The notes under the pieces were generated by a model. That model saw nothing but the letters and a program-made list of their open reading frames with translations, was not told the DNA's origin and did not search any database. From a candidate division WOR-3 bacterium (GTDB taxonomy: Bacteria > Hydrothermota > Tepidihabitantia > Tepidihabitantales > Tepidihabitantaceae): 64,000 nucleotides of DNA. The DNA is taken from positions 10,491 to 74,490 of the forward strand of contig JBBISL010000003.1 of NCBI GenBank assembly GCA_037441285.1. The letters run 5' to 3'. Below, piece after piece: positions 1 through 64,000 of this stretch. Each line of letters opens with the position of its first letter. The first letter of the stretch is position 1. Position numbers and translations under genes: made by a program.

Positions 1-164
1 GAGCAGAGCCGAAGGTGCTTGCGCGCCCGGGTGAGTGATTCTTCAATCTCCTGACTCATATCGGGGTTCTTAAGCAGATGGAATGCGATGCGCTGAGCGG
101 ACTTCTTGCCGATACCGGGGAGGCGGGAAAGAACAGTTATCAGTTTTTCCAGTGTTTGACTCAC
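1..164 (-). CDS. recR: Recombination protein RecR, N-terminal ~54 codons (runs off the window edge)
   Basis: Reverse strand from GTG at 164..162 translates VSQTLEKLITVLSRLPGIGKKSAQRIAFHLLKNP..., the canonical RecR N-terminal helix-hairpin-helix motif. The start overlaps the dnaX stop (GTGA). Confidence 0.75.
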   Translation of the reverse strand, partial: MSQTLEKLITVLSRLPGIGKKSAQRIAFHLLKNPDMSQEIEESLTRARKHLRLC

Positions 165-1657
165 TGTTCTTCAACCTCACCAAAATGTTTTTTGAGTTTA
201 TCTTTCAAGTGGTCAGGTTTGTTTTCTTCCCGGACAGAGGCGTTAAGACGAGTGGGTTTTCTTGTAATTTCGGAAAGTATCGAGTCGAGCAGTTTTTGGT
301 GTTTTTCGATCTGGAGGATTATGCCTTTCTGTTCGCGAGGGAAAGTTACTTTGAAGGTTGATGAGTCGTGGGCGGTTGGCGTGCCGAGTTTAAGAAGAGC
401 GGCCAGAGATGCTTTTTGAGTTGCAAGCCGGGAACACAGCTGGTAATAGACCTGCTCAAGTTCGTTGGCTGGGGGCGGATTGGGAAGCGTTGGGGATGGG
501 TCGTTCGTTTTTTCACGGGCACGGTGTTGATTTTGAGCTGTGGGTACGAGGTTTTCTCCCAGGAGTTTCAGCGACACAATTTCCAGCAGCAAGCGGGGAA
601 TCTGAGAATAACGAGCCGCCGTTTCGTTTTCACTTAACAGTTTGAGAATCTCCATAAGTTGTTCGCGGGAGAAGCGGGCGGCTTGTTTATTTATTCGGTC
701 GAGCTCTTCAGCGGAGAAGCCCGCCTCAGGTGGTAAGCCATTCAGCTTGGCGACAAGGAGGTTGCGGAAGTGGGTGACCGCACCAGCGTAAAACTCGATA
801 AAGTCGTAACCTGATGTAAAGAGCCGGTCGATGAACTCAAACAAGCCGCGGGCGTTTCCGTTTGCCAGTAGTTCAGCATATTCGAAGAAAAGGTTCGCCG
901 GGACAAGGCCAAGAAGCTCTTCCGCATGAGAAAGTTCAACCCCTTCGGGGCTATAGGTGGCGAGCTGTTCCAATAGTCCTTCAGCATCCCGGATTGCGCC
1001 ATCGGCGCGACGAGCAATAGCGGTCAATGCCTCCGGGCTGATTTTGATGTTTTCTCTTTCGGCAATCCAGGTGAGGCGCTGGACAATTTCCGCCGGGGTC
1101 GCTTTGCGAAAATCAAACCGCTGACAGCGTGAGGTAATGGTGGGAGGTACTTTGTGGGCGGCGGTCGTTGCCAGGATAAATTTCGCGTGGGCAGGTGGTT
1201 CTTCCAGCGTTTTTAGTAAAGCATTGAAGGCTTCAGTGGTCAGCATATGAACTTCGTCGATGATGTAAATTTTGTATCGGAGGCTGGCAGGAGAGTACTT
1301 TATGTTTTCTCGCAGTTCCCGGACCTGGTCGATGCCCCGATTGGAGGCACCGTCGATTTCCAGGACATCCATACTTCGGGATTCAGCGATTTCGACGCAA
1401 GCGGAACATTGGTTGCAGGGTGTGGTCGTTGGTTTGTCAAAGGAAAGACAGTTGAGACTTTTTGCCAGTATGCGAGCGGTCGTTGTTTTGCCGACGCCAC
1501 GCGGTCCACTGAAGAGATAGGCATTGGCAAGACGGTTGAGTTCAATGGCACGGGTCAGGGTGTTGCGGACATGGTCTTGAATCAGAAGTTCAGCGAAAGT
1601 CTGGGGCCGATACTTAAGGGTTAAAACTTTCCGAGTGAGCATTAAACGGTAACAAAT

Positions 1658-1681
<24 letters not shown>
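161..1681 (-). CDS. dnaX: DNA polymerase III subunit gamma/tau
   Basis: 506 aa with Walker A GPRGVGKTT and the AAA+ clamp-loader motifs. The conserved ffs-dnaX-recR neighbourhood is present. Confidence 0.9.
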
Positions 1682-1932
<251 letters not shown>

Positions 1933-1955
1933 AAAAAGCAATTCCCGGACAATCA

Positions 1956-2921
1956 TTAACGCATCAGTTGTGACGGCTGGGCAAATATGCCCCGGGTGTC
2001 AATGGTATCGGCCAAAATGCCGAGCGTAAGCATCCGGCTCGCGAGGGTCTGGATTCCGGGTTTGTTGATTTCGGCGATTTTCTGAAACAGTGGTAGACGA
2101 GCGCGGGAAGTGGTCGTGTCGTTACCGAAGAAGAATTGACTGAGTTTTTTCTTTACCTCGTTGGGTTGAGCATCAATACGGTCAACCGCCGCATCAAGTG
2201 CGATTTTGAGCCTGGTGCGCTGATTCTTCGTAGTTTTCTTCAAGAAGTCGGGGCTGAAACCAATCGCATAGGCGGGAAAGGGACTGGCGATATACTTTGT
2301 CGTCAGGGCATTCAGGGTATCGAATTTCGTAAAGTCAATCAGGGTTATGTATGGTTCAAGAACCCACACCGCATCAAACTCGCCGGCAGCGAGACGGGAG
2401 GGTAATGTTGCGAGCGGAACTTCGGTAAGTTTGACATTGGCCGGCAAGAGGTTAGCACTGGCAAGGAGGAGCGGGAGATAGTCACGCAGGACCGGTGGGT
2501 AACCAAGTCTTTTGTCTTTAAGGTCATTGACCGTTTTGATTTTCCCGTTTGCGGGTTTGGCGATTGCATCGACTGGTAAGGTGGGTCGGAATTCAACCGC
2601 CATAAACACCTTAAGGGTTTCCCCTTTAGCCACGATGCGTTTAAATACCGTACTCCAGGGGAAGATGCCGACATCGATGTTGCCGAGAAAGAGTTCATCA
2701 AGGGCTTTTTCCGGGTCGGAGTAGAATACCAATTCGGGGTCGATGCGGTTTTTACTAAACAGCGTATCCTGAACCGCAACGATGAAGGGTAACGCCGCAA
2801 CCGAACTGTCGCAGGCAAAACGAAGGTGCTGGGGCCGATTTTCCTGCAATTGGGGGTACAGGATTACACCGACCAGAACCAGACTAAGGACAATGATAAT
2901 TGCGGTTAAAAGTTTCGTCAT
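1956..2921 (-). CDS. Membrane-anchored periplasmic substrate-binding protein, NMT1/SsuA/TauA-like (ABC-type)
   Basis: 321 aa with an N-terminal transmembrane anchor and a weak resemblance to the NitT/TauT substrate-binding fold. No cognate permease or ATPase genes are adjacent. Confidence 0.4.
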   Translation of the reverse strand: MTKLLTAIIIVLSLVLVGVILYPQLQENRPQHLRFACDSSVAALPFIVAVQDTLFSKNRIDPELVFYSDPEKALDELFLGNIDVGIFPWSTVFKRIVAKGETLKVFMAVEFRPTLPVDAIAKPANGKIKTVNDLKDKRLGYPPVLRDYLPLLLASANLLPANVKLTEVPLATLPSRLAAGEFDAVWVLEPYITLIDFTKFDTLNALTTKYIASPFPAYAIGFSPDFLKKTTKNQRTRLKIALDAAVDRIDAQPNEVKKKLSQFFFGNDTTTSRARLPLFQKIAEINKPGIQTLASRMLTLGILADTIDTRGIFAQPSQLMR

Positions 2922-2930
2922 CTTTTCTCC

Positions 2931-4577
2931 TTATTTGCTCAATTTTTTATACATCTCGTAAGCCCAGGCCGCCTTTTCTTTGTTGCCGGTTTCCCGATAG
3001 CAGTGAACGAGATTGAGGTAGGCTTCGGCGTTTTTGGGGTTGATTTTTGTTGTCATTATCAGATTGGGAATCGCCTGATTAAGTACCGATTTTCCCAGTT
3101 CTGCCCGAGAGGCTTCAATCTGGGCAAGGCCAAAGCCGGTTAGACTTATGCCGTAGAGGAGGTAGATGTTTTCCAGCTGGACCGGGCTTTCAACACTTAA
3201 AAACATCCCGGCGGTATCAGAAGGGCTCAAAGGGAATTCCTTTTGTTCCCTTTTGTCCGGGAAGTAGAACCAGGCGTAACTACCACCACGGTAGCCAAGG
3301 GTGAAAAGTGTACTGTCAACAATTGCGAGGAAGTCACCGGTGAGTTGGAGATAACCGGTTTTTGCCGCCTCGGGCGAGATTTGCGAGACGAGTTGAGTAA
3401 TTAAATTTTGCGGTAGTACCGTGAGCGGAACAATTGTTCCGGCAATAACCCGGGAAAAGGTGGCGGCAGCAAGGCTGTCATTGCGACCCTGGTACTGGGC
3501 GATACCAAGGTTGAACATCGTCGTAAAGTCAAACCGGTCGTATAGTAGCGCCTGGGCGAAAAGAGATTCTGCTAAGGCTCGATATCTCTCGGCGGTATCC
3601 CGTTTGGCTTCGGCTGATGCCCGGAGCAAGGCGGTACCGAGCCGGGCGGAAGTAACATTGAGATTGTTCTCGGCATAAAAAAGCCGTGAAGTAATCTGGG
3701 CAAACCTTTCCAGTTGCTTACCACCCTGCAACTCCTTTTCGATGTAGCGCTTCAGCTCTTCGGGCGGGAAAAATCGCTGTTTTTCGACCAGTTGTTCGGC
3801 AACCGAACGGATGCGGCTGGTATCGGTGGTTTTAAGAAGGTTACCCAGTTCGGTGATGGCGCTATCAAGTCGGGCACGATAAATCTTCAACGCCTCACCG
3901 TAATAATAATAGACCGAGTCCCAGCGGGCCCGCTTTGCCTGGGGTGTTGTCCAGGCACTGTCCGGTTTCTGGAAGAAATAAAGCCCAATGAGTGAGTAGG
4001 CTTCGGCGCTGGCGGTGTTGAGGGCAAGCATTTGCCGGGCGGTGGTAAGCATATCTTCGTACTTACCCATTGTGCTGTAGGAGTTGGCGATGAGCGAATA
4101 GGGCTGAGAGCGGTCCGGGTGAATTTTAAGGGCGGCACGGGCATAGGTTATTGCCTTCTCATAATCGCCTGCGGTGTAATTGCCCCGGCTGGCGGTAATA
4201 AAAGCGGTCCAGACCCAGTACTCCTGCTGTTCGTCGTTGCGAATCGTGGTGACGAGCTGGGAGTCGTTTTCAATCGCTTTGAGGAAGTGGTCAGCGGCGG
4301 GTGTGAGCCGGTTTAACTGGGCTTCGCACAACCCGAGCCAGAGATGGATATTGGCGAGGGTAGAGTTGTCAACGGTGGTGCCGTACTGGTCAAGCGCCTT
4401 CTCAAACTGTTCGCGGGCGCGTTCATAGCGGCCACCTTGATAATGGATGCGTCCTCCTCTTAACAGGGCGTCGAGCGGTACATTCTGGGCGCTGACGACC
4501 GCACTTAGGACGGCAAGCAGTATTGCGAACCGACGAAAAGTTAACATTTTTATCCTCCTGAGATTTTGTCTAAACAA
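2931..4577 (-). CDS. Secreted tetratricopeptide-repeat protein
   Basis: 548 aa with a signal peptide (AILLAVLSAVVSAQN) and multiple TPR-like helical repeats rich in A, L and Y. Confidence 0.6.
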   Translation of the reverse strand: MFRQNLRRIKMLTFRRFAILLAVLSAVVSAQNVPLDALLRGGRIHYQGGRYERAREQFEKALDQYGTTVDNSTLANIHLWLGLCEAQLNRLTPAADHFLKAIENDSQLVTTIRNDEQQEYWVWTAFITASRGNYTAGDYEKAITYARAALKIHPDRSQPYSLIANSYSTMGKYEDMLTTARQMLALNTASAEAYSLIGLYFFQKPDSAWTTPQAKRARWDSVYYYYGEALKIYRARLDSAITELGNLLKTTDTSRIRSVAEQLVEKQRFFPPEELKRYIEKELQGGKQLERFAQITSRLFYAENNLNVTSARLGTALLRASAEAKRDTAERYRALAESLFAQALLYDRFDFTTMFNLGIAQYQGRNDSLAAATFSRVIAGTIVPLTVLPQNLITQLVSQISPEAAKTGYLQLTGDFLAIVDSTLFTLGYRGGSYAWFYFPDKREQKEFPLSPSDTAGMFLSVESPVQLENIYLLYGISLTGFGLAQIEASRAELGKSVLNQAIPNLIMTTKINPKNAEAYLNLVHCYRETGNKEKAAWAYEMYKKLSK

Positions 4578-4604
4578 AAAATCATAACCATTTTGTTTTG
4601 ACTG

Positions 4605-5345
4605 TCAAACATCGTCCGGGAATTGGTGGTAATGAGCCTTTTGCCCGGGCAGGTATTCGGGTTTTAAATTGTGGATGCCCCAGAAGATGTTGGTTTTGAT
4701 GCGGGGGTCGGTGCGGGCAAGACGGTTAAGAATGCGGCGGATGAGCATACGCCTGCTCTTTGTTCCGTACGGACAGCGATTGCGCACTGGGCGGAGCGCA
4801 GCGGCGTTGAGTCGGGTGCGGATAAGCTCTTCGGTGAAGTAGTAGAGGGGACGAATAACAACAAGCCGGCCGGAAAAGAGTGGTTGGCGGGGTAGAATCG
4901 TTCGTGCCGATGATGTGAAGAAGAGGTTTAACAAAAAGGTCTCATTGACATCTTCGAGATGGTGACCCAGCGCCACTTTATGGCAGCCCAGTTCAACTGC
5001 CGAAGAAAAGAGCGCCTTGCGCCGCTCATGGGCGCAGAAAAAGCAGGAGTCGGTTTTTGTTGCCTGAAGTTTTGCCGGGACATTGACCGTTTTGACCGTA
5101 CAGGTAAGCCCAAACCGCTGGCAGATTGCCTCAATACGCTCGGTTTTCCAGCCGGGGAATCCGGGATTGATGTGGATGGGATAAATCTGCCAGTTTTTTT
5201 GATGGCGGCGATTGTATTCCCAGAGGGTTAAAAGTAAACACAGGCTGTCGGTGCCGCCGGAAAGCCCGACCGCAACTTTTTCATTTTCCTCGATGAGTTG
5301 ATTCGGGGTCAGTGCCGCCCGGAGAAGCCGTTCAGAACGGTGCAT
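4605..5345 (-). CDS. ttcA: PP-loop ATPase, TtcA-like tRNA 2-thiocytidine synthetase family
   Basis: Contains SGGTDS (PP-loop), CFFCAHERRKAL (compare TtcA CSLCSRLRRGIL), ALGHHLED and IRPL motifs. Confidence 0.6.
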   Translation of the reverse strand: MHRSERLLRAALTPNQLIEENEKVAVGLSGGTDSLCLLLTLWEYNRRHQKNWQIYPIHINPGFPGWKTERIEAICQRFGLTCTVKTVNVPAKLQATKTDSCFFCAHERRKALFSSAVELGCHKVALGHHLEDVNETFLLNLFFTSSARTILPRQPLFSGRLVVIRPLYYFTEELIRTRLNAAALRPVRNRCPYGTKSRRMLIRRILNRLARTDPRIKTNIFWGIHNLKPEYLPGQKAHYHQFPDDV

Positions 5346-5360
5346 TTTTAAACGGTGGGT

Positions 5361-6806
5361 TCAGTCTTCGGGTAGCACAACTTCCGGGAATTCGCGCAAC
5401 TGTTCATAAAACAGTTGCCTGATTTCTTTGAGCCTTTCCGGGGTTTTGGCTTCAAAGCGCAAAACGAGAATTGGCTGGGTGTTGGAGGCGCGGACCAGAC
5501 CCCAGCCATCCGGAAATACCACCCGTACCCCGTCGATGTCAATTGTTTCAAACCGGCTGCGGAAATACTCTTTCAATGCCGCCACCACATCAAATTTCCG
5601 CTGGTCGGCACCCGGGCTTTCGATTTTTACTCGGATTTCGGGTGTGGCGTAGTAGTAGGGAATCTCCGCCGTCAGTTCGGATAGCCGTTTTCCCGAATTA
5701 GCGAGGAGTTGTAGCAACCGCAGGGAGGCGAAGATGGCGTCGTCATAGCCGTAGTAGTCGTCGGCAAAGAACATATGGCCCGACATCTCACCGGCAATCA
5801 GGGCACCTTCTGATTTCATCTTTGCTTTGATCAAGGAGTGTCCCGTTTTCCACATTATTGGTACACCGCCCAGTTTTTTGATGTATTCCACCAGCCCCTG
5901 AGAGCATTTGACTTCAAACACAATCTTTGCTCCGGGCTGTCGGGCAAGAATCTCCCGGGCAAAAAGTGCCAGGAGCCGGTCGCCATAAATGGTGGCACCG
6001 GTTTCGTCGATGACACCGATTCGGTCGGCATCACCATCGTAGCCGATGCCGCAATCGGCGTTGGTTTCTTTAACCAGGTTGATCGCCTGTTCAAGATACG
6101 CCGGCACAGTCGGATCTGGTATGTGACCGGGAAAGTTGCCGTCGGGTGTTAAGTTGATAAATATCGGCTGGACCGGGGTTTTTGCCAGGAGTCTCTCGAG
6201 GAGGACACCGGCGGTGCCGTTGCCCGGGTCAAAAACCACCTTGAGCGGTTTGGGGATTTTTACTTTCGACAAACACATTGCAATGTAAGGCTCAATCACA
6301 TCGCATTTGCCCAGTTTGCCTTTTCCAATGGCAAATTTGCCCTCTTCGCCAATTTGTCGCAGCATTTGAATTTCTTCACCGTAAATGGTGGTTTTGTACA
6401 TTCCGATTTTAAAGCCGTTTTCATCCGGCGGGTTGTGGCTGGCGGTAATCATAATGCCGGCGTCGATATTGAGATGGAAAAAAGAGAAGTAAAATACCGG
6501 TGTGGGAACAACGCCAATCTGTACCACATCAACACCGGTGGCAAGCAACCCTTCGGTTAGCGCTTTCTCAATTCTTGGTCCGGATAGTCGCACATCCCTG
6601 CCGAGGATACATTGGTAGACACCTTTCTGCTGGATGTAGGTGCCGAACGCCTGAGCCAGACGGTAAACAACATTGTCCGAAAGGTCGGTTGCCGCCTTGC
6701 CCCGGATATCGTACTCACGAAAGATTGCCGGATTGAACATCAAGGCAATATTAGCAAAAATTTGTTTTTCAGGCAAAAAAAACGGGGGCGAGTCAATCGC
6801 CCCCAA
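5361..6806 (-). CDS. Phosphomannomutase/phosphoglucomutase (alpha-D-phosphohexomutase family)
   Basis: 481 aa with the active-site phosphoserine loop TASHNPPDENGFK and the metal-binding DGDADR loop. Confidence 0.8.
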   Translation of the reverse strand: MGAIDSPPFFLPEKQIFANIALMFNPAIFREYDIRGKAATDLSDNVVYRLAQAFGTYIQQKGVYQCILGRDVRLSGPRIEKALTEGLLATGVDVVQIGVVPTPVFYFSFFHLNIDAGIMITASHNPPDENGFKIGMYKTTIYGEEIQMLRQIGEEGKFAIGKGKLGKCDVIEPYIAMCLSKVKIPKPLKVVFDPGNGTAGVLLERLLAKTPVQPIFINLTPDGNFPGHIPDPTVPAYLEQAINLVKETNADCGIGYDGDADRIGVIDETGATIYGDRLLALFAREILARQPGAKIVFEVKCSQGLVEYIKKLGGVPIMWKTGHSLIKAKMKSEGALIAGEMSGHMFFADDYYGYDDAIFASLRLLQLLANSGKRLSELTAEIPYYYATPEIRVKIESPGADQRKFDVVAALKEYFRSRFETIDIDGVRVVFPDGWGLVRASNTQPILVLRFEAKTPERLKEIRQLFYEQLREFPEVVLPED

Positions 6807-6821
6807 AGGTGTTATCAGGTT

Positions 6822-7154
6822 TTATTCGCCGTAAACGTAAATCGTGTAGGTTGACCACAAGCCGAGGATGCTGGTTACTTCCTGGTCAATATGGTGAACC
6901 TTTTTGATTCCACTTTCGCGCATTGCCGCTTCAAGGCTGGCATCGCCGGTGGCAATGAGTCCGAGGATGTTGGTCGCGGTCACCTTTGCCACTTTGGCAT
7001 TACTTGTTGCCTGCGGACCATAATAGGCGACTGCCGATGCCGGTGTCTTTACCGAAGTGTAAAGTGCTCCCACAGTGTAGAATCCCGGGATACATCCGGT
7101 CATCATTGTTAGGCAGACAAGCGGGATGATACCGAGTAGCAGCGCTTTTTTCAT
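6822..7154 (-). CDS. Small lipoprotein (TRL-like family candidate)
   Basis: 110 aa with a signal peptide and lipobox LTMMTGC. The family assignment is tentative. Confidence 0.45.
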   Translation of the reverse strand: MKKALLLGIIPLVCLTMMTGCIPGFYTVGALYTSVKTPASAVAYYGPQATSNAKVAKVTATNILGLIATGDASLEAAMRESGIKKVHHIDQEVTSILGLWSTYTIYVYGE

Positions 7155-7326
7155 TACTACCTCCTTTTTGGTTTGGCTATGCTGCTTTGGCTTCTCATGC
7201 CGTAACTAATTTAATATGAAAATGTTAAATGTCAAGGAAAAAATAGATGGGGCGATGGTAATCTGTTTCTGTCGGGGATAGTCCCAGAAGCAGGTGCGCG
7301 GTGGTTGACAGCGGGGTTTGTTTTAT

Positions 7327-7432
7327 AGTTATTGCTCCCCGGCTTGTGGTAATTGCAGGTAAAATAGGCGCCGCAATTCGATTTTTTCCCACAGCCGGTT
7401 GCACAAAAATTATACCGGGGAGCAGTGATTGG
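7327..7432. repeat. About 100 bp imperfect long hairpin (nested inverted repeats) in the intergenic region
   Basis: TTGCTCCCCGG...CCGGGGAGCAG forms the outer stem, CCGGCTTGTGG/CCACAGCCGG the inner stem, and there is an AATTGC/GCAATT pair. Confidence 0.35.
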
Positions 7433-7679
7433 GTTGTTTAAACTGCGGAGAAGGGGATTAGGGAAAATGGTTAGCGAGTTAACAGGCTAAATTTCAATAA
7501 GATAACATAATGTGTTAACAATCTCAGGGTTTTAAAAATGGGGTCAGGTGGGGTGGAGGAAAGGGTTCGGTAAGTGACTCAGGGATTCGTTCCCCCAACG
7601 GTTCGGTGAGTCGTATCGGGGTGAATGCTTTGTTGGGTAGTAACTAACGAGTGGGTGGTTTTCTTGGGGTGTTGTGAGA

Positions 7680-9758
7680 CTATTTTCTTGTTTCTCCAAA
7701 CAGGGGGTAGAGTTTGATTTTAGTTTCTTCATCTACCGGGCTAAACCGCTTGAACTGCATTGAGTGGCTGGCGCGACCCTGGGTGAGGGAGCGCAGGCTG
7801 GTGGCGTAGCCAAAAGTTTTGGAAAGTGGTATCTCAGCGGTGATAATCTGGTGACCTTTAACCGCCTCGAGGTGGATGATTCTGCCCCCGCGGGCGTTGA
7901 TGTCAGCAAGAACCGTACCGAGGTACTGCTCCGGGGTCACCACTTCCAGTTCCATTATCGGTTCCAAAAATGTCGGCTGGGCAGCGAGGAATGCTTCACG
8001 AAATGCCTGCGCTGCCGCCACTTTGAAGTCAACATCCGAAGAGTCCACCTCGTGATAGGCACCGTCAATGATGTGGACCCGGGTGTTAATTACCGGATAA
8101 CCGGCAAGGACACCGGTTTCAAAACATTCTGCCACCGCCTGTTCAATGGGCGGGATAAACTGTTTTGGGATTGTGCCTTCCCGAATTTCGTTGACAACCC
8201 AGTTGCCATCGAGTGCTGGTTCGAGCGCCAGTTTGACTATTGCAAAGTGGCCCCGGCCTCCGGTCTGACGGATAAATCTACCTTCGGCAGGGGCGGTGGT
8301 TGTTATTGTTTCCCGGTAAGAAACCTGAGGTTTACCCGGGTGCACGGCAACCCCGTAGTCACGCTGCAGCCGGTCGAGCAGAATTTCGAGATGGAGTTCG
8401 CCCATTCCCGAGAGGATTAACTGGCCGGTCTCTTCGTCGGTGCGGATTTTGAAGGTTGGGTCTTCAAGCGCCATTGTTTGCAGGGCAGTTTGCAGTTTTT
8501 CGTCATCGGCTCGGGTTCGGGGTTCGATGGCGAGAAATACCACCGGCTCCGGTGCTTTGATTGGTTCGAAGGCGATGGGATGGGCAAGGTCGCAGAGCGT
8601 CTGTCCGGTGCGACTTTCCTTTAATCCGATGACAACACCGATTTCACCCGCGGAAAGGGAGTCAACCTCTTCGTAGCGATTGGCGTGGGCGAGTGCCAGA
8701 CGCTGAACCCGCAACCGTTTCATCTCGGGAACAGCAAACACAACATCACCGGTCTCAACCTTTCCGGAATATACCCGGATGTAGGAAAGCATCCCGCGCT
8801 GGGGGTCAAAGGCAAGTTTGAAAATCAAGCCGGAGAAAGGGGCTTTCGGGTCCGGGGGCCTGGACTCCTCTTTCTGGGTTTTGGGGTTGATGCCTTTTAC
8901 CGGAGGGATATCAACGGGTGAGGGCAGATATTCGACAATGCCGTCGAGGAGTTTCTGGATACCTTTATTGCGAAAGGCGGCGCCACAGAAGACGGGAACG
9001 ATGCGTCGTTCGATGGTTCCACGCCGGATGGCGTGCTTCAACTCTTCAGGTGTCGGTTCGGTGCCGCTGAGGTATCGGTCCAAGAGGGTTTCATCAAATG
9101 TCGTGAGGACATCGAGAAGCCGGTGGCGGTATTCGGCAACCAGTTTTTGGTACTCAGCGGGGATGGGTGCGGTGTCGAAAGTGGCGCCGAGGTCTTCGGA
9201 GCGCCAGACACAGGCTTCTTGAGTTATCAGGTCAATGACGCCGACAAATTGGTCTTCGACCCCGATGGGAAGTTGCACCGGCAGCGGGGTTTGCTCAAAC
9301 TTCTCTTCCATCATTTTTATCACCCGATAGAAGTCGGCACCAAGCCGGTCGAGTTTGTTGACAAAGGCGATGCGTGGCACCTGGTAACGGTCGGCCTGCC
9401 GCCACACCGTTTCGGTCTGCGGCTCCACGCCGCCCACGCCGCAGAGGACGATGATGGCGCCATCCAGAACCTTTAAGGAACGCTCAACCTCAATGGTAAA
9501 ATCAACATGACCCGGGGTGTCGATGATGTTGATACGATGGTTCAGCCATTGAACGCTGGTCGCAGCGGCGGTGATGGTGATGCCCCTTTCCCGTTCTTGC
9601 GTCATCCAATCCATCTGGGTCGTGCCTTCGTCGATTTCGCCCATCCGATGAATGCGGCCGGTGTAGTAGAGGATGCGTTCGGTGGTGGTGGTCTTGCCGG
9701 CGTCGATGTGCGCCGCAATGCCGATGTTGCGAATTCGTTTAAGGTCGTAGTCGGACAT
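7680..9758 (-). CDS. fusA: Elongation factor G (stand-alone copy, not in an rpsL-rpsG-fusA-tuf context)
   Basis: 692 aa with the GTPase motifs [17 protein letters not shown] and NKLD, and full EF-G domain order. Confidence 0.9.
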
Positions 9759-9855
9759 AGATAAAAAGTAATGCTAACATTAAGAAGAGAGGTGTCAAGC
9801 GGAAAAGCGGGATTAGTCGCCAGGGACAAAGAGTGGAGAGAAACCGGGCGGTTTT

Positions 9856-9883
9856 CTTGACTTTGATGCTGTCCGGTTTAATA
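9856..9883 (+). promoter_or_regulatory. Sigma-70-like promoter upstream of the radical SAM gene
   Basis: TTGACT at 9856-9861, a 16-nt spacer, then TAATAT at 9878-9883. Confidence 0.45.
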
Positions 9884-9896
9884 TGGTGAACGGACA

Positions 9897-12335
9897 ATGC
9901 ATGAACGATTAAACGAGGTTCTACCCCTCGTCACCAAACCGATTCGTTACACCGGTGGCGAATACAACTCTTTTTATTTTGAGCCCGGGTCAAAACGGGT
10001 CAAATGGGTTCTGGCGATGCCCGATGTGTATGAAATCGGGATGTCCAATTACGGGTTACGGATTCTTTATTCAATTATCAATCGGTTACCAAACGGTTGT
10101 TGTGAACGGTGCTATGCACCCTGGCCCGATTTTGGCGCGTTGCTTAAGGCGCGACACATTCCCCTTTATGCCTTAGAATCACGGCGGCCGGTTAAGGAGT
10201 TTAACATCCTTGGCGTCTCGTTGCAGAGCGAACTTACCTATACCAATTTACTTTATCTCCTCGACCTTGCCGGAATTCCGCGTTATCGAACCGAACGGGG
10301 ATGCCACGACCCGCTGGTTGTTGCCGGCGGTCCGGGAGCGGTGAATCCGCTGCCCATGGCGGATTTCGTGGATGTGTTTGTGGTTGGTGATGGCGAGGAG
10401 GCGGTGCGAGAAATTACCGCGGTATACGAAGGCTGGAATCAGCGGTCACGGGAGGAGCTGTTAGAAAACCTTGCCCGTTTGTCTGGATTGTATGTACCCG
10501 GTTCTACCGATACCGGGAAAGCCCGGATAATACGGCGGGTGGTGTCGGAGTTGCGTGAAGAGGATTTTCCCTTTCCGCCTCTGGTCCCGATATGCGAGAT
10601 AACCCATGACCGTCTTACCGTGGAGATTGCCCGCGGTTGTATCCGGGGATGCCGATTCTGTCAGGCAGGGGTAATCAATCGTCCGGTGCGGTTTCGGGAT
10701 GTGGAACAGGTTGTGCGCATTGCCGAGCGCGGCATCAGGTCAAGTGGTTGGGAAGAGGTTTCGCTTCTGGCACTTTCCGCCCTTGACTATCCCTATCTAT
10801 TAGAACTGGTGGAACGGCTGAACAGGCGGTTGCGGGAGCGCAGGGTGTCGATTTCTTTACCTTCCACCCGGGGTGAGGATTTTACTCCGGAACTGGCATT
10901 TTCTTTGCAAGAGATAAAAAAGGCGGGGTTGACCTTTGCTCCGGAGACGGCGTCGCCGCGGTTGCGCAATTTGCTCAACAAGGACATTGCCGAAGAGAAG
11001 ATTCTTGAGTCGGTGCGGAATGCGCTTGATGCGGGCTGGGCCGGGGTAAAACTGTATTTTATGATTGGGCTACCGGGTGAGACTGTAGAGGATGTCAAGG
11101 AGATCGGGAGATTTGTAACCGAGGTGGCGCGACTTTGTCGGGGGCGGACGGTGCGGTTTAATCTGACGCCTTTCATACCCAAGCCTCACACCCCATTGCA
11201 ATGGGCCGGTTTTGGCTCAATTGAGGAGACCCGGGAAAAGATGGCACTGTTGAAGGAGATGCTAAATCGGCGTAATATCAAGCCCAAGTGGGAGAATCCG
11301 GAGGCTTCTTTTGTCCAGGCACTGATTGCGCGGGGCGACGAGAAAATCGGCCGGGTGATTGAGCGGGTCTATGAACAGGGCGGGATTTTTCAGGAGTGGA
11401 CCGAATTCTTTAACTTTTCGGTCTGGCAAGATGCTTGCGTCCAATGCGGGGTAGACCCGGCAACTTATTTAAGTAACCGGTCGATAGATGATACCCTACC
11501 CTGGGATTTTATCGATGTTGGTGTGACCAAGGATTTTCTCATCGAGGAATACCGGCGGGCGCAGCAAGGGGAAAGGACACCGGACTGTATGCAAGGAGGG
11601 TGTACTAATTGTGGTGCCTGCCCGGGACCAAAGCCGGCAGTTCCTCCGGCACCGGTGGAAATAAAGGATGAGGCGCCGGGTCGGTTTGGCCGAAAGCCCC
11701 GAAGGGTTCAGGCTTACGAGGAGTTAAAGAGCCGGTTTCGTTTGAAGTATTTGGTGGAAGAGCCGTTCCAGTTTGCCGCGCACCTGGACCGGGTGCGGGC
11801 ATTTTACCGTACTTTGCGGCGGAGTGAGTTGCCGGTGGTTTACACCAAGGGGTTTGCGCCGAAACCGATGCTCTCTTTTGGACCGCCGTTACCGGTGGGT
11901 TTGACATCGGACGGCGAGTATGTTGATATCTATCTTTCTTATCAATATTCGGGAAATATTGTCCGGGACATCGGGCAGTTCCTGCCGCGCGGAATCAGAG
12001 TGGTAGCGGCGCGGTTGGTGCCCAACAGTATGCCGACCTTAGGCGCTACCATCAACCTGGGCCGATACGAGGTGGTTGTGCCGGATGAAGAGGCATTGAA
12101 CCGGGCGCTGGCAAAGGGAAAGGAGATTCCCGGTGTGCACGCGGTTGTGCCTCTTGACCGGGAAAAGTTGCTTGTTGACCTGACGATTGGGCCCGGGGTG
12201 AGGTTGTTTGATGTGCTGGGGCAGCTTTTGGGCCGAGAAGGCAACGAAGTCCGGTGTCTCACGGTTAAACGGAAAGACTGTTTTGCTCTGATAGAGGGTG
12301 AATTGCGGTCGCCTTTTGGCGAGGCGGTGCGATAG
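9897..12335 (+). CDS. Radical SAM protein, fused TIGR03960-like (B12-binding-like N-domain plus radical SAM core) and TIGR03936/DUF2344-like C-domain
   Basis: 812 aa with the CIRGCRFCQAG (CxxxCxxC) motif. The C-terminal 200 aa (FRLKYLVEEPFQFAAHLDRVRAF...) matches the radical SAM-linked protein family. It is immediately followed by RNase G, a known conserved linkage. Confidence 0.75.
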   Translation: MHERLNEVLPLVTKPIRYTGGEYNSFYFEPGSKRVKWVLAMPDVYEIGMSNYGLRILYSIINRLPNGCCERCYAPWPDFGALLKARHIPLYALESRRPVKEFNILGVSLQSELTYTNLLYLLDLAGIPRYRTERGCHDPLVVAGGPGAVNPLPMADFVDVFVVGDGEEAVREITAVYEGWNQRSREELLENLARLSGLYVPGSTDTGKARIIRRVVSELREEDFPFPPLVPICEITHDRLTVEIARGCIRGCRFCQAGVINRPVRFRDVEQVVRIAERGIRSSGWEEVSLLALSALDYPYLLELVERLNRRLRERRVSISLPSTRGEDFTPELAFSLQEIKKAGLTFAPETASPRLRNLLNKDIAEEKILESVRNALDAGWAGVKLYFMIGLPGETVEDVKEIGRFVTEVARLCRGRTVRFNLTPFIPKPHTPLQWAGFGSIEETREKMALLKEMLNRRNIKPKWENPEASFVQALIARGDEKIGRVIERVYEQGGIFQEWTEFFNFSVWQDACVQCGVDPATYLSNRSIDDTLPWDFIDVGVTKDFLIEEYRRAQQGERTPDCMQGGCTNCGACPGPKPAVPPAPVEIKDEAPGRFGRKPRRVQAYEELKSRFRLKYLVEEPFQFAAHLDRVRAFYRTLRRSELPVVYTKGFAPKPMLSFGPPLPVGLTSDGEYVDIYLSYQYSGNIVRDIGQFLPRGIRVVAARLVPNSMPTLGATINLGRYEVVVPDEEALNRALAKGKEIPGVHAVVPLDREKLLVDLTIGPGVRLFDVLGQLLGREGNEVRCLTVKRKDCFALIEGELRSPFGEAVR

Positions 12336-12353
12336 AAAAATGAGGGAGGTCAA

Positions 12354-13841
12354 ATGAAGGTCAAGACCAAAATTGCCATCAGCGCCAATGAATGGGAAAC
12401 GAGGGTGGCGGTGTTTGAAAATGACCGACTGGTGGAATTTTATGTGGAACGTGCCGAACAGCAGAACCTGGTGGGGCGGATTTACAAAGGAAGGGTAGAA
12501 AATGTGATAAAGGGTCTGCGGGGTGCGTTTGTGAACATCGGTCTGCGCAAGAACGGTTTTCTGCCCTTGACCGAGATTCCGGAGTTCGCCACCCTCGAAG
12601 GGGATGAAATTGATGAACTGGAGAAGGGAAAGGTTCAGCCCCGGACCATTACCCTGCGGGAAGGGGAAGAGATTCTTGTTCAGGTTGTCAAGGACCCGTT
12701 TGCGGAGAAGGGGGCACGCTTGACATCGTTCGTTTCGATTCCGGGGCGGTTTTTAGTTTACTTCCCCAATGCCCAGCGCATCGGCATATCACGGCGGATT
12801 GCCGACCGGCGGGAACGCGCTCGGTTGAGAGATGTGGTGCGGCAGTTTAAAAGTCCGCACGCGGGATTGATCATCCGGACCGCGGCAGCAGAGGCATCGA
12901 GCGATGACCTTCAACTGGAGTATCAGGAACTGGAGCGGGTCTGGGAAGAGGTGCGCAGCAAGGCGGAGATGGTTCGTTCGCCGGCGGTGCTCTACGAGGA
13001 GCCATCAATTGCGGTCAAGGTTGTGCGGGACATTTTGAACGAGAATGTTGAAAAAATTACCGTGGACAATGAAGGGGTGTATAAACAACTAAGCGAATAC
13101 CTTGCGCGCCTGGCACCCCGTTTTCGGCGCCGGCTGGAGTTTTATCGGGGTGACACCCCGTTATTTGAGTACACCGGTGCCGAAGCGGAGCTGGCTGCGC
13201 TGTTTCAGAAACGGGTATGGCTGAAGTCCGGGGGATTTATTACCATTGACCAGACCGAGGCGATGGTGGTTATCGATGTCAACACCGGCCGCTCCGCCCA
13301 GGAGGAGGACCCGGAGAAGCTGATATTCGAAACCAACCTTGAGGCAGCAGCGGAGATTGCCCGCCAGATAAGACTTCGGGACCTTGCCGGACTGATAATT
13401 ATCGACTTTATCGACATGGAGGACCAGAAGAATACCGAACGGGTAGTCCAGGAGTTGAAGGCACATCTTTCCAATGACCGGGCAAAGGCGGACTTTTCAA
13501 AGATGAGCCGTTTCGGGTTATTGGAGATGACCCGCGAAAGAACCCGGCCGGGAATGATGTATCTGTTGTGCGAGACCTGTCCGACCTGTAATGGCACGGG
13601 CCGGGTGCGCTCACGCGCCGATGTCGCAATGCAGGTTGAGCGGATGATAATCAACCGATTGCCAAAACTCCGGGGCCGGCGCGTGCGGATTCTGGCGGCA
13701 CCATCCCTTGCTGAGTTTCTTACCACTGAATGGTATGACCGTCTGGCTGAGTTTGCCCGACGGTATGAGCTGGCGATAGATGTGAAAACCGACTATCAGC
13801 TGGCACCAACGGAATTTAAGTTGCTGGCCGAGTCGGTTTAG
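12354..13841 (+). CDS. rng: Ribonuclease G/E family endoribonuclease
   Basis: 495 aa with an S1 domain (GRIYKGRVENVIKGLRGAFVNIG), the DNase I-like catalytic region and a zinc-link CPTCNGTG. Confidence 0.85.
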   Translation: MKVKTKIAISANEWETRVAVFENDRLVEFYVERAEQQNLVGRIYKGRVENVIKGLRGAFVNIGLRKNGFLPLTEIPEFATLEGDEIDELEKGKVQPRTITLREGEEILVQVVKDPFAEKGARLTSFVSIPGRFLVYFPNAQRIGISRRIADRRERARLRDVVRQFKSPHAGLIIRTAAAEASSDDLQLEYQELERVWEEVRSKAEMVRSPAVLYEEPSIAVKVVRDILNENVEKITVDNEGVYKQLSEYLARLAPRFRRRLEFYRGDTPLFEYTGAEAELAALFQKRVWLKSGGFITIDQTEAMVVIDVNTGRSAQEEDPEKLIFETNLEAAAEIARQIRLRDLAGLIIIDFIDMEDQKNTERVVQELKAHLSNDRAKADFSKMSRFGLLEMTRERTRPGMMYLLCETCPTCNGTGRVRSRADVAMQVERMIINRLPKLRGRRVRILAAPSLAEFLTTEWYDRLAEFARRYELAIDVKTDYQLAPTEFKLLAESV

Positions 13842-14059
13842 TCGCGAACCTCAAACAACTTCCAGCGGCTCGTTCTTCCCTGCACGAGACGGATACTGCT
13901 TTTCGGTAGATGCAGAAATTCCGCAAGGGCGGCAATCACCGCCTGGTTCGCCTTGTCTTCTAACGGTGCAGCACGGACCGCCACGGTCAAGGTGCCATCG
14001 GGGTTACGAGTTACCGACTCTTTCCGGCTTTTGGGTTTGACAAAGACACGCAGGTGCAA
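13838..14059 (-). CDS. DUF167/UPF0235 (YggU-like) small protein
   Basis: 73 aa: VKPKSRKESV...AAPLEDKANQAVIAALAEFL...SRWKLF matches the YggU family pattern. Confidence 0.6.
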   Translation of the reverse strand: MHLRVFVKPKSRKESVTRNPDGTLTVAVRAAPLEDKANQAVIAALAEFLHLPKSSIRLVQGRTSRWKLFEVRD

Positions 14060-14063
14060 ATGG

Positions 14064-16547
14064 TTAACCCGCCTGTGCCAATCGCCGTGCCGTAGCGCTC
14101 AAGTCGGTTTTGAAACGGTCTTTGAGTTCCTGCCGCTTGCCGGCATTCCAGCCCGATACCCTGGAAAAGTAGCCGGTTACCCGGGTGATGTAGTCAACAT
14201 CGGAGGAGTGGCAGTAAGGACAGGTGTCAGCGATGCCGCGGCTGGTGCGGTGGCATCGGCTACAGGTAGTGAATTCGGGCGAGAAGGCGATTTGCGCGTT
14301 CCTGGTATTGTGGTAGGTTTTGAGAACAAAGTTCGCAATTGACTCTTTTGGTGGCCGGGAATCGGCAAGCCAAACATGGGTGAGGGCACCAGCTTCAATC
14401 ATATCGTGGAACTTACCTTCAAGATAGACACGGTCAATGGGGTCGATGGGAAGTGAGACATTCAGGTAAGTGGAGTTGGTGTAGTAAATTGAGCCGGAGT
14501 TGATATCACCTTTTACCACCCGCTGTGCCTGTTCCGGGTAGAACTCAAGGTCCAGTTTAGCAAGCCGGTAGGCGGTTGATTCAGCGGGCGTCTGTTCAAT
14601 CACCAGTCGGATATTGTTCTCTTTTGCCAGACGCTGGCACTCAAGGTTGAGGAAGGCAATCACCTTGAGGCCGAATCGTAACGCCACTTCACTCTCGTGC
14701 AGCTCCTGCCCCAGGTGGTACTGCACCATTTCGTTTAATCCCAAGACCCCGACCAGGAAAGTTGCCCGATGGAGTCGGAGATAAGGCTCGCCATCCGGGT
14801 CCATTGTTAAAAGTGCCAGTGGTCCTTCCGACTTCAAAGACAACAGTTTCTCAAGGAAGGTCTTTTTTTCCAGATGTGCCCGGACCACCATTTCCAATCG
14901 CTGACGGAGCAGTGAGAACAGGGTCGCGTCGTCATGATTGGCTAAAAACGCCACCCGGGGCAAATTGAGCGTCACATTCTGCAGGGCACAGTAACGCATC
15001 TTCCAGGGTGTTCGGGCATCATTCAGGTCGTTTTCGTCAAGGCGGAAACTGAGCCGGCAGCATTCGCTAATCTTTGCGGTTTTACCCCGGTCAAATACGA
15101 AATAGGTGTTGCCCTTTTCCGCCGCAACATCGGAAATATGGTAGAGAAAGTCGAGGGCGCCCTCGGTTTTGAAAAAGTTGTCGGTAAGATGCACCAGCGG
15201 TTTGGGAAAGAAGAATGGTCGGCCCGAACCATCACCATCAAGATAAACATCAAATATCGCCCGGACAAAACGCTGCGCCTCGGGCAGATAGTCCCGATAT
15301 TTTTTACCGGTATAATTGCCTCCGGGACCGATGGCGTCAACATCGGCAAAGTGCGGTGGGATTTCCCAGTAAAGGTTTATGTCGGAAAAGATTGCCTGTC
15401 CACCCCGGGCGACATTTTGCTGGGAGTATTCAAACACCAGCATCTGGGCGAGCTGATGGATGTCTTTATCGCTCATTCCGACCAAAAACGGAGCGAAGAA
15501 TATGTTGACCGCATCCCAGCCAATGGCACCGGCAAAGTGGCCCTGAAGCGCCGCCGAGAATTTCACCATATGGGCGAGTAGCGTTTCGGGGTGACGAGCC
15601 GGTTTTGCCATCGATAAGGCGTTGGGGAGATTAAGACCAAACTTCTTTACATATTCGAGCGACTGGCCCGAACAGTAGGGACGATTTATAAATCCCAAAT
15701 CGTGGAGATGAATGTCACCCCAGGTGTGGGCATCGGCAATATCAGGGTCAAACACCGAGGAGAGCGCGAACTGCTTCAGGGTCCATTCGGCAAGGGTCAT
15801 ATTTGTCGCTTCGGGGTTGTGAGGGGTGTTGGCATTCTCGCGGTTTTTGTAAAGGATGAGGTTCTCGACATCGTTCAGCGGTACACCAAGTCGGGTGTGG
15901 CGGCGCCGATGTTCCTCAAGGCCATGCTCAACCAGTTTGGCATTGACCAGTTCCCGCACGAGACTCGAGGTGACACGGCGGACATTTGAGGCGATGATAA
16001 TCTCCTCAACTTCGCGGGCGATTTCTTCGGCGCTCTCCGGGTCGAGGCTCGCTTCGCGGATTAAGGCGCGGCTGATTCGGCTTCGGTCCCACTGTCGGAT
16101 AGTGTCGTCCGAAGACCGGACAAAAAGGGCAAACTCAGTTGTATCCCGATTTACCCCAACCCGGGGTTTGAGCAGCGCGGCATGCCGTTTTCGTGCCTGG
16201 GCACGCCTTTCCCGGTAAAGAATGTAGGCTTTGGCGGTTTGGGCGTGTCCGTGTTCAATCAACACCTTCTCAACCGCATCGCCAATCTCATCTACCGTTG
16301 GGATATGGGGACCGCGCTGTTCATAAAGGTAATTTACCACCATTTCGGCAAGTTCGCGGGCGCGGGTGTAATCTTCGCCACCTACTGACCTTGCGGCTTT
16401 AAAAATGGCGGCGGCAATCTTTTCAATATTGAACTCCACCAGGTCTCCAGACCGTTTTTGTACCTTTCGGAATGGAAAAGGTGACGGTCCAGTGGCGTCT
16501 GGTGTGTTGTCAACTTTCCTGCAAGCCCGTTTTACCGGTTTTCCCAC
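14064..16547 (-). CDS. nrdD: Anaerobic ribonucleoside-triphosphate reductase (class III)
   Basis: 827 aa with an N-terminal ATP-cone, the C-terminal glycyl-radical motif RVTGYFSRVSGWNAGKRQELKDR and a CxxC...CxxC zinc ribbon. The N-terminal few codons may be over-called because they overlap nrdR. Confidence 0.9.
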   Translation of the reverse strand: MGKPVKRACRKVDNTPDATGPSPFPFRKVQKRSGDLVEFNIEKIAAAIFKAARSVGGEDYTRARELAEMVVNYLYEQRGPHIPTVDEIGDAVEKVLIEHGHAQTAKAYILYRERRAQARKRHAALLKPRVGVNRDTTEFALFVRSSDDTIRQWDRSRISRALIREASLDPESAEEIAREVEEIIIASNVRRVTSSLVRELVNAKLVEHGLEEHRRRHTRLGVPLNDVENLILYKNRENANTPHNPEATNMTLAEWTLKQFALSSVFDPDIADAHTWGDIHLHDLGFINRPYCSGQSLEYVKKFGLNLPNALSMAKPARHPETLLAHMVKFSAALQGHFAGAIGWDAVNIFFAPFLVGMSDKDIHQLAQMLVFEYSQQNVARGGQAIFSDINLYWEIPPHFADVDAIGPGGNYTGKKYRDYLPEAQRFVRAIFDVYLDGDGSGRPFFFPKPLVHLTDNFFKTEGALDFLYHISDVAAEKGNTYFVFDRGKTAKISECCRLSFRLDENDLNDARTPWKMRYCALQNVTLNLPRVAFLANHDDATLFSLLRQRLEMVVRAHLEKKTFLEKLLSLKSEGPLALLTMDPDGEPYLRLHRATFLVGVLGLNEMVQYHLGQELHESEVALRFGLKVIAFLNLECQRLAKENNIRLVIEQTPAESTAYRLAKLDLEFYPEQAQRVVKGDINSGSIYYTNSTYLNVSLPIDPIDRVYLEGKFHDMIEAGALTHVWLADSRPPKESIANFVLKTYHNTRNAQIAFSPEFTTCSRCHRTSRGIADTCPYCHSSDVDYITRVTGYFSRVSGWNAGKRQELKDRFKTDLSATARRLAQAG

Positions 16548-17004
16548 TCTGCACTCCTTTCTTGAGATTTTTTAACTCCTCCACAAACTGTTCCGGACTA
16601 TTAAATTGCCGGTAGACCGAGGCAAAACGGACATACGCTACCGGGTCAATTGATAGCAACTGCTCAAGTACCAGTTCTCCAAGTTCCGTGGAACTGACTT
16701 CCACCCGACTGTCTGCGGTTAGTTTTGTTTCAACCGCATCAATGAGCTTTTCAATATCGGTTCGGCTTACCGGCCGCTTACGGCAGGCAAGCAAAATACC
16801 ATTCAGCAGTTTTTGCCGGTCATAAGGTTCGCGGCGTCCGTCGCGTTTCACAACCATCAAGGGCATCTGTTCAACATACTCATATGTGGTAAATCTTTTA
16901 CCGCAATGCGCGCATTCCCGGCGACGTCTAATAGCGGTTCCGTCTTGAGAAGGGCGGGAGTCAAGAACCCGGTCTTCAACACTTTCACAAAAAGGGCACT
17001 TCAT
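16510..17004 (-). CDS. nrdR: Transcriptional repressor NrdR
   Basis: The MKCPFCESVEDRVLDSR...CAHCGKRFTTYE zinc ribbon plus an ATP-cone. Confidence 0.9.
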   Translation of the reverse strand: MKCPFCESVEDRVLDSRPSQDGTAIRRRRECAHCGKRFTTYEYVEQMPLMVVKRDGRREPYDRQKLLNGILLACRKRPVSRTDIEKLIDAVETKLTADSRVEVSSTELGELVLEQLLSIDPVAYVRFASVYRQFNSPEQFVEELKNLKKGVQSGKTGKTGLQES

Positions 17005-17025
17005 ATAGTGATGGTTTTAAATATA

Positions 17026-17041
17026 ATACTATATATAGCAG
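17026..17041. promoter_or_regulatory. Candidate NrdR box
   Basis: ATACTATATATAGCAG, with a palindromic core CTATATATAG, matches the consensus acaCwAtATaTwGtgt at 12 of 16 positions. It lies about 20 bp upstream of the nrdR start codon. Confidence 0.4.
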
Positions 17042-17177
17042 TGTCAATGAAAATGTAAATTTGACGCTAATTTTATAACTATTTTTAAAATAGTAAATTA
17101 CATTTACACTGCCGAATAAATCGGCGGCGAATTTTTGGTGCGGTTGTAAAGGTGGGTTTTAGGGTTTTTACCCTGAT

Positions 17178-17208
17178 TTATCCACATTTTATCCACAGGT
17201 TATCAACA
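17178..17208. promoter_or_regulatory. Three tandem DnaA boxes spaced 11 bp apart
   Basis: TTATCCACA at 17178-17186, TTATCCACA at 17189-17197 and TTATCAACA at 17200-17208, all in the same orientation. They are adjacent to an AT-rich stretch (17011-17160) upstream of nrdR-nrdD. Confidence 0.55.
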
Positions 17209-17214
17209 TTATTT

Positions 17215-18168
17215 TCAGGGGTGTTGAAAATGGTCATAGCCGTGCAGCGGTAATGGGGTAATGGTGCCTTTTTGTTCAAGATAAACGCCGGTTCCGGTTT
17301 CTACTCTGCCGATAATGGTGATTGGTGTGTTGTTAATGCGGGATGGTGGCTTTGTTTTTGTTGTGAAGAGCAGTTCGTAATCTTCGCCAGCAGTAAGACA
17401 GAAGCGAACAGTGTCAATATCAAGTTTTCTTGTCAACGCCCGGGTAACAGGATGAATCGGGATAAGTTCGGGCTGAATCACGATACGCACCCGGCTCATT
17501 TCAGCGATGTGTCGGGCATCGGTGGCGATGCCGTCTGATGTGTCAATCAGGGCATTTATCCGGCGTCGGAGTTTCGTCGTCACTTTGATGCGGGGTAAGG
17601 GGCATAAGTGGCGGATTGTCGCTGGTTGGTACTTTGATGCGGTTTTACCCTGAGCCAGGAGTAGCCGACCGGTTTCTGCCAATCCGGCAAAGCCGGTGAC
17701 GCAGAGAAAGTCTTTGGGTTTGGCGGCAGCACGTAATAGAGGTCTTGAAGTTTTGCCCAGTGCGGTTAATGTCAGAACCGGTTGGTCAAATGCGATGATG
17801 TCCCCGCCCACAATCTCACAGTTTAATCTGCTGCAAACAAAGTCTAACCCTTTATAAAGCTGTCGTAATTCATCGACCCGCGTATCGCCGGGGAGTGCCA
17901 GAGCAACCAGCAGGGCAATGGGTTGTGCACCCATTGCCACCACATCGGAAAGGCAGGCGCCAGCACAGCGTGTCCCCACATCGTGATAACTCATATAAGA
18001 AAGGTCAAAGTGAACACCCTGGGCATAACTGTCGGTTGTGATTACTGTTTTGCCATCCTTTAAAATGCAGGCGTCATCGCCGATACCGATTAAAACTTTA
18101 TTCCTCTTTTTTACTGTTTGACTGATGAGTTCAATTATTTTTGTCTCTCCCAAATGATTAATCCGCAT
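17215..18168 (-). CDS. thiL: Thiamine-monophosphate kinase (AIR synthase-related family)
   Basis: GETKIIELI...IGIGDDACIL...TTDSYAQGVHF are ThiL signatures. The start was moved to M59 of the listed ORF (MRINHL...). There is no C-terminal PRIC motif, so it is not HypE. Confidence 0.6.
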   Translation of the reverse strand: MRINHLGETKIIELISQTVKKRNKVLIGIGDDACILKDGKTVITTDSYAQGVHFDLSYMSYHDVGTRCAGACLSDVVAMGAQPIALLVALALPGDTRVDELRQLYKGLDFVCSRLNCEIVGGDIIAFDQPVLTLTALGKTSRPLLRAAAKPKDFLCVTGFAGLAETGRLLLAQGKTASKYQPATIRHLCPLPRIKVTTKLRRRINALIDTSDGIATDARHIAEMSRVRIVIQPELIPIHPVTRALTRKLDIDTVRFCLTAGEDYELLFTTKTKPPSRINNTPITIIGRVETGTGVYLEQKGTITPLPLHGYDHFQHP

Positions 18169-18448
18169 AGGCAATATTATATTATATGAAAATAGTTGCA
18201 AGAACGGGAGAAACGGTTTCCAGTTCATTTTGGCTGTTCCGACAGGCATCAAACCAGCACCCTTATTATCCGTGATATCATTTTTTTGGGAAATAATTGT
18301 CACCTTCACTTTATTTTCGAAATGTGATGGAGTTAATAACAAGCGAAATTTCTAATAGATAGGAGTATGTGTTCTGTTTTGATAAGGTAATAAATTTTAT
18401 GTGAAAGTTTTTCTTGACAAGCGATTTTAAATTTATAACTTTATTTTC

Positions 18449-19465
18449 TTGGCGATATACTTTTTACCAAACGAAAGGCGCGTCAACTGGCTCGCCCGAC
18501 TTGCGGGCGGTTACAACCTGTTCATTCCGGTTAAGGCTGGGAATGGGGTACACTGGCAGCGGTTTGATAAAGAAAAGGTTGATTTAGATTCCCTGGCATT
18601 AAAGGAGATTCGTGCTGCCGAGCCGATAAAATCTTTCCTTTTCAGCCCTCGGGAGCGGGTTGCCCTCTTTCCCGAACCACTCGAGGAGCCGGCTGATGGA
18701 AACCCGGCTCTTCTTTTGGGAGTGAAGGGTTGCGACCTGAGAGGTTTGGCGGTTCATCAAAAGATGTTCCTTGAGGGTGAGTTTGCGGACCCATTTTATT
18801 CAAAGCGGGTAAAAGAAACGGTTCTTATCGCAGCCGACTGTCCGGAGCCTAAAGACTCCTGTTTCTGCAATCTGGTTGGATTGAAGCCCTATGCGGTTGA
18901 TGGGGTGGATTTAGTCCTCAGCGTGATTGATGAAGGTTGGCTTGTTGAGGTTGTGTCGGAAAGAGGGGCAAAGCTGATTGAGGGCGAAAATTGGCAGCCT
19001 GCGGCCGAGAGGCAGATTAACAAGCGGGACGGCCAAAGGCAGCAGGCAGAAGGTGTGTTACAGCAGCGCAATCCTAAACCCCTGAACCCAAATTTACCAC
19101 AGGTGATTGCCGAAAGAACCAACGATGAGAAGTTCTGGGCGGAGGCAGCAAAGGATTGCGTTGAATGCTTTGGCTGTTTGATGACCTGTCCGACCTGCTT
19201 CTGTTTCTTACTGTACGACCAGGCAAAGGGCGATAAGGTTGAACGGACCAAGGTCTGGGATGCCTGTTATATGGCGATGTATGCTCGAGTTGGGGGCGGT
19301 GCAAATCCCCGGGCAAAGTTCCTTAAACGGTTTATTAATCGGTTTCACTGCAAGTTTATGCATGGGAAGAATCAACACGGGTTTTACTTCTGCTCGGGCT
19401 GTGGCAGATGCTTTACCGCCTGTATGGGTAAGATTGACATCAGGGATATTTTAGGACGCTTATGA
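18449..19465 (+). CDS. Iron-sulfur protein, AsrA / sulfhydrogenase-beta (HydB)-like
   Basis: 338 aa with Cys clusters CVECFGCLMTCPTCFC and CSGCGRCFTACMGKID. It has an apparent TTG start and is the first gene of the coupled operon. Confidence 0.55.
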   Translation: MAIYFLPNERRVNWLARLAGGYNLFIPVKAGNGVHWQRFDKEKVDLDSLALKEIRAAEPIKSFLFSPRERVALFPEPLEEPADGNPALLLGVKGCDLRGLAVHQKMFLEGEFADPFYSKRVKETVLIAADCPEPKDSCFCNLVGLKPYAVDGVDLVLSVIDEGWLVEVVSERGAKLIEGENWQPAAERQINKRDGQRQQAEGVLQQRNPKPLNPNLPQVIAERTNDEKFWAEAAKDCVECFGCLMTCPTCFCFLLYDQAKGDKVERTKVWDACYMAMYARVGGGANPRAKFLKRFINRFHCKFMHGKNQHGFYFCSGCGRCFTACMGKIDIRDILGRL

Positions 19466-20277
19466 ACAATCCATACCAGCCAATTCCAACCAAAATCCTG
19501 GATGTTATTGAAGAAACGCCGAACATAAGGACTCTTGTTTTGAAGCCCGAAAAGCAGATACCGTTTCTTGCCGGCCAGTTTGTTGAGTTGACCATACCCG
19601 GTTTTGGTGAGGCGCCGTTTACCCCGTCATCGTCCCATTTCGAGCGCGAGGTTCTTGAGATGACAATAATGCGGGTTGGCAGAGCCACCGGCGCGCTTTT
19701 TACCAAGAAGCCCGGAGATTTGCTGGGTATTCGGGGACCTTATGGCAAACCGTATCCTCTGAAGGAGTTTGAGGGCAGGGACATTTATATCGTGGGCGGT
19801 GGCGTTGGTCTGGCACCGTTACGGGCGCTCTTCCTTGCTTTGGTCCATGAGATAAATAAATATGGAAAAATCTTCCTCCGTTACGGTGCCCGGACACCGA
19901 AAGACATTGTCTATAAGAAACAGTTAAAGGAGTGGGAGAAGATAAAGAAGGTGGATATCGACCTGTCGGTGGACAGTGCGGATGAACCCTGGGAAAGGAA
20001 GGTTGGGGTGGTCACCTGTTTGATGGATGAAATCCCCTGCGATGTGAAAAAGAGCGTCGCGGTCGTATGCGGTCCACCGATAATGATGAAGTTTGTAACC
20101 AAGAAGTTGCTCGAAGCCGGTTTTCCGGGGAAGTCGATTTATCTTTCGATGGAGATGAATATGTCCTGTGGTCTGGGTCAGTGCGGACACTGTCGGCTTG
20201 GTCCCTATTTCACCTGCAAAGACGGTCCGGTTCTGACCTGGGAGCAGATAAAGGACATTGAGGAGCCTTTCCTGTGA
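19462..20277 (+). CDS. FAD/NAD(P)H-binding oxidoreductase with a C-terminal 2Fe-2S cluster, AsrB/HydG/PyrK-like
   Basis: 271 aa with an FNR-like fold (RTLVLKPE, GGGVGLAPL) and C-terminal CGLGQCGHCRLG...C. Its start overlaps the previous gene (ATGA). Confidence 0.65.
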   Translation: MNNPYQPIPTKILDVIEETPNIRTLVLKPEKQIPFLAGQFVELTIPGFGEAPFTPSSSHFEREVLEMTIMRVGRATGALFTKKPGDLLGIRGPYGKPYPLKEFEGRDIYIVGGGVGLAPLRALFLALVHEINKYGKIFLRYGARTPKDIVYKKQLKEWEKIKKVDIDLSVDSADEPWERKVGVVTCLMDEIPCDVKKSVAVVCGPPIMMKFVTKKLLEAGFPGKSIYLSMEMNMSCGLGQCGHCRLGPYFTCKDGPVLTWEQIKDIEEPFL

Positions 20278-21890
20278 TGAGCGAGGTTAAGCGTTCAACC
20301 TGTGTAATGTGCCGTAATGGTTGTCAACTGGGAATTGTGTTTGATGGGTATCAGTATCGAATGGAGTATTTGGCCGCTGTGGCGCCCAACAACGGACGAA
20401 CCTGTCCCCGGGGTAACAGCGCAAATGTCGTAATTGACCATCCCAAGCGGCTCGGTTATCCGCTACTTGATGGTAAGGAAATTACCTGGGAAAAGGCGTT
20501 TGCGTTAATGAAAAACTGGCACGAGGCGGTGAAGCCCGAGGAGATTGCGGTTGTTTATAGCCGGGGTGCGGGTGCAGCAGACATCGGTTTAGTGCGGGGT
20601 TTTGCTGCGGCGCTGGGAACAGACAATCTCGTTTGTGGTTATCTGGAGCCGGACAATGCGTTCCGGTATCGGCTGGCTGGGGTTAAACCGGCAACACTTG
20701 ATGATCTGGCAGCGAGCCGGGCGACCTTGCTTGTCGGCGATGTGTTCAGCACATCACCCGTGGCAGCGAAGGGGATAATTGAAGCCCGTTATGCCGATAA
20801 ACAAAGCCGGATGGTGGTGATTGACTCAATTAAAACCCGGCAGGCAGGTTTTGCACACATATTCATTCAACCCAAACCCGGCACCGAGTTTTTGGTTCTC
20901 GCGGGAATTGCCGGACTTATCGACCCCAAGTTGAAGGTTGATATTGATGGGGTTGCGACCAGAACCGGGGTACCGCGCCGCCAGATGGAAGAGGCGGCAA
21001 AGATTTTGAAGCCCGGGGTCAACGGTCTGGTTGCCGGTGCGGCAAGTTTGGGAAGGGTAAGCGAGCCTTACTGGCACTCAATCTTTGCTCAGATTTTAGC
21101 GCTGAAGGCGGAGAAGCCGTTTGTTGGTTTTGGTGAGGCACTGGTGCCGGATGGGAAGATGGGGTTTGGAAAGTTGCAGGAGTTGGTGGCGGCAGGCAGA
21201 ATCAAACTCCTGTTCTGGTTTGGTGGGCTACATCCCTACAGTTATCCTGAGTTGTTCCCAGAGTTAAATCGGGTTGAGTTCCGGGTGGCAACGAGCATAT
21301 TCCGTCCGGCAAAGCCGCTGCCCGGTTTGGTACTGCCGGTGCCCAGTGAATTTGAAAAGACGGGCAGGGGTGAAAGTGTTTGGGGTGAGGTGAAATTCGA
21401 ACCGCTGGCGAAGCCGGTCAGTGGTACCAGGACGCTGGCGGATATTGTTAGCCAGTTTGGTGCAGTGAAGGAGATGGCTGGTGAATCTTACCAGCGTGTA
21501 AAACTGGAAGAGGTGACGGCCCAACTTCCTCAAGCGCTAAGTAAACATCTGGGTACCGCGGCCACAACCGAAGGGAATCTTTACTGGCTCTTGGGCAGAA
21601 AAGAGGCGATTGGTGTGGGCGGTTTCTTTGAACCCGAGGACGAGATTATATTACATCCAGCCGATGCCCAGAAACTTGCGGTCCGGGAAGACGATTTTGT
21701 TAAGGTGAAAAGTAAGACCGGTGAGCGTCAATTCTGCGTCAAGGTTCTGCCGGTGGTTTCACCGGGAACAGCGACTGTTGGAGTCAATGCCCATCAAAAC
21801 CGGGCGCTGTTTCCGGTCGAAGTTGACGCCGGGACAGGTGAGGCTAAAATTCCGCCAGCAAAGGTCGAGATATGGCGAGTGTCGGCGTGA
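20274..21890 (+). CDS. Compact molybdopterin/tungstopterin (bisPGD) oxidoreductase catalytic subunit, formate-dehydrogenase-like, cytoplasmic (no Tat signal)
   Basis: 538 aa with an N-terminal 4Fe-4S motif CVMCRNGCQL...CPRG and a C-terminal MopB domain-IV beta-barrel (ILHPADAQKLAVREDDFVKVKSKTGERQF). Confidence 0.65.
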   Translation: MMSEVKRSTCVMCRNGCQLGIVFDGYQYRMEYLAAVAPNNGRTCPRGNSANVVIDHPKRLGYPLLDGKEITWEKAFALMKNWHEAVKPEEIAVVYSRGAGAADIGLVRGFAAALGTDNLVCGYLEPDNAFRYRLAGVKPATLDDLAASRATLLVGDVFSTSPVAAKGIIEARYADKQSRMVVIDSIKTRQAGFAHIFIQPKPGTEFLVLAGIAGLIDPKLKVDIDGVATRTGVPRRQMEEAAKILKPGVNGLVAGAASLGRVSEPYWHSIFAQILALKAEKPFVGFGEALVPDGKMGFGKLQELVAAGRIKLLFWFGGLHPYSYPELFPELNRVEFRVATSIFRPAKPLPGLVLPVPSEFEKTGRGESVWGEVKFEPLAKPVSGTRTLADIVSQFGAVKEMAGESYQRVKLEEVTAQLPQALSKHLGTAATTEGNLYWLLGRKEAIGVGGFFEPEDEIILHPADAQKLAVREDDFVKVKSKTGERQFCVKVLPVVSPGTATVGVNAHQNRALFPVEVDAGTGEAKIPPAKVEIWRVSA

Positions 21891-22360
21891 AGATTAAGAA
21901 ACGATTGGTCGTTCGTCTGGACTACTGCATTGGTTGTCGCGCCTGTGAGGCGGCGTGCCGGAGTCGGTTTAAAGGTGAAGCGCGCATTCGGTATGCACCG
22001 GTTGGCGAGACGGTTTTAGTTCCCCTGCCCTGCCGGCATTGCGCCGAGCCTTTATGCGCCGCGGCTTGCCCGTTTGAGGTGATAAAGAAGGATGAGGAGC
22101 GCGGGATTGTCTATCAGTCCAGTGTGCACTGTGTTGGTTGCAAATCGTGCATCCTTGCCTGTCCTTTCGGGGTTCTGGACAAGGATTTGTTGCGCCGCAT
22201 CGCGCAGAAATGCAATCTTTGTGAAGACCGGGAAGGTGGACCAAGGTGTGCGGCTTCCTGTCCCACCGGCGCGTTACAGTTTGTTGATGAAGAGGAGATG
22301 AAAGAGTTGATGGTGGGTAAGCGGGTTCTTTCCCGGCTGCCATTCTGGAGGCGGGTGTGA
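21872..22360 (+). CDS. 4x[4Fe-4S] ferredoxin, HycB/HyfA-like electron-transfer subunit
   Basis: 162 aa with 16 Cys in four CxxCxxCxxxCP-type motifs. Confidence 0.75.
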   Translation: MASVGVKIKKRLVVRLDYCIGCRACEAACRSRFKGEARIRYAPVGETVLVPLPCRHCAEPLCAAACPFEVIKKDEERGIVYQSSVHCVGCKSCILACPFGVLDKDLLRRIAQKCNLCEDREGGPRCAASCPTGALQFVDEEEMKELMVGKRVLSRLPFWRRV

Positions 22361-23313
22361 GTTCCTTTTTGTCGGGATGGCGGCTGGTGATAGCGTTCAT
22401 CGGAACCCTGATTGTTGTACCGGTTGCCGGGCTGATTTTGAACTGGGTTGACCGGTTTGTTTCGGCGCGGGTGCAGTGGCGGAAGGGTCCGCCCTTTTAT
22501 CAGCCATTTGCCGACATTCTGAAACTGCTGTTAAAACAGACCATAGTTCCTCAGGGTGCTTCCCGAACGGTGTTTCTACTGGCGCCGCTGGTGGGCATAG
22601 CCGGGATGAGTCTGGTGGCGGTGCTTCTTTTCTTCAGCAACTCCGGTCTGGTGGTGGCGCAGAAAACATCGTTTATCGGTGACATCATCGTGCTTTTATA
22701 CCTCCTGGCGCTGGTTCCGCTCAGTTTTATCGTTGGTGCCTCGGCATCACGCAACCCGGTGGCGGCGGTAGGTGCTTCGCGCGAGATGACTCTATATCTT
22801 GGTTACGAACTGCCATTTGTTCTGGCGCTCCTTGTGCCAATTGTTAAAGTCGCGCAGCACTGGGATGTAACGAGTGCTTTAAGAATTGGCGGACTGGTAG
22901 CCTATCAACAGCAGTTTGGGCCCTTTTTGTATTCGGTTTCCGGGGTAATCGCGGGGCTGATTATCCTGTTTACGATTCAGGCAAAACTGGGTTATGTGCC
23001 ATTTGACATTCCTGAGGCGGAACAGGAGATAATGTCCGGTGTTCTGGTGGAGTATTCGGGTGCGCCCCTTGCGGCATTTCGCATCACCCGGGCGATGATG
23101 TTTGTCCTGATGCCGCTGCTCTTAATCACGGTGCTCTGGGGTGGCATTACCGACTGGTGGGCAATTTTGAAGTTTCTCTTGATTGTGGTTCTGGTGGTGT
23201 TGATGAAGAACACCAACCCCCGGCTCAGGATTGACCAGGCGCTCGGGTTTTTCTGGTTTATTCTGGCGCCACTGGGTATAATTGCGGTGGTATTAGCATT
23301 TATTGGCTTATGA
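22357..23313 (+). CDS. Membrane subunit, NuoH/HycD-like
   Basis: 318 aa, about 8 TM, with NuoH-family loops (WRKGPPFYQPFADILKL). Confidence 0.75.
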   Translation: MSSFLSGWRLVIAFIGTLIVVPVAGLILNWVDRFVSARVQWRKGPPFYQPFADILKLLLKQTIVPQGASRTVFLLAPLVGIAGMSLVAVLLFFSNSGLVVAQKTSFIGDIIVLLYLLALVPLSFIVGASASRNPVAAVGASREMTLYLGYELPFVLALLVPIVKVAQHWDVTSALRIGGLVAYQQQFGPFLYSVSGVIAGLIILFTIQAKLGYVPFDIPEAEQEIMSGVLVEYSGAPLAAFRITRAMMFVLMPLLLITVLWGGITDWWAILKFLLIVVLVVLMKNTNPRLRIDQALGFFWFILAPLGIIAVVLAFIGL

Positions 23314-23726
23314 AAGACTTAAGACTCTGGGGACTTAAAAAATCACCTTGGGTTTACCATTTGGCGGCGGCGTCGTGCAACAACTGCGATATTGAGATAC
23401 TGGAACTTTTGACACCACGCTACGATGTCGAGCGGTTCGGGGTTGTTCTGGTTGGTTCACCCCGGCATGCGGATGCGCTACTTGTTACCGGGGTCATCAA
23501 CCGGAAGTCTTTGCCCCGGGTGCTTGAGGTTTATGAACAGACGCCCAAGCCCTGTCTGGTGATTGCGATTGGTACCTGTGCGTGTAACTGCCACATCTTC
23601 CGGAACTCGTACAATGCGGTGGGACCTTATGACAAACACATTCCGGTTCACGCCTACATTCCGGGCTGTCCACCAAAACCCGAGGCGATGATAATGGGTG
23701 TGGTAAAGGCGTTGAGTAAACTATGA
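23310..23726 (+). CDS. [NiFe] hydrogenase group 4 small subunit (NuoB-like)
   Basis: 138 aa with the Cys ligands CNNCDIE, GTCACN and GCPP of the proximal 4Fe-4S cluster. Confidence 0.8.
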   Translation: MKDLRLWGLKKSPWVYHLAAASCNNCDIEILELLTPRYDVERFGVVLVGSPRHADALLVTGVINRKSLPRVLEVYEQTPKPCLVIAIGTCACNCHIFRNSYNAVGPYDKHIPVHAYIPGCPPKPEAMIMGVVKALSKL

Positions 23727-24175
23727 GCGAATCACTCCGAATGTTTCAAGAGCGGTTCCCTGACACCAAAGTGTTTGAGAAAAATCCGCGGCGTTTGTAC
23801 CTGACAATTCCCCGGGAAAAACTGACCGCGGCGGCAAGGTTTCTCCACGCGGAGCGGGGGATGAGGCTCTCAATCGCCACCGGTATCGACACCCGGGACG
23901 GTTTTGAGGTGTTGTACCACTTTTCGGAAGACACAACCGGTATCATTTATACAATAAAGGTGTTTGCGCCCAAAGACGACCCGCGGATTGAGGCTCAGGG
24001 CAGCTGGTTTCCCGCGGCGCAATGGATTGAGCGCGAGATGCATGAACTTTTGGGGATTGAGTTCATTGGACACCCGAACCCGGCACCGCTTCTCACTTCG
24101 GACACCGATTGGGAACCGGGGCGCTTCCCATTGCGCCGGGATTATGAACGGAGGAATGAAGCCCATGAGCGGTGA
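23723..24175 (+). CDS. NuoC-like (30 kDa) subunit of the energy-converting hydrogenase
   Basis: 150 aa NuoC/HycE N-domain-like protein, not fused to the large subunit. Confidence 0.65.
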   Translation: MSESLRMFQERFPDTKVFEKNPRRLYLTIPREKLTAAARFLHAERGMRLSIATGIDTRDGFEVLYHFSEDTTGIIYTIKVFAPKDDPRIEAQGSWFPAAQWIEREMHELLGIEFIGHPNPAPLLTSDTDWEPGRFPLRRDYERRNEAHER

Positions 24176-25355
24176 GCAAAAGCAGCGGCGTATTGTCCCG
24201 ATTGGTCCTTATCATCCATTGCAGGAGGAGCCGGAGTTTTTCAAACTGATTGTTGAAGGTGAGACGGTGGTTGACCTCGAAATTCACATTGGCTACAACC
24301 ATCGGGGTCATGAGTTTATTTCACCGGAGTTGACCTATGACCAGGTGCCGTTTCTCGTAGAAAGAATTTGCGGCATCTGTTCCGATTCGCACCCCTTAGC
24401 CGCGGTGCTGGCGATTGAAGACTGTGCCGGGATTAAACCGCCACCCCGGGCAAACTACATCCGCAGTATCATTCATGAACTGGAGCGGATTCACTCCCAC
24501 TTACTCTGGGTCGGTCTTGCGGGCCATTTTATCGGGTACAACACGGTCTGGATGTGGGCGTGGCGTTACCGGGAGCACATCCTTGAGGTTTTTGAGATGA
24601 TTACCGGTAACCGGAACCATTATGGTGCCCATAAACCGGGTGGTGTGCGCTGGGACATCAAACCGGAGCAGATTCCCCAGATTGAGGCGGTCCTTGATGT
24701 GGTGGAGAAGAAGACGATGATGCTTACCAAGGCGGTGCTTGACGACCCGGTAATTCGTGCCCGTCTTGAAGGGGTGGGGATTTTGACAAAGGAGCAGGCG
24801 CTTGCCTGGTCGGTGGTTGGACCAACCGCCCGTGCTTCGGGTGTGGACATTGATGTCCGGCGTGACGACCCCCATGCTGCCTATGACCAGGTCCCCTGGG
24901 ATGTGATTGTTTTGCCCGAAGGTGATGTGTTTGCCAAGGCAAAGGTACGGCTTCTTGAAATCTTTGAGTCGGTTAAAATCATTCGTGGCTGTTTGAAGAA
25001 TTTACCGGATGGACCAATTGATATTAGGATTGATGAGGTCCCGGCCGGTGAAGGGATTGGCAGAACCGAGGCGCCACGGGGCGAGGTTTTCCACTACATC
25101 CGCTCGGATGGCAGCAATCGGCCCTTGCGCCATAAGATTCGGGCACCAAGTTATATGAACATCGCTTCCAATGTTGTGGCGGTCCGGGGTGGTTCAATTG
25201 CGGATGCGGCGCTCACTCTGGCAGCGGTTGACCCCTGTTACTGTTGCACCGAAAGAATGGCGGCGTTTGAGGATGGGAAACTGAAATTTACCGGCAATGA
25301 GTTGTTACGGCTTTCCTGGGAGAAGACCGAGAAAGTAAGGGAGCGATTCAAATGA
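24165..25355 (+). CDS. [NiFe] hydrogenase group 4 large subunit (NuoD-like) with intact Ni-Fe ligands
   Basis: It has the N-terminal L1 motif RICGICSDSH and the C-terminal L2 motif DPCYCCTER, followed by a ~30 aa tail typical of a protease-processed precursor. The start was set at ATG 24165 (RBS GGAGG 10 nt upstream) rather than the longer overlapping ORF. Confidence 0.85.
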   Translation: MSGEQKQRRIVPIGPYHPLQEEPEFFKLIVEGETVVDLEIHIGYNHRGHEFISPELTYDQVPFLVERICGICSDSHPLAAVLAIEDCAGIKPPPRANYIRSIIHELERIHSHLLWVGLAGHFIGYNTVWMWAWRYREHILEVFEMITGNRNHYGAHKPGGVRWDIKPEQIPQIEAVLDVVEKKTMMLTKAVLDDPVIRARLEGVGILTKEQALAWSVVGPTARASGVDIDVRRDDPHAAYDQVPWDVIVLPEGDVFAKAKVRLLEIFESVKIIRGCLKNLPDGPIDIRIDEVPAGEGIGRTEAPRGEVFHYIRSDGSNRPLRHKIRAPSYMNIASNVVAVRGGSIADAALTLAAVDPCYCCTERMAAFEDGKLKFTGNELLRLSWEKTEKVRERFK

Positions 25356-26599
25356 ACTTCGGTTCCTGGACCAGTTACGCAACCGGACCGGTCGAGATAT
25401 TCCTCGCTCTGGTCTTCGGGTTTATCGGGCTGATGACGATTTTGTATTCGTTCGCCCGGGTGCGGGGCGGTAAAGGGCAAATCGCCGAATACTACATATT
25501 TTTCCTTGTGCTTTTAGGCGCAGCACTGGGTGTGGTATTTGCCGGTAACCTGCTCCTGCTGTATGTGTTCTGGGAACTGGCAACGGTGGCACTCTGGCGG
25601 TTGGTGAGTTATTTCCGCAAGGAGGAGAGTGTTTTTGCCGGTGCCTGGGCGCTGTACCTCAACTTTGTTGCTGCCGCGGTGATGCTCGTTGGTTTGGTTT
25701 TGATACAACTGGAACAGGGGACACTGGACCTTGCCGCGCTCGCCGGGAAACCGCTGCCCCTGTTTCCGGCGATTCTTATCCTGGTTGGTATTGTTGCCAA
25801 GTCGGCAACGCTGCCGCTTTACATCTGGTTACCCCGGGCTTATCAACAGGCACCAGCCGCGGTTTGCGCCCTGCTTTCCGGTGTGGCAGAAAACCTGGGA
25901 CTGGTTCTGTTCTTGAAACTTTATGTTTTGACAATGCAGGTGCCAAAACCGCTTTTCCTGGCGGTAGCGATTGTTGCGGTCGCTTCCAGTTTAATCGCGG
26001 GCGGTGTCGCGCTGAATGTCAAGACCATCCGCGAGACCTTGGCGTACTCAACCGTGGGTCAGATGGGTTTTGTTCTACTCGGATTAGCCAGTGCTGGTTA
26101 TTACGGTTTGATGGGTGCGATGCTTTACATTATGGCGCATGCGATTGCGAAGTCGGGAATCTTTTTCGCTGCCGGGGTGGTTGAAGATGTGAGCGGTTCA
26201 GGAGACCTGTCCCGGCTTGGCGGTTTTGCCCGCAACTCGCCGGTGCTTGCCGGTGCCACTGCGGTGCTGGTGCTTTCGGTGATGGGGTTACCACCAACCT
26301 TAGGATTTTTTGCCAAACTGGGTGTGGTTCTTGGTGCGGTGCGGAGCTCAATTTTGCTCGGCATTGGCGCGCTGGTTGCGGCGCTGTTCACCATTCTTTA
26401 TTTAAGCCGGTTCTATTCCCGAATATTTCTTGGTGCGAGCCCGAATGGTTATAATAAGGTTCCCGGTTTTGTGGTATTTTTGGTTGTGGTGATGGCGGTG
26501 GCAACCGTTTTAGCCGGTGTTTGCTGGTTTGTGCCGGTCCGGTTTCTTGAAGCGGGGCTTAGCGGTTTAGGGATGACAATGTTAGGTGGAGGCTGGTGA
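25352..26599 (+). CDS. Antiporter-like membrane subunit (NuoN/MrpD family)
   Basis: 415 aa polytopic protein with the conserved WLPRAYQQAPAAVCALL motif. Confidence 0.7.
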   Translation: MNFGSWTSYATGPVEIFLALVFGFIGLMTILYSFARVRGGKGQIAEYYIFFLVLLGAALGVVFAGNLLLLYVFWELATVALWRLVSYFRKEESVFAGAWALYLNFVAAAVMLVGLVLIQLEQGTLDLAALAGKPLPLFPAILILVGIVAKSATLPLYIWLPRAYQQAPAAVCALLSGVAENLGLVLFLKLYVLTMQVPKPLFLAVAIVAVASSLIAGGVALNVKTIRETLAYSTVGQMGFVLLGLASAGYYGLMGAMLYIMAHAIAKSGIFFAAGVVEDVSGSGDLSRLGGFARNSPVLAGATAVLVLSVMGLPPTLGFFAKLGVVLGAVRSSILLGIGALVAALFTILYLSRFYSRIFLGASPNGYNKVPGFVVFLVVVMAVATVLAGVCWFVPVRFLEAGLSGLGMTMLGGGW

Positions 26600-28521
26600 T
26601 GTTGGCGCACTCTTTTGTGTTAATCATCGTTGCCCCGATTGCGGCAGGAGTTTTAGGCTATCTGGTTGGCAGGTTACGCAATGAGTTCAGTTTTATTGGC
26701 GTCCTCGCCTCACTTTACTACGCCATCCGGTTATTTCTGGTTCGGGGCAGCGAGCAGGTGTTAAATCTTGGTAAGGTTGCCGGGGTTCCGATTGCTTTGC
26801 GCCTTGACCCGTTGTCCGGTTTTGTTCTCCTTTTTGTCAGCGTCTTCACCGCGCTCATCGTATTTTACTCCTTCCGCTATATGCGGGGCCGGGAAGGGAC
26901 CAGAGGTTACTACCTGTACTGCCTTTTGATTCTCGGTTTTGCCAACGGTGTGGTGTTGAGCGCCAACCTCGCGGTTCTGTTCTTCTTCTGGGGTGCATTG
27001 CTCTTTGTCCTTTACGGCATTCTTTTGATTGGCAAAGGCGACACCTTCCTTACCGCGCGCAAGGCGCTGGTCATTGTCGGGCTTTCCGACTTTGCGATGC
27101 TTTTAGGCGTGGTTCTTTTATTGAGCCGGACATTCATTGCCGGTGGCTGGATTGACCTGGCGCCCAAGGTGCCTCTGCCGCTTTACGACCCGATAGTACT
27201 CGCCGGCTTTTTGCTTGTGACCGCGGGTGCCCTTGCCAAAGCCGGGGCGATGCCTTTGCACACCTGGATTCCGCAGGCAGCCGATACCGCACCGGCGCCG
27301 GTGATGGCACTGATTCCGTCATCACTTGACAAACTCCTCGGGATTTACCTTTTGACCCGGCTCTGTGTTTCGATGTTTGACATCTCAAGCAATATGGTGC
27401 TCAGGAATATTCTGATGGCGATTGGTGCTTTGACGATTATCGCGGCGGTGATGATGGCGCTCGTTCAGAAGCGGATGATGAAACTCCTGTCATTTTCTAC
27501 GGTCTCCCAGGTTGGTTATATGGTGCTTGGGATTGGTACCGGGATTCCGGTAGGTATTGCCGGTGGCCTTTTCCATATGCTCAACCACGCGATATACAAA
27601 ACCGGACTTTTCCTTGCCGGTGGTTCGGTGGAACACTGGGCAAAGACCGATGAACTGGAAAAACTGGGTGGCGTGGCAAAGCAGATGCCATTGACCTTTA
27701 TCTCGTTCTTCATCTGTGCCCTGGCGATTGCGGGCGTGCCGCCGCTCAACGGGTTTTTCTCAAAGTGGATGGTTTATCAGGGGGTTTTAACCGTGGGAAA
27801 TGAAGGAAACCGGCTGTTCCCCATCTTCCTCGTTGCGGCGATGCTGGGCAGTGTCTTGACCCTGGCGTCATTTTTGAAGATGCTCCATGCCCTGTTCTTT
27901 GGTCAGCGTCCGGCGAATCTGGAGCGGGTGCGTGAGGTGAGTATGACGATGTGGCTACCGCCTTTCCTGCTGGCGCTTGCCTGCGTGGTTTTCGGCGTGT
28001 TTGCCTATTCAGTCCCGCTCTCCGGTCTGATTTTACCCGGGCTCAGGTTTTACGATGTTACACTTTACGGAGTCTGGAGTCCGATTTTAGCAACCCTCTT
28101 GTTGATTGCCGCACTCGGTTTTGGCGCCATTTTGTACCTTTTGGGTACCGCAGCCCGACCGGTGCCGGGCAAGACCTTTTTCGGCGGCGAGAAGATTGCG
28201 GATGAAGAGGAGAGCCGGGTGCCCGGGACCGCATTTTACTCATCGGTGAAGCATATGCCCCTGATTGGCGATATGCTCGTCTTTGGGGAACGGGGCGCAT
28301 TTGACCTTTACAACTGGCTGGTGGGGATTTTCAAGGTGGTTGGTGCCGGTCTGCGCGAAGGTGTTGACCGGGTACTTGAGGCGCTGGCAGAGTTCATCGG
28401 TAAACTGGTGTACTACTTCGGTCTCGGTCTGTCAAAAATTCATACCGGTAATCTACCGCTTTATCTATCCTGGGTGTTTTTAGGCGCGGTGATATTCTAT
28501 TTACTGCTGTTTTTGAGGTAA
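26596..28521 (+). CDS. Antiporter-like membrane subunit, MrpA/NuoL-like
   Basis: 641 aa with HTWIPQAADTAPAPVMALI and a long C-terminal extension. Confidence 0.75.
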   Translation: MMLAHSFVLIIVAPIAAGVLGYLVGRLRNEFSFIGVLASLYYAIRLFLVRGSEQVLNLGKVAGVPIALRLDPLSGFVLLFVSVFTALIVFYSFRYMRGREGTRGYYLYCLLILGFANGVVLSANLAVLFFFWGALLFVLYGILLIGKGDTFLTARKALVIVGLSDFAMLLGVVLLLSRTFIAGGWIDLAPKVPLPLYDPIVLAGFLLVTAGALAKAGAMPLHTWIPQAADTAPAPVMALIPSSLDKLLGIYLLTRLCVSMFDISSNMVLRNILMAIGALTIIAAVMMALVQKRMMKLLSFSTVSQVGYMVLGIGTGIPVGIAGGLFHMLNHAIYKTGLFLAGGSVEHWAKTDELEKLGGVAKQMPLTFISFFICALAIAGVPPLNGFFSKWMVYQGVLTVGNEGNRLFPIFLVAAMLGSVLTLASFLKMLHALFFGQRPANLERVREVSMTMWLPPFLLALACVVFGVFAYSVPLSGLILPGLRFYDVTLYGVWSPILATLLLIAALGFGAILYLLGTAARPVPGKTFFGGEKIADEEESRVPGTAFYSSVKHMPLIGDMLVFGERGAFDLYNWLVGIFKVVGAGLREGVDRVLEALAEFIGKLVYYFGLGLSKIHTGNLPLYLSWVFLGAVIFYLLLFLR

Positions 28522-28524
28522 AAG

Positions 28525-29070
28525 ATGATTGAACTTTACATCCTTTTAGGAGTGATGCTGGCAGCGGCGCTGGTTGCCAGCGAGACCAAGAATTTGCTGG
28601 CGGCAGCGGTGGCGCTGGGTCTGGTCGGGTTCAGCGTTGCGATTATGTTCATTTTAGCCCAGGCGCCCGATTTGGCGATTGTCCAGATTGTGGTTGAGAC
28701 CTTAACGGTTGTGTTCTTTACCGCGGTGATTCTGCGCACGACTGAGATTGATACAACGGCGACCAGCGGGTTAAAGATGGAGACCGCAATGTTTATCGCC
28801 GCATTTCTTGCCTTTGGCGGGTTATTCCTGTCGCTCATTATCGGCGTGTTCCGGGAGTTGCCCACCTTTGGTCAGCCCTTGATGCGGCTGGCAACCGACT
28901 ACATCCAGTTTGGTCTGGAGCGGACCGGAGCGGCGAACATCGTTGCGGCAATCATTCTCGATTTCCGGGGTTATGATACATTAGGTGAGGCGACAGTCTT
29001 GTTCACCGCGGTGGTCGGGGTTTTGACGGTGATGCGATTTGTCACCAAGAAAAAGCCGGGGGGAAGTTAG
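28525..29070 (+). CDS. MrpA C-terminal / MnhB-domain membrane protein (DUF4040-like)
   Basis: 181 aa, hydrophobic, at the MrpA-C/MrpB position in the module. Confidence 0.5.
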   Translation: MIELYILLGVMLAAALVASETKNLLAAAVALGLVGFSVAIMFILAQAPDLAIVQIVVETLTVVFFTAVILRTTEIDTTATSGLKMETAMFIAAFLAFGGLFLSLIIGVFRELPTFGQPLMRLATDYIQFGLERTGAANIVAAIILDFRGYDTLGEATVLFTAVVGVLTVMRFVTKKKPGGS

Positions 29071-29071
29071 T

Positions 29072-29512
29072 ATGCGCGGGATGTCTTTGATTGTTCAGGT
29101 GATGGCAGGACTGCTCGCCGGAATGGTCTTCCTCTACGGTGGCTACATAATCCTTCATGGCCATTTAACACCCGGCGGCGGTTTTGCCGGTGGGGTTTTG
29201 GTTGCCGCGGCGTTGATTCTCCTTTCGCTGGCATACGGTTCGGTTGAGCAGGTGGAGAAGCGGCGCTACATCTTCTCTTCGGTGTTTGAAAGTTTGGGCG
29301 GCGTTTTCTTCCTTGCGCTGGCACTCGTCGGTTACTTTGCCGCGGACTGCTTTTTCCGTAATACGGGCGTGTTTTATTTAGGCAAGCCCCTGCAACTGGT
29401 CTCCGGTGGTTTGATTCCGCTGGCAAACATCGCTATCGGCGTAAAGGTCGGCGCCGGACTCTTTGCCGTCTTTCTGGCGCTGGGTGCCTCAAGGTTTGTG
29501 ATGAAGGAGTAG
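29072..29512 (+). CDS. MrpB/MnhB-like membrane subunit
   Basis: About 146 aa, 4 TM. The start was moved to ATG 29072 just after the upstream stop. Confidence 0.5.
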   Translation: MRGMSLIVQVMAGLLAGMVFLYGGYIILHGHLTPGGGFAGGVLVAAALILLSLAYGSVEQVEKRRYIFSSVFESLGGVFFLALALVGYFAADCFFRNTGVFYLGKPLQLVSGGLIPLANIAIGVKVGAGLFAVFLALGASRFVMKE

Positions 29513-29514
29513 AG

Positions 29515-29868
29515 ATGATTCCATATATCGCCTGCGTCCTTTTGTTTCTCATCGGTCTCTATGTGGTGGTGTCAAAGCGGAACCTGATTAAAATTGTGAT
29601 TGGGTTCTGCCTGATTGAGTATGCGGTCAACCTGTTCTTTGCCCTGGTTGGGTTTAAAAAGGGTGCCCTGCCGCCGATTATCACCGGTGCCGACCAGGTA
29701 CGGCTCGGTGTTGCCCGCAACTTTGTTGACCCAATACCACAGGCGCTGGTGTTGACCGCAATCGTTATCGGACTGTCAACCACCGCATTGATGCTCTCGC
29801 TCGCGCTCCGTCTCTATGAGAAACACAAGACCTTTGATGTTTCGGAATTCAGAAAGTTGAAAGGATAA
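29515..29868 (+). CDS. MrpC/NuoK-like membrane subunit
   Basis: 117 aa, 3 TM, at the NuoK/MnhC position. Confidence 0.6.
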   Translation: MIPYIACVLLFLIGLYVVVSKRNLIKIVIGFCLIEYAVNLFFALVGFKKGALPPIITGADQVRLGVARNFVDPIPQALVLTAIVIGLSTTALMLSLALRLYEKHKTFDVSEFRKLKG

Positions 29869-29874
29869 GAGCCG

Positions 29875-31380
29875 ATGGAAGGCAAATTCCTACCACTGTT
29901 TATTGCGGTGCCTTTAGCCGGTGCCTTTCTCGTGCCCTTACTGTCCAAACTGTGGTCCCGTTTTGCTGACCTGATTGCCGGCATCGCCAGTGCTGCGCTT
30001 CTGGTGATTTCGGTTTACACCTGGCTGATTTTGAAAGCGGGTGGTGTGCCGCTGCACTACTGGGTTGGTGGCTGGAAGGTAATTGGCATCGCGATGTGGT
30101 TTGATGCCCTGACCGCACTCATTGTTCTGGTGATTAACATCGTGGCTTTCTGCGCAATGCTTTACTCAATCCGCTATCTGGACCGTTACACCACGGGCCG
30201 CTGGAAGTTTTACACCCTGTTTTTACTCCTCGTTGCCGGTTTGAATGGTCTGGCGATATCCGGTGACCTGTTCAATATGTTTGTCTTCATTGAGATTTCT
30301 GCCATTGCCAGTTATGCGCTGGTGGCATTTGGTACCGAAGAAGAAGAGGTTGAGGCGGCGTTCAAATATATGGTCCTGGGTGAAGTGGGTGGTGCGGTGC
30401 TCCTCTTTGGCATTGCGCTCCTCTACGCCCACGCTTCAACCCTGAATCTGGCAACCCTGTCTCAGACACTAATAACCAACGGTAAAACGCCCTTTTACTG
30501 GTTTACCATTGCCACCCTGTTAATCGGGTTTGCCATCAAGATGGGTATGGAACCGTTCCACGCCTGGCTGGCAGACGCCCACTTCTCAGCACCGGCACCC
30601 ATCTCGGCGATGCTTTCCGGTGTGTTCATCAAGGTCACCGGTGTTTATGGGATGTGCCGTTTAATGTTCAATGTGTTTGGTGTATCCCGGGCACAGACTC
30701 CGGCATTCTTCAACCTGTTGATTGCCTTTGGTGCGGTTTCAATGGTACTGGGCGGACTTTTAGCCTACTCCCAGAACGACTACAAACGGCTCCTTGCCTA
30801 CTCCAGTATCAGCCAGATTGGTTATATCCTTGTCGCGCTCGGTATCGGCAACTACTGGGGTTTTGTTGGCGCGCTGTTTCACATCCTTGCCCACGCTTTG
30901 GGTAAGGGCACCTTGTTCTTAGCCAGCGGTTCGGTTGAGATGCAGGCGGGCACCAGGGAACTTGACCATCTGAAAGGACTGGAGCGGTCAATGCCCTTCA
31001 CATCCTGGGCGCACATTCTTGGCTCATTCTCAATGGCAGGGGTGCCGCCCTTTGCCGGATTCTTCTCCAAGTTGTTCATCATCATCGGTGCGATTGCCGC
31101 CCGAATGTACTGGCTCGCATTCCTTGCGGCGCTCTTCTCCGCGGTCACTTTGAGTTATTTAACAAAGGTGGTCAACACCGCATTCTTTGCGAAAAAGAAC
31201 GAAGCGCCCACAAAGGCAAAAGAGTCACCGGCAACAATGGTTCTGGCGATGGTTCTCCTGGTCGCATTAATTCTTGTTGTCGGGATTGGTTTTCAGGGCG
31301 TTCTCGACCATCTAATTGGTCCGGCGGCAAAGGTGCTATTGAACGGGCTGGACTATGCCCGATTGATGCTCGGAGGATAA
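29875..31380 (+). CDS. Antiporter-like membrane subunit, MrpD/NuoM-like
   Basis: 501 aa with the HAWLADAHFSAPAPISAML motif. Confidence 0.75.
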   Translation: MEGKFLPLFIAVPLAGAFLVPLLSKLWSRFADLIAGIASAALLVISVYTWLILKAGGVPLHYWVGGWKVIGIAMWFDALTALIVLVINIVAFCAMLYSIRYLDRYTTGRWKFYTLFLLLVAGLNGLAISGDLFNMFVFIEISAIASYALVAFGTEEEEVEAAFKYMVLGEVGGAVLLFGIALLYAHASTLNLATLSQTLITNGKTPFYWFTIATLLIGFAIKMGMEPFHAWLADAHFSAPAPISAMLSGVFIKVTGVYGMCRLMFNVFGVSRAQTPAFFNLLIAFGAVSMVLGGLLAYSQNDYKRLLAYSSISQIGYILVALGIGNYWGFVGALFHILAHALGKGTLFLASGSVEMQAGTRELDHLKGLERSMPFTSWAHILGSFSMAGVPPFAGFFSKLFIIIGAIAARMYWLAFLAALFSAVTLSYLTKVVNTAFFAKKNEAPTKAKESPATMVLAMVLLVALILVVGIGFQGVLDHLIGPAAKVLLNGLDYARLMLGG

Positions 31381-31381
31381 G

Positions 31382-31870
31382 ATGGCAAAGCGCATTGCTT
31401 ACTTCATTGCCGGCGTTATCATCTGGGTACTCTTAAGCTGGACCCTGCACTATCAGGAGGTACTTGCCGGGGTTGCGGTATCGGCGATTACCGCGGGTAT
31501 GTTTGGTGGTTATCTACCCCTGAAGGCAGGAAAACTTTTGAATCCGGTGCGCTGGTTCTGGCTGCTTGTGTATATCCCGGTGTTTGGCTGGCAGTGTCTC
31601 AAGGCGAACATTGATGTTGCGCTGCGCGTCCTTTCCCCTGGAATGAACTTAAAACCGGGAATTGTGAAGATTAAGACCAACTTGAAGAGCGATATCGCCC
31701 GGGTTTTTTTGGCGAACTCAATCACAATGACTCCGGGCACGCTTACGGTGGAAATCAAGGACGACTACCTCTACATTCACTGGATTGAAGTGCGCAGCGA
31801 CGACCCGGAAGAGTGCGCCCGGATGATTAAAGGACCGTTTGAGTTTTTCCTCGCGCGGATATTTGATTAA
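31382..31870 (+). CDS. MrpE/MnhE-like subunit
   Basis: 162 aa with two N-terminal TM helices then a soluble domain, at the MnhE position. Confidence 0.55.
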   Translation: MAKRIAYFIAGVIIWVLLSWTLHYQEVLAGVAVSAITAGMFGGYLPLKAGKLLNPVRWFWLLVYIPVFGWQCLKANIDVALRVLSPGMNLKPGIVKIKTNLKSDIARVFLANSITMTPGTLTVEIKDDYLYIHWIEVRSDDPEECARMIKGPFEFFLARIFD

Positions 31871-31883
31871 GGAGGCTTGAGCG

Positions 31884-32135
31884 ATGATACCGATTATCGT
31901 TTTGATTCCGGCAGCGCTCTTCTGCCTGTATCGGGCGCTTCAGGGTCCATCAATTGCCGACCGGGCGATAGCGGTTGATATGATGGGCGTGGTGTTCTCG
32001 GCAATCACCGGTCTGGTTGCGCTTCAGTACCGCTTGAGTTACCTTCTGGACATCTCAATTGCGCTTGCGGTCATCTCATTTATTGGCACTCTGGCGCTGG
32101 CAAAGTACCTTGAAGGAAGGAGTCTTGATGATTAG
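31884..32135 (+). CDS. MrpF/MnhF-like subunit
   Basis: 83 aa, 3 TM. Confidence 0.5.
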   Translation: MIPIIVLIPAALFCLYRALQGPSIADRAIAVDMMGVVFSAITGLVALQYRLSYLLDISIALAVISFIGTLALAKYLEGRSLDD

Positions 32136-32481
32136 CGCACTGGCACTGATTTCGCTCTGGCTCGGAGTCATTTTCGTGCTTCTGGGTGCGCTCGGACTGG
32201 CACGGTTTCCGGACATCTACAACCGGATGCAGGCGGCGACCAAATGCGTCACCCTTGGGGTCTGCGGCATTATGCTCGGTGTATTTTTGAAAACCGGTTT
32301 CACGGCGCTCGGCATCAAGGCGCTCATCTGTGCCCTTTTCATCCTTGTCACGGTTCCGGTTTCCAGTCATGCACTGGCACGCGGCTCCTTAATCGCCGGA
32401 GTGAAACTGTGGAAGGGTACGGTCAAGGACAAGTTTACTGAAGACCGTGGTGGCAAATCAATCATTGAGGAAGAAAAATGA
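32128..32481 (+). CDS. MrpG/MnhG-like subunit
   Basis: LGALGLARFPDIYNRMQAATKCVTLG matches the MnhG signature. The start was set at ATG 32128 with an RBS (AAGGAAGG). Confidence 0.6.
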   Translation: MISALALISLWLGVIFVLLGALGLARFPDIYNRMQAATKCVTLGVCGIMLGVFLKTGFTALGIKALICALFILVTVPVSSHALARGSLIAGVKLWKGTVKDKFTEDRGGKSIIEEEK

Positions 32482-33089
32482 GGATTCCATTACCAAAACT
32501 GCGGGAACTAATTGAAGCGGTGCGGGCGGTGGTTAAAGGTCCGTTTACCACCCAGTTTCCGAAAAAGGTTGATTCGGTTCATCCCAACTTCCGGGGAATT
32601 TTGAAGTTCCGGGAAGAGAACTGCCTCTGCTGTGGCGCCTGTGTCCAGGTTTGTCCAACCGATGCCCGCGAGATTGTCATTGACCTTCAGAAGGGTGTCA
32701 AGCGTAACATCCACTATGCGGACCATTGTATCTACTGTGCCCAGTGTGTCCTGCACTGCCCGAACGATGCGATTTACCACACCCCGGAGTTTGACCTTTC
32801 CCGGACCGAACGGGGCGGTTGGGAAACATCGGTGGAGAAGGAACTGGTTTACTGCGAAATCTGCGGCGCACCATTTGCCACCCGCGCCCACCTGTTATGG
32901 ATTGCCCATCGGGTTGGTGATTTGGTCAACTCCAACCCGACCCTGTTTTTGACCCTTTATCAGTCGCTCGGTATTGCCGCGCCCCAGGAAGCGCCTGCCG
33001 GCGCGGTTCCTTACCGTTCTGGCACATTAAGGGTTCTCTGCCCGGACTGTCGGCGCAAGACCTATATGTCCGAAGAGTGGGGTTATTAA
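32478..33089 (+). CDS. 2x[4Fe-4S] subunit, NuoI/MbhN-like, with an extra C-terminal Cys pair
   Basis: Contains CLCCGACVQVCP and CIYCAQCVLHCP, plus CEICG...CPDC. It is the last gene of the operon. Confidence 0.65.
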   Translation: MRIPLPKLRELIEAVRAVVKGPFTTQFPKKVDSVHPNFRGILKFREENCLCCGACVQVCPTDAREIVIDLQKGVKRNIHYADHCIYCAQCVLHCPNDAIYHTPEFDLSRTERGGWETSVEKELVYCEICGAPFATRAHLLWIAHRVGDLVNSNPTLFLTLYQSLGIAAPQEAPAGAVPYRSGTLRVLCPDCRRKTYMSEEWGY

Positions 33090-33445
33090 CAACCCTGACT
33101 CAAACACTCTTATCCGAAACACTCCTTAACCGCATAAACCGGAAGAAGTTACTGAACTGTGCCTGTGCTATTGGGTTTAAGTGAATTCAGACCGGGCTTG
33201 GCACCGCACTAAAGAACATAACATACAAGACCCATCTGTAAGTAAATCTGTGATGGGCAAAAGAATTGGGTGATGACATTGAACTGACCTCTTTTCAGGG
33301 TGGGGTATTGCACAGGGTTTTCGGTGTAAGTTAAATAATTATCAATAAGATAACACCGAAGGGCTCTATTCTGGCTTCTGCTCTATCACACTTCTGCGCT
33401 ATAGTCCTATGCGCCAGAAAGGGCGAGTCAGGGGTAATCCCCGGA

Positions 33446-33477
33446 ACTGTACCCGGACTACCGGGTGTGCCTTTTTT
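33446..33477 (+). terminator. Rho-independent terminator
   Basis: Stem GTACCCGG / CCGGGTGT with loop ACTA, then GCC and TTTTTT. Confidence 0.5.
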
Positions 33478-33595
33478 GTAACTCTTTGCCGCTTTTTCGT
33501 ATATAATATAACAATCCGCAAAACCGGGCGTTAATCTGGTCTGTTTTTGTTGACAGAAGGTTCTTTTTGTGTAACATTCAATATCTGGTAAGGTT

Positions 33596-35329
33596 ATGAG
33601 TTTGAGAGTTTTTCGCCTTTTGCTCTCGGTTTGCGTTATCTTCAACCCTGTTTTTTCCGGTACCAGCAGGACTAAAAACCCGCGCGACAGACTAACAAAG
33701 AGAGTTCCAGAATCTTTCAATTTTCCAAAACACAAACAAGAAAAAGACAGGCTTATGGACTATATTGGTGTTGCAAAAACATCGCTTGGACAAAATGCAG
33801 ATGGAGCGAGATATGGCATAAGAGCAACAAAAATTCCACCAGACACAACAATACACAAATCACCAGATACTGGCGGTCTTTATTCTGTTGCTGATTCTGA
33901 ATTAGGGCCATTTAATGTTGGGGACACAATCATAGTTCATTTGTACAAGCGGATCAACCCGCAAGATAGTTCAAATATAGTTCATGTTGTTACACCAGAA
34001 GACACATTATGGTATTGGCAATATCTTCCAGAGGTTTGTTGTGACAGTTCTCTTGTTCCCAACAGAGCACACACAATATGTATAAGAAACGTTTTTTCTC
34101 CTATTAATACAAGAAAGTTTGTAGAATACTATTTAAAAAAAGACCCCTCTCATAGAGACACTGTTTTTGGTCCGCAATATAATTCAGCTGACACCTTTTT
34201 CTTCAATTTAGAGCATCTTCCTCAGCCCGCAAATGATGGTGATACTGTTAATATGCACATTGGCCTTTTTGAGATACTAGGTAGTGATACTATAGTTAAT
34301 GATACCATTTACTTAGACACTTTTGACATTGTTAAAAAATGGGTTGGCAGATTTCCAAATGATGCTCAGAGAATGGACACCTGCACCCTGCGGGTTCATA
34401 TCGTGCACGATGTGGGTGTAGCGCGGATTGTGGCGCCGGTTGGTGTTATTGACTCGGGTATGGTTGTTACCCCCGAGGTCTGGATAAAGAACTACGGCAG
34501 CCGTAGCGGGACCTTTGCTGCCCGGTTCAGGGTTGGCACGGTGTATGACCGCCGGGTTTCAGGTATCAACCTTGCACCTGGTGAGACCATCCTGATTAGT
34601 TTTCCCGAATGGCACGCAGACTGCCGGGGCATAGTTGCGGTCCGGTGCTCAACTGAACTGGACGGTGATGCCAATCCGGCTAATGACTGCAAAGTGGACA
34701 CGGTGTTTGTGCGGTTGCAGGATGTGGCGGCAGAGCGGATTCTTGCCCCGCGCGGTGTGGTGCGGCTGGACAGCACCATCATTCCAGCAGCGGTGGTCCA
34801 AAATCCGGGCACAGAGCCGGTCCAGTTCTGGGCGATAATGCGCATCGGTTCTGACTACATTCAGGGTGTGCCGGATTCGCTGGCGCCGGGTGGGGTTGAT
34901 ACGGTATGGTTTGGCACCTGGCGTGCGAGCCAGATTGGGGTTTATCCGGTGCGCTGCACGGTGGCGCTGGTCGGTGATATGAACCCGTTTAACGACATCA
35001 CTTTTGACAGTGTGGTTGTCACTGCTGCTGGTGTCACAGATGCGGGCAACCAGCCGGAGTACTTCCAGACCATTGGTGCCAGCATTACTGCTGGCGGTTT
35101 TGGGTTCCGGTATCGGCTGGACCAGGATGCGGTGGTAAAGGTTGCCATCTATTCGGCAACCGGCAAACTAATCCGCACTGTTGAGTCCAGCCACCGGGGT
35201 CCGGGCGTTTATCAGGTGCGATGGGATGGCAGGGACAACAGGGGCAAAATCCTGCCCGGTGGTGTTTACTACTGCCGGTTTGCGGCCGGGCGGTTTGCAA
35301 CCACCTGCAAACTCATCTGGCAGGATTAA
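33596..35329 (+). CDS. Secreted protein with an N-terminal domain of unknown function, two CARDB-like repeats and a Por/T9SS-type C-terminal sorting domain
   Basis: Signal peptide present. The repeats are VGVARIVAPVGVIDSG... and VAAERILAPRGVVRLDS.... The C-terminus is VKVAIYSATGKLIRTVESSHRGPGVYQVRWDGRDNRGKILPGGVYYCRFAAG. Confidence 0.7.
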   Translation: MSLRVFRLLLSVCVIFNPVFSGTSRTKNPRDRLTKRVPESFNFPKHKQEKDRLMDYIGVAKTSLGQNADGARYGIRATKIPPDTTIHKSPDTGGLYSVADSELGPFNVGDTIIVHLYKRINPQDSSNIVHVVTPEDTLWYWQYLPEVCCDSSLVPNRAHTICIRNVFSPINTRKFVEYYLKKDPSHRDTVFGPQYNSADTFFFNLEHLPQPANDGDTVNMHIGLFEILGSDTIVNDTIYLDTFDIVKKWVGRFPNDAQRMDTCTLRVHIVHDVGVARIVAPVGVIDSGMVVTPEVWIKNYGSRSGTFAARFRVGTVYDRRVSGINLAPGETILISFPEWHADCRGIVAVRCSTELDGDANPANDCKVDTVFVRLQDVAAERILAPRGVVRLDSTIIPAAVVQNPGTEPVQFWAIMRIGSDYIQGVPDSLAPGGVDTVWFGTWRASQIGVYPVRCTVALVGDMNPFNDITFDSVVVTAAGVTDAGNQPEYFQTIGASITAGGFGFRYRLDQDAVVKVAIYSATGKLIRTVESSHRGPGVYQVRWDGRDNRGKILPGGVYYCRFAAGRFATTCKLIWQD

Positions 35330-35447
35330 ACTGCGGTTTGGTCCGGGGAAAATGACGGGGACGGATTGTCGGCGCCGATAACGCGGTCCTAACACATTTC
35401 TCCACTGAATCGCTTGACATTTTTTCCGTTTTGGTAATACTTGGGAT

Positions 35448-35792
35448 GTGACGATTGGTGAGTTTCAGAAGTTAATCGGTGAGATTTATCTGGTTAAGGA
35501 CCGCCAGCGCGGGGTTGAGGGCACTTTTCGCTGGTTTGTGGAAGAGGTGGGCGAACTGGCGCGGGCGCTGCGACACAATCGAACCGAAGAGAAGGAAGAG
35601 GAGTTTGCCGATGTTTTTGCCTGGCTGGTGAGTCTGGCGAGTATTGCCGGAGTGGAACTGGAGCAGGCGTGCCGTAAGTATCGCAATGGCTGCCCGAAGT
35701 GCCATTCAATACCGTGTCAGTGCAGGGAAGAAAGCGGTTTTCACACCGGCAGGAAGCCGGATTGTGAGGACCGGAGCGGAAGATTGGGGTAA
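35448..35792 (+). CDS. Small MazG-like nucleotide pyrophosphohydrolase with a Cys-rich tail
   Basis: EExxE-type motifs EEVGELARAL and EEFADVFAWL, and a C-terminal CPKCHSIPCQC. Confidence 0.55.
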   Translation: MTIGEFQKLIGEIYLVKDRQRGVEGTFRWFVEEVGELARALRHNRTEEKEEEFADVFAWLVSLASIAGVELEQACRKYRNGCPKCHSIPCQCREESGFHTGRKPDCEDRSGRLG

Positions 35793-35801
35793 AGGAGCGT
35801 T

Positions 35802-36956
35802 ATGGGTAACACACTTTTACTGTTTGCGTGGCTTTTAAGCGCGGTTTCACCACCGACGCTTTTTGTTCAGGATACGCCCAATGATGCGGGAAAGAGTATC
35901 ACCATTCGCTGGCAACTGGCGCCAGAGCAAAGTCCGGATTTGGTTGTTCTGGAGCGGAGTTGCGAGCGGGAGTCAACGCAGATTGTCGCGACGCTCGGTG
36001 CCGGTGATAATGGGTACATTGATGAGAATGTTTGTGATGGGGTGCGCTACGCTTATCGCCTGGGTGCGGTGTTTGGCACGGATACGGTGTGGAGTGAAAG
36101 TTCCGGATGGGTGGTGAGTAAGCCGCAGTGGTTTAACTGGGGAAGGGTGAACATCCTGATTGCGATGATTCTGTTTTTTGCCCTGGTGATTTATTTTATT
36201 GAGCATGCGAAGGCAGGTCGGCATCTGTTTGTGAGGCGCATCGCGGGTTTGGATGCGGTGGAAGAGGCGGTAGGAAGAGCGACCGAGATGGGAAAGCCGA
36301 TTGTTTATGTGCCCGGGTTGGGTTCGGTGGCGGATATCGCAACGATTGCTTCGCTCAATATCCTGGGTGAAGTGGCAAAGAAGACCGCCCAGTACGACTC
36401 GGCACTACTCGTGCCGAACCGCGACCCGATTGTTTATACGGTGGCACGGGAGGTGGTGAAGGAGGCTTACACCCGGGCAGGCAGGCCCGATGCGTTTAAA
36501 CCGGATAACATCTTTTATGTGACTTCGGAGCAGTTTGCCTATGCGGCGGCGGTGGACGGTTTAATGGTGCGGGAGAAGCCGGCAACGAACTTTTTCCTTG
36601 GTACATTCTGGGCAGAGTCGCTAATTCTCGCGGAGACGGGCGCAACGACCGGTGCGATTCAGATTGCCGGGACCGATTCGGTGTTCCAGTTGCCGTTTTT
36701 TATCACCGCCTGCGACTACACCTTGATTGGCGAAGAGCTTTATGCGGCAAGCGCCTATCTTTCGCGCGAGCCTTTGCTGCTCGGTTCTCTCAAAGGGCAG
36801 GATATGGGGAAGTTGGTGATTCTCTTGGTGATTGTTCTGGGTTCGGCGTTGGTTTTGCTTTCGGCGTTACCCGGGCTGAAATTTTTCCAGGCGGTGAGCA
36901 ACTTCTTTAATGTGAGCGGTATCAACCTGATTGGTACCGGTCTTCCCCTCGGGTAA
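35802..36956 (+). CDS. Hypothetical membrane protein (signal peptide, Fn3-like ectodomain, TM, ~200-aa domain, C-terminal TM)
   Basis: 384 aa. I recognise no known catalytic motif. It is the first gene of a four-gene coupled operon. Confidence 0.5.
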   Translation: MGNTLLLFAWLLSAVSPPTLFVQDTPNDAGKSITIRWQLAPEQSPDLVVLERSCERESTQIVATLGAGDNGYIDENVCDGVRYAYRLGAVFGTDTVWSESSGWVVSKPQWFNWGRVNILIAMILFFALVIYFIEHAKAGRHLFVRRIAGLDAVEEAVGRATEMGKPIVYVPGLGSVADIATIASLNILGEVAKKTAQYDSALLVPNRDPIVYTVAREVVKEAYTRAGRPDAFKPDNIFYVTSEQFAYAAAVDGLMVREKPATNFFLGTFWAESLILAETGATTGAIQIAGTDSVFQLPFFITACDYTLIGEELYAASAYLSREPLLLGSLKGQDMGKLVILLVIVLGSALVLLSALPGLKFFQAVSNFFNVSGINLIGTGLPLG

Positions 36957-36970
36957 GAAAGGAGGATGTT

Positions 36971-37597
36971 GTGCGCAGGAGTATACCGCTGGCGATTTGT
37001 TTGATAATGGGGATTGTGATGATGGTTCAGTTTTTTGTGCCCCATCCGATTTCGGTCGGCTTTTACGACCTGACAACAAAGTGGATTCGGATTGTTTCGG
37101 CTTTTGCCTTGGTTCTGGGGGTGGGAAGTTTGGCTCTCTACCATCTTGACCGGTTGCAGCGCCGGCGTGCCGGCTGGGTGTATTCAATCGTCACGCTGGT
37201 GGCGCTGGTGGTTACCGCGGTTATCGGTTTGGTCTGGGGTGTGAAGCCCGGTTCGCCATTGCAGGAGGTGATTTTTAAGAATATGCTGGTGCCGCTGAAT
37301 GCGTCAATGTTTGCGATTCTGGCGTTTTATATGGCGTCAGCGGCATATCGCGCGTTCCGGGCGCGAACCAAGGAAGCGGCGTTGCTTTTGATTGCGGCGT
37401 TTATTGTGATGCTCGGAATGGTGCCGGTGGGTGCGGCAATCTGGGGTAAACTGCCGGAAGTGGCGGAGTGGATTCTTTCGGTGCCGAATATGGCGGCAAA
37501 GCGGGCGATTGTGTTCGGGGTGGCGCTGGGCGCGATTGCAACTTCACTCAAGGTGATTTTAGGGATTGAACGCGGCTGGCTGGGAGGAGGTAAGTGA
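36971..37597 (+). CDS. Hypothetical polytopic membrane protein
   Basis: 208 aa, about 6 TM. Confidence 0.5.
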   Translation: MRRSIPLAICLIMGIVMMVQFFVPHPISVGFYDLTTKWIRIVSAFALVLGVGSLALYHLDRLQRRRAGWVYSIVTLVALVVTAVIGLVWGVKPGSPLQEVIFKNMLVPLNASMFAILAFYMASAAYRAFRARTKEAALLLIAAFIVMLGMVPVGAAIWGKLPEVAEWILSVPNMAAKRAIVFGVALGAIATSLKVILGIERGWLGGGK

Positions 37598-38439
37598 TGA
37601 ATATCTGGGAACGGCTTTTAAAGATTGACCGGAAGATTATCTTTGTGGTGATGGCGGTGCTGGTGCTTTTCCCGCTCTTGAAGCCGTTAGGTCTGGGAGT
37701 TAGTTCTGGACCGCGGGCAAAGGCGGTTTTTGATGCGGTGGATGCGATTCCGCCGGGAAAGACGCTCTTGATTTCGGTGGACTTTGACCCGGCGTCAATG
37801 CCCGAACTTTACCCGATGCTGGTGGCGTTGATGCGCCATGCGTTTGCCCGTGATGTGAAGGTGCTTTTGTGCGGGTTGTGGATTACCGGTGCCGGACTGG
37901 CAGACAAGGCGGTAACCGAAATTCCACCGGAGTATGGTAAGGAGTATGGTAAGGATGTGGTGTATCTGGGCTGGAAAGCAGGGGTTGATGCGGTGATTTT
38001 AGGGATGGGTGAGAACATCAAAAATGTGTTTCCGGTGGACTACTATGGCCATCCGCTTGACTCTTTGCCAATGATGCAGGAGGTGGTGCGGTTGCGGGAC
38101 ATACCGTTTATGGTCGCGATATCAGCCGGTACACCAGGGTTTGGTGACTGGTTGCTTTACGGGCAGTCGCGCTATGGGTTGCGGGTTGGTGCCGGTGTTA
38201 CTGCGGTTTCCGCGGCCGATGCCTATCCTTATCTGCAAACCGGTCAGTTGACCGGACTTTTAGCCGGGATGAAGGGTGCTGCCGAATATGAAGTGTTGCT
38301 TACCAGGAAGGGGTATAGTAAGGCTTATATGCCGGCGGTTGCTGCGATGGATTCCCAATCACTTGCCCATCTGGTGATTTTAATCCTGGTTGTACTTGGC
38401 AATGTGGCGTTTTTTGCCACGAGAATGAAAAGGAGGTAA
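37594..38439 (+). CDS. Hypothetical bitopic membrane protein
   Basis: 281 aa with N- and C-terminal TM helices flanking a ~200 aa domain. Its start overlaps the previous gene. Confidence 0.5.
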   Translation: MMNIWERLLKIDRKIIFVVMAVLVLFPLLKPLGLGVSSGPRAKAVFDAVDAIPPGKTLLISVDFDPASMPELYPMLVALMRHAFARDVKVLLCGLWITGAGLADKAVTEIPPEYGKEYGKDVVYLGWKAGVDAVILGMGENIKNVFPVDYYGHPLDSLPMMQEVVRLRDIPFMVAISAGTPGFGDWLLYGQSRYGLRVGAGVTAVSAADAYPYLQTGQLTGLLAGMKGAAEYEVLLTRKGYSKAYMPAVAAMDSQSLAHLVILILVVLGNVAFFATRMKRR

Positions 38440-38440
38440 G

Positions 38441-39070
38441 ATGCACATCTCCACTGATATCTGGACCTGGTTGGCAGTTATCCTGACCTTTGGAATTTTC
38501 TCTTTCCTCTGGAAGGACAACCCATTTTACAAGTTTTGTGAGCATCTGTTTGTCGGGGTTTCAGTTGGCTATACGATTGCACTTACCTGGTACAATTCGG
38601 TGTATCCGGACCTGATTACGCCCCTGTTCCGGCAGGGGAAGCCGCTTTACATAATTCCATTTGTCCTCGGCTTGTTCTACTTTGCCCGATTTATTCCCCA
38701 GGTTTCCTGGCTGGTGCGGATTCCGATGGGTTTTGTGCTGGGCTGGGCATCAGGGGTGGCGATACCCGCATTTTTCCAGACGAACATCATCAAGCAGATT
38801 CAGGGAACACTTTTGACACCGGGGATTTTTAGCCGCTGGGATGTTTTTCTCTGGGCGCTGATTTCGTTTGTTGGCGTTATCTGTTCGGTACTTTACTTCT
38901 TTTTCTCCCGGGAGCACAAGGGCGCGCTTAAGGTTGCCGCTGACACCGGGATTGTTTTTCTGATGATTGGGTTTGGCGCTTCTTTTGGCTATACGGTTAT
39001 GGCGCGTATGTCTCTGCTCATTGGCCGGTTCCAATTCCTTTTGCGCGACTGGTTAGGGGTGATAAAATAG
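38441..39070 (+). CDS. Hypothetical polytopic membrane protein
   Basis: 209 aa, about 6 TM, starting 2 nt after the previous stop. Confidence 0.5.
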   Translation: MHISTDIWTWLAVILTFGIFSFLWKDNPFYKFCEHLFVGVSVGYTIALTWYNSVYPDLITPLFRQGKPLYIIPFVLGLFYFARFIPQVSWLVRIPMGFVLGWASGVAIPAFFQTNIIKQIQGTLLTPGIFSRWDVFLWALISFVGVICSVLYFFFSREHKGALKVAADTGIVFLMIGFGASFGYTVMARMSLLIGRFQFLLRDWLGVIK

Positions 39071-39128
39071 TTAACAGACGCACGATTTGCAGTGCGGTAA
39101 ACAAGCGCGGTTGTGCAGGGGAGGTTAA

Positions 39129-40670
39129 ATGGGACTTTTAATCGGGCTTTTGCTTTTTTGTGGGGCGGGTAGCGGAGTTTATGTACCGACCGATTCCCGG
39201 ATTTATGAAGACTTTGATTTGCTGAAAACCGCGGGGTTGATTAAATCACTGCCTTCAACAAGCAAACCCTGGACCCGGGAAGAGTGCGAGAGACTTTTTT
39301 TTGAGGCGGAGTCGGTTGCCCGAAGTTGTCGGTTAAATGCGGCACAGCAGGCGGCGCGGGCAAGGTTGCGCTGGGAACTGATAAAGAAAAAACCGCTTGT
39401 TGGAATTGACCTGTCCGAGACAGGCGAGTCCGGGAACCGATTGATTTTACTCAATTTGTTCGCCCGGATGCGGGCAGAACCGGGAAAGCAAAGGGTGTCG
39501 TTGGGTGTGAATGCCGAAAACGAGCCCGCAGACCGGTTCTTTTTTTACGATGAGATGGCACCGGTGCTGCTTAATCCGAAAGAGCCAAGGATTCTTGACT
39601 CTGCCGGCTGGCACAATCCTAATGCCCGGGTTGTTTCCTGGCAGGACCGGGTTTTATGGGAGATGGAGCGGGCGTATTTGGGTGTTAAGTTTCCCGGCTT
39701 AAGGCTGGAACTGGGCAGGGATGAGTTTTTCTGGGGACCGGGGTATCTGTCAAGCGTGATGCTTTCGGACCGGGCGCCGGCGCTGGACCATTTTCAACTC
39801 CTTTTGAAAGGGAGAAGTTTGAAGTTTCTTGCCTTTACCGCAATGCTTTCGCGCTGGAATCGTACCCATCGGTTTTTATCCGGGCAGCGGCTTGAGGTTT
39901 CGCTTTTTAACCGGCTGGTTTTAGGTGGGGCGATGTTCAATGTTTACACCTATGAGAATGCCTGGGATTTTACCGGTATGCTTAACCCGCTTTTACCGCT
40001 CTATTTTTCGGTTGCCAATTCCGGACACGGCGACAACCTGTTGATGGGCTGGGATGCGGCGCTCTATTTGCCGAAAACCAAAATATACGGGCAGCTGTTT
40101 CTGGACAATTATGAGTTCAATACTAGAAAGGATGCGCCAAACTGCGTTGGTTTGCAAGCCGGGTTTCTGCTAACACCCGGGGCTTTTGAGATTCGGGCTG
40201 AGTATGCGTTGATTACCGCATTTACCTATTACCACCGGATATATTCGATTATGTATGAGAACTATTCGGTGCCACTGGGTCATGAACTGGGACCAGATGC
40301 GGACCGGTTGTGGGCAAGGGTTTCTTATACGCCACTAACCTGGCTCAAAGCATCGGTTGCTGGAGATTGGTCCCGACGCGGTTATTACAATCGGGGCGGT
40401 TTTTCGCGCCAGAGTTACCAGATGAGCGATACCGTTTTTCTACGCCATCATTATCAGTTTCCGGCAAAGGGCTGGGATTCGACAAAAGCCGATGAGGATG
40501 TGGAGGTTGAAAAGGTGTTGCGGGCAGGACCAGAACTGGAGTTCAGTTTGCCGCGCGGGTTTTATCTTCAAGCCCTGGTTCAAGCGGCATATTATAAGAA
40601 TCAGGGCGGGGTGCCGGACAAGAATGGGGTTGAGCCTGAATTTCTGTTAAAGTTGGAGTACCGCTATTAA
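39129..40670 (+). CDS. Outer-membrane beta-barrel protein, Wzi-like (capsule-assembly family) candidate
   Basis: 513 aa with a signal peptide. The N-terminal helical motif DSRIYEDFDLLKTAGLI resembles the Wzi N-terminus, the protein is Gly/Tyr-rich and it ends in an aromatic residue (LEYRY). Confidence 0.4.
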   Translation: MGLLIGLLLFCGAGSGVYVPTDSRIYEDFDLLKTAGLIKSLPSTSKPWTREECERLFFEAESVARSCRLNAAQQAARARLRWELIKKKPLVGIDLSETGESGNRLILLNLFARMRAEPGKQRVSLGVNAENEPADRFFFYDEMAPVLLNPKEPRILDSAGWHNPNARVVSWQDRVLWEMERAYLGVKFPGLRLELGRDEFFWGPGYLSSVMLSDRAPALDHFQLLLKGRSLKFLAFTAMLSRWNRTHRFLSGQRLEVSLFNRLVLGGAMFNVYTYENAWDFTGMLNPLLPLYFSVANSGHGDNLLMGWDAALYLPKTKIYGQLFLDNYEFNTRKDAPNCVGLQAGFLLTPGAFEIRAEYALITAFTYYHRIYSIMYENYSVPLGHELGPDADRLWARVSYTPLTWLKASVAGDWSRRGYYNRGGFSRQSYQMSDTVFLRHHYQFPAKGWDSTKADEDVEVEKVLRAGPELEFSLPRGFYLQALVQAAYYKNQGGVPDKNGVEPEFLLKLEYRY

Positions 40671-41326
40671 GGCGCGAGTTTTAACCCGAGCGTTTGTTCC
40701 AGTTCTGACTTTTTGATGTCTCCTTCCCGTAGAAGGCGGGGTGGATGCGTTGTCAGGTCGAGGATTGTTGAGGGGTTGCCGGAACCGATTTTTCCCGCAT
40801 TAATCGCAAAGTCAACCTGGGCGACGAGTTCCGGGTTAAGTGCATTGAAGTCGTTGGTTGCCGGCTGACCATGGACATTGGCGCTCGTACCGGCAAGCGG
40901 TGCGCCAAGCCGGGACACGATTTCACGAAATATCGGGTTGTTGACCACTCTGATTCCGATGGTGTCTTTTCCCCCGGTTAAAATGTCGGGTGTTCGGAAA
41001 GAAGAGTAGAAGATTAAGGCGAGGGGCCCGGGTAGAAACCTTTCTGCGAGGAGGTGGGCAATATCCGGGATTTGTTTCACATAAGGGGTTGCCTGTTTTA
41101 GGGTATAACAGTGGATGAGGCAGGACTGTTGAATAGGGCGTTTTTTGATTTCATAGAGGCGCTGAATCGCATCTGGACAGCGGATATCGACACCGATGCC
41201 GTATACGGTTTCGGTGGGAAAGAGGAGGACACCGCCGTTTAAGAGATTTTTAACCACCCGGTCAATGAATTCATGGTCTTGTGCCCGATGAGAATCATAG
41301 TTGCCAGGTTTGACAATTTCTGCCAT
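40667..41326 (-). CDS. tsaC: L-threonylcarbamoyladenylate synthase (YrdC/Sua5 family)
   Basis: 219 aa with the LLFPTETVYGIGVD motif of the YrdC fold. Confidence 0.75.
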   Translation of the reverse strand: MAEIVKPGNYDSHRAQDHEFIDRVVKNLLNGGVLLFPTETVYGIGVDIRCPDAIQRLYEIKKRPIQQSCLIHCYTLKQATPYVKQIPDIAHLLAERFLPGPLALIFYSSFRTPDILTGGKDTIGIRVVNNPIFREIVSRLGAPLAGTSANVHGQPATNDFNALNPELVAQVDFAINAGKIGSGNPSTILDLTTHPPRLLREGDIKKSELEQTLGLKLAP

Positions 41327-43243
41327 CTACAAAGCGGATGTGATTTCGGTGACCGTCAGGGTTTTATCACCCATCTTGACTTTATCACCGGGCTTTTTGC
41401 CGATGAGTTCCTGAGCAAGGGGAGATTGAAAGGAGATGATGCCGTTTTCCGGGTCTGCATCCCAGGGTCCGAGTATGGAAAACTCGTGATTTTTACCTTC
41501 TTCGTCCTGCAGTTTTACCCGAGAACCAATCTTCACGATGTCAGATTCAAACTTCTCCGGTTCGATAGGTTTTGCCCGGGAAAGGTCAGCGCGTAAACGG
41601 TTTATTTTTTCCATCAGGCGCGCCTGTTTCTCTTTTGCCGCTTTGTATTCATAATTTTCCGAAAGGTCGCCGAAACTGCGGGCGCGGGCGATTTCTTCTG
41701 CGGTGCGCGGCAGTTCCTCCTCGGTCAACTTTTTAAGTTCTGCCTTCGCTTTTTCGATGCCGGCAACCGTACTCCAGATGAATTTGGCTTCGGGCTCGGT
41801 TTTGAGTCCGGAAAATTGCTCAAAGAAGATAGTGCTGATTTCGTCCTGCTGGTACGGTTCTAAGATGCGAACGCGGCGGATGCGTTCCAACAGTTTTTCC
41901 GCCTCTTTTTCGGTGATTTCGGCTAATGTTTTGAGGATAATCTGGTACTTATTGTTTAGTAAGATTCTCTTTACCCGGTTGGTAATGGAGCGGTTTTTTT
42001 CGGTCTCAAGCAGGTCAAGGAGGCGGGTAAGAATCGGGCGATAGGAACCGATGGTTGTTTCGGCGAGGAAGAGGAATGGGTCAATATTGATGCGGTACGA
42101 TGTCAGGGTCAATTCGACCAACATCTGATAGGTGGCTGGTTTTTCATCCCTTAGTTTTTTTAGGATGATGGTGCGGGTTGTGTTGTCCGGGGTGACGGGA
42201 AAGATACGGGCATAGAGCGTTTCCCAGTCGTCGGTCCGCTGGAGCATTATCTCTTTGAGTAGTTTTTTCCTTTCGGTAGTCGTGCGCAGGTTCTGAAAAG
42301 CCGCGATGATATCTTCGGGGCTCATGGTTGAGAGGCGGGAGTAGTCGAAACGCGGGGCAGAGGGGGCTTTTGTCGGGGAAGCGGACAAAACATCATCCGG
42401 TTTTTTCTCTTTATTAGGTTCATCGGTCCAGCGGTAGATGCGGTTAGGTCGGGTTTGAAGTTCGATGTGGGGATGCTGTAATAAACCACGCCGTGCCTTT
42501 TCCCAGAGATTGGTGTAATTTTGCGTCTCAATAATGGGGGTCAAATATTTCTGAATGTCGGCGCCGGACATCCATTGACGGGTGTCCTTTAGTAAAAGGG
42601 CGATGACGGCAGCGGGGTCATCGGTGATGAGTTTTTTTAGATATTGCGGCTGTTTTTCCTGAAGGGCAAAAAAACCATCAGCCGCGGGAAAACTGAAAGC
42701 GCGGCTGGCGGTTGCAATGTCGAAGGTGGCTTCTTCCCCGGATTGAAATAAAATTGTAACCCGGTCGAACAACAGGTCGAGTTTTTTCACTTTACCCGGT
42801 CCACGCTGCGGGTCAAAGATTAATTTACCGGGTGCCAGTTTTATGTAACGGTCAAACTGGTCAAGCGCCTCAGAGAGCGGTTTCCCATAGCCCAAGCCGG
42901 ATTTCTGGAGCATTTTTTCCAAAAGCGGTTCATCAGGATAGATTTTGTGCAGGCAGGTGGTAAGTTCGGTTGTTAATTTGCTGTCGTCGGGTGTAAGTCC
43001 GACAAGACGGCGCAAAACGACCAACTCATCCTGATACCGTTTCTGTTCTGTTAGGGCATCGGCAAGAACCCAGAGGAGGGGCGGCGTTTTTTCCGGTGCC
43101 CAACGCTGGACAAGGTCAATAAGGTTGAGGAGCTCCTGGAACGGCAGGTTGAGTTGAAGCAGTTCCAGCCAGGTTGCCTCCATTTCGTCAAACTTCTTGG
43201 TTCCCAGCTGGATACGGAAAAGTTTTATCAGTTCTTCACTCAT
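41327..43243 (-). CDS. greA: Long-form transcription elongation factor GreA/GreB family (C-terminal Gre domain plus ~480-aa N-terminal extension)
   Basis: The C-terminal 150 aa (SFGDLSENYEYKAAKEKQ...SILGPWDADPENGIISFQSPLAQ) is a Gre factor. The large N-terminal extension resembles the long GreA of chlamydiae and spirochaetes. Confidence 0.75.
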   Translation of the reverse strand: MSEELIKLFRIQLGTKKFDEMEATWLELLQLNLPFQELLNLIDLVQRWAPEKTPPLLWVLADALTEQKRYQDELVVLRRLVGLTPDDSKLTTELTTCLHKIYPDEPLLEKMLQKSGLGYGKPLSEALDQFDRYIKLAPGKLIFDPQRGPGKVKKLDLLFDRVTILFQSGEEATFDIATASRAFSFPAADGFFALQEKQPQYLKKLITDDPAAVIALLLKDTRQWMSGADIQKYLTPIIETQNYTNLWEKARRGLLQHPHIELQTRPNRIYRWTDEPNKEKKPDDVLSASPTKAPSAPRFDYSRLSTMSPEDIIAAFQNLRTTTERKKLLKEIMLQRTDDWETLYARIFPVTPDNTTRTIILKKLRDEKPATYQMLVELTLTSYRINIDPFLFLAETTIGSYRPILTRLLDLLETEKNRSITNRVKRILLNNKYQIILKTLAEITEKEAEKLLERIRRVRILEPYQQDEISTIFFEQFSGLKTEPEAKFIWSTVAGIEKAKAELKKLTEEELPRTAEEIARARSFGDLSENYEYKAAKEKQARLMEKINRLRADLSRAKPIEPEKFESDIVKIGSRVKLQDEEGKNHEFSILGPWDADPENGIISFQSPLAQELIGKKPGDKVKMGDKTLTVTEITSAL

Positions 43244-43395
43244 CTTGCCTCTTTTCTACCAGCATAGTGTCCAGGATGCTTTGGAGAAATGTGCGAGCTT
43301 CTTCCCCAATACATAGGTAAAAATTAGACTATTCACAATTTCTTTATAGTCAAGCAGGTTTTTCCTTGACCGGGGGAATACCGCGGATAGTTTTA

Positions 43396-43892
43396 ATTGA
43401 TGAGTTTTAAAGAATTTCTTGTGCCGGTGGGAGTTGTAATTTGCGGGTTCCTCATCGGTTGGTTGTGCGAGATGGTGATAAGGCACTGGTTAAAAAGATT
43501 AGCCCGACGCACGAAGTGGCAGGGAGACGATATTATAATCTATGCTTTCGAGGGGTGGATTGTTGTAGTGTTATGATAGTGACCTTGAAAAGGTGGAACA
43601 GGTTACGCTGGATGTGGCACGGAAGGTGATGAAGGAGGTGCCGGGTGGCGTTGCTGACGCTGAGCCGGTCATTCGGTTTCACACATTTGGGGAGTTCAGT
43701 ATCAATTTCACAGTATTTTTACGGGTGAAAGATGCGGTTTCTCAGTATCCGGTTAAGCATGAATTTATCAAGCGGCTTCATCACCGTTATCAGGAAGAGG
43801 GAATAGTCATTCCGTTTCCGATTCGAACCGTACTCCGGCATCAGGTGCCAGACCGAAAGGAAAATTCGTTTGACAGAAATCAAATGGTTTAA
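43396..43892 (+). pseudogene. Remnants of an MscS-family mechanosensitive channel gene (small N-terminal TM fragment plus C-terminal domain fragment in a different frame)
   Basis: 43593..43892 encodes FGEFSINFTVFLRVKD...EEGIVIPFPIRTV, the MscS C-terminal domain. 43396..43569 encodes a 58-aa TM peptide. The central beta-domain is absent and the frames differ. Confidence 0.35.
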
Positions 43893-43907
43893 TAATATGT
43901 AAAGTAT

Positions 43908-45470
43908 ATGAAAGTTAAACTTGCCGGTTACAACATCGATGCCGATTTGATTGACAGTTTGGTAAAGAACCGCCGGGTGGTGCCGACACCAGAAGTTATC
44001 GCCGCGGCTTACGCCCGAATCAGTCGCAGTCAGAAGTCGATTGAGCAGTTGCGGAGCGAAGCACGCCGGGAGTTGAAAAAGGCACGCCAGTCCAATCGGA
44101 CGATTGTGTTCGAAATGGGGCATCACTCAATCGCCGAGCATGCGGTTTTTAATTTTGATATCACCGAGGTTTCCCGGTTGGCGGTAGAGGCGATTGAACA
44201 TCACCGGCTGGCTTCGTTTACTGAGCGTTCGCAGCGTTATGTTCAACTGGAAAATCAGTTTGTTGTTCCCGCCGAAATTCAGAATTCCGAATTCTTAGGG
44301 GACTATCTCAACATCATCCGGCTTCAGAACGAAACCTATCACCGGCTGTTTGAGCGGTTGAAGGAGCATATTACCGCTACCAGGCCCGATTTGAAGGACG
44401 ACCCGGGAAGGGTTGAGAATCTGGCAAAGGAGGATGCCCGATACATAACCAGTCTGGCAACTCAGACACAACTCGGGATGACGGTGAATGCTCGAACTCT
44501 GGAGTTGATGTTGCGCCGGCTCGCCGCAAATGAGTTGAGCGAGGTACGGGCGCTGGCAGAGGAGCTGTACCACCAGGTGGAGGCGGTTGCCCCTTCGCTT
44601 TTGATATTTACCGGTCCAACCGATTATGAACGAAACACCTATCCGCGGTTGCGGGAGTTTGCCCGGACCTTTATGACCCGACCTTTTCCCCGCAGGCCGC
44701 GTAATCTGATTGCAATGTCGGCATCAGATGTGACACTGGTTGACTATACCCAGAACGCCGACAACAAACTGCTTGCCTGTCTGATGCATTGTGCCTCCCA
44801 AGCCTCCTATATGGAATGTTTTTCCCGTTCGGAAAAGCAGACCCTGGCAAGGAAAAAGGAGATTTTCAAGCTGGCGTGCCAGGATTTACAGGCTTACGAT
44901 GCGGTGCTGCGTGAGTTTGAGCATCTTTACCTGACATTTGAACTGGTCATTTCGGCTGCCTGTTTTGCCCAGTTAAAGCGCCATCGGCTTACAACAATTA
45001 CCGTCCAGCCTTACGACCCGGATTTAGGCTGGACGATTCCAGTTTCGGTTGCGGAGTTAAAAGAGCACAAGAGTTTTAAAGAGGTACTCGCTCAGACCGA
45101 GGAAGTTTATGATAAGATTGCGGCTTTCAATCCGCTGGTTGCCCAGTATGTTTTGACGAACTCTCATCAAAGGCGGGTACTAATTACGATGAACGCCCGG
45201 GAGTTGTACCATCTGTCACGACTCCGTCAGGACCCTTCAGCCCAATGGGATATCAGAGATATCGTAGGTCGAATGGTTGAGCAGGCGCGCAATGTGATGC
45301 CCTTGACCTTGCTCCTTGCTGGGGGCAAAGAAGATTACCCCCGGGTTTATCAGGAGTTGTACGGTAAACCACCCCGGGTCACAAAGCTTGAACTGCCGCA
45401 AGAGCGGGAAATCAACAATACCAGCAAAAATAGCCCAAAGCAGAACCGAAGGCAGAACCGTGAACATTAG
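43908..45470 (+). CDS. thyX: FAD-dependent thymidylate synthase ThyX, tandem-duplicated (two ThyX domains in one chain)
   Basis: The first half has HHRLASFTERSQRY (RHR...S motif) and NARTLELMLRR. The second half has KRHRLTT and NARELYHLSRLRQDPSAQWDIRD. Confidence 0.65.
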   Translation: MKVKLAGYNIDADLIDSLVKNRRVVPTPEVIAAAYARISRSQKSIEQLRSEARRELKKARQSNRTIVFEMGHHSIAEHAVFNFDITEVSRLAVEAIEHHRLASFTERSQRYVQLENQFVVPAEIQNSEFLGDYLNIIRLQNETYHRLFERLKEHITATRPDLKDDPGRVENLAKEDARYITSLATQTQLGMTVNARTLELMLRRLAANELSEVRALAEELYHQVEAVAPSLLIFTGPTDYERNTYPRLREFARTFMTRPFPRRPRNLIAMSASDVTLVDYTQNADNKLLACLMHCASQASYMECFSRSEKQTLARKKEIFKLACQDLQAYDAVLREFEHLYLTFELVISAACFAQLKRHRLTTITVQPYDPDLGWTIPVSVAELKEHKSFKEVLAQTEEVYDKIAAFNPLVAQYVLTNSHQRRVLITMNARELYHLSRLRQDPSAQWDIRDIVGRMVEQARNVMPLTLLLAGGKEDYPRVYQELYGKPPRVTKLELPQEREINNTSKNSPKQNRRQNREH

Positions 45471-45807
45471 TAATAATCAAGAATTGAAAGAGGCGGTTAA
45501 ACGGCGGGAGCCGGAACTGGTTATTATTGACCCTAATTTGATAAAGCGGGTGCGTTTGTTCCTCGGATTGCGGCAGGCGGCAAATATACTGGTTTTTGTA
45601 ATTCTTGCGGTGGCGATATTTATGTGGGCGAACCCATTCCGAGTCCAATTTTTTGAGGCAAACAGCGGTCGGCTTTTGCGCCAGATACTTTTGGGGATTG
45701 GCATACTGTTGTTGTTCGCCGATTACCTGATGCCGGTTGCCCGTTATTATAAAATAGGTCGCTATGAAGAAGGTCGATTACAACTGGCTTTGAGAAAGCC
45801 AAAATAG
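45460..45807 (+). CDS. Small hypothetical membrane protein
   Basis: About 115 aa with two TM helices. The start is uncertain (GTG 45460 assumed) and it overlaps the thyX 3' end. Confidence 0.3.
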   Translation: MNISNNQELKEAVKRREPELVIIDPNLIKRVRLFLGLRQAANILVFVILAVAIFMWANPFRVQFFEANSGRLLRQILLGIGILLLFADYLMPVARYYKIGRYEEGRLQLALRKPK

Positions 45808-45812
45808 GAGGT

Positions 45813-47579
45813 TTGATGCGTTGTTTAACCTTCTTCTTTTTCCCGGTGCTGGTCTGGGCGCAGTTAAACTATCTGCCAGCCAGTAACGGTTTTTACAATA
45901 ATCCGGCACTTGAAGAAGGGCGGACCGAACTTGAGTTTGCCGACATCAACAATGATGGCAATGTTGACATCCTTTCGATTGGGGACCACGGCAGTCCTTA
46001 TGTTAACACTCAGGAGCACGGAGTTATGGTCTGGTTCGGTGATGGCGAGGGCAACTGGTCGCTCTATCAGTACGGAAATTTTGGTTACGGCGGGATTGCG
46101 GTGGGCGATGCGAACTGGGATGGAAACTGGGATGTTGGTTACGGGATGCATCACAACTATTCCGGGGAAGACTTGGGCGATGATATGCTGGAGGTGGCAT
46201 TAGGTGATGGAACGGGCAGGATGTGGTATGCCTGGGATGACAGTCTGGTGCGGGGTGGCACGGTCTGGGGGATGTTTAATACCGACTTTGCCGATGTTAA
46301 CCACGATGGACTCTTGGATGTGGGTGCGTGTTCGTTTGGTTACGGTGTTGGTTTGCGGGTTTTTCTCAATCTTGGTAATGGTACCTGGCGGAAAAGTTTT
46401 GGTTTACCGGAAAGCAGTAACTGTGATATGGAGTTTTATTTCCGGGATGTTAATCGGGATGGCAACCTTGATATCATCTGTGCGGTTGCTGGTCCAGCGG
46501 TCTATTTTGGTGACGGAACCGGTAACTTTTATCCAGGTGATTCGGGACTGCCACGCTCCAATTACGGGTTGTCAGGGATTTCCCCGGGTGATGTTGATAA
46601 CGATGGCGGAGATGACATTGCGTTCGTGAATAATAGCAGTGGGATAGAGGTATGGCGCTGGAATAGTACGCTGCGGGTCTGGCAGAACTTTTCCGGAAAT
46701 CTTCCTGTCACCGACTCTTTTTATGCAACGCAACTGGTTGATATGAACCGGGATGGGTTTGTAGACCTTTTGGGGTTACAGAAATGGGCGGTCAAAATCT
46801 GGGCGGGTGATGGTCAGGGGAACTGGACCGAGATGGCTAATGTGCCCCTTAATCGGGTAACAGATTATGGGGCATTTCGGGCTGGAGCCGATTTTGACCA
46901 TAATGGCTATCCCGACTTTGCAGTGGTTGTTGAGCAGGGGACCTGGCCCAGTTATAAAAACTATGCCTATGCCTTTCGAGAGTCGAGTCCCAGGGAGAGT
47001 TTACGAATTTTCCCGGTGTTTCCTCGGGGTGGTGAAAGATTCTGGCAGGGTACGGTGCAGTTTATTGACTGGTGGAGCGAAGCGCCCGGGGCTGAGTCAA
47101 GTCGGGTGAGACTGGAACTTTCCACAACCGGTTCAGGCGGACCCTGGAGGTTGATTGCCGACAGTTTGCCCAATGCCGGCAGGTTTCAGTGGCTGGTGCC
47201 AGAAAGCATCAGTTCCAATAACTGCTTCATAAAATATACGGTATTCAAGGCGGGCGAAGCGTACGCGGCGGTTACGGCTCGTCCTTTCTTCATCGGAGAT
47301 CCGACCGGCATAGAACAAAGGTCGGTTTTAATTACGGTTGGCGAAGGGATAAAAATCCGGTCCAATCCAGTAAACAGGTATATACGGGTCGAGTTCGGTT
47401 CTGCGGTTGCGGCCGGAAAAAAGGTAATGTTGTGCGACCACAGTGGTCGAGTAATCAAAGAATTTACCGTTTCGGCAGGCAGGCCCGAGACGACGCTTGA
47501 CATCAGGGAGTTGGGTGCCGGAGTCTATTTTGTCAATGTTGAAGGCACCAGACCTGCCAAGTTTGTTGTCGTAAAATAG
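45813..47579 (+). CDS. Secreted seven-bladed FG-GAP beta-propeller protein with a Por/T9SS C-terminal sorting domain
   Basis: Seven DxNxDGxxD Ca-binding FG-GAP repeats (for example DINNDGNVDIL and DVNRDGNLDII). The C-terminus is GAGVYFVNVEGTRPAKFVVVK. Confidence 0.7.
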   Translation: MMRCLTFFFFPVLVWAQLNYLPASNGFYNNPALEEGRTELEFADINNDGNVDILSIGDHGSPYVNTQEHGVMVWFGDGEGNWSLYQYGNFGYGGIAVGDANWDGNWDVGYGMHHNYSGEDLGDDMLEVALGDGTGRMWYAWDDSLVRGGTVWGMFNTDFADVNHDGLLDVGACSFGYGVGLRVFLNLGNGTWRKSFGLPESSNCDMEFYFRDVNRDGNLDIICAVAGPAVYFGDGTGNFYPGDSGLPRSNYGLSGISPGDVDNDGGDDIAFVNNSSGIEVWRWNSTLRVWQNFSGNLPVTDSFYATQLVDMNRDGFVDLLGLQKWAVKIWAGDGQGNWTEMANVPLNRVTDYGAFRAGADFDHNGYPDFAVVVEQGTWPSYKNYAYAFRESSPRESLRIFPVFPRGGERFWQGTVQFIDWWSEAPGAESSRVRLELSTTGSGGPWRLIADSLPNAGRFQWLVPESISSNNCFIKYTVFKAGEAYAAVTARPFFIGDPTGIEQRSVLITVGEGIKIRSNPVNRYIRVEFGSAVAAGKKVMLCDHSGRVIKEFTVSAGRPETTLDIRELGAGVYFVNVEGTRPAKFVVVK

Positions 47580-47593
47580 TAAAAGGAGGAAGT

Positions 47594-48442
47594 ATGCAAA
47601 AAATGTTCGTGCTAACGCTCGGGCTGCTTTTTATCCTGGGCGCAGTGGGCTGTCACAAACAGGATGTGGAGAAGGACAAGGCGGCGATAAAAGCGCTGGT
47701 TGAGCAGGATACGGTGCACTTTTCCGCCAGCACGAGCCATGATTCCACTTCTGGTGGGGGTTATTTTACCGCCGGTGATACCGCGGTTTTCTGGTGGCGG
47801 GGACCCCAGACGCACGATCAACCGGTAATTGATGTTAAAATCGTGGAAGATTCAGCCTATGTTCAATGGTCAAGGCACAACTTTGGGGAAATTCACATAC
47901 TCGTCCAGCCGCCGGACACCAGTCTGCTACTCTGGAATAAACCACTGAAAGAAACTGCACGCCTCTGTGCAATATTTAAACGGGAAGGAAAAGAGACCGA
48001 CACCGACCGGGGTTGGCGTTTGAAGAAAATTTCGCTTGCCATTGGAGCGTCTGACTCAGTCCAGACGGTGCGAATTGATTCGTTCCGGGTGCAGAGTTCG
48101 TTGCGGGAACTGGTGGTCAAAGACCCGTTAGGAACATTTTTCCCGATTGATAGTCTGTTTTCCTTTACCCCAGGTGAACAGGTTACGGTTACCCTATACA
48201 CCAACGCTACTGATGGATTGGCGTTTTTGCACACCTTTGTTCTAATCTGGCCCTTCTATATCAGGGTGCCGTTCAATTATCTGGGCGATGGTGTATTCCA
48301 GGGAACCTGGCAGGCGCAACTTGTGCCAACCTTCCGGTTTGCGATTTTTGACCTGATGCCCCGCTCGGTTATTTATTCGCCCGACTATCCCTATGACTTT
48401 CACGGCTGGCTTTTCTGTTATCAGGTGAAGACTGCGGAGTAA
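47594..48442 (+). CDS. Hypothetical lipoprotein
   Basis: 282 aa with lipobox LGAVGC. Confidence 0.5.
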   Translation: MQKMFVLTLGLLFILGAVGCHKQDVEKDKAAIKALVEQDTVHFSASTSHDSTSGGGYFTAGDTAVFWWRGPQTHDQPVIDVKIVEDSAYVQWSRHNFGEIHILVQPPDTSLLLWNKPLKETARLCAIFKREGKETDTDRGWRLKKISLAIGASDSVQTVRIDSFRVQSSLRELVVKDPLGTFFPIDSLFSFTPGEQVTVTLYTNATDGLAFLHTFVLIWPFYIRVPFNYLGDGVFQGTWQAQLVPTFRFAIFDLMPRSVIYSPDYPYDFHGWLFCYQVKTAE

Positions 48443-48458
48443 GGCATTGCACAGTTCT

Positions 48459-48491
48459 CGGGGGAGCCAATTCGGCTCCCCCTTTGTTTTT
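48459..48491 (+). terminator. Rho-independent terminator
   Basis: CGGGGGAGCC-AATT-GGCTCCCCC followed by TTTGTTTTT. Confidence 0.6.
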
Positions 48492-48618
48492 ACTCAAGAT
48501 GAGGAGGCTTTTTATAAATAACAGAGACAGAACATTCCGATTATAATTCTCAAACATACACTGCATTTGGGAAAGGGGTAAATTTCCCCATAGAACGGCG
48601 AACTTTTCTCCGATTTTA

Positions 48619-48646
48619 TTGACACGCGTGATGGGAAGGTTATAAT
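48619..48646 (+). promoter_or_regulatory. Near-consensus sigma-70 promoter for gdhA
   Basis: TTGACA at 48619-48624, a 16-nt spacer, then TATAAT at 48641-48646. Confidence 0.55.
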
Positions 48647-48678
48647 ACAACTCCGGTTGTTTACCCCGGAGAGCGTAA

Positions 48679-50070
<1,392 letters not shown>

Positions 50071-50086
50071 AAATAGCCTTACTCAA

Positions 50087-50120
50087 GGGTGCCTCGGTTA
50101 TTACAGGGGCACCCTTTTTA
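50087..50120 (+). terminator. Rho-independent terminator
   Basis: GGGTGCC...GGCACCC followed by TTTTT. Confidence 0.5.
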
Positions 50121-50216
50121 TTTCTTATTTTAAATCGGGTACCTGGTGCAAACTTGACTGGGCAATATTTCTTGGTAGAACTATTGAAGTGAAAATTAAT
50201 GGAAAAAGGAGGCGGA

Positions 50217-51311
50217 ATGCATTGTGAATTGGACCGTAATGTTCTGGCTGAGGTGCTAAACAGTATTGTCCAAATAATTCCGGCCAAAACCACATTCCCG
50301 ATATATCAGAATATTTTGCTGGAGGTGGCTGATGGAGAACTGGCAGTAACCGGTTCGGATGGTGATACGGCTCTTAAAAAGATGGTTCGACTGGAAGGGA
50401 AGAGCAGTGAAGGTGCAACGTTGGTGCGAGGCCGAGAGCTAAACACTTTAATCCAGGAAAGTACCGGTTCAACAGTTGTCCTGGAAGAGGACGGCAAGAC
50501 TTTGAAGGTTGCCTGCGGCCGGATGAAGGCGTCGTTTGTTCATTTCCCGCCAGAGGACTTTCCATCTTTTCCCACCCTGCCGGAAGACAACGAATTAGAG
50601 TTTCCTGCCACGGCGCTGTTTGAAATGTTCAACGGTTGTAATTTTGCCGTTAGCAAGGATGAAAACCGGCCGGCGCTGACGGGGATAAACTGGGAGATTT
50701 CTAAGAATGAGTCACGGATGGTTGCCACCGACAGTTTCCGGCTGGCGCTGATAAGTCGGAAGGTTAAATCGGCAGGTAAGGCAAAACTGCTGGTTAGCCC
50801 CAAGGTTTTTGCGCTATTACCCCAGGGCGTAGAAAAGGTTGTGGTGCGTTTTGACCCTAAGAACATAGGGTTTGTTGCCGAAAATACGATGCTGGTGACA
50901 AGAATGATTGAAGGGCCCTACCCTGATTACGAAAGGATTATCCCCAAGGATAATCCGCATAAGGCGGTTGTAAATCGGGATGGGTTGCTGGCGGTAGTGC
51001 GGCGCGGGGTAGTGATTTCCCAGGGAATCGGCAGGCCGATAGGCTTAGAGTTCCAGAACAATTCAATCACGATGCGAGCCGAAAATCCGGAACTGGGAAA
51101 GATTGAGGAACCACTGGATTGTCAATACGAAGGTGAAGAGATGCGAATCGGGTTTAATGGCAACTATTTCCTGGATATAATTAAACAAATTGCAACCGAA
51201 GAAGTCCGAATTGAATTTTCCAGTCCTATGGCACCGGTTTTCCTGAAACCAGCCGAGCAAAAACCGGATGGCGAAGACCTGTTCATTTTAATGCCAATTC
51301 GGCTCGAATAG
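50217..51311 (+). CDS. dnaN: DNA polymerase III beta subunit (sliding clamp)
   Basis: About 365 aa with the three-domain clamp pattern (NVLAEVLNSI...LEVADGELAVTGSDGD...ATDSFRLA...MPIRL). An RBS (AGGAGG) precedes ATG 50217. It is not adjacent to dnaA or recF. Confidence 0.85.
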   Translation: MHCELDRNVLAEVLNSIVQIIPAKTTFPIYQNILLEVADGELAVTGSDGDTALKKMVRLEGKSSEGATLVRGRELNTLIQESTGSTVVLEEDGKTLKVACGRMKASFVHFPPEDFPSFPTLPEDNELEFPATALFEMFNGCNFAVSKDENRPALTGINWEISKNESRMVATDSFRLALISRKVKSAGKAKLLVSPKVFALLPQGVEKVVVRFDPKNIGFVAENTMLVTRMIEGPYPDYERIIPKDNPHKAVVNRDGLLAVVRRGVVISQGIGRPIGLEFQNNSITMRAENPELGKIEEPLDCQYEGEEMRIGFNGNYFLDIIKQIATEEVRIEFSSPMAPVFLKPAEQKPDGEDLFILMPIRLE

Positions 51312-51317
51312 GTCTCG

Positions 51318-52160
51318 ATGAAATTGCCAATAATGGGTTTGGGGCGAAGTTCGGTTGCCTTTTTCTCTCTCTTTTTAATACTGCTGGTAATTACTGGCTG
51401 CCGTCGTCTTGACCCGAACTATTCGGAGCCAATGGTGAATGGTTATCTGTACCGGGGGGAGTATTACGACTATTCGGTTGAATATGAGCGCTATGTACAG
51501 GTGTTTGACCCAAGGGGTTTGCGGATGGTGCCGATTGTAACGCTGAATGAGGAGAGGCTGGATGTGTTGTCTTACAGCTGGACAAGGTATGAGTATGGCG
51601 ATACGATGGAGTTCAGCGTCAACTACCCTTACGAGCTACGGGTTGTGCATTACTGGGGTAACGCCCAATCCCGGGTAACGATGCCGGGAAACTTTTCGCT
51701 TACCAGTCCACCGGAAAGGTACATTCTGGATATGGATTCAACTTTGGTTATATCCTGGACCAGGTCGGAAGGAGCGGAGTGGTATTGGGTGGAACTTGAT
51801 GTTTCCTATGAGTATCGTGATACACTGGGCATTGAGAACGATTATGACCTGCGGCTCGATACGATGGTTCAGGACACATTTTTGATTGTTTCTCCGGGGA
51901 AAATTTTCCCCGGTTTCGTGGCGGATGTGATTGAAGGTGATGGGAGTGCAATGGTCTGGTCGGGTTGTGGTCCGGCGATAGAACCGGGAGACCAGGGAAA
52001 TGTTCGGGGTGCCGGATTTGGGTTTTTTAATGCGATAAATGAACCAAGAGAAAAGTATTTCTATGTTGGGGCACCAATTCAGGTTCGACGCTGTCCGGAT
52101 CGGCGCACAGTAACAAATCAGTTTCTTGAAAAACTGCGCAACCGGATTATGCCGTATTGA
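51318..52160 (+). CDS. Hypothetical lipoprotein
   Basis: 280 aa with lipobox LVITGC. Confidence 0.5.
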   Translation: MKLPIMGLGRSSVAFFSLFLILLVITGCRRLDPNYSEPMVNGYLYRGEYYDYSVEYERYVQVFDPRGLRMVPIVTLNEERLDVLSYSWTRYEYGDTMEFSVNYPYELRVVHYWGNAQSRVTMPGNFSLTSPPERYILDMDSTLVISWTRSEGAEWYWVELDVSYEYRDTLGIENDYDLRLDTMVQDTFLIVSPGKIFPGFVADVIEGDGSAMVWSGCGPAIEPGDQGNVRGAGFGFFNAINEPREKYFYVGAPIQVRRCPDRRTVTNQFLEKLRNRIMPY

Positions 52161-52268
52161 CATTTAAACCCCTTAAGGATATAATAATTCAGGTAGAAGA
52201 GAGATTATGGGAACGCGCTGGTCAGGTGTGCCCCTTTTGTCAGCGGAGCCAAAAGTACACGGGAAAAC

Positions 52269-52620
52269 GGGGGCGAATGGTCTCGACGGAGTGACTGAGG
52301 GGTTCAGGGGCATAGCGAGGTTCCTCTGTTGCCTCGTTAATACTAACAGAGGAACGACAGCTGCCAACAGCAGCTACGCACTGGCTGCCTAAAGCGGGTA
52401 GCCCCTTGCCCGACGAGTTTCACCCGGCGTCGGTGCAGGGTCGATAAGGGTGATTAAGGTCTTCGCGGTGCCTCAGCGTGATGACCGGATTACAACTGAG
52501 GCTGGTTGACCGTTGCCTGTCAATCGGCGAGACGGTCGATGAGAAAAAGTAGATTGACTAACTATGTAGAACCTGAACTCTGAACGCTTCGGACGCGGGT
52601 TCGATTCCCGCCGCCTCCAT
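52269..52620 (+). ncRNA. ssrA: Transfer-messenger RNA (tmRNA)
   Basis: The 5' GGGGGCG pairs with the 3' CGCCTCCA acceptor end, including the G3-U alanine identity pair. The T-arm is GGGTTCGATTCCC. The internal tag reading frame is ...GTTAANSSYALAA-stop. Confidence 0.9.
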
Positions 52621-52646
52621 TATAAACTGATTCGAACGAGCAAATA

Positions 52647-53238
52647 ATGGCAGAATCACATCAAACTAAAGGTCGAGGATATAGCCGCAAGCTTGCCGAG
52701 GAATTCTGTGCCCTTTCGCGCCGGATTCTTCGCGAGGCAAATATGGGTGTTCCCCGAAGTGAGTTCACCCGATTAGTGTTGAAGGAGTTTATGGATTTTT
52801 CGGGATGTGACCAGGTAGAGTTACGGGTTAATGAGGGGATAAGATATTACCGGGGACTGCTCAGCAAATGAACGGAGACCGATTTTAATTTTACTATTCA
52901 GACCCGAGACAAACCTGAGTCGAGTGAATTGTTCCGGGGTGTTGAGGAAGAGGCAGGTGATTTGCTTGAGTTCTACCGGGAACTTGTAAGAGGACAGTTT
53001 GATACCTCACAACCCTGCTTTACAAGCAACGGTGCCTTCTGGGTTAATGATACGGCAGTGCCGGTGACAATAAAAAAGATAGGTTTTTGTTATTGGTGGT
53101 GAGTTTCGTTCACTGGCGATTCTGTCATTTTCAGTAGCAGAAAACAGTCATGGGTTAGTTTTTCTGAAAAGTCGACAACCGAATTTTTTCCTAAATTACG
53201 AGGTTGAATTTTATCAGGGGGTAGCGCAAACCTTAGGG
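52647..53238 (+). pseudogene. Disrupted GAF-like sensor region of the histidine kinase (in-frame TGA at 52869-52871; +1 frameshift in a T5 run near 53084-53088)
   Basis: Three consecutive reading-frame segments translate into one contiguous sensor domain that continues directly into the kinase core ORF. Confidence 0.45.
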
Positions 53239-54393
53239 GTGGCGATTGCGGACCGGCAGGCACAAGCGGCCTTAAGAGAACGGGTAAAGGAGCTAACCTG
53301 TCTCTATTCTGTGGACAAAATTCTGGGCCGAGAAAAGATTGAGCCGGCAGTAGCGTTGAAGTCCGTTGCCGAGATACTACCGGCAGCCTGGCTTTATTCG
53401 GATATCGCTTCGGCGCGGATTGTTTTCGATGGCATTGAGTATGTTAACAAAGATTATCGTAGTGGTGTTGCGTGGCAGAGCGCCGATATTCTGGTGCGAG
53501 GTCAAAAACGAGGGGTTGTGGAGGTAAATTATTACGAAGAGCGACCGGCGCTCGATGAAGGACCATTTCTCAAAGAGGAAAGAAGTTTAATCGAGGCAAT
53601 CGCCCGAGAGCTTGGGATTTTTATTGAACGCTGGGAAGCGAAGCAGGAGAAATCACGGCTTGAATTACAGCTGCGGCATGCAGACCGGCTTGCCACCATT
53701 GGGCAACTGGCAGCGGGCGTCGCCCACGAATTGAATGAACCCCTGGCAAACATCCTGGGTTTTGCACAGCTTGCTTTGAAGGTGCCGGGGCTTTCCGAAC
53801 AGGCACAAAAAGATATTGAGCGAATTGTCCGAGCCGCATTGCACGCACGAGAAGTTGTTGGTAAACTGATGCTATTTGCTCGTCAGAAACCACCCAATCG
53901 GACCCGGGTGAACTTAAACGAACTGGTAACCGATGGCCTTTATTTCCTGCTCAGCCGGTGTGCCAAGGCGGGCATAGAAGTTGTGAAGGAGTTAAGCCCA
54001 AATTTGCCCGAGATACTTGCGGACCCTTCCCAGTTGCACCAGGTGCTGGTAAATCTTGTGGTCAACGCAATCCAGGCAATGCCCGGTGGTGGCAAACTGA
54101 CGATAGCCACCGCATCAAAAGACAGGAGTGTTGTTCTAAGTGTTGAAGATACCGGTATTGGTATGACCGAAGATGTAAAGAGACAGATTTTTGTGCCCTT
54201 CTTTACCACAAAACCACCTGGTGAAGGTACCGGGCTGGGGCTATCGGTTGCTCATGGAATTGTTACCGCTCATGGTGGTGAAATTATTGTAAAAAGCGAA
54301 CCTGGAAAAGGGAGCCGGTTTGATGTCGTCTTACCAATTGGTGGAGGGGCGCTCAACGAAAGCGAGGTTATTGATGAGTCAGGACAAAACTGA
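53239..54393 (+). CDS. Histidine kinase core (HisKA plus HATPase_c) of the sensor kinase
   Basis: H-box GVAHELNEPL, an N-box and the G-boxes GTGIGM / GTGLGL. Confidence 0.8.
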   Translation: MAIADRQAQAALRERVKELTCLYSVDKILGREKIEPAVALKSVAEILPAAWLYSDIASARIVFDGIEYVNKDYRSGVAWQSADILVRGQKRGVVEVNYYEERPALDEGPFLKEERSLIEAIARELGIFIERWEAKQEKSRLELQLRHADRLATIGQLAAGVAHELNEPLANILGFAQLALKVPGLSEQAQKDIERIVRAALHAREVVGKLMLFARQKPPNRTRVNLNELVTDGLYFLLSRCAKAGIEVVKELSPNLPEILADPSQLHQVLVNLVVNAIQAMPGGGKLTIATASKDRSVVLSVEDTGIGMTEDVKRQIFVPFFTTKPPGEGTGLGLSVAHGIVTAHGGEIIVKSEPGKGSRFDVVLPIGGGALNESEVIDESGQN

Positions 54394-55708
54394 GGCAACC
54401 CTATTAGTAGTTGATGATGTTCAGGATACGCTTGAGGTTCTGGAACGCAATTTAACGGCTGCGGGCTATAGAGTTTATACCGCTCTTAATGTTTCTGATG
54501 CTTTGAAGGTGCTGGAGGTTCATCCCGTAGACCTCGTGATAACAGACCTGAAGATGCCCGGAGCCAGTGGGCTTGACCTGGTAAGATTCGTCAGGGAGAA
54601 TTTTCGGGATACCGAGGTAATAGTAATCACCGGATATGCAACAGTGGAAAGTGCGGTCCAGGCGGTTAAAACCGGAGCCGAGGAGTATCTTGTTAAGCCG
54701 TTCACCGACGAGGAGTTGCTTAAAGCGGTGGGGCAGGTGCTGGAGAAATTAAGACTGCGCCGTAGCAGTCGAGTCGAGACGAAGTCGATACAGCGTTTCT
54801 ATCCTGGTTTAATCGGCGAATCTCGAGTTATGAAGCGCGTTTTTGCCACAATCGAACGGGCGGCAAAGGTTTCTGCAACCGTGTTGATAACCGGTGAAAG
54901 CGGCACGGGCAAGGAACTTGTTGCCCGGGCGATTCATTACTCAAGCAAACGGTCGTCGGCGCCATTTGTGCCTGTTAACTGTGGCGGCATTCCGGAAGGG
55001 TTATTGGAAAGTGAGTTGTTCGGTTATGTAAAAGGGGCGTTTACCGGCGCCAATGAGACTCGGGCTGGCTTCTTCCAGACCGCGGAAGGCGGGTCAATTT
55101 TTCTCGACGAAATCAGTGAGACCAGCCTTTCGATGCAGGTGAAACTTCTCCGGGTTCTGCAGGATAAAGAGGTGCGGATGGTTGGTGATACTAAAGCATA
55201 CAAGGTGGATGTGAGAATAATGGCGGCGACCATTAAGGATTTGTTGAATCTGGTTCAGAAAGGGGCGTTTCGTGAGGACCTGTTTTTCCGGTTGAATGTG
55301 CTGACAATAATGGTGCCACCGTTGCGGGAACGGGAAGACGACATTTTACTTCTTGCCAACCACTTTTTAGAAAAGTTTGCCCGGGAAATGGGACGAACCG
55401 TACCGAGATTTTCAGACGAGGCGCTCCAGATTTTGAGAAGGTATGAATGGCCCGGGAATGTTCGAGAACTGGAAAATTTGATTCAGCGCCTGCTGGTTAT
55501 GTGTGATTCGGACACGATTGATGTCCCTGATTTGCCTGCGCATATGCGTTTTTCATTAACAAGCGAGGTGAAGTTGAACCGAACGCTTGAAGAGGTGGAA
55601 AGGGATTATATTAAGCAGGTCCTATTAAGCGTCAATGGTAATATAACCAAAGCCGCGCAAATTCTTGGAATAGACCGAAAAATCCTGAGGAATAAAATAA
55701 AAGAATAG
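54374..55708 (+). CDS. Sigma-54-dependent response regulator (NtrC family: REC plus AAA+ plus Fis-type HTH)
   Basis: REC domain (LLVVDDVQDTL...D-LKMPG), Walker A GESGTGKE, the sigma-54-contacting GAFTGA motif and a C-terminal HTH. Its start overlaps the kinase end. Confidence 0.85.
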   Translation: MSQDKTEATLLVVDDVQDTLEVLERNLTAAGYRVYTALNVSDALKVLEVHPVDLVITDLKMPGASGLDLVRFVRENFRDTEVIVITGYATVESAVQAVKTGAEEYLVKPFTDEELLKAVGQVLEKLRLRRSSRVETKSIQRFYPGLIGESRVMKRVFATIERAAKVSATVLITGESGTGKELVARAIHYSSKRSSAPFVPVNCGGIPEGLLESELFGYVKGAFTGANETRAGFFQTAEGGSIFLDEISETSLSMQVKLLRVLQDKEVRMVGDTKAYKVDVRIMAATIKDLLNLVQKGAFREDLFFRLNVLTIMVPPLREREDDILLLANHFLEKFAREMGRTVPRFSDEALQILRRYEWPGNVRELENLIQRLLVMCDSDTIDVPDLPAHMRFSLTSEVKLNRTLEEVERDYIKQVLLSVNGNITKAAQILGIDRKILRNKIKE

Positions 55709-55858
55709 GGAAATTTTCCCCGCCGGGTATTTTTACCCCGATTTCGGCACTCATTGATACCAATGGGTGAGGTTTCAATTCAAAGTTTCGGACATTTAAC
55801 ACACACTGTTTCAAATAGTCAACAAAAGAACCAAATAAACGAAGGGATAGGTGCGCAA

Positions 55859-55874
55859 TGGTACAGGAGATGCT
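55859..55874 (+). promoter_or_regulatory. Sigma-54 (-24/-12) promoter
   Basis: TGGTAC-N4-ATGCT, with GG and GC separated by 10 nt. It lies about 85 nt upstream of the 55959 start codon and immediately downstream of the sigma-54 activator gene. Confidence 0.5.
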
Positions 55875-55958
55875 ATGTATTGTTTTAGGGGAATAAGGGA
55901 GAGAAATGGATAGGGTGGTAATTGTAGTAAAAAATCGAAAACCTTAAGGAGGTAGAAT

Positions 55959-56309
55959 ATGGCAGTTATAACTAAAACAAAGAGAACATCGGAAAGGAAA
56001 GCAAAACAAAGAAAACAGGCGACAGTAAAGGAAAAGGAAGCTGTTGTCAGCGGGTTGTGTCTAACCTGCAATCATAAAAAAACCTGTGCTTTCCGGTATA
56101 ATCAAACGCAGCCGGTAGTTTTTTGTGAAGAGTTTGAGTCTTTTGTTCCGACGGTTGAGGAGGAGGTGGTTTCAGAGCCGGTACCGACGCCGGAGGATAT
56201 GCGGGAGTGGGATGAGTACAAAGGGCTCTGCGCCAACTGCGAGAATCGGAAAGAGTGTGCAATTCGTAACAGCGAGATTGGTGTCTGGCACTGTGAAGAG
56301 TATCAGTAA
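55959..56309 (+). CDS. Small protein with a tandem Cys-rich repeat (two CxxCx5C...CEE[FY] modules), probable metal-binding
   Basis: The two repeats are GLCLTCNHKKTCAFRYNQTQPVVFCEEF and GLCANCENRKECAIRNSEIGVWHCEEY. A Lys-rich N-terminus precedes them. Confidence 0.5.
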   Translation: MAVITKTKRTSERKAKQRKQATVKEKEAVVSGLCLTCNHKKTCAFRYNQTQPVVFCEEFESFVPTVEEEVVSEPVPTPEDMREWDEYKGLCANCENRKECAIRNSEIGVWHCEEYQ

Positions 56310-56337
56310 CTTTGAAAAGTTAACAGGAGGATAAAAA

Positions 56338-57657
56338 ATGAAGACGATTTCAACAGTCCGCAGGAAACGAACGATGCTGCCAAAATCGGTCGGAAACCAA
56401 AAACGGCGGAGTGTATATGAGGATGTAGTTACTCAGTTCAATCGCGCCGCCGACATAATGAATCTGGACCCCGGGGTGCGTAAAATTCTCGGGACGACGA
56501 TGAACGAAATCGTGGTTCACTTCCCGGTCAAGATGGATGATGGTCGGATTGAGGTGTTTACCGGTTACCGGGTTCAACATAACAACGCCCTTGGTCCATT
56601 CAAGGGTGGATTGCGATTTCACCCGGCAGTGGATATCGATGAGGTTCGAGCACTGGCGACCTGGATGACCTGGAAGTCGGCAATTGTAAACATTCCGTTC
56701 GGTGGTGCCAAGGGTGGCATTCAACTGGACCCGTCTCAGTACTCTTTCTCGGAGCTGGAACGGATAACGAGGCGCTTCGCATTTGCTCTGGGGAATACAA
56801 TCGGGCCGGAGTATGATATACCGGCACCGGATGTCAATACCAATCCGCAAATCATGGCATGGATTCTGGATACCTACCAGTCGATGATGCCAGCGTATGA
56901 GCGTCAGCGGTGTCTGCATGTTGTGACCGGGAAACCGATTGAATCAGGCGGCAGTGTCGGACGGGATAAGGCGACCGGTCAGGGGGTAGTTTTTCTTATC
57001 CGGGAGTGGGCAAAAGACCACAATTTTGACCTAAACGGTGCGACATATATTGTTCAGGGGTTTGGCAATGTGGGTTCCTGGGCGGCACGGCTGATGAAAC
57101 CCCTCGGCTCGAAGTTGCTGGCGGTGGAAGATGTGACCGGTGCAATTGCCAATCCCGATGGAATTGACCCGGTTGATTTGAATGCCTATGTTCAGCAACA
57201 TGGTGGGGTTAAGGGATATCCCAAAGCGATGTCAATTAGCCACAGCGAGTTCCTCGGTACAAAGGCAGATATATTCATTCCCGCGGCTCTCGAAAACCAG
57301 ATTACGGAAGAAACAGCGCCGATGCTCAATGTGAGACTGGTTGCTGAAGGGGCAAATGGTCCAACCAATCCTGAGGGTGATGCGATACTGGCGAAACGCG
57401 GTATTGATGTGCTACCGGACATTCTCTGTAATTCGGGCGGCGTGATTGTTTCCTATTTTGAATGGTTGCAGAACAAGCGCAGCGAGTACTGGGAGTTGCA
57501 AGAAGTTGATTGCAAACTTTACAAGAAGATAGTTCCAGCGTATCATCGGGTAAAAGAGGCAGCAATGAAGTTCGGAGTGGACTGGCGTACCGCAGCGTAC
57601 ATTGTTGCCCTAACTCGCTTGGAGAAGGTCTATAAGGAACGCGGGATTTTCCCATAA
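56338..57657 (+). CDS. gdh: Glutamate dehydrogenase (420-aa type Glu/Leu/Phe/Val dehydrogenase)
   Basis: KGGLRFHP and GGAKGGI motifs and a Rossmann GFGNVGS. An RBS AGGAGG precedes the start. Confidence 0.85.
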   Translation: MKTISTVRRKRTMLPKSVGNQKRRSVYEDVVTQFNRAADIMNLDPGVRKILGTTMNEIVVHFPVKMDDGRIEVFTGYRVQHNNALGPFKGGLRFHPAVDIDEVRALATWMTWKSAIVNIPFGGAKGGIQLDPSQYSFSELERITRRFAFALGNTIGPEYDIPAPDVNTNPQIMAWILDTYQSMMPAYERQRCLHVVTGKPIESGGSVGRDKATGQGVVFLIREWAKDHNFDLNGATYIVQGFGNVGSWAARLMKPLGSKLLAVEDVTGAIANPDGIDPVDLNAYVQQHGGVKGYPKAMSISHSEFLGTKADIFIPAALENQITEETAPMLNVRLVAEGANGPTNPEGDAILAKRGIDVLPDILCNSGGVIVSYFEWLQNKRSEYWELQEVDCKLYKKIVPAYHRVKEAAMKFGVDWRTAAYIVALTRLEKVYKERGIFP

Positions 57658-57673
57658 ATTAGCGACCGGGGTA

Positions 57674-57710
57674 AAGCCACGCCCGAAGTAACGGGGCGTG
57701 GCTTTTTTTA
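57674..57710 (+). terminator. Strong rho-independent terminator
   Basis: AGCCACGCCC-GAAGTAAC-GGGGCGTGGCT followed by TTTTTTT. Confidence 0.7.
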
Positions 57711-57756
57711 TCCGGGTCAGGGTTGACTTTGGTTCTAAGAATAGTAGAAGGTTTTA

Positions 57757-58287
57757 GTGGTGTGGCACAGATTGCTGATTGCGGCGGGCATAACAGTGCT
57801 GGTTGGATGTTCAGTTCTTTACACCGGTTCGCCGCGTTATGGTCGAGGGCGTCGGGAACGAAAGGAAAAAACACAGCCGGCGCAAATAGCACAGAAACAT
57901 CCGCTCGAGGAGAGAAAAGGAAAACTACCCTGGCCGGTTTCCGGTGTTGTTGTCGGGCAATTTGGGGTTCAGGTTGAACCGAAGTACGGCACAAAGACAA
58001 AAAATTCCGGGATTGATATCAGTTGTAAGAGTAACAGTACGGTGCGGGCGGTTGGGAAGGGCAGGGTGAGTTATGCCGATTTTTTTATGGGGCAGGGGTT
58101 GATGGTGATTGTGGAACATGGCGGCGCGTATCATTCGATTTATTCCCGGCTGATTGAGTTGAAGGTCCGTAGCGGTGACGAAGTTGTTCCCGGTGATACA
58201 ATCGGAGTGAGCGGTGATGTTTTGCACTTTGAGCTGCGGATTGGAGGTAAGGCGGTGGACCCGCTGCAATGGTTAGAGAAAAAATAG
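57757..58287 (+). CDS. M23 family metallopeptidase, lipoprotein
   Basis: Lipobox LVGC. The M23 core is GIDISCKSNSTVRAV...HGGAYHSIYSRL...GDVLHFELRIGGKAVDP. Confidence 0.7.
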   Translation: MVWHRLLIAAGITVLVGCSVLYTGSPRYGRGRRERKEKTQPAQIAQKHPLEERKGKLPWPVSGVVVGQFGVQVEPKYGTKTKNSGIDISCKSNSTVRAVGKGRVSYADFFMGQGLMVIVEHGGAYHSIYSRLIELKVRSGDEVVPGDTIGVSGDVLHFELRIGGKAVDPLQWLEKK

Positions 58288-58329
58288 TGTTGACATCTAA
58301 TTGGGATACGGTGTAAGATAAGGTGGTTT

Positions 58330-59334
58330 ATGAACACTAACCAGGCAACCGAAAATGTTGTTAGAGTAAAATTGATGCCGCCCTGGTCCTGGGTCAGTTA
58401 TGTCGGCGCAGTAACCAGTGTTTTGCGGACACGGGGGGTGAAGTGCGATTTTACCGATGTTGCCGGGATGAGCGGCTACGCATTTGTCGTTAATATCGAC
58501 CCGGAAATTTTGCCAACCGGTCCGGTTGCCTTTGACTGGGAGGTGCTGGTGGAAGGGACTCAGGCGCTGGGAGTTGAGACTGAGTTGGTGGCGGTGGAAC
58601 GAGGCGCAGATGAGTCCGAGTTAGAAGTTGAACTTTTTGAACGGGTGCGGGCTGAGATTGACGCCGGAAGATGTTGCATCGTCTGGGGAGCAGGAGAAGC
58701 GCCCGCGTTCGGTATCGTGTACGGCTATCGGGGCGACTCTTATTTAGTACGGTCATCAAGGAGCAGTCGGGGCCGGGAAGAGGAAAAACTTTTAGGACCG
58801 GATGAGGAACCAGAACCGCCCATTCGGTTTGACAATCTCAAGGCACCGTGGCGGCTGGCAGCGTTGTTTTTTGGCGAACGGATTAAAACCGATACCGAGT
58901 TTCAGGAACGCCAGGCGATAAGCCGGGGCGTAAAGCTGCTGCGGGGTCAGCATGCCTGTTTTGATACCAATTACTATTATGGGGCGAGTGCGTTTCGGAG
59001 CTGGGCGGATATTCTAAAAAGAGGCCGAGCCGACCCGGTAGGTAATGCATTTAATCTGATGTGTTACTGGGAACTTCAGATGTTTGCGGCCGGTTTTTGT
59101 CAGCGGCTGGTTAAAAAGTGGAAGAGTGCGGCCGGGGCGCTAAAAGAGGCGGCAACCTTTTTTCAGGGCTCGTTAAAAAATCTTGAAATGTTGAAAAGCC
59201 AGTTGCCATCTCGGATTGAAACCGGGCTTGAAGAGTGGGTATCCGCCAGCAACGCAATCACTCTTCTCCGGGAGTGCGCTACGCTGAATGAAAACGCCGC
59301 ATCGGCTTTAGAGCGGGCACTTGGTTTGATGTAA
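58330..59334 (+). CDS. Hypothetical protein
   Basis: 334 aa with no confident motif. It may be a BtrH_N/peptidase-C39-like fold, which is speculative. Confidence 0.35.
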   Translation: MNTNQATENVVRVKLMPPWSWVSYVGAVTSVLRTRGVKCDFTDVAGMSGYAFVVNIDPEILPTGPVAFDWEVLVEGTQALGVETELVAVERGADESELEVELFERVRAEIDAGRCCIVWGAGEAPAFGIVYGYRGDSYLVRSSRSSRGREEEKLLGPDEEPEPPIRFDNLKAPWRLAALFFGERIKTDTEFQERQAISRGVKLLRGQHACFDTNYYYGASAFRSWADILKRGRADPVGNAFNLMCYWELQMFAAGFCQRLVKKWKSAAGALKEAATFFQGSLKNLEMLKSQLPSRIETGLEEWVSASNAITLLRECATLNENAASALERALGLM

Positions 59335-59377
59335 AGTGGTTAAAAGATGATGCCCGGCAGGTGGGGTTCGAATTGAA

Positions 59378-60241
59378 TCAGGACTTACTTGCGACCAGAT
59401 AGATACCGGTGCCGATGAGTAGGCCGCCGGCAAGTTCCAGTGGCGTGGGTGGTAGGTGTAAAAGAAGGGCAGAAAGGATGGTAGTGCCGATTGGTTCGCC
59501 AAGAATGGATATTGCAACCACCGGCGCGGGAAGGTACTTCAGCGCCCAGTTAAAACTGGTGTGACCGAGAATTTGAGGTCCCAGGGCGAGGAGGAGGACA
59601 AGTAGATAGGTTTTCATCGGGTAGCCCAGAAGCGGAGTTCGGCTGACAAGGGCGAAGAGAAGAAGAAGCAGCGCGGCGATGGTGTAAACCGGATAGATGT
59701 AATTGAGCAGGGACAGTCCACGCCGGAGTTTTCTCCCTAAAATTACATAACAGGCGGCACACAACGCGCCGCCCAGCGAGAGGAAATTACCCGTGGTGAG
59801 GTTGGTCGATTTCAAAGTCGGTCCGGCAATAAGTATGGCGCCAAGAAGCGCGATAAGGATGGCAAACCAGCCCCGTAAGGTCAGATGTTCTTTAAGAAAT
59901 ACCGGGGCAATAAGGGCGACAAAAATCGGGTTCATCGCCACCAGAACGACTGAGCTGACCACCGTGGTGTGTTTGAGCGATTCAATCCAGAGGATAAAGT
60001 GGCCCGCAAGAAAGAAGCCAGCAAGAAGCGCCCAGCGCCAGCGTGCCGGGGTGAGTTCATTGCGATAGGTGCGAAGGTTTTTGATGAAGAAGGGTGTGAG
60101 AATGATGCTGGTGAACAGCATCCGACCGGCGGCAATCATCGGGCTGGGAGCGAGTGTAACACGAATGATTATTGAGGCAAAAGAGGCGACCCCGATACCG
60201 AAAAGCAGGACCAGGAAGATGCGGGCACGAGATACAGGCAT
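59378..60241 (-). CDS. EamA/DMT-family transporter
   Basis: 287 aa, 10 TM, with a two-EamA-domain architecture. Confidence 0.7.
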   Translation of the reverse strand: MPVSRARIFLVLLFGIGVASFASIIIRVTLAPSPMIAAGRMLFTSIILTPFFIKNLRTYRNELTPARWRWALLAGFFLAGHFILWIESLKHTTVVSSVVLVAMNPIFVALIAPVFLKEHLTLRGWFAILIALLGAILIAGPTLKSTNLTTGNFLSLGGALCAACYVILGRKLRRGLSLLNYIYPVYTIAALLLLLFALVSRTPLLGYPMKTYLLVLLLALGPQILGHTSFNWALKYLPAPVVAISILGEPIGTTILSALLLHLPPTPLELAGGLLIGTGIYLVASKS

Positions 60242-60849
60242 TGAAGTAGTTTTGCCTTAATTTTTTATTTGTCAATAATATGTTCCAAACCGAATAGGTT
60301 AAGATAATTAGCCGCTTTTTCTGAGATTAACCTATCAAATCGCCCAGTTCTATTGGAAATTGCCCTTTTCCCAGCAGTTTTTAGTTCTGCATATCGTTAT
60401 ACAATTAGAGCCCAACGCCGGGGCTGATTAACGCTTCTCATAATTCCTTGAAAAACTGGAGGATAGGAATTGGGGTACTATCCCCGTAACGACCCAGGGG
60501 GTCGTCTCCTACACCGTACTCCCTTTGCCTCTAACTTTTACACTCTTCTTGCATTTTCAATCACTTTTAATATCTATTTTATTTTGAGGGGCGGTTTGTC
60601 TTTCACAGTGAAGAGGTGCCCAGACCATGGATATAGAGGTATTTTAAGTTTCAGATTGTGGTGCCGGTATCCGCGTTCCGATGGTATAATGAGTCAATAT
60701 TACCAACAAGACGGGGTTATAATCTTCCGGGCTTCTGTGATTATGCTTCGCCTTTGAACCCGGGAAGCAGAGGTTGAACCTACTTATACATAGGGCGGTA
60801 GATTTTAAGAGGGTTATGTTGCAATTCAGAGCCGGTTTTATATATTTTA

Positions 60850-61803
60850 TTGGTGCAAGCCCTAACCCTGTTTTTTGTGGTTGTCGCCGATTTGGGCTGG
60901 CTTGGTCCTTCGGCAACCGGTTTCACATTTATGAAAATTGGGGTAGGGGCGAGGCCAACCGCATTGGGGCAGGCATTTACCGCAGTTGCGGATGATGTTT
61001 ATTCCCTTTTTTACAATCCAGCAGGACCAGCACTGGAGCGAAAGTTTGATGCGGGTTTAACTTTGTGCGAGATGTTGCAGGGTGTTTCTTATGTTTCCGG
61101 CGGGGTTACGGTGCCACTGTTCAAGCGGCTTGGTTTTGGACTGGGTGCTGGGTATTTGAATGCGTTTGATACCCGGCGGAGTGAACTGGGTGAAGAGCTG
61201 GGAAAGTTCAGTTTGAGCGATTTGGTTGTGGGTCCTGGTGTCGCCTGGCAGCCGATAAAAGCGGTTGCATTAGGTGCGGGTGCAAAGTTTGTTTACAGTC
61301 GGCTGGACTCTTTTGCCAGCGGCGCGGTGTCTTTTGACGCCGGAGCACTGTATCGACCATTGCGTTACATCACCCTGGGGGCAAGTTTGCTTCATATTGG
61401 AACACGGCGCCGGTTTATTCAGGATTGGGAGTACCAGCCGGTTAATTTGCGTGCGGGTGCCTGTTTTAAACTCCCGTTCGATAAGAATTACATTCTTGTT
61501 GCGGGTGATGTCTCTGCCTATCCAGATTACGGTCCAACGGTCGGACTGGGTGTTGAAGGGAAACTGGATATGCGTGCACTGGGTTCAAATCAGACCGGCG
61601 CGGTATATTTAAGAGGCGGGTATCAGTCGGGCGGACACCTTGGCACCTGGTCCGGTTTTTCGTTTGGTGTTGGTTATGAAACGGTTTTAGCCGCTAATTT
61701 GACAATTTTAGTGGATGCGGTTTATCTCTCTTATGGAATTTTAGGGGATGCGCAGCGGGTTTCTATCGGTTTGAGGTGGGTGCCGAAGTCGGGGAAATCG
61801 TAG
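60850..61803 (+). CDS. Outer-membrane beta-barrel protein, FadL-family-like (PorV/PorQ-like candidate)
   Basis: The N-terminal signature GARPTALGQAFTAVADDVYSLFYNPAG resembles the FadL/OmpP1 family. It has an alternating beta-strand pattern and an aromatic C-terminus. The start is uncertain. Confidence 0.4.
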   Translation: MVQALTLFFVVVADLGWLGPSATGFTFMKIGVGARPTALGQAFTAVADDVYSLFYNPAGPALERKFDAGLTLCEMLQGVSYVSGGVTVPLFKRLGFGLGAGYLNAFDTRRSELGEELGKFSLSDLVVGPGVAWQPIKAVALGAGAKFVYSRLDSFASGAVSFDAGALYRPLRYITLGASLLHIGTRRRFIQDWEYQPVNLRAGACFKLPFDKNYILVAGDVSAYPDYGPTVGLGVEGKLDMRALGSNQTGAVYLRGGYQSGGHLGTWSGFSFGVGYETVLAANLTILVDAVYLSYGILGDAQRVSIGLRWVPKSGKS

Positions 61804-63967
61804 GCGGAATTCTCATAGTGATGCCGCCCGTGGCGCGGGTGTTAATATAGCTAATGCCGCTTGTGGTAAGAAGTGATTCCAGTCTTGCCGGGGTTGGATA
61901 ACGCCCCATTACAACAACATATTCGGGCTGGAGGAGTTCAAACAGTTGCTTTTTATTTCCTTTACGACTGCCATGATGGGGCGATTTCAACAGGTTGACC
62001 GTGCCGCTTAGATTGACCGGATGAAGGACTTCCGGGAATTCACAGTCGCCGGTGAAGAGCATCTTGAAACCGTTTTGTTCAATCCTGGTTACGATTGAAA
62101 TCGGATTGGCAGGTATGAGTTTTCTTGAGTAGAACCATTGAGTAACTGCATCGGGCCAGAGGATGTCAACTTTGTAACCAAAGCCGACAAGGGTTGCGCC
62201 TTTCCCGACAGCAACGATTTTTGTGCCCGACTGTTGCAACCGGCGCAGCAGGGTTTGATAGAGTTGGTCACCTTCTAATGTGGGTACAAGCAGGAGGTTT
62301 ATCTTTTGGGTTGGTTCAAGGTCAAGAAGACCACCGTAATGGTCCCGGTCAGGATGGGTAATCAGGACGGCATCAAGACGTTTAATACCACGGGAGAGAA
62401 GAAAGTCGCGCAGTACATCGGTGTTGTCAATGCCGGCATCGATGAGCAGTTTTCTTCCCCGATGGTCTTCAAGGAGCGTGGCGTCACCGCGACCGGGGTC
62501 AAGGAAGGTTACCTGTGGTTTGGGGTTGTTAAGGGCACTTTTCCATATAAGGAGAGTTAATCCCGCAATCAGGCTGAGGCGGAGCGCGGTTTTTGCCCAA
62601 TTTTTTCGGTAGTTAAGGCTGAGCAGAATGAGCCCGTAAAGGTAAAACACACCGAACCAGGACAGTTTGCCGGGTTCAACCATTGCCCATTTCAAGTTCC
62701 TGAATAGATTGGTAATTGAGAGCATTAACTGGAGCAGAAAACGGAGGGTTTCGGCGAGAAGGGCGGCAATTGCTGGAGTGATAAGGTTGACAAAGGCGAG
62801 CAAAAAGCCGAGCGGGAGAGTGACAGTTGTCAGAGGGACAAGCAGGATGTTAGCAAGAAATGTTAAAGGCTGGAATCGAAAGAAATGGTGGAGTAAAAGC
62901 GGCGCGGTGGCAAGCGTTGCGACGACTGAAATAAGAGTTGGGCGGATAAACCAGTTTTTCAGGAGGTGCGGGACGGTGACTTTTTTGAGCAGACTTTCCA
63001 GTTGGGGAGGGATAGTGATAAGACCGGCAGTGGCAGCAAAGGAAAGTTGAGCCCCGGGGTTAAAAAGGGTAAACGGGTCTAAGAGGAGAAGAATGATGCC
63101 AGAAACCGCAAGGCTGGAAATAGGGCTAACGCGGCGCTGAGTCGGGCTACTCAAAAGGGCCGCCCAGGTCATAAAGCCGGCACGGACTGCAGATGCCCGC
63201 CAGCCCACGACAAGGATGTAGAAAAAAGTTCCAACAGTCAGGAGCCCGAACCGCCACCAGCCCCGAATCCACAGTACATTGAGCAATAGCCACAGACTGA
63301 AAACGACGATACTGACATGGAGCCCGGAAACCGCCAGAAGGTGTATCGTTCCGGTGTCTGACATCGCCTTACGGACCGTTTCCGGCAAACCGGACTTTTC
63401 TCCTAAAAGGATAGCCTGCAGGAGTGCACCTTCGGTGCCACCAATACGACGATTAAACAGATTGAACAGATATCTTCTTGCCGGCATAATCAGTTGCGTG
63501 ATTAGTGGGCTGCCATGGTTGCGGCTGATGATTTTCATTGCGCCGAATTTTACCGTGGCGCTGCCCACATACCCTTGTCTAAAAAGAATTTTGTTGTAGT
63601 CAGCGAGACCCGGATTACGGGGAAATGAGAACGGTTTGATCTTTGTCCTGAGCAGAAGCAGGTCGCCATAGTGTACCCTACTTAATGAGTCTTTAAAGAA
63701 GAGCGATACTTTTCCGGAATAAGGGGGAAGGAGGACACCAGTTGACCGACCGGTAATTAATGGTTCCTCAGTGATAAGGACTTTAAATGTGGATGCGCTG
63801 TAGGTGCGGGAAATCGGAGTTTGAGGCGAGCGGCTTTGGGCAAATACAAATGCAGCAGCGGTTAGCGTGAGATATAGTGAGAATTTTTTAGTCCATCGTG
63901 TTAGTATGATGCCGAGGAGTGCCGGGGCTAATGCTGACCACCAGGTGAGAAGCGATACCTGACTCAA
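61763..63967 (-). CDS. comEC: DNA internalisation competence protein ComEC/Rec2 (competence domain plus metallo-beta-lactamase domain)
   Basis: Contains LAVSGLHVSIV and the MBL motifs LITHPDRDHYGGL and HHGS. The N-terminus may extend beyond the window edge. Confidence 0.85.
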   Translation of the reverse strand: MSQVSLLTWWSALAPALLGIILTRWTKKFSLYLTLTAAAFVFAQSRSPQTPISRTYSASTFKVLITEEPLITGRSTGVLLPPYSGKVSLFFKDSLSRVHYGDLLLLRTKIKPFSFPRNPGLADYNKILFRQGYVGSATVKFGAMKIISRNHGSPLITQLIMPARRYLFNLFNRRIGGTEGALLQAILLGEKSGLPETVRKAMSDTGTIHLLAVSGLHVSIVVFSLWLLLNVLWIRGWWRFGLLTVGTFFYILVVGWRASAVRAGFMTWAALLSSPTQRRVSPISSLAVSGIILLLLDPFTLFNPGAQLSFAATAGLITIPPQLESLLKKVTVPHLLKNWFIRPTLISVVATLATAPLLLHHFFRFQPLTFLANILLVPLTTVTLPLGFLLAFVNLITPAIAALLAETLRFLLQLMLSITNLFRNLKWAMVEPGKLSWFGVFYLYGLILLSLNYRKNWAKTALRLSLIAGLTLLIWKSALNNPKPQVTFLDPGRGDATLLEDHRGRKLLIDAGIDNTDVLRDFLLSRGIKRLDAVLITHPDRDHYGGLLDLEPTQKINLLLVPTLEGDQLYQTLLRRLQQSGTKIVAVGKGATLVGFGYKVDILWPDAVTQWFYSRKLIPANPISIVTRIEQNGFKMLFTGDCEFPEVLHPVNLSGTVNLLKSPHHGSRKGNKKQLFELLQPEYVVVMGRYPTPARLESLLTTSGISYINTRATGGITMRIPPTISPTSAPTSNR

Positions 63968-64000
63968 TGCGATACCGGTTGTAATGGCAACCAGTGCCCG

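What the first reader, a model, noticed from the sequence alone, without database searches (positions are those of the whole stretch)
18449..33089. Sixteen-gene, translationally coupled operon: NAD(P)H/FeS module plus Mo/W-bisPGD oxidoreductase plus group 4 [NiFe] hydrogenase plus complete Mrp antiporter module
Every junction from 18449 to 33089 is an overlap or a gap of 7 nt or less, so this is a single roughly 14.6 kb transcription unit. The gene order is: AsrA/HydB-like FeS protein, AsrB/HydG-like flavoprotein, compact Mo/W-bisPGD catalytic subunit, HycB-like 16-Cys ferredoxin, NuoH-like, NuoB-like small subunit, NuoC-like, NuoD-like large subunit with intact Ni-binding CxxC pairs, then MrpA-G equivalents including three antiporter-like subunits, and finally a NuoI-like 2x[4Fe-4S] protein. 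The overall logic resembles formate hydrogenlyase (Hyc/Hyf) and the archaeal Fdh-Mfh-Mnh or Mbh-Mrp complexes, meaning substrate oxidation coupled to H2 evolution and ion translocation. The addition of an AsrAB/HydBG-type NAD(P)H-linked input pair and a very short Mo enzyme is not a described architecture as far as I know. It may be a new variant of ion-pumping hydrogenlyase, possibly NAD(P)H- or formate-driven.
Basis: partly seen in the sequence, partly recalled or inferred. Interest (0 to 1): 0.75.

Follow-up and report, generated by a model that had tools for sequence, protein, structure and literature searches.

The report
NAD(P)H-linked Mrp-type membrane [NiFe] hydrogenase operon
This is a real 18-gene operon of a WOR-3 bacterium for a membrane-bound, ion-pumping [NiFe] hydrogenase with an NAD(P)H-binding module and a degenerate formate-dehydrogenase-like subunit; the design is conserved and has been noted in silico in two papers, but nobody has tested it biochemically.

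Summary
The unit 18449-33089 has 18 genes, not 16, and one intergenic gap is 13 nt, not 7 or less.

- homologs of sulfhydrogenase I beta and gamma (FeS and FAD/NAD(P)H subunits);
- a compact MopB-fold protein;
- a 16-Cys HycB-like ferredoxin;
- NuoH, NuoB and NuoC homologs and a NuoD-like large subunit with intact Ni-binding motifs;
- one extra antiporter-like subunit followed by a complete MrpA(split)BCDEFG set;
- a HycF-like FeS protein.

The "Mo/W catalytic subunit" is not a formate dehydrogenase. The Sec/Cys-His dyad and the Arg333 segment are missing, several FDH-invariant residues are lost, and it is the fastest-evolving subunit. Only its FS0 cluster ligands are strictly kept.

The gene order is identical in every locus with enough flank among 37 WOR-3 or unnamed species loci. 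The soluble core recurs in metagenomes with four kinds of membrane arm, one of them absent altogether.

The architecture is not undescribed. It was called "enigmatic" in Saganbacteria in 2019 and was reported in Group 4b clusters in 2026.

Most likely it is a formate-hydrogenlyase-derived, ion-coupled NAD(P)H:H+ oxidoreductase. A third redox site on the Fdh-like subunit is not excluded.

The parts
18449..19465 (+). g1: FeS subunit, a homolog of sulfhydrogenase I beta (HydB/ShyB/AsrA-like). 338 aa, 16 Cys.
   Evidence: Pfam Fer4_22. NCBIfam ShyB/HydB/AsrA. PDB 9nez_B at E 2.4e-39, aligned over residues 5-331. TTG is the only start compatible with the full-length alignment.
19462..20277 (+). g2: FAD/NAD(P)H flavoprotein with a [2Fe-2S] site, a homolog of sulfhydrogenase I gamma (HydG/AsrB/PyrK-like). 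271 aa.
   Evidence: Pfam FAD_binding_6, NAD_binding_1 and DHODB_Fe-S_bind. PDB 9nez_C at E 1.4e-48. The GGGVGLAP motif and C236/C241/C244/C252 are read directly from the sequence. It overlaps g1 by 4 nt.
20277..21890 (+). g3: compact Fdh-like MopB-fold protein, 537 aa. The FS0 [4Fe-4S] ligands are intact, but the FDH catalytic residues are absent.
   Evidence: Pfam matches are weak. The AF2 model has pLDDT 93. Foldseek gives TMq about 0.8 to FDH and Nap. C9/C12/C16/C43 and R45 are invariant. There is no Sec/Cys-His and the Arg333 segment is deleted. It is the least conserved subunit.
21872..22360 (+). g4: HycB-like ferredoxin with four [4Fe-4S] motifs (16 Cys). The start is ATG 21872 or GTG 21887.
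   Evidence: Pfam Fer4_11. NCBIfam HydN/FDH-beta/DmsB-type. Cys motifs counted.
22357..23313 (+). g5: NuoH/HycD/MbhM-like membrane subunit that links the peripheral arm to the membrane arm.
   Evidence: Pfam NADHdh at E 2e-59.
23310..23726 (+). g6: NuoB/HycG-like hydrogenase small subunit (proximal [4Fe-4S]).
   Evidence: Pfam Oxidored_q6. CxxC, GxC and CPP cysteines are present. It is 75-99% identical across loci with the full gene set.
23723..24175 (+). g7: NuoC-like subunit. It is a separate gene, not fused to the large subunit.
   Evidence: Pfam Complex1_30kDa.
24165..25355 (+). g8: group 4 [NiFe] hydrogenase large subunit, 396 aa. It carries RICGICSDSH and DPCYCCTER plus a 32-aa C-terminal extension.
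   Evidence: Pfam NiFeSe_Hases and Complex1_49kDa. PDB MbhL 266 bits and HycE 259 bits. Motifs and tail. Both motifs are kept in all 39 related large subunits that cover them.
25352..26599 (+). g9: extra antiporter-like subunit (NuoM/N/HycC-like), 415 aa.
   Evidence: Pfam Proton_antipo_M at E 7e-55.
26596..28521 (+). g10: MrpA N-terminal/NuoL-like antiporter subunit, 641 aa, with a long C-terminal region.
   Evidence: Pfam Proton_antipo_N and Proton_antipo_M.
28525..29070 (+). g11: fused MbhD+MbhE, equivalent to the C-terminal part of MrpA.
   Evidence: Pfam MbhD and MbhE.
29072..29512 (+). g12: MrpB/MnhB/MbhF-like subunit.
   Evidence: Pfam MnhB. Start chosen.
29515..29868 (+). g13: MrpC/NuoK/MbhG-like subunit.
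   Evidence: Pfam Oxidored_q2.
29875..31380 (+). g14: MrpD-like antiporter subunit, 501 aa.
   Evidence: Pfam Proton_antipo_M at E 3e-70.
31382..31870 (+). g15: MrpE/MbhA-like subunit.
   Evidence: Pfam MNHE.
31884..32135 (+). g16: MrpF/MbhB-like subunit. It follows the only 13-nt gap in the operon and has an AAGGAGG ribosome-binding site upstream.
   Evidence: Pfam MrpF_PhaF. Upstream sequence.
32128..32481 (+). g17: MrpG/MbhC-like subunit.
   Evidence: Pfam PhaG_MnhG_YufB. Start ATG 32128.
32478..33089 (+). g18: HycF/HyfH/NuoI-like subunit, 203 aa. It has two [4Fe-4S] motifs plus a C-terminal C126xxC129-x58-C188PxC191 site.
   Evidence: Pfam Fer4 families. The best NCBIfam matches are the FHL iron-sulfur subunit and HyfH. 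Cys positions. The equivalent Cys quartet of E. coli HycF binds a metal ion facing FdhF (PMC9474812).

Best explanation
The operon encodes one respiratory complex of a WOR-3 bacterium. It is a formate-hydrogenlyase-derived, Mrp-linked group 4 [NiFe] hydrogenase.

**Parts shown by sequence.**
- The peripheral arm has the FHL layout: a large subunit plus NuoC, a NuoB-like small subunit, a HycF-like subunit, a 4-cluster HycB-like subunit and an FdhF-like protein.
- The membrane arm is a NuoH-like subunit, one extra antiporter-like subunit and a full MrpA(split)BCDEFG set.
- Attached to this is a homolog of the NADPH-oxidising beta/gamma pair of sulfhydrogenase I.
- The FdhF-like protein has lost the FDH catalytic residues but keeps its FS0 cluster.

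**Mechanism (inferred).**
- Electrons pass between NAD(P)H and the [NiFe] site by this route: FAD and [2Fe-2S] in g2, the clusters of g1, the HycB-like and HycF-like clusters, the proximal cluster of g6, then the [NiFe] site.
- Turnover is coupled through the NuoH-like subunit to H+/Na+ movement in the Mrp module.
- Either the ion gradient drives H2 evolution from NAD(P)H, or H2 oxidation with NAD(P)+ conserves energy.
- The Fdh-like subunit serves mainly as a docking or FeS-carrying relic, comparable to the MopB-like domain and N7 cluster of NuoG in complex I.
For: **Domain content and motifs.**
- Every subunit has a clear family assignment.
- The Ni-binding motifs and a 32-aa HycE-type tail are present.
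- The large subunit scores about equally against MbhL and HycE.
- g18 is HycF-like and has the C-terminal Cys quartet that faces FdhF in E. coli FHL.
- g1 and g2 are full-length homologs of SHI beta and gamma.
- The FAD/NAD domains and the [2Fe-2S] site are intact.

**g3 is not an FDH.**
- It has a full MopB fold.
- Sec140-His141 are replaced or deleted.
- The Arg333 segment is deleted.
- FDH-invariant N176, R204, D429, R460 and Q463 are not kept.
- The residue at the ligand position varies among orthologous operons: Glu in most, His in L002 and P0213, Pro or Gly in others.
- g3 is always the least conserved subunit, at 28-59% identity in all but the two closest relatives, where the large subunit is 67-92%.
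- The FS0 cysteines are nearly universal.

**Single functional unit.**
- Gene order is identical in every locus with enough flank among 37 WOR-3 or unnamed species loci and one Latescibacterota.
- The core g1-g4 + g6-g8 + g18 recurs in 27 metagenome loci, whatever the membrane arm.
- One version has no membrane subunits at all, so the soluble arm is a self-contained redox enzyme.

**Independent support.** PMC13582414 reports the same association between Fdh lacking Cys/Sec and SHI-gamma/beta, in Group 4b clusters.
Against: - No biochemical or expression data exist.
- g3 is never lost and keeps several MopB framework motifs: D183 of the DPR motif, LP..E, and N.H.NR..F in domain IV. That is more than one might expect of a pure relic.
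- The published AlphaFold models put the Fdh-like protein at the end of a third branch. Their authors favour a three-substrate bifurcating or confurcating enzyme.
- NAD(P)H to H2 spans only about 94 mV (textbook potentials). A module with three antiporter-like subunits looks over-dimensioned for that.
- The direction of operation and the ion specificity are unknown.
Confidence: 0.5

Rival explanations
1. The complex has three redox sites and works by electron bifurcation or confurcation. The Fdh-like subunit still binds a (possibly modified) Mo/W-pyranopterin or another centre and turns over an unidentified substrate. The FeS network links that site, NAD(P)H at the SHI-gamma-like subunit and H+/H2 at the [NiFe] site, with ion translocation on top.
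For: - The authors of PMC13582414 proposed this from AlphaFold models with a three-way branched FeS network.
- g3 is retained in every locus with the FS0 ligands conserved.
- Several MopB framework motifs and a well-conserved loop (CGYxEPxN in WOR-3, SSYLEPE in relatives) persist at the former active site.
- The family scores far better against real FDHs than NuoG does, 55 versus 11 bits.
Against: - No conserved metal-ligand candidate exists across orthologous operons; the position holds Glu, His, Pro or Gly.
- The Arg333/RGQNNVQG segment and N176 are deleted, and R204, D429, R460 and Q463 are lost. The bis-MGD pocket is therefore heavily remodelled.
- g3 evolves fastest of all subunits.
- No flavin of a known bifurcating type is present. 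g2 is a PyrK/AsrB-type single NAD(P)H entry.
- No candidate substrate transporter or Moco genes lie in the 64 kb window.
Confidence: 0.25
2. The complex is a genuine formate hydrogenlyase or formate-respiring enzyme (Fdh-Mfh-Mnh type). Formate would be oxidised at g3 and H2 evolved, with g1/g2 as a side outlet to NAD(P)+.
For: - The overall FHL layout is present, including the HycB-like and HycF-like proteins and the large-subunit tail.
- The closest sequence and structure matches of g3 are formate dehydrogenases.
- T. onnurineus provides precedents for Fdh + Mfh + Mnh and for an NADP-linked FDH.
Against: - All characterised metal-dependent FDHs have the Sec/Cys-His dyad and the active-site Arg (for example Cys133-His134-Arg324 in Fdh3). 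g3 has none of these.
- No formate transporter gene is in or near the operon.
- PMC6349859 also could not place the Saganbacteria homolog among FDHs.
Confidence: 0.05
3. The complex is an ordinary ferredoxin-dependent Mbh/Mrp-type hydrogenase, as assumed in MAG papers for 'Group 4g/Mbh + Mrp'. On this reading g1-g4 form an unrelated soluble NAD(P)H-dependent oxidoreductase that merely shares the operon.
For: - The Mrp and Mbh subunit set is complete.
- MAG studies routinely annotate such clusters as Fd-coupled Mbh or as complex I.
- Ferredoxin could still dock onto the exposed FeS proteins.
Against: - g1-g4 are translationally coupled to g5.
- In the loci retrieved through g3, g1-g4 are found with this large-subunit lineage, whatever the membrane arm. 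That includes an 8-gene version with no membrane subunits, where g4 is followed directly by the small subunit.
- g4 and g18 are FHL-type connector proteins, which P. furiosus Mbh lacks or does not need.
Confidence: 0.12

Closest known systems
Group 4b [NiFe] hydrogenase clusters with a Cys/Sec-less Fdh-like protein plus SHI-gamma/SHI-beta homologs (Front Microbiol 2026;17:1925269, PMC13582414). In silico only.
   Same: The defining combination is the same: an FHL-like group 4 hydrogenase, several ferredoxin-like subunits, several antiporter subunits, an Fdh-like protein without the Mo-ligating Cys/Sec, and homologs of SHI gamma and beta (compared).
   Different: - That paper describes HyfE/HyfC-like membrane subunits. 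It names Chloroflexota, Desulfobacterota, Acidobacteriota and others, but not WOR-3.
- Here the membrane arm is a full Mrp set with three antiporter-like subunits.
- All large subunits here are CxxC type, with no Sec.
- Whether the WOR-3 large subunit falls in their 4b subclade could not be tested.
'Enigmatic' group 4 hydrogenase of Saganbacteria RX5A (Matheus Carnevali et al. 2019, PMC6349859, Supplementary Note 5)
   Same: It has asrA-like, asrB-like, an unclassifiable fdhH-like MopB with a single FeS domain, cooF-like, NuoB/C/D/H/I homologs and Mrp antiporter-like subunits in one region. Its function is unknown.
   Different: It comes from a different phylum and is reported with two Mrp antiporter subunits and two other membrane subunits.
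E. coli formate hydrogenlyase FHL-1/FHL-2 (Hyc/Hyf; PDB 7Z0S)
   Same: - FdhF-type protein docked on a 4-cluster HycB.
- HycF with a C-terminal Cys4 metal site.
- HycG, and a large subunit with a 32-aa C-terminal extension.
- A NuoH-like HycD.
- Three antiporter-like subunits, as in Hyf.
   Different: - FdhF is a Sec-Mo enzyme. Here the catalytic residues are gone.
- HycE is a NuoC-NuoD fusion. Here they are two genes.
- E. coli has no Mrp small subunits and no NAD(P)H module.
Thermococcus onnurineus Fdh2-Mfh2-Mnh2 (formate-respiring, Mrp-linked, Group 4b) and its NADP-dependent Fdh3
   Same: The three-module logic is shared: an oxidoreductase module, a group 4 hydrogenase and an Mrp-type antiporter. 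Fdh3 shows that a MopB protein plus FeS proteins plus an NADP-binding flavoprotein can form one enzyme.
   Different: - The Thermococcus FDHs keep Cys-His-Arg and oxidise formate.
- Fdh3 uses a GltD/NfnB-like NADP subunit, not a PyrK/AsrB/SHI-gamma-like one.
- Fdh3 is not attached to the membrane hydrogenase.
Pyrococcus furiosus membrane-bound hydrogenase MBH (PDB 6CFW, Group 4d)
   Same: It is the best PDB match of the large subunit (266 bits). Equivalents of MbhA-H and MbhJ-N are all present.
   Different: MBH takes electrons from ferredoxin directly. It has one antiporter-like subunit and no HycB-like, Fdh-like or NAD(P)H subunits.
Pyrococcus furiosus soluble sulfhydrogenase I (Group 3b; PDB 9NEZ)
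   Same: g1 and g2 are full-length homologs of its beta and gamma subunits, the NADPH-FAD-[2Fe-2S]-[4Fe-4S] input wire.
   Different: In SHI the pair feeds a group 3b small and large subunit in a soluble tetramer. Here it is joined to a group 4 membrane enzyme.
Respiratory complex I, NuoG/Nqo3 C-terminal domain with cluster N7
   Same: It too is a MopB-fold module of FDH ancestry that has lost catalysis but kept the FS0-equivalent cluster. It sits next to a recruited NAD(P)H dehydrogenase module on a NuoBCDHI + antiporter chassis.
   Different: - This is analogy only.
- The NADH module of complex I is NuoEF (FMN).
- NuoD has lost the Ni ligands and reduces quinone.
- g3 is much closer to true FDHs than NuoG is, 55 versus 11 bits.

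Membership tests
Group 4 (respiratory, complex-I-related) [NiFe] hydrogenase | The large subunit has the N-terminal CxxC (RxCGxCxxxH) and C-terminal DPCxxC Ni/Fe ligand motifs. | tested here: met
   RICGICSDSH and DPCYCCTER are present. Both are conserved in the 39 related large subunits that cover them. Pfam NiFeSe_Hases and Complex1_49kDa match.
Group 4 (respiratory, complex-I-related) [NiFe] hydrogenase | A NuoB-type small subunit with only the proximal cluster, plus NuoC-, NuoH- and NuoI-type subunits and at least one antiporter-like subunit. | tested here: met
   Pfam Oxidored_q6, Complex1_30kDa, NADHdh, Fer4 and three Proton_antipo_M matches.
HydDB subgroup 4b (formate/CO-respiring, Mrp-linked) | Placement of the large subunit in the 4b clade by the HydDB classifier or by phylogeny with reference sequences. 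| not testable with these tools
   No 4b reference sequences and no HydDB classifier were available. PDB offers only 4a (HycE, 259 bits) and 4d (MbhL, 266 bits), which score about equally.
HydDB subgroup 4b (formate/CO-respiring, Mrp-linked) | Mrp-type antiporter module encoded with the hydrogenase. | tested here: met
   MrpA(N), MbhD/E, MnhB, MnhC, MrpD, MnhE, MnhF and MnhG occur in the canonical order.
HydDB subgroup 4b (formate/CO-respiring, Mrp-linked) | A catalytically competent formate dehydrogenase or CO dehydrogenase as electron donor. | tested here: not met
   g3 lacks Sec/Cys-His and the Arg333 segment. There is no CODH gene.
Group 4b subclade with Cys/Sec-less Fdh-like protein + SHI-gamma/beta (PMC13582414) | The Fdh-like protein lacks the Mo-ligating Cys/Sec. 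| tested here: met
   Glu124 or a gap sits at the position of Sec140 in three HMMER alignments and in hhalign.
Group 4b subclade with Cys/Sec-less Fdh-like protein + SHI-gamma/beta (PMC13582414) | SHI-gamma and SHI-beta homologs are encoded in the same cluster. | tested here: met
   g1 matches 9nez_B and g2 matches 9nez_C. They are adjacent to and overlap g3.
Group 4b subclade with Cys/Sec-less Fdh-like protein + SHI-gamma/beta (PMC13582414) | The large subunit is monophyletic with the published clusters (for example MDI6776830-41). | not testable with these tools
   Those sequences are not retrievable here, and the paper's supplements are not held.
Formate hydrogenlyase (Group 4a, Hyc/Hyf) | FdhF with Sec/Cys140, His141 and Arg333. 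| tested here: not met
   hhalign against an FdhF-led alignment puts the dyad in a gap and shows the 25-residue Arg333 segment deleted.
Formate hydrogenlyase (Group 4a, Hyc/Hyf) | A 16-Cys HycB, a HycF with a C-terminal CxxC...CPxC metal site, and a large subunit with a cleavable C-terminal extension of about 32 aa. | tested here: met
   One search gives 16 Cys in g4, C126xxC129-x58-C188PxC191 in g18, and a 32-aa tail on the large subunit. The reference features come from PMC9474812; the tail length of HycE is from my own knowledge.
Formate hydrogenlyase (Group 4a, Hyc/Hyf) | Large subunit fused to a NuoC-like domain (HycE/HyfG). | tested here: not met
   NuoC-like g7 and NuoD-like g8 are separate ORFs that overlap by 11 nt.
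Mrp (Mnh/Pha) cation:proton antiporter module | Seven subunit types A-G, encoded in the order A-B-C-D-E-F-G. | tested here: met
   g10 + g11 (split MrpA), then g12 (B), g13 (C), g14 (D), g15 (E), g16 (F) and g17 (G).
Sulfhydrogenase (Group 3b) beta/gamma NAD(P)H module | Full-length homology to SHI beta and gamma, with FAD and NAD domains and [2Fe-2S] ligands. | tested here: met
   The bit scores are far below NCBIfam equivalog cut-offs (152 versus 690; 175 versus 650). These are homologs, not orthologs.
Sulfhydrogenase (Group 3b) beta/gamma NAD(P)H module | Partnered with group 3b large and small subunits in a soluble heterotetramer. | tested here: not met
   The partners here are group 4 subunits.
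Mo/W-bisPGD (MopB/DMSO reductase) enzymes | Four-domain MopB fold with the N-terminal FS0 Cys4 motif. | tested here: met
   AF2 pLDDT 93 and Foldseek TMq 0.76-0.80 to FDH and Nap. C9/C12/C16/C43 are invariant.
Mo/W-bisPGD (MopB/DMSO reductase) enzymes | A conserved protein ligand to Mo/W (Sec, Cys, Ser or Asp) and a conserved bis-MGD binding pocket. | tested here: inconclusive
   - The ligand position holds Glu in WOR-3 and His, Pro or Gly in orthologous operons.
- N176, R204, D429, R460 and Q463 equivalents are lost.
- D202, G402, P444 and E450 equivalents are kept.
- Cofactor occupancy cannot be read from sequence.
Respiratory complex I (Nuo) | A NuoEFG NADH module and a NuoD without Ni ligands that reduces quinone. 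| tested here: not met
   There are no NuoE, NuoF or NuoG genes, and the Ni ligands are present. The KEGG-based 'complex I' calls for WOR-3 in PMC12542636 and PMC12285271 may stem from this operon; that is inference.

The most novel reading that the evidence does not exclude
The Fdh-like subunit is not a relic. It would carry a remodelled redox centre, for example a Glu/His-ligated or ligand-free Mo/W-pyranopterin exposed by the loop deletions. The complex would then be a membrane-bound, ion-translocating, three-way electron-confurcating or bifurcating machine that couples NAD(P)H, H2 and a still unknown third substrate. Its membrane arm would be interchangeable (none, Hyc-like, Mbh-like or three-pump Mrp) to tune the energetics.
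Probability: 0.2. Interest if true: 0.8.

Novelty: new member of a known kind. Interest (0 to 1): 0.5.

Why it matters
If the main reading is right, WOR-3 and several other uncultured phyla have an energy-converting enzyme that links the NAD(P)H pool directly to H2 across a membrane potential. No characterised hydrogenase does this. The known NAD(P)-linked ones are soluble, and the known membrane-bound group 4 enzymes use ferredoxin, formate or CO.

At present the operon is annotated as "complex I" or as "Fd-dependent Mbh".

It is also a living parallel to the proposed origin of complex I. An FHL-type hydrogenase kept a dead formate-dehydrogenase domain with its FeS cluster and recruited a separate NAD(P)H dehydrogenase module, as in NuoG plus NuoEF.

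The natural series of membrane-arm variants on a constant soluble core gives an unusually clean system for testing how antiporter modules set coupling stoichiometry. The series runs from no arm, through Hyc-like and Mbh-like arms, to a three-pump Mrp arm.

Tried and rejected
- **Exact look-up of the window's MopB protein:** not on record, so context came from homologs instead.
- **Third homolog search, with an alignment:** it returned only the same 87 WOR-3 clusters plus one unrelated protein. The exhaustive representative search was needed to see the wider compact-MopB superfamily.
- **Upstream AIRS-domain gene (17215-18342, minus strand):** I suspected HypE. NCBIfam shows it is ThiL (247 bits against 53 bits for HypE), so I rejected that idea.
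- **Accessory genes:** no hyp, hycI, focA or Moco-biosynthesis genes occur anywhere in the 64 kb window.
- **Promoter and terminator scan:** counts were indistinguishable from shuffled sequence, so it says nothing about transcript boundaries.
- **Mo/W-transporter co-occurrence:** in Table S4 of the WOR-3 paper, transporters are rare among mnhG-positive MAGs. Ni transporters are equally rare despite the [NiFe] hydrogenases, and modABC and Moco genes are not listed. The table is therefore uninformative.
- **Cofactor pocket of the AF2 model:** coordinates are not exposed to the sandbox.
- **HydDB subgroup assignment and complex modelling:** neither is possible with the tools provided.
- **Literature searches:** "WOR-3 + hydrogenase + Mrp" gave nothing. 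The WOR-3 papers do not describe the operon.
- **Sec-type large subunits:** I searched for them to tie the family to the published Sec-containing 4b subclades. None were found.

Full report
**1. What is in the sequence**

The + strand from 18449 to 33089 carries 18 consecutive ORFs. All have clear family assignments.

| Gene | Coordinates | Assignment |
|---|---|---|
| g1 | 18449-19465 | Fer4_22 FeS protein |
| g2 | 19462-20277 | FAD_binding_6 / NAD_binding_1 / DHODB_Fe-S_bind flavoprotein |
| g3 | 20277-21890 | 537-aa protein with weak Molybdopterin and Molydop_binding matches |
| g4 | 21872 or 21887-22360 | Fer4_11 ferredoxin |
| g5 | 22357-23313 | NuoH-like |
| g6 | 23310-23726 | NuoB-like |
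| g7 | 23723-24175 | NuoC-like |
| g8 | 24165-25355 | NiFeSe_Hases + Complex1_49kDa (large subunit) |
| g9 | 25352-26599 | antiporter-like, 415 aa |
| g10 | 26596-28521 | Proton_antipo_N + Proton_antipo_M, 641 aa |
| g11 | 28525-29070 | MbhD + MbhE |
| g12 | 29072-29512 | MnhB |
| g13 | 29515-29868 | NuoK/MnhC |
| g14 | 29875-31380 | MrpD-like, 501 aa |
| g15 | 31382-31870 | MnhE |
| g16 | 31884-32135 | MrpF |
| g17 | 32128-32481 | MnhG |
| g18 | 32478-33089 | 2x[4Fe-4S] protein |

- g10-g17 reproduce the canonical mrpABCDEFG order with MrpA split in two. g9 is an additional antiporter-like subunit.
- With the likeliest starts, junctions are overlaps of 1-11 nt (up to 19 nt for g3/g4 if g4 starts at ATG 21872) or gaps of 1-6 nt. 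The exception is a 13-nt gap before g16, which has an AAGGAGG site.
The gene count (16) and the "7 nt or less" statement need correcting.
- The flanks are unrelated housekeeping genes: NrdD, NrdR and ThiL upstream on the other strand, and a secreted protein, MazG and DUF6754 downstream.
- The consensus promoter and terminator scan was uninformative.

**2. The hydrogenase core**

- The large subunit has both Ni/Fe ligand motifs (RICGICSDSH and DPCYCCTER), followed by exactly 32 residues. This is the HycE-type arrangement and implies maturation by a HycI-type protease; that step rests on my own knowledge.
- Its best solved relatives are P. furiosus MbhL (266 bits) and E. coli HycE (259 bits), well above any complex I NuoD.
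- g4 has 16 Cys in four cluster motifs, like HycB.
- The best NCBIfam matches of g18 are the FHL iron-sulfur subunit and HyfH.
- g18 also has a C-terminal C126xxC129-x58-C188PxC191 quartet. In the E. coli FHL structure the equivalent quartet of HycF binds a metal ion facing FdhF (PMC9474812).
- The peripheral arm is thus FHL-like. The membrane arm is Mbh/Mrp-like with three antiporter-like subunits.

**3. The NAD(P)H module**

- g1 and g2 align over their whole length with the beta and gamma subunits of P. furiosus sulfhydrogenase I: PDB 9nez_B at E 2.4e-39 and 9nez_C at E 1.4e-48.
- NCBIfam ranks ShyB/HydB and AsrA for g1, and hydrogenase gamma, AsrB and HydG for g2. All are far below equivalog cut-offs.
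- g2 keeps the GGGVGLAP nucleotide-binding motif and four C-terminal cysteines for the [2Fe-2S] cluster.

**4. The "Mo/W" subunit**

- The g3 family is a tight set of 531-569-aa proteins, nearly all from candidate division WOR-3.
- An AlphaFold2 model built on 81 sequences is confident (pLDDT 93).
- It superposes on cytoplasmic FDHs and Nap with query TM-scores of 0.76-0.80 at 13-17% identity. It also matches NuoG.
- The FS0 ligands C9, C12, C16 and C43, plus R45, are invariant.
- Three independent HMMER alignments put family residue Glu124 opposite the Sec/Cys ligand, with Pro125 at or after the catalytic His. The targets were an F420-dependent FdhA (9t1s_L), the 7bkb_D FDH and E. coli FdhF.
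- A profile-profile alignment against an FdhF-led FDH alignment (probability 100%, 524 columns) puts Sec140-His141 in a two-residue gap.
- The same alignment shows that the 25-residue FdhF segment PHAGVNPVR(333)GQNNVQGACDMGALPD is deleted.
- It further shows that FDH-invariant N176 is deleted, R204 becomes Ile and D429 becomes Ser340. R460 and Q463 are not kept.
- The D202, G402, P444 and E450 equivalents are retained.
- Across orthologous operons the residue at the ligand position is not constant. It is Glu in WOR-3 and most relatives, His in L002 and P0213, and Pro or Gly elsewhere.
- g3 is therefore not a formate dehydrogenase, and its bis-MGD pocket is heavily remodelled. Sequence alone cannot decide whether any pterin cofactor is still bound.

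**5. Comparative genomics**

- The window's g3 shares a 90%-identity cluster with NPV14601.1 of a candidate division WOR-3 bacterium.
- A scan of one genome per GTDB species found the g3 family in 37 WOR-3 or unnamed bacterial loci and one Latescibacterota.
- In every locus with enough flank the order g1...g15 is identical. This includes the closed 3.26-Mb genome CP070680.1.
- g3 is always the least conserved subunit. Outside the two closest relatives it is 28-59% identical, where the large subunit is 67-92% and the small subunit 75-97%.
- An exhaustive profile search found 86 representatives at E 1e-30 or better. These form a wider superfamily of compact (about 520-620 aa) MopB-like proteins.
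- A metagenome scan seeded with its non-WOR-3 members returned 27 loci. In almost all of them g1-g2-g3-g4 are followed by the same hydrogenase genes, with large subunits 67-74% identical to the window's.
- The membrane arm varies:

| Type | Membrane arm | Loci |
|---|---|---|
| A | three antiporter-like subunits + full Mrp | window, L059 |
| B | one antiporter-like subunit + MbhD/E, MnhB, C, E, F, G | L002, L044, L046, L061 |
| C | NuoH + one antiporter-like subunit only (Hyc-like) | L042, L043, L060, L064 |
| D | no membrane genes at all | L050, L051; checked |

- All 39 large subunits that cover them keep both Ni motifs, and none has an in-frame TGA.
- The constant element is the soluble arm: SHI-beta/gamma-like pair, Fdh-like, HycB-like, HycF-like, and the small, NuoC-like and large subunits.

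**6. Prior descriptions**

- WOR-3 genome papers do not describe the operon. They report "complex I (nuo)" or NADH-quinone oxidoreductase from KEGG-based pipelines (PMC12542636 and PMC12285271). That these calls stem from this operon is my inference.
- Matheus Carnevali et al. 2019 described the same gene set in Saganbacteria RX5A as an "enigmatic" group 4 hydrogenase. It comprised asrA-like, asrB-like, an unclassifiable fdhH-like MopB with one FeS domain, cooF-like, NuoB/C/D/H/I homologs and Mrp-like subunits. They noted relatives in Zixibacteria and Omnitrophica.
- A 2026 in-silico study of Group 4 hydrogenases (PMC13582414) states that about half of the Fdh proteins in Group 4b clusters lack the Mo-ligating Cys/Sec. 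It states that those clusters co-occur with SHI-gamma and SHI-beta homologs.
- In that study AlphaFold models show an FeS network branching to the large subunit, SHI-gamma and the Fdh-like protein. The authors suggest bifurcation or confurcation between H+/H2, NADP+/NADPH and an unknown substrate.
- T. onnurineus Fdh3 is a biochemical precedent for a MopB + FeS + NADP-flavoprotein enzyme. It retains Cys-His-Arg and uses a different flavoprotein family.
- The architecture is therefore already on record in silico. It has never been tested experimentally, and the WOR-3 three-pump Mrp form has not been specifically described.

**7. Mechanism**

*Shown*
- The identity and cofactor motifs of all 18 products.
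- The loss of FDH catalytic residues in g3.
- The obligatory co-occurrence of the SHI-like pair, the Fdh-like protein and this large-subunit lineage.
- The modular membrane arm.

*Inferred*
- NAD(P)H is the soluble redox partner of the [NiFe] site through the FeS chain.
- Turnover is coupled to H+/Na+ movement through NuoH and Mrp.
- The Fdh-like subunit is mainly a structural or FeS-carrying relic analogous to NuoG with N7.

*Energetics*
- By textbook potentials, NAD(P)H to H2 is uphill by about 18 kJ/mol under standard conditions.
- The membrane forms could therefore use the ion gradient to push H2 evolution, or conserve energy during H2 uptake.
- The soluble form would behave like SHI.
- The direction of operation is unknown.

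*Open alternative*
- The three-site confurcating model remains possible. g3 is never lost, and it keeps a conserved loop and several framework motifs.

**8. Verdict**

- The feature is real and largely as described.
- It is a new WOR-3 member, with an Mrp-type three-pump membrane arm, of a recently noted but uncharacterised class of NAD(P)H-module-bearing, FHL-derived group 4 hydrogenases.
- It is not a new architecture, and it is unlikely to be formate-driven.
- Its interest is moderate. The enzymology is untested, and the parallel to complex I evolution is attractive.

Noticed in passing
window 48688-50070 and 56338-57657 (with 53239-54393 and 54320-55708 between them): Two paralogous Glu/Leu/Phe/Val dehydrogenase genes flank a histidine kinase and a sigma-54 response regulator. 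They are potential NAD(P)H sources about 15-25 kb from the hydrogenase operon.
   Followed up: no
L050 1915-8518 and L051 (metagenome contigs Ga0111225_1009 and Ga0209636_10061649): An 8-gene version of the cluster: SHI-beta-like, SHI-gamma-like, Fdh-like, HycB-like, NuoB-like, NuoC-like, large subunit and HycF-like. It has no NuoH, antiporter or Mrp genes. Its neighbours are an SNF transporter and an aminotransferase. This looks like a soluble form of the same enzyme.
   Followed up: partly
L057 9998-12431 (metagenome contig Ga0265297_10000383): An isolated trio of Fdh-like, HycB-like and NuoB-like genes, with no large subunit and no SHI-like genes. It sits beside glutamine synthetase and GatD/GatE-like genes. 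It may be a remnant or a different assembly.
   Followed up: partly
L002/L003 15835-16434 (Latescibacterota MAG GCA_018335915.1): A 199-aa PF00174 Oxidored_molyb (sulfite-oxidase-family Mo domain) gene directly follows the cluster in the one-antiporter variant. There is no counterpart after the window's operon.
   Followed up: no
window 43908-45470: A 520-aa ORF matches ThyX (FAD-dependent thymidylate synthase) in two stretches, so it appears to be a tandem-domain ThyX.
   Followed up: no
window 41327-43243 (minus strand): A 638-aa protein carries a GreA-type transcript cleavage factor domain at its C-terminus, fused to a long N-terminal region of about 480 aa.
   Followed up: no
window 1-64000: GC skew is positive in every 2-kb bin, and the cumulative skew rises monotonically. 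The whole window therefore lies on one replichore, with most genes on the + strand.
   Followed up: no
window 9897-12335: An 812-aa protein is a fusion of the TIGR03960 B12-binding radical SAM family and the TIGR03936 radical-SAM-associated family. It lies next to an RNase E/G gene. Its function is unknown.
   Followed up: no
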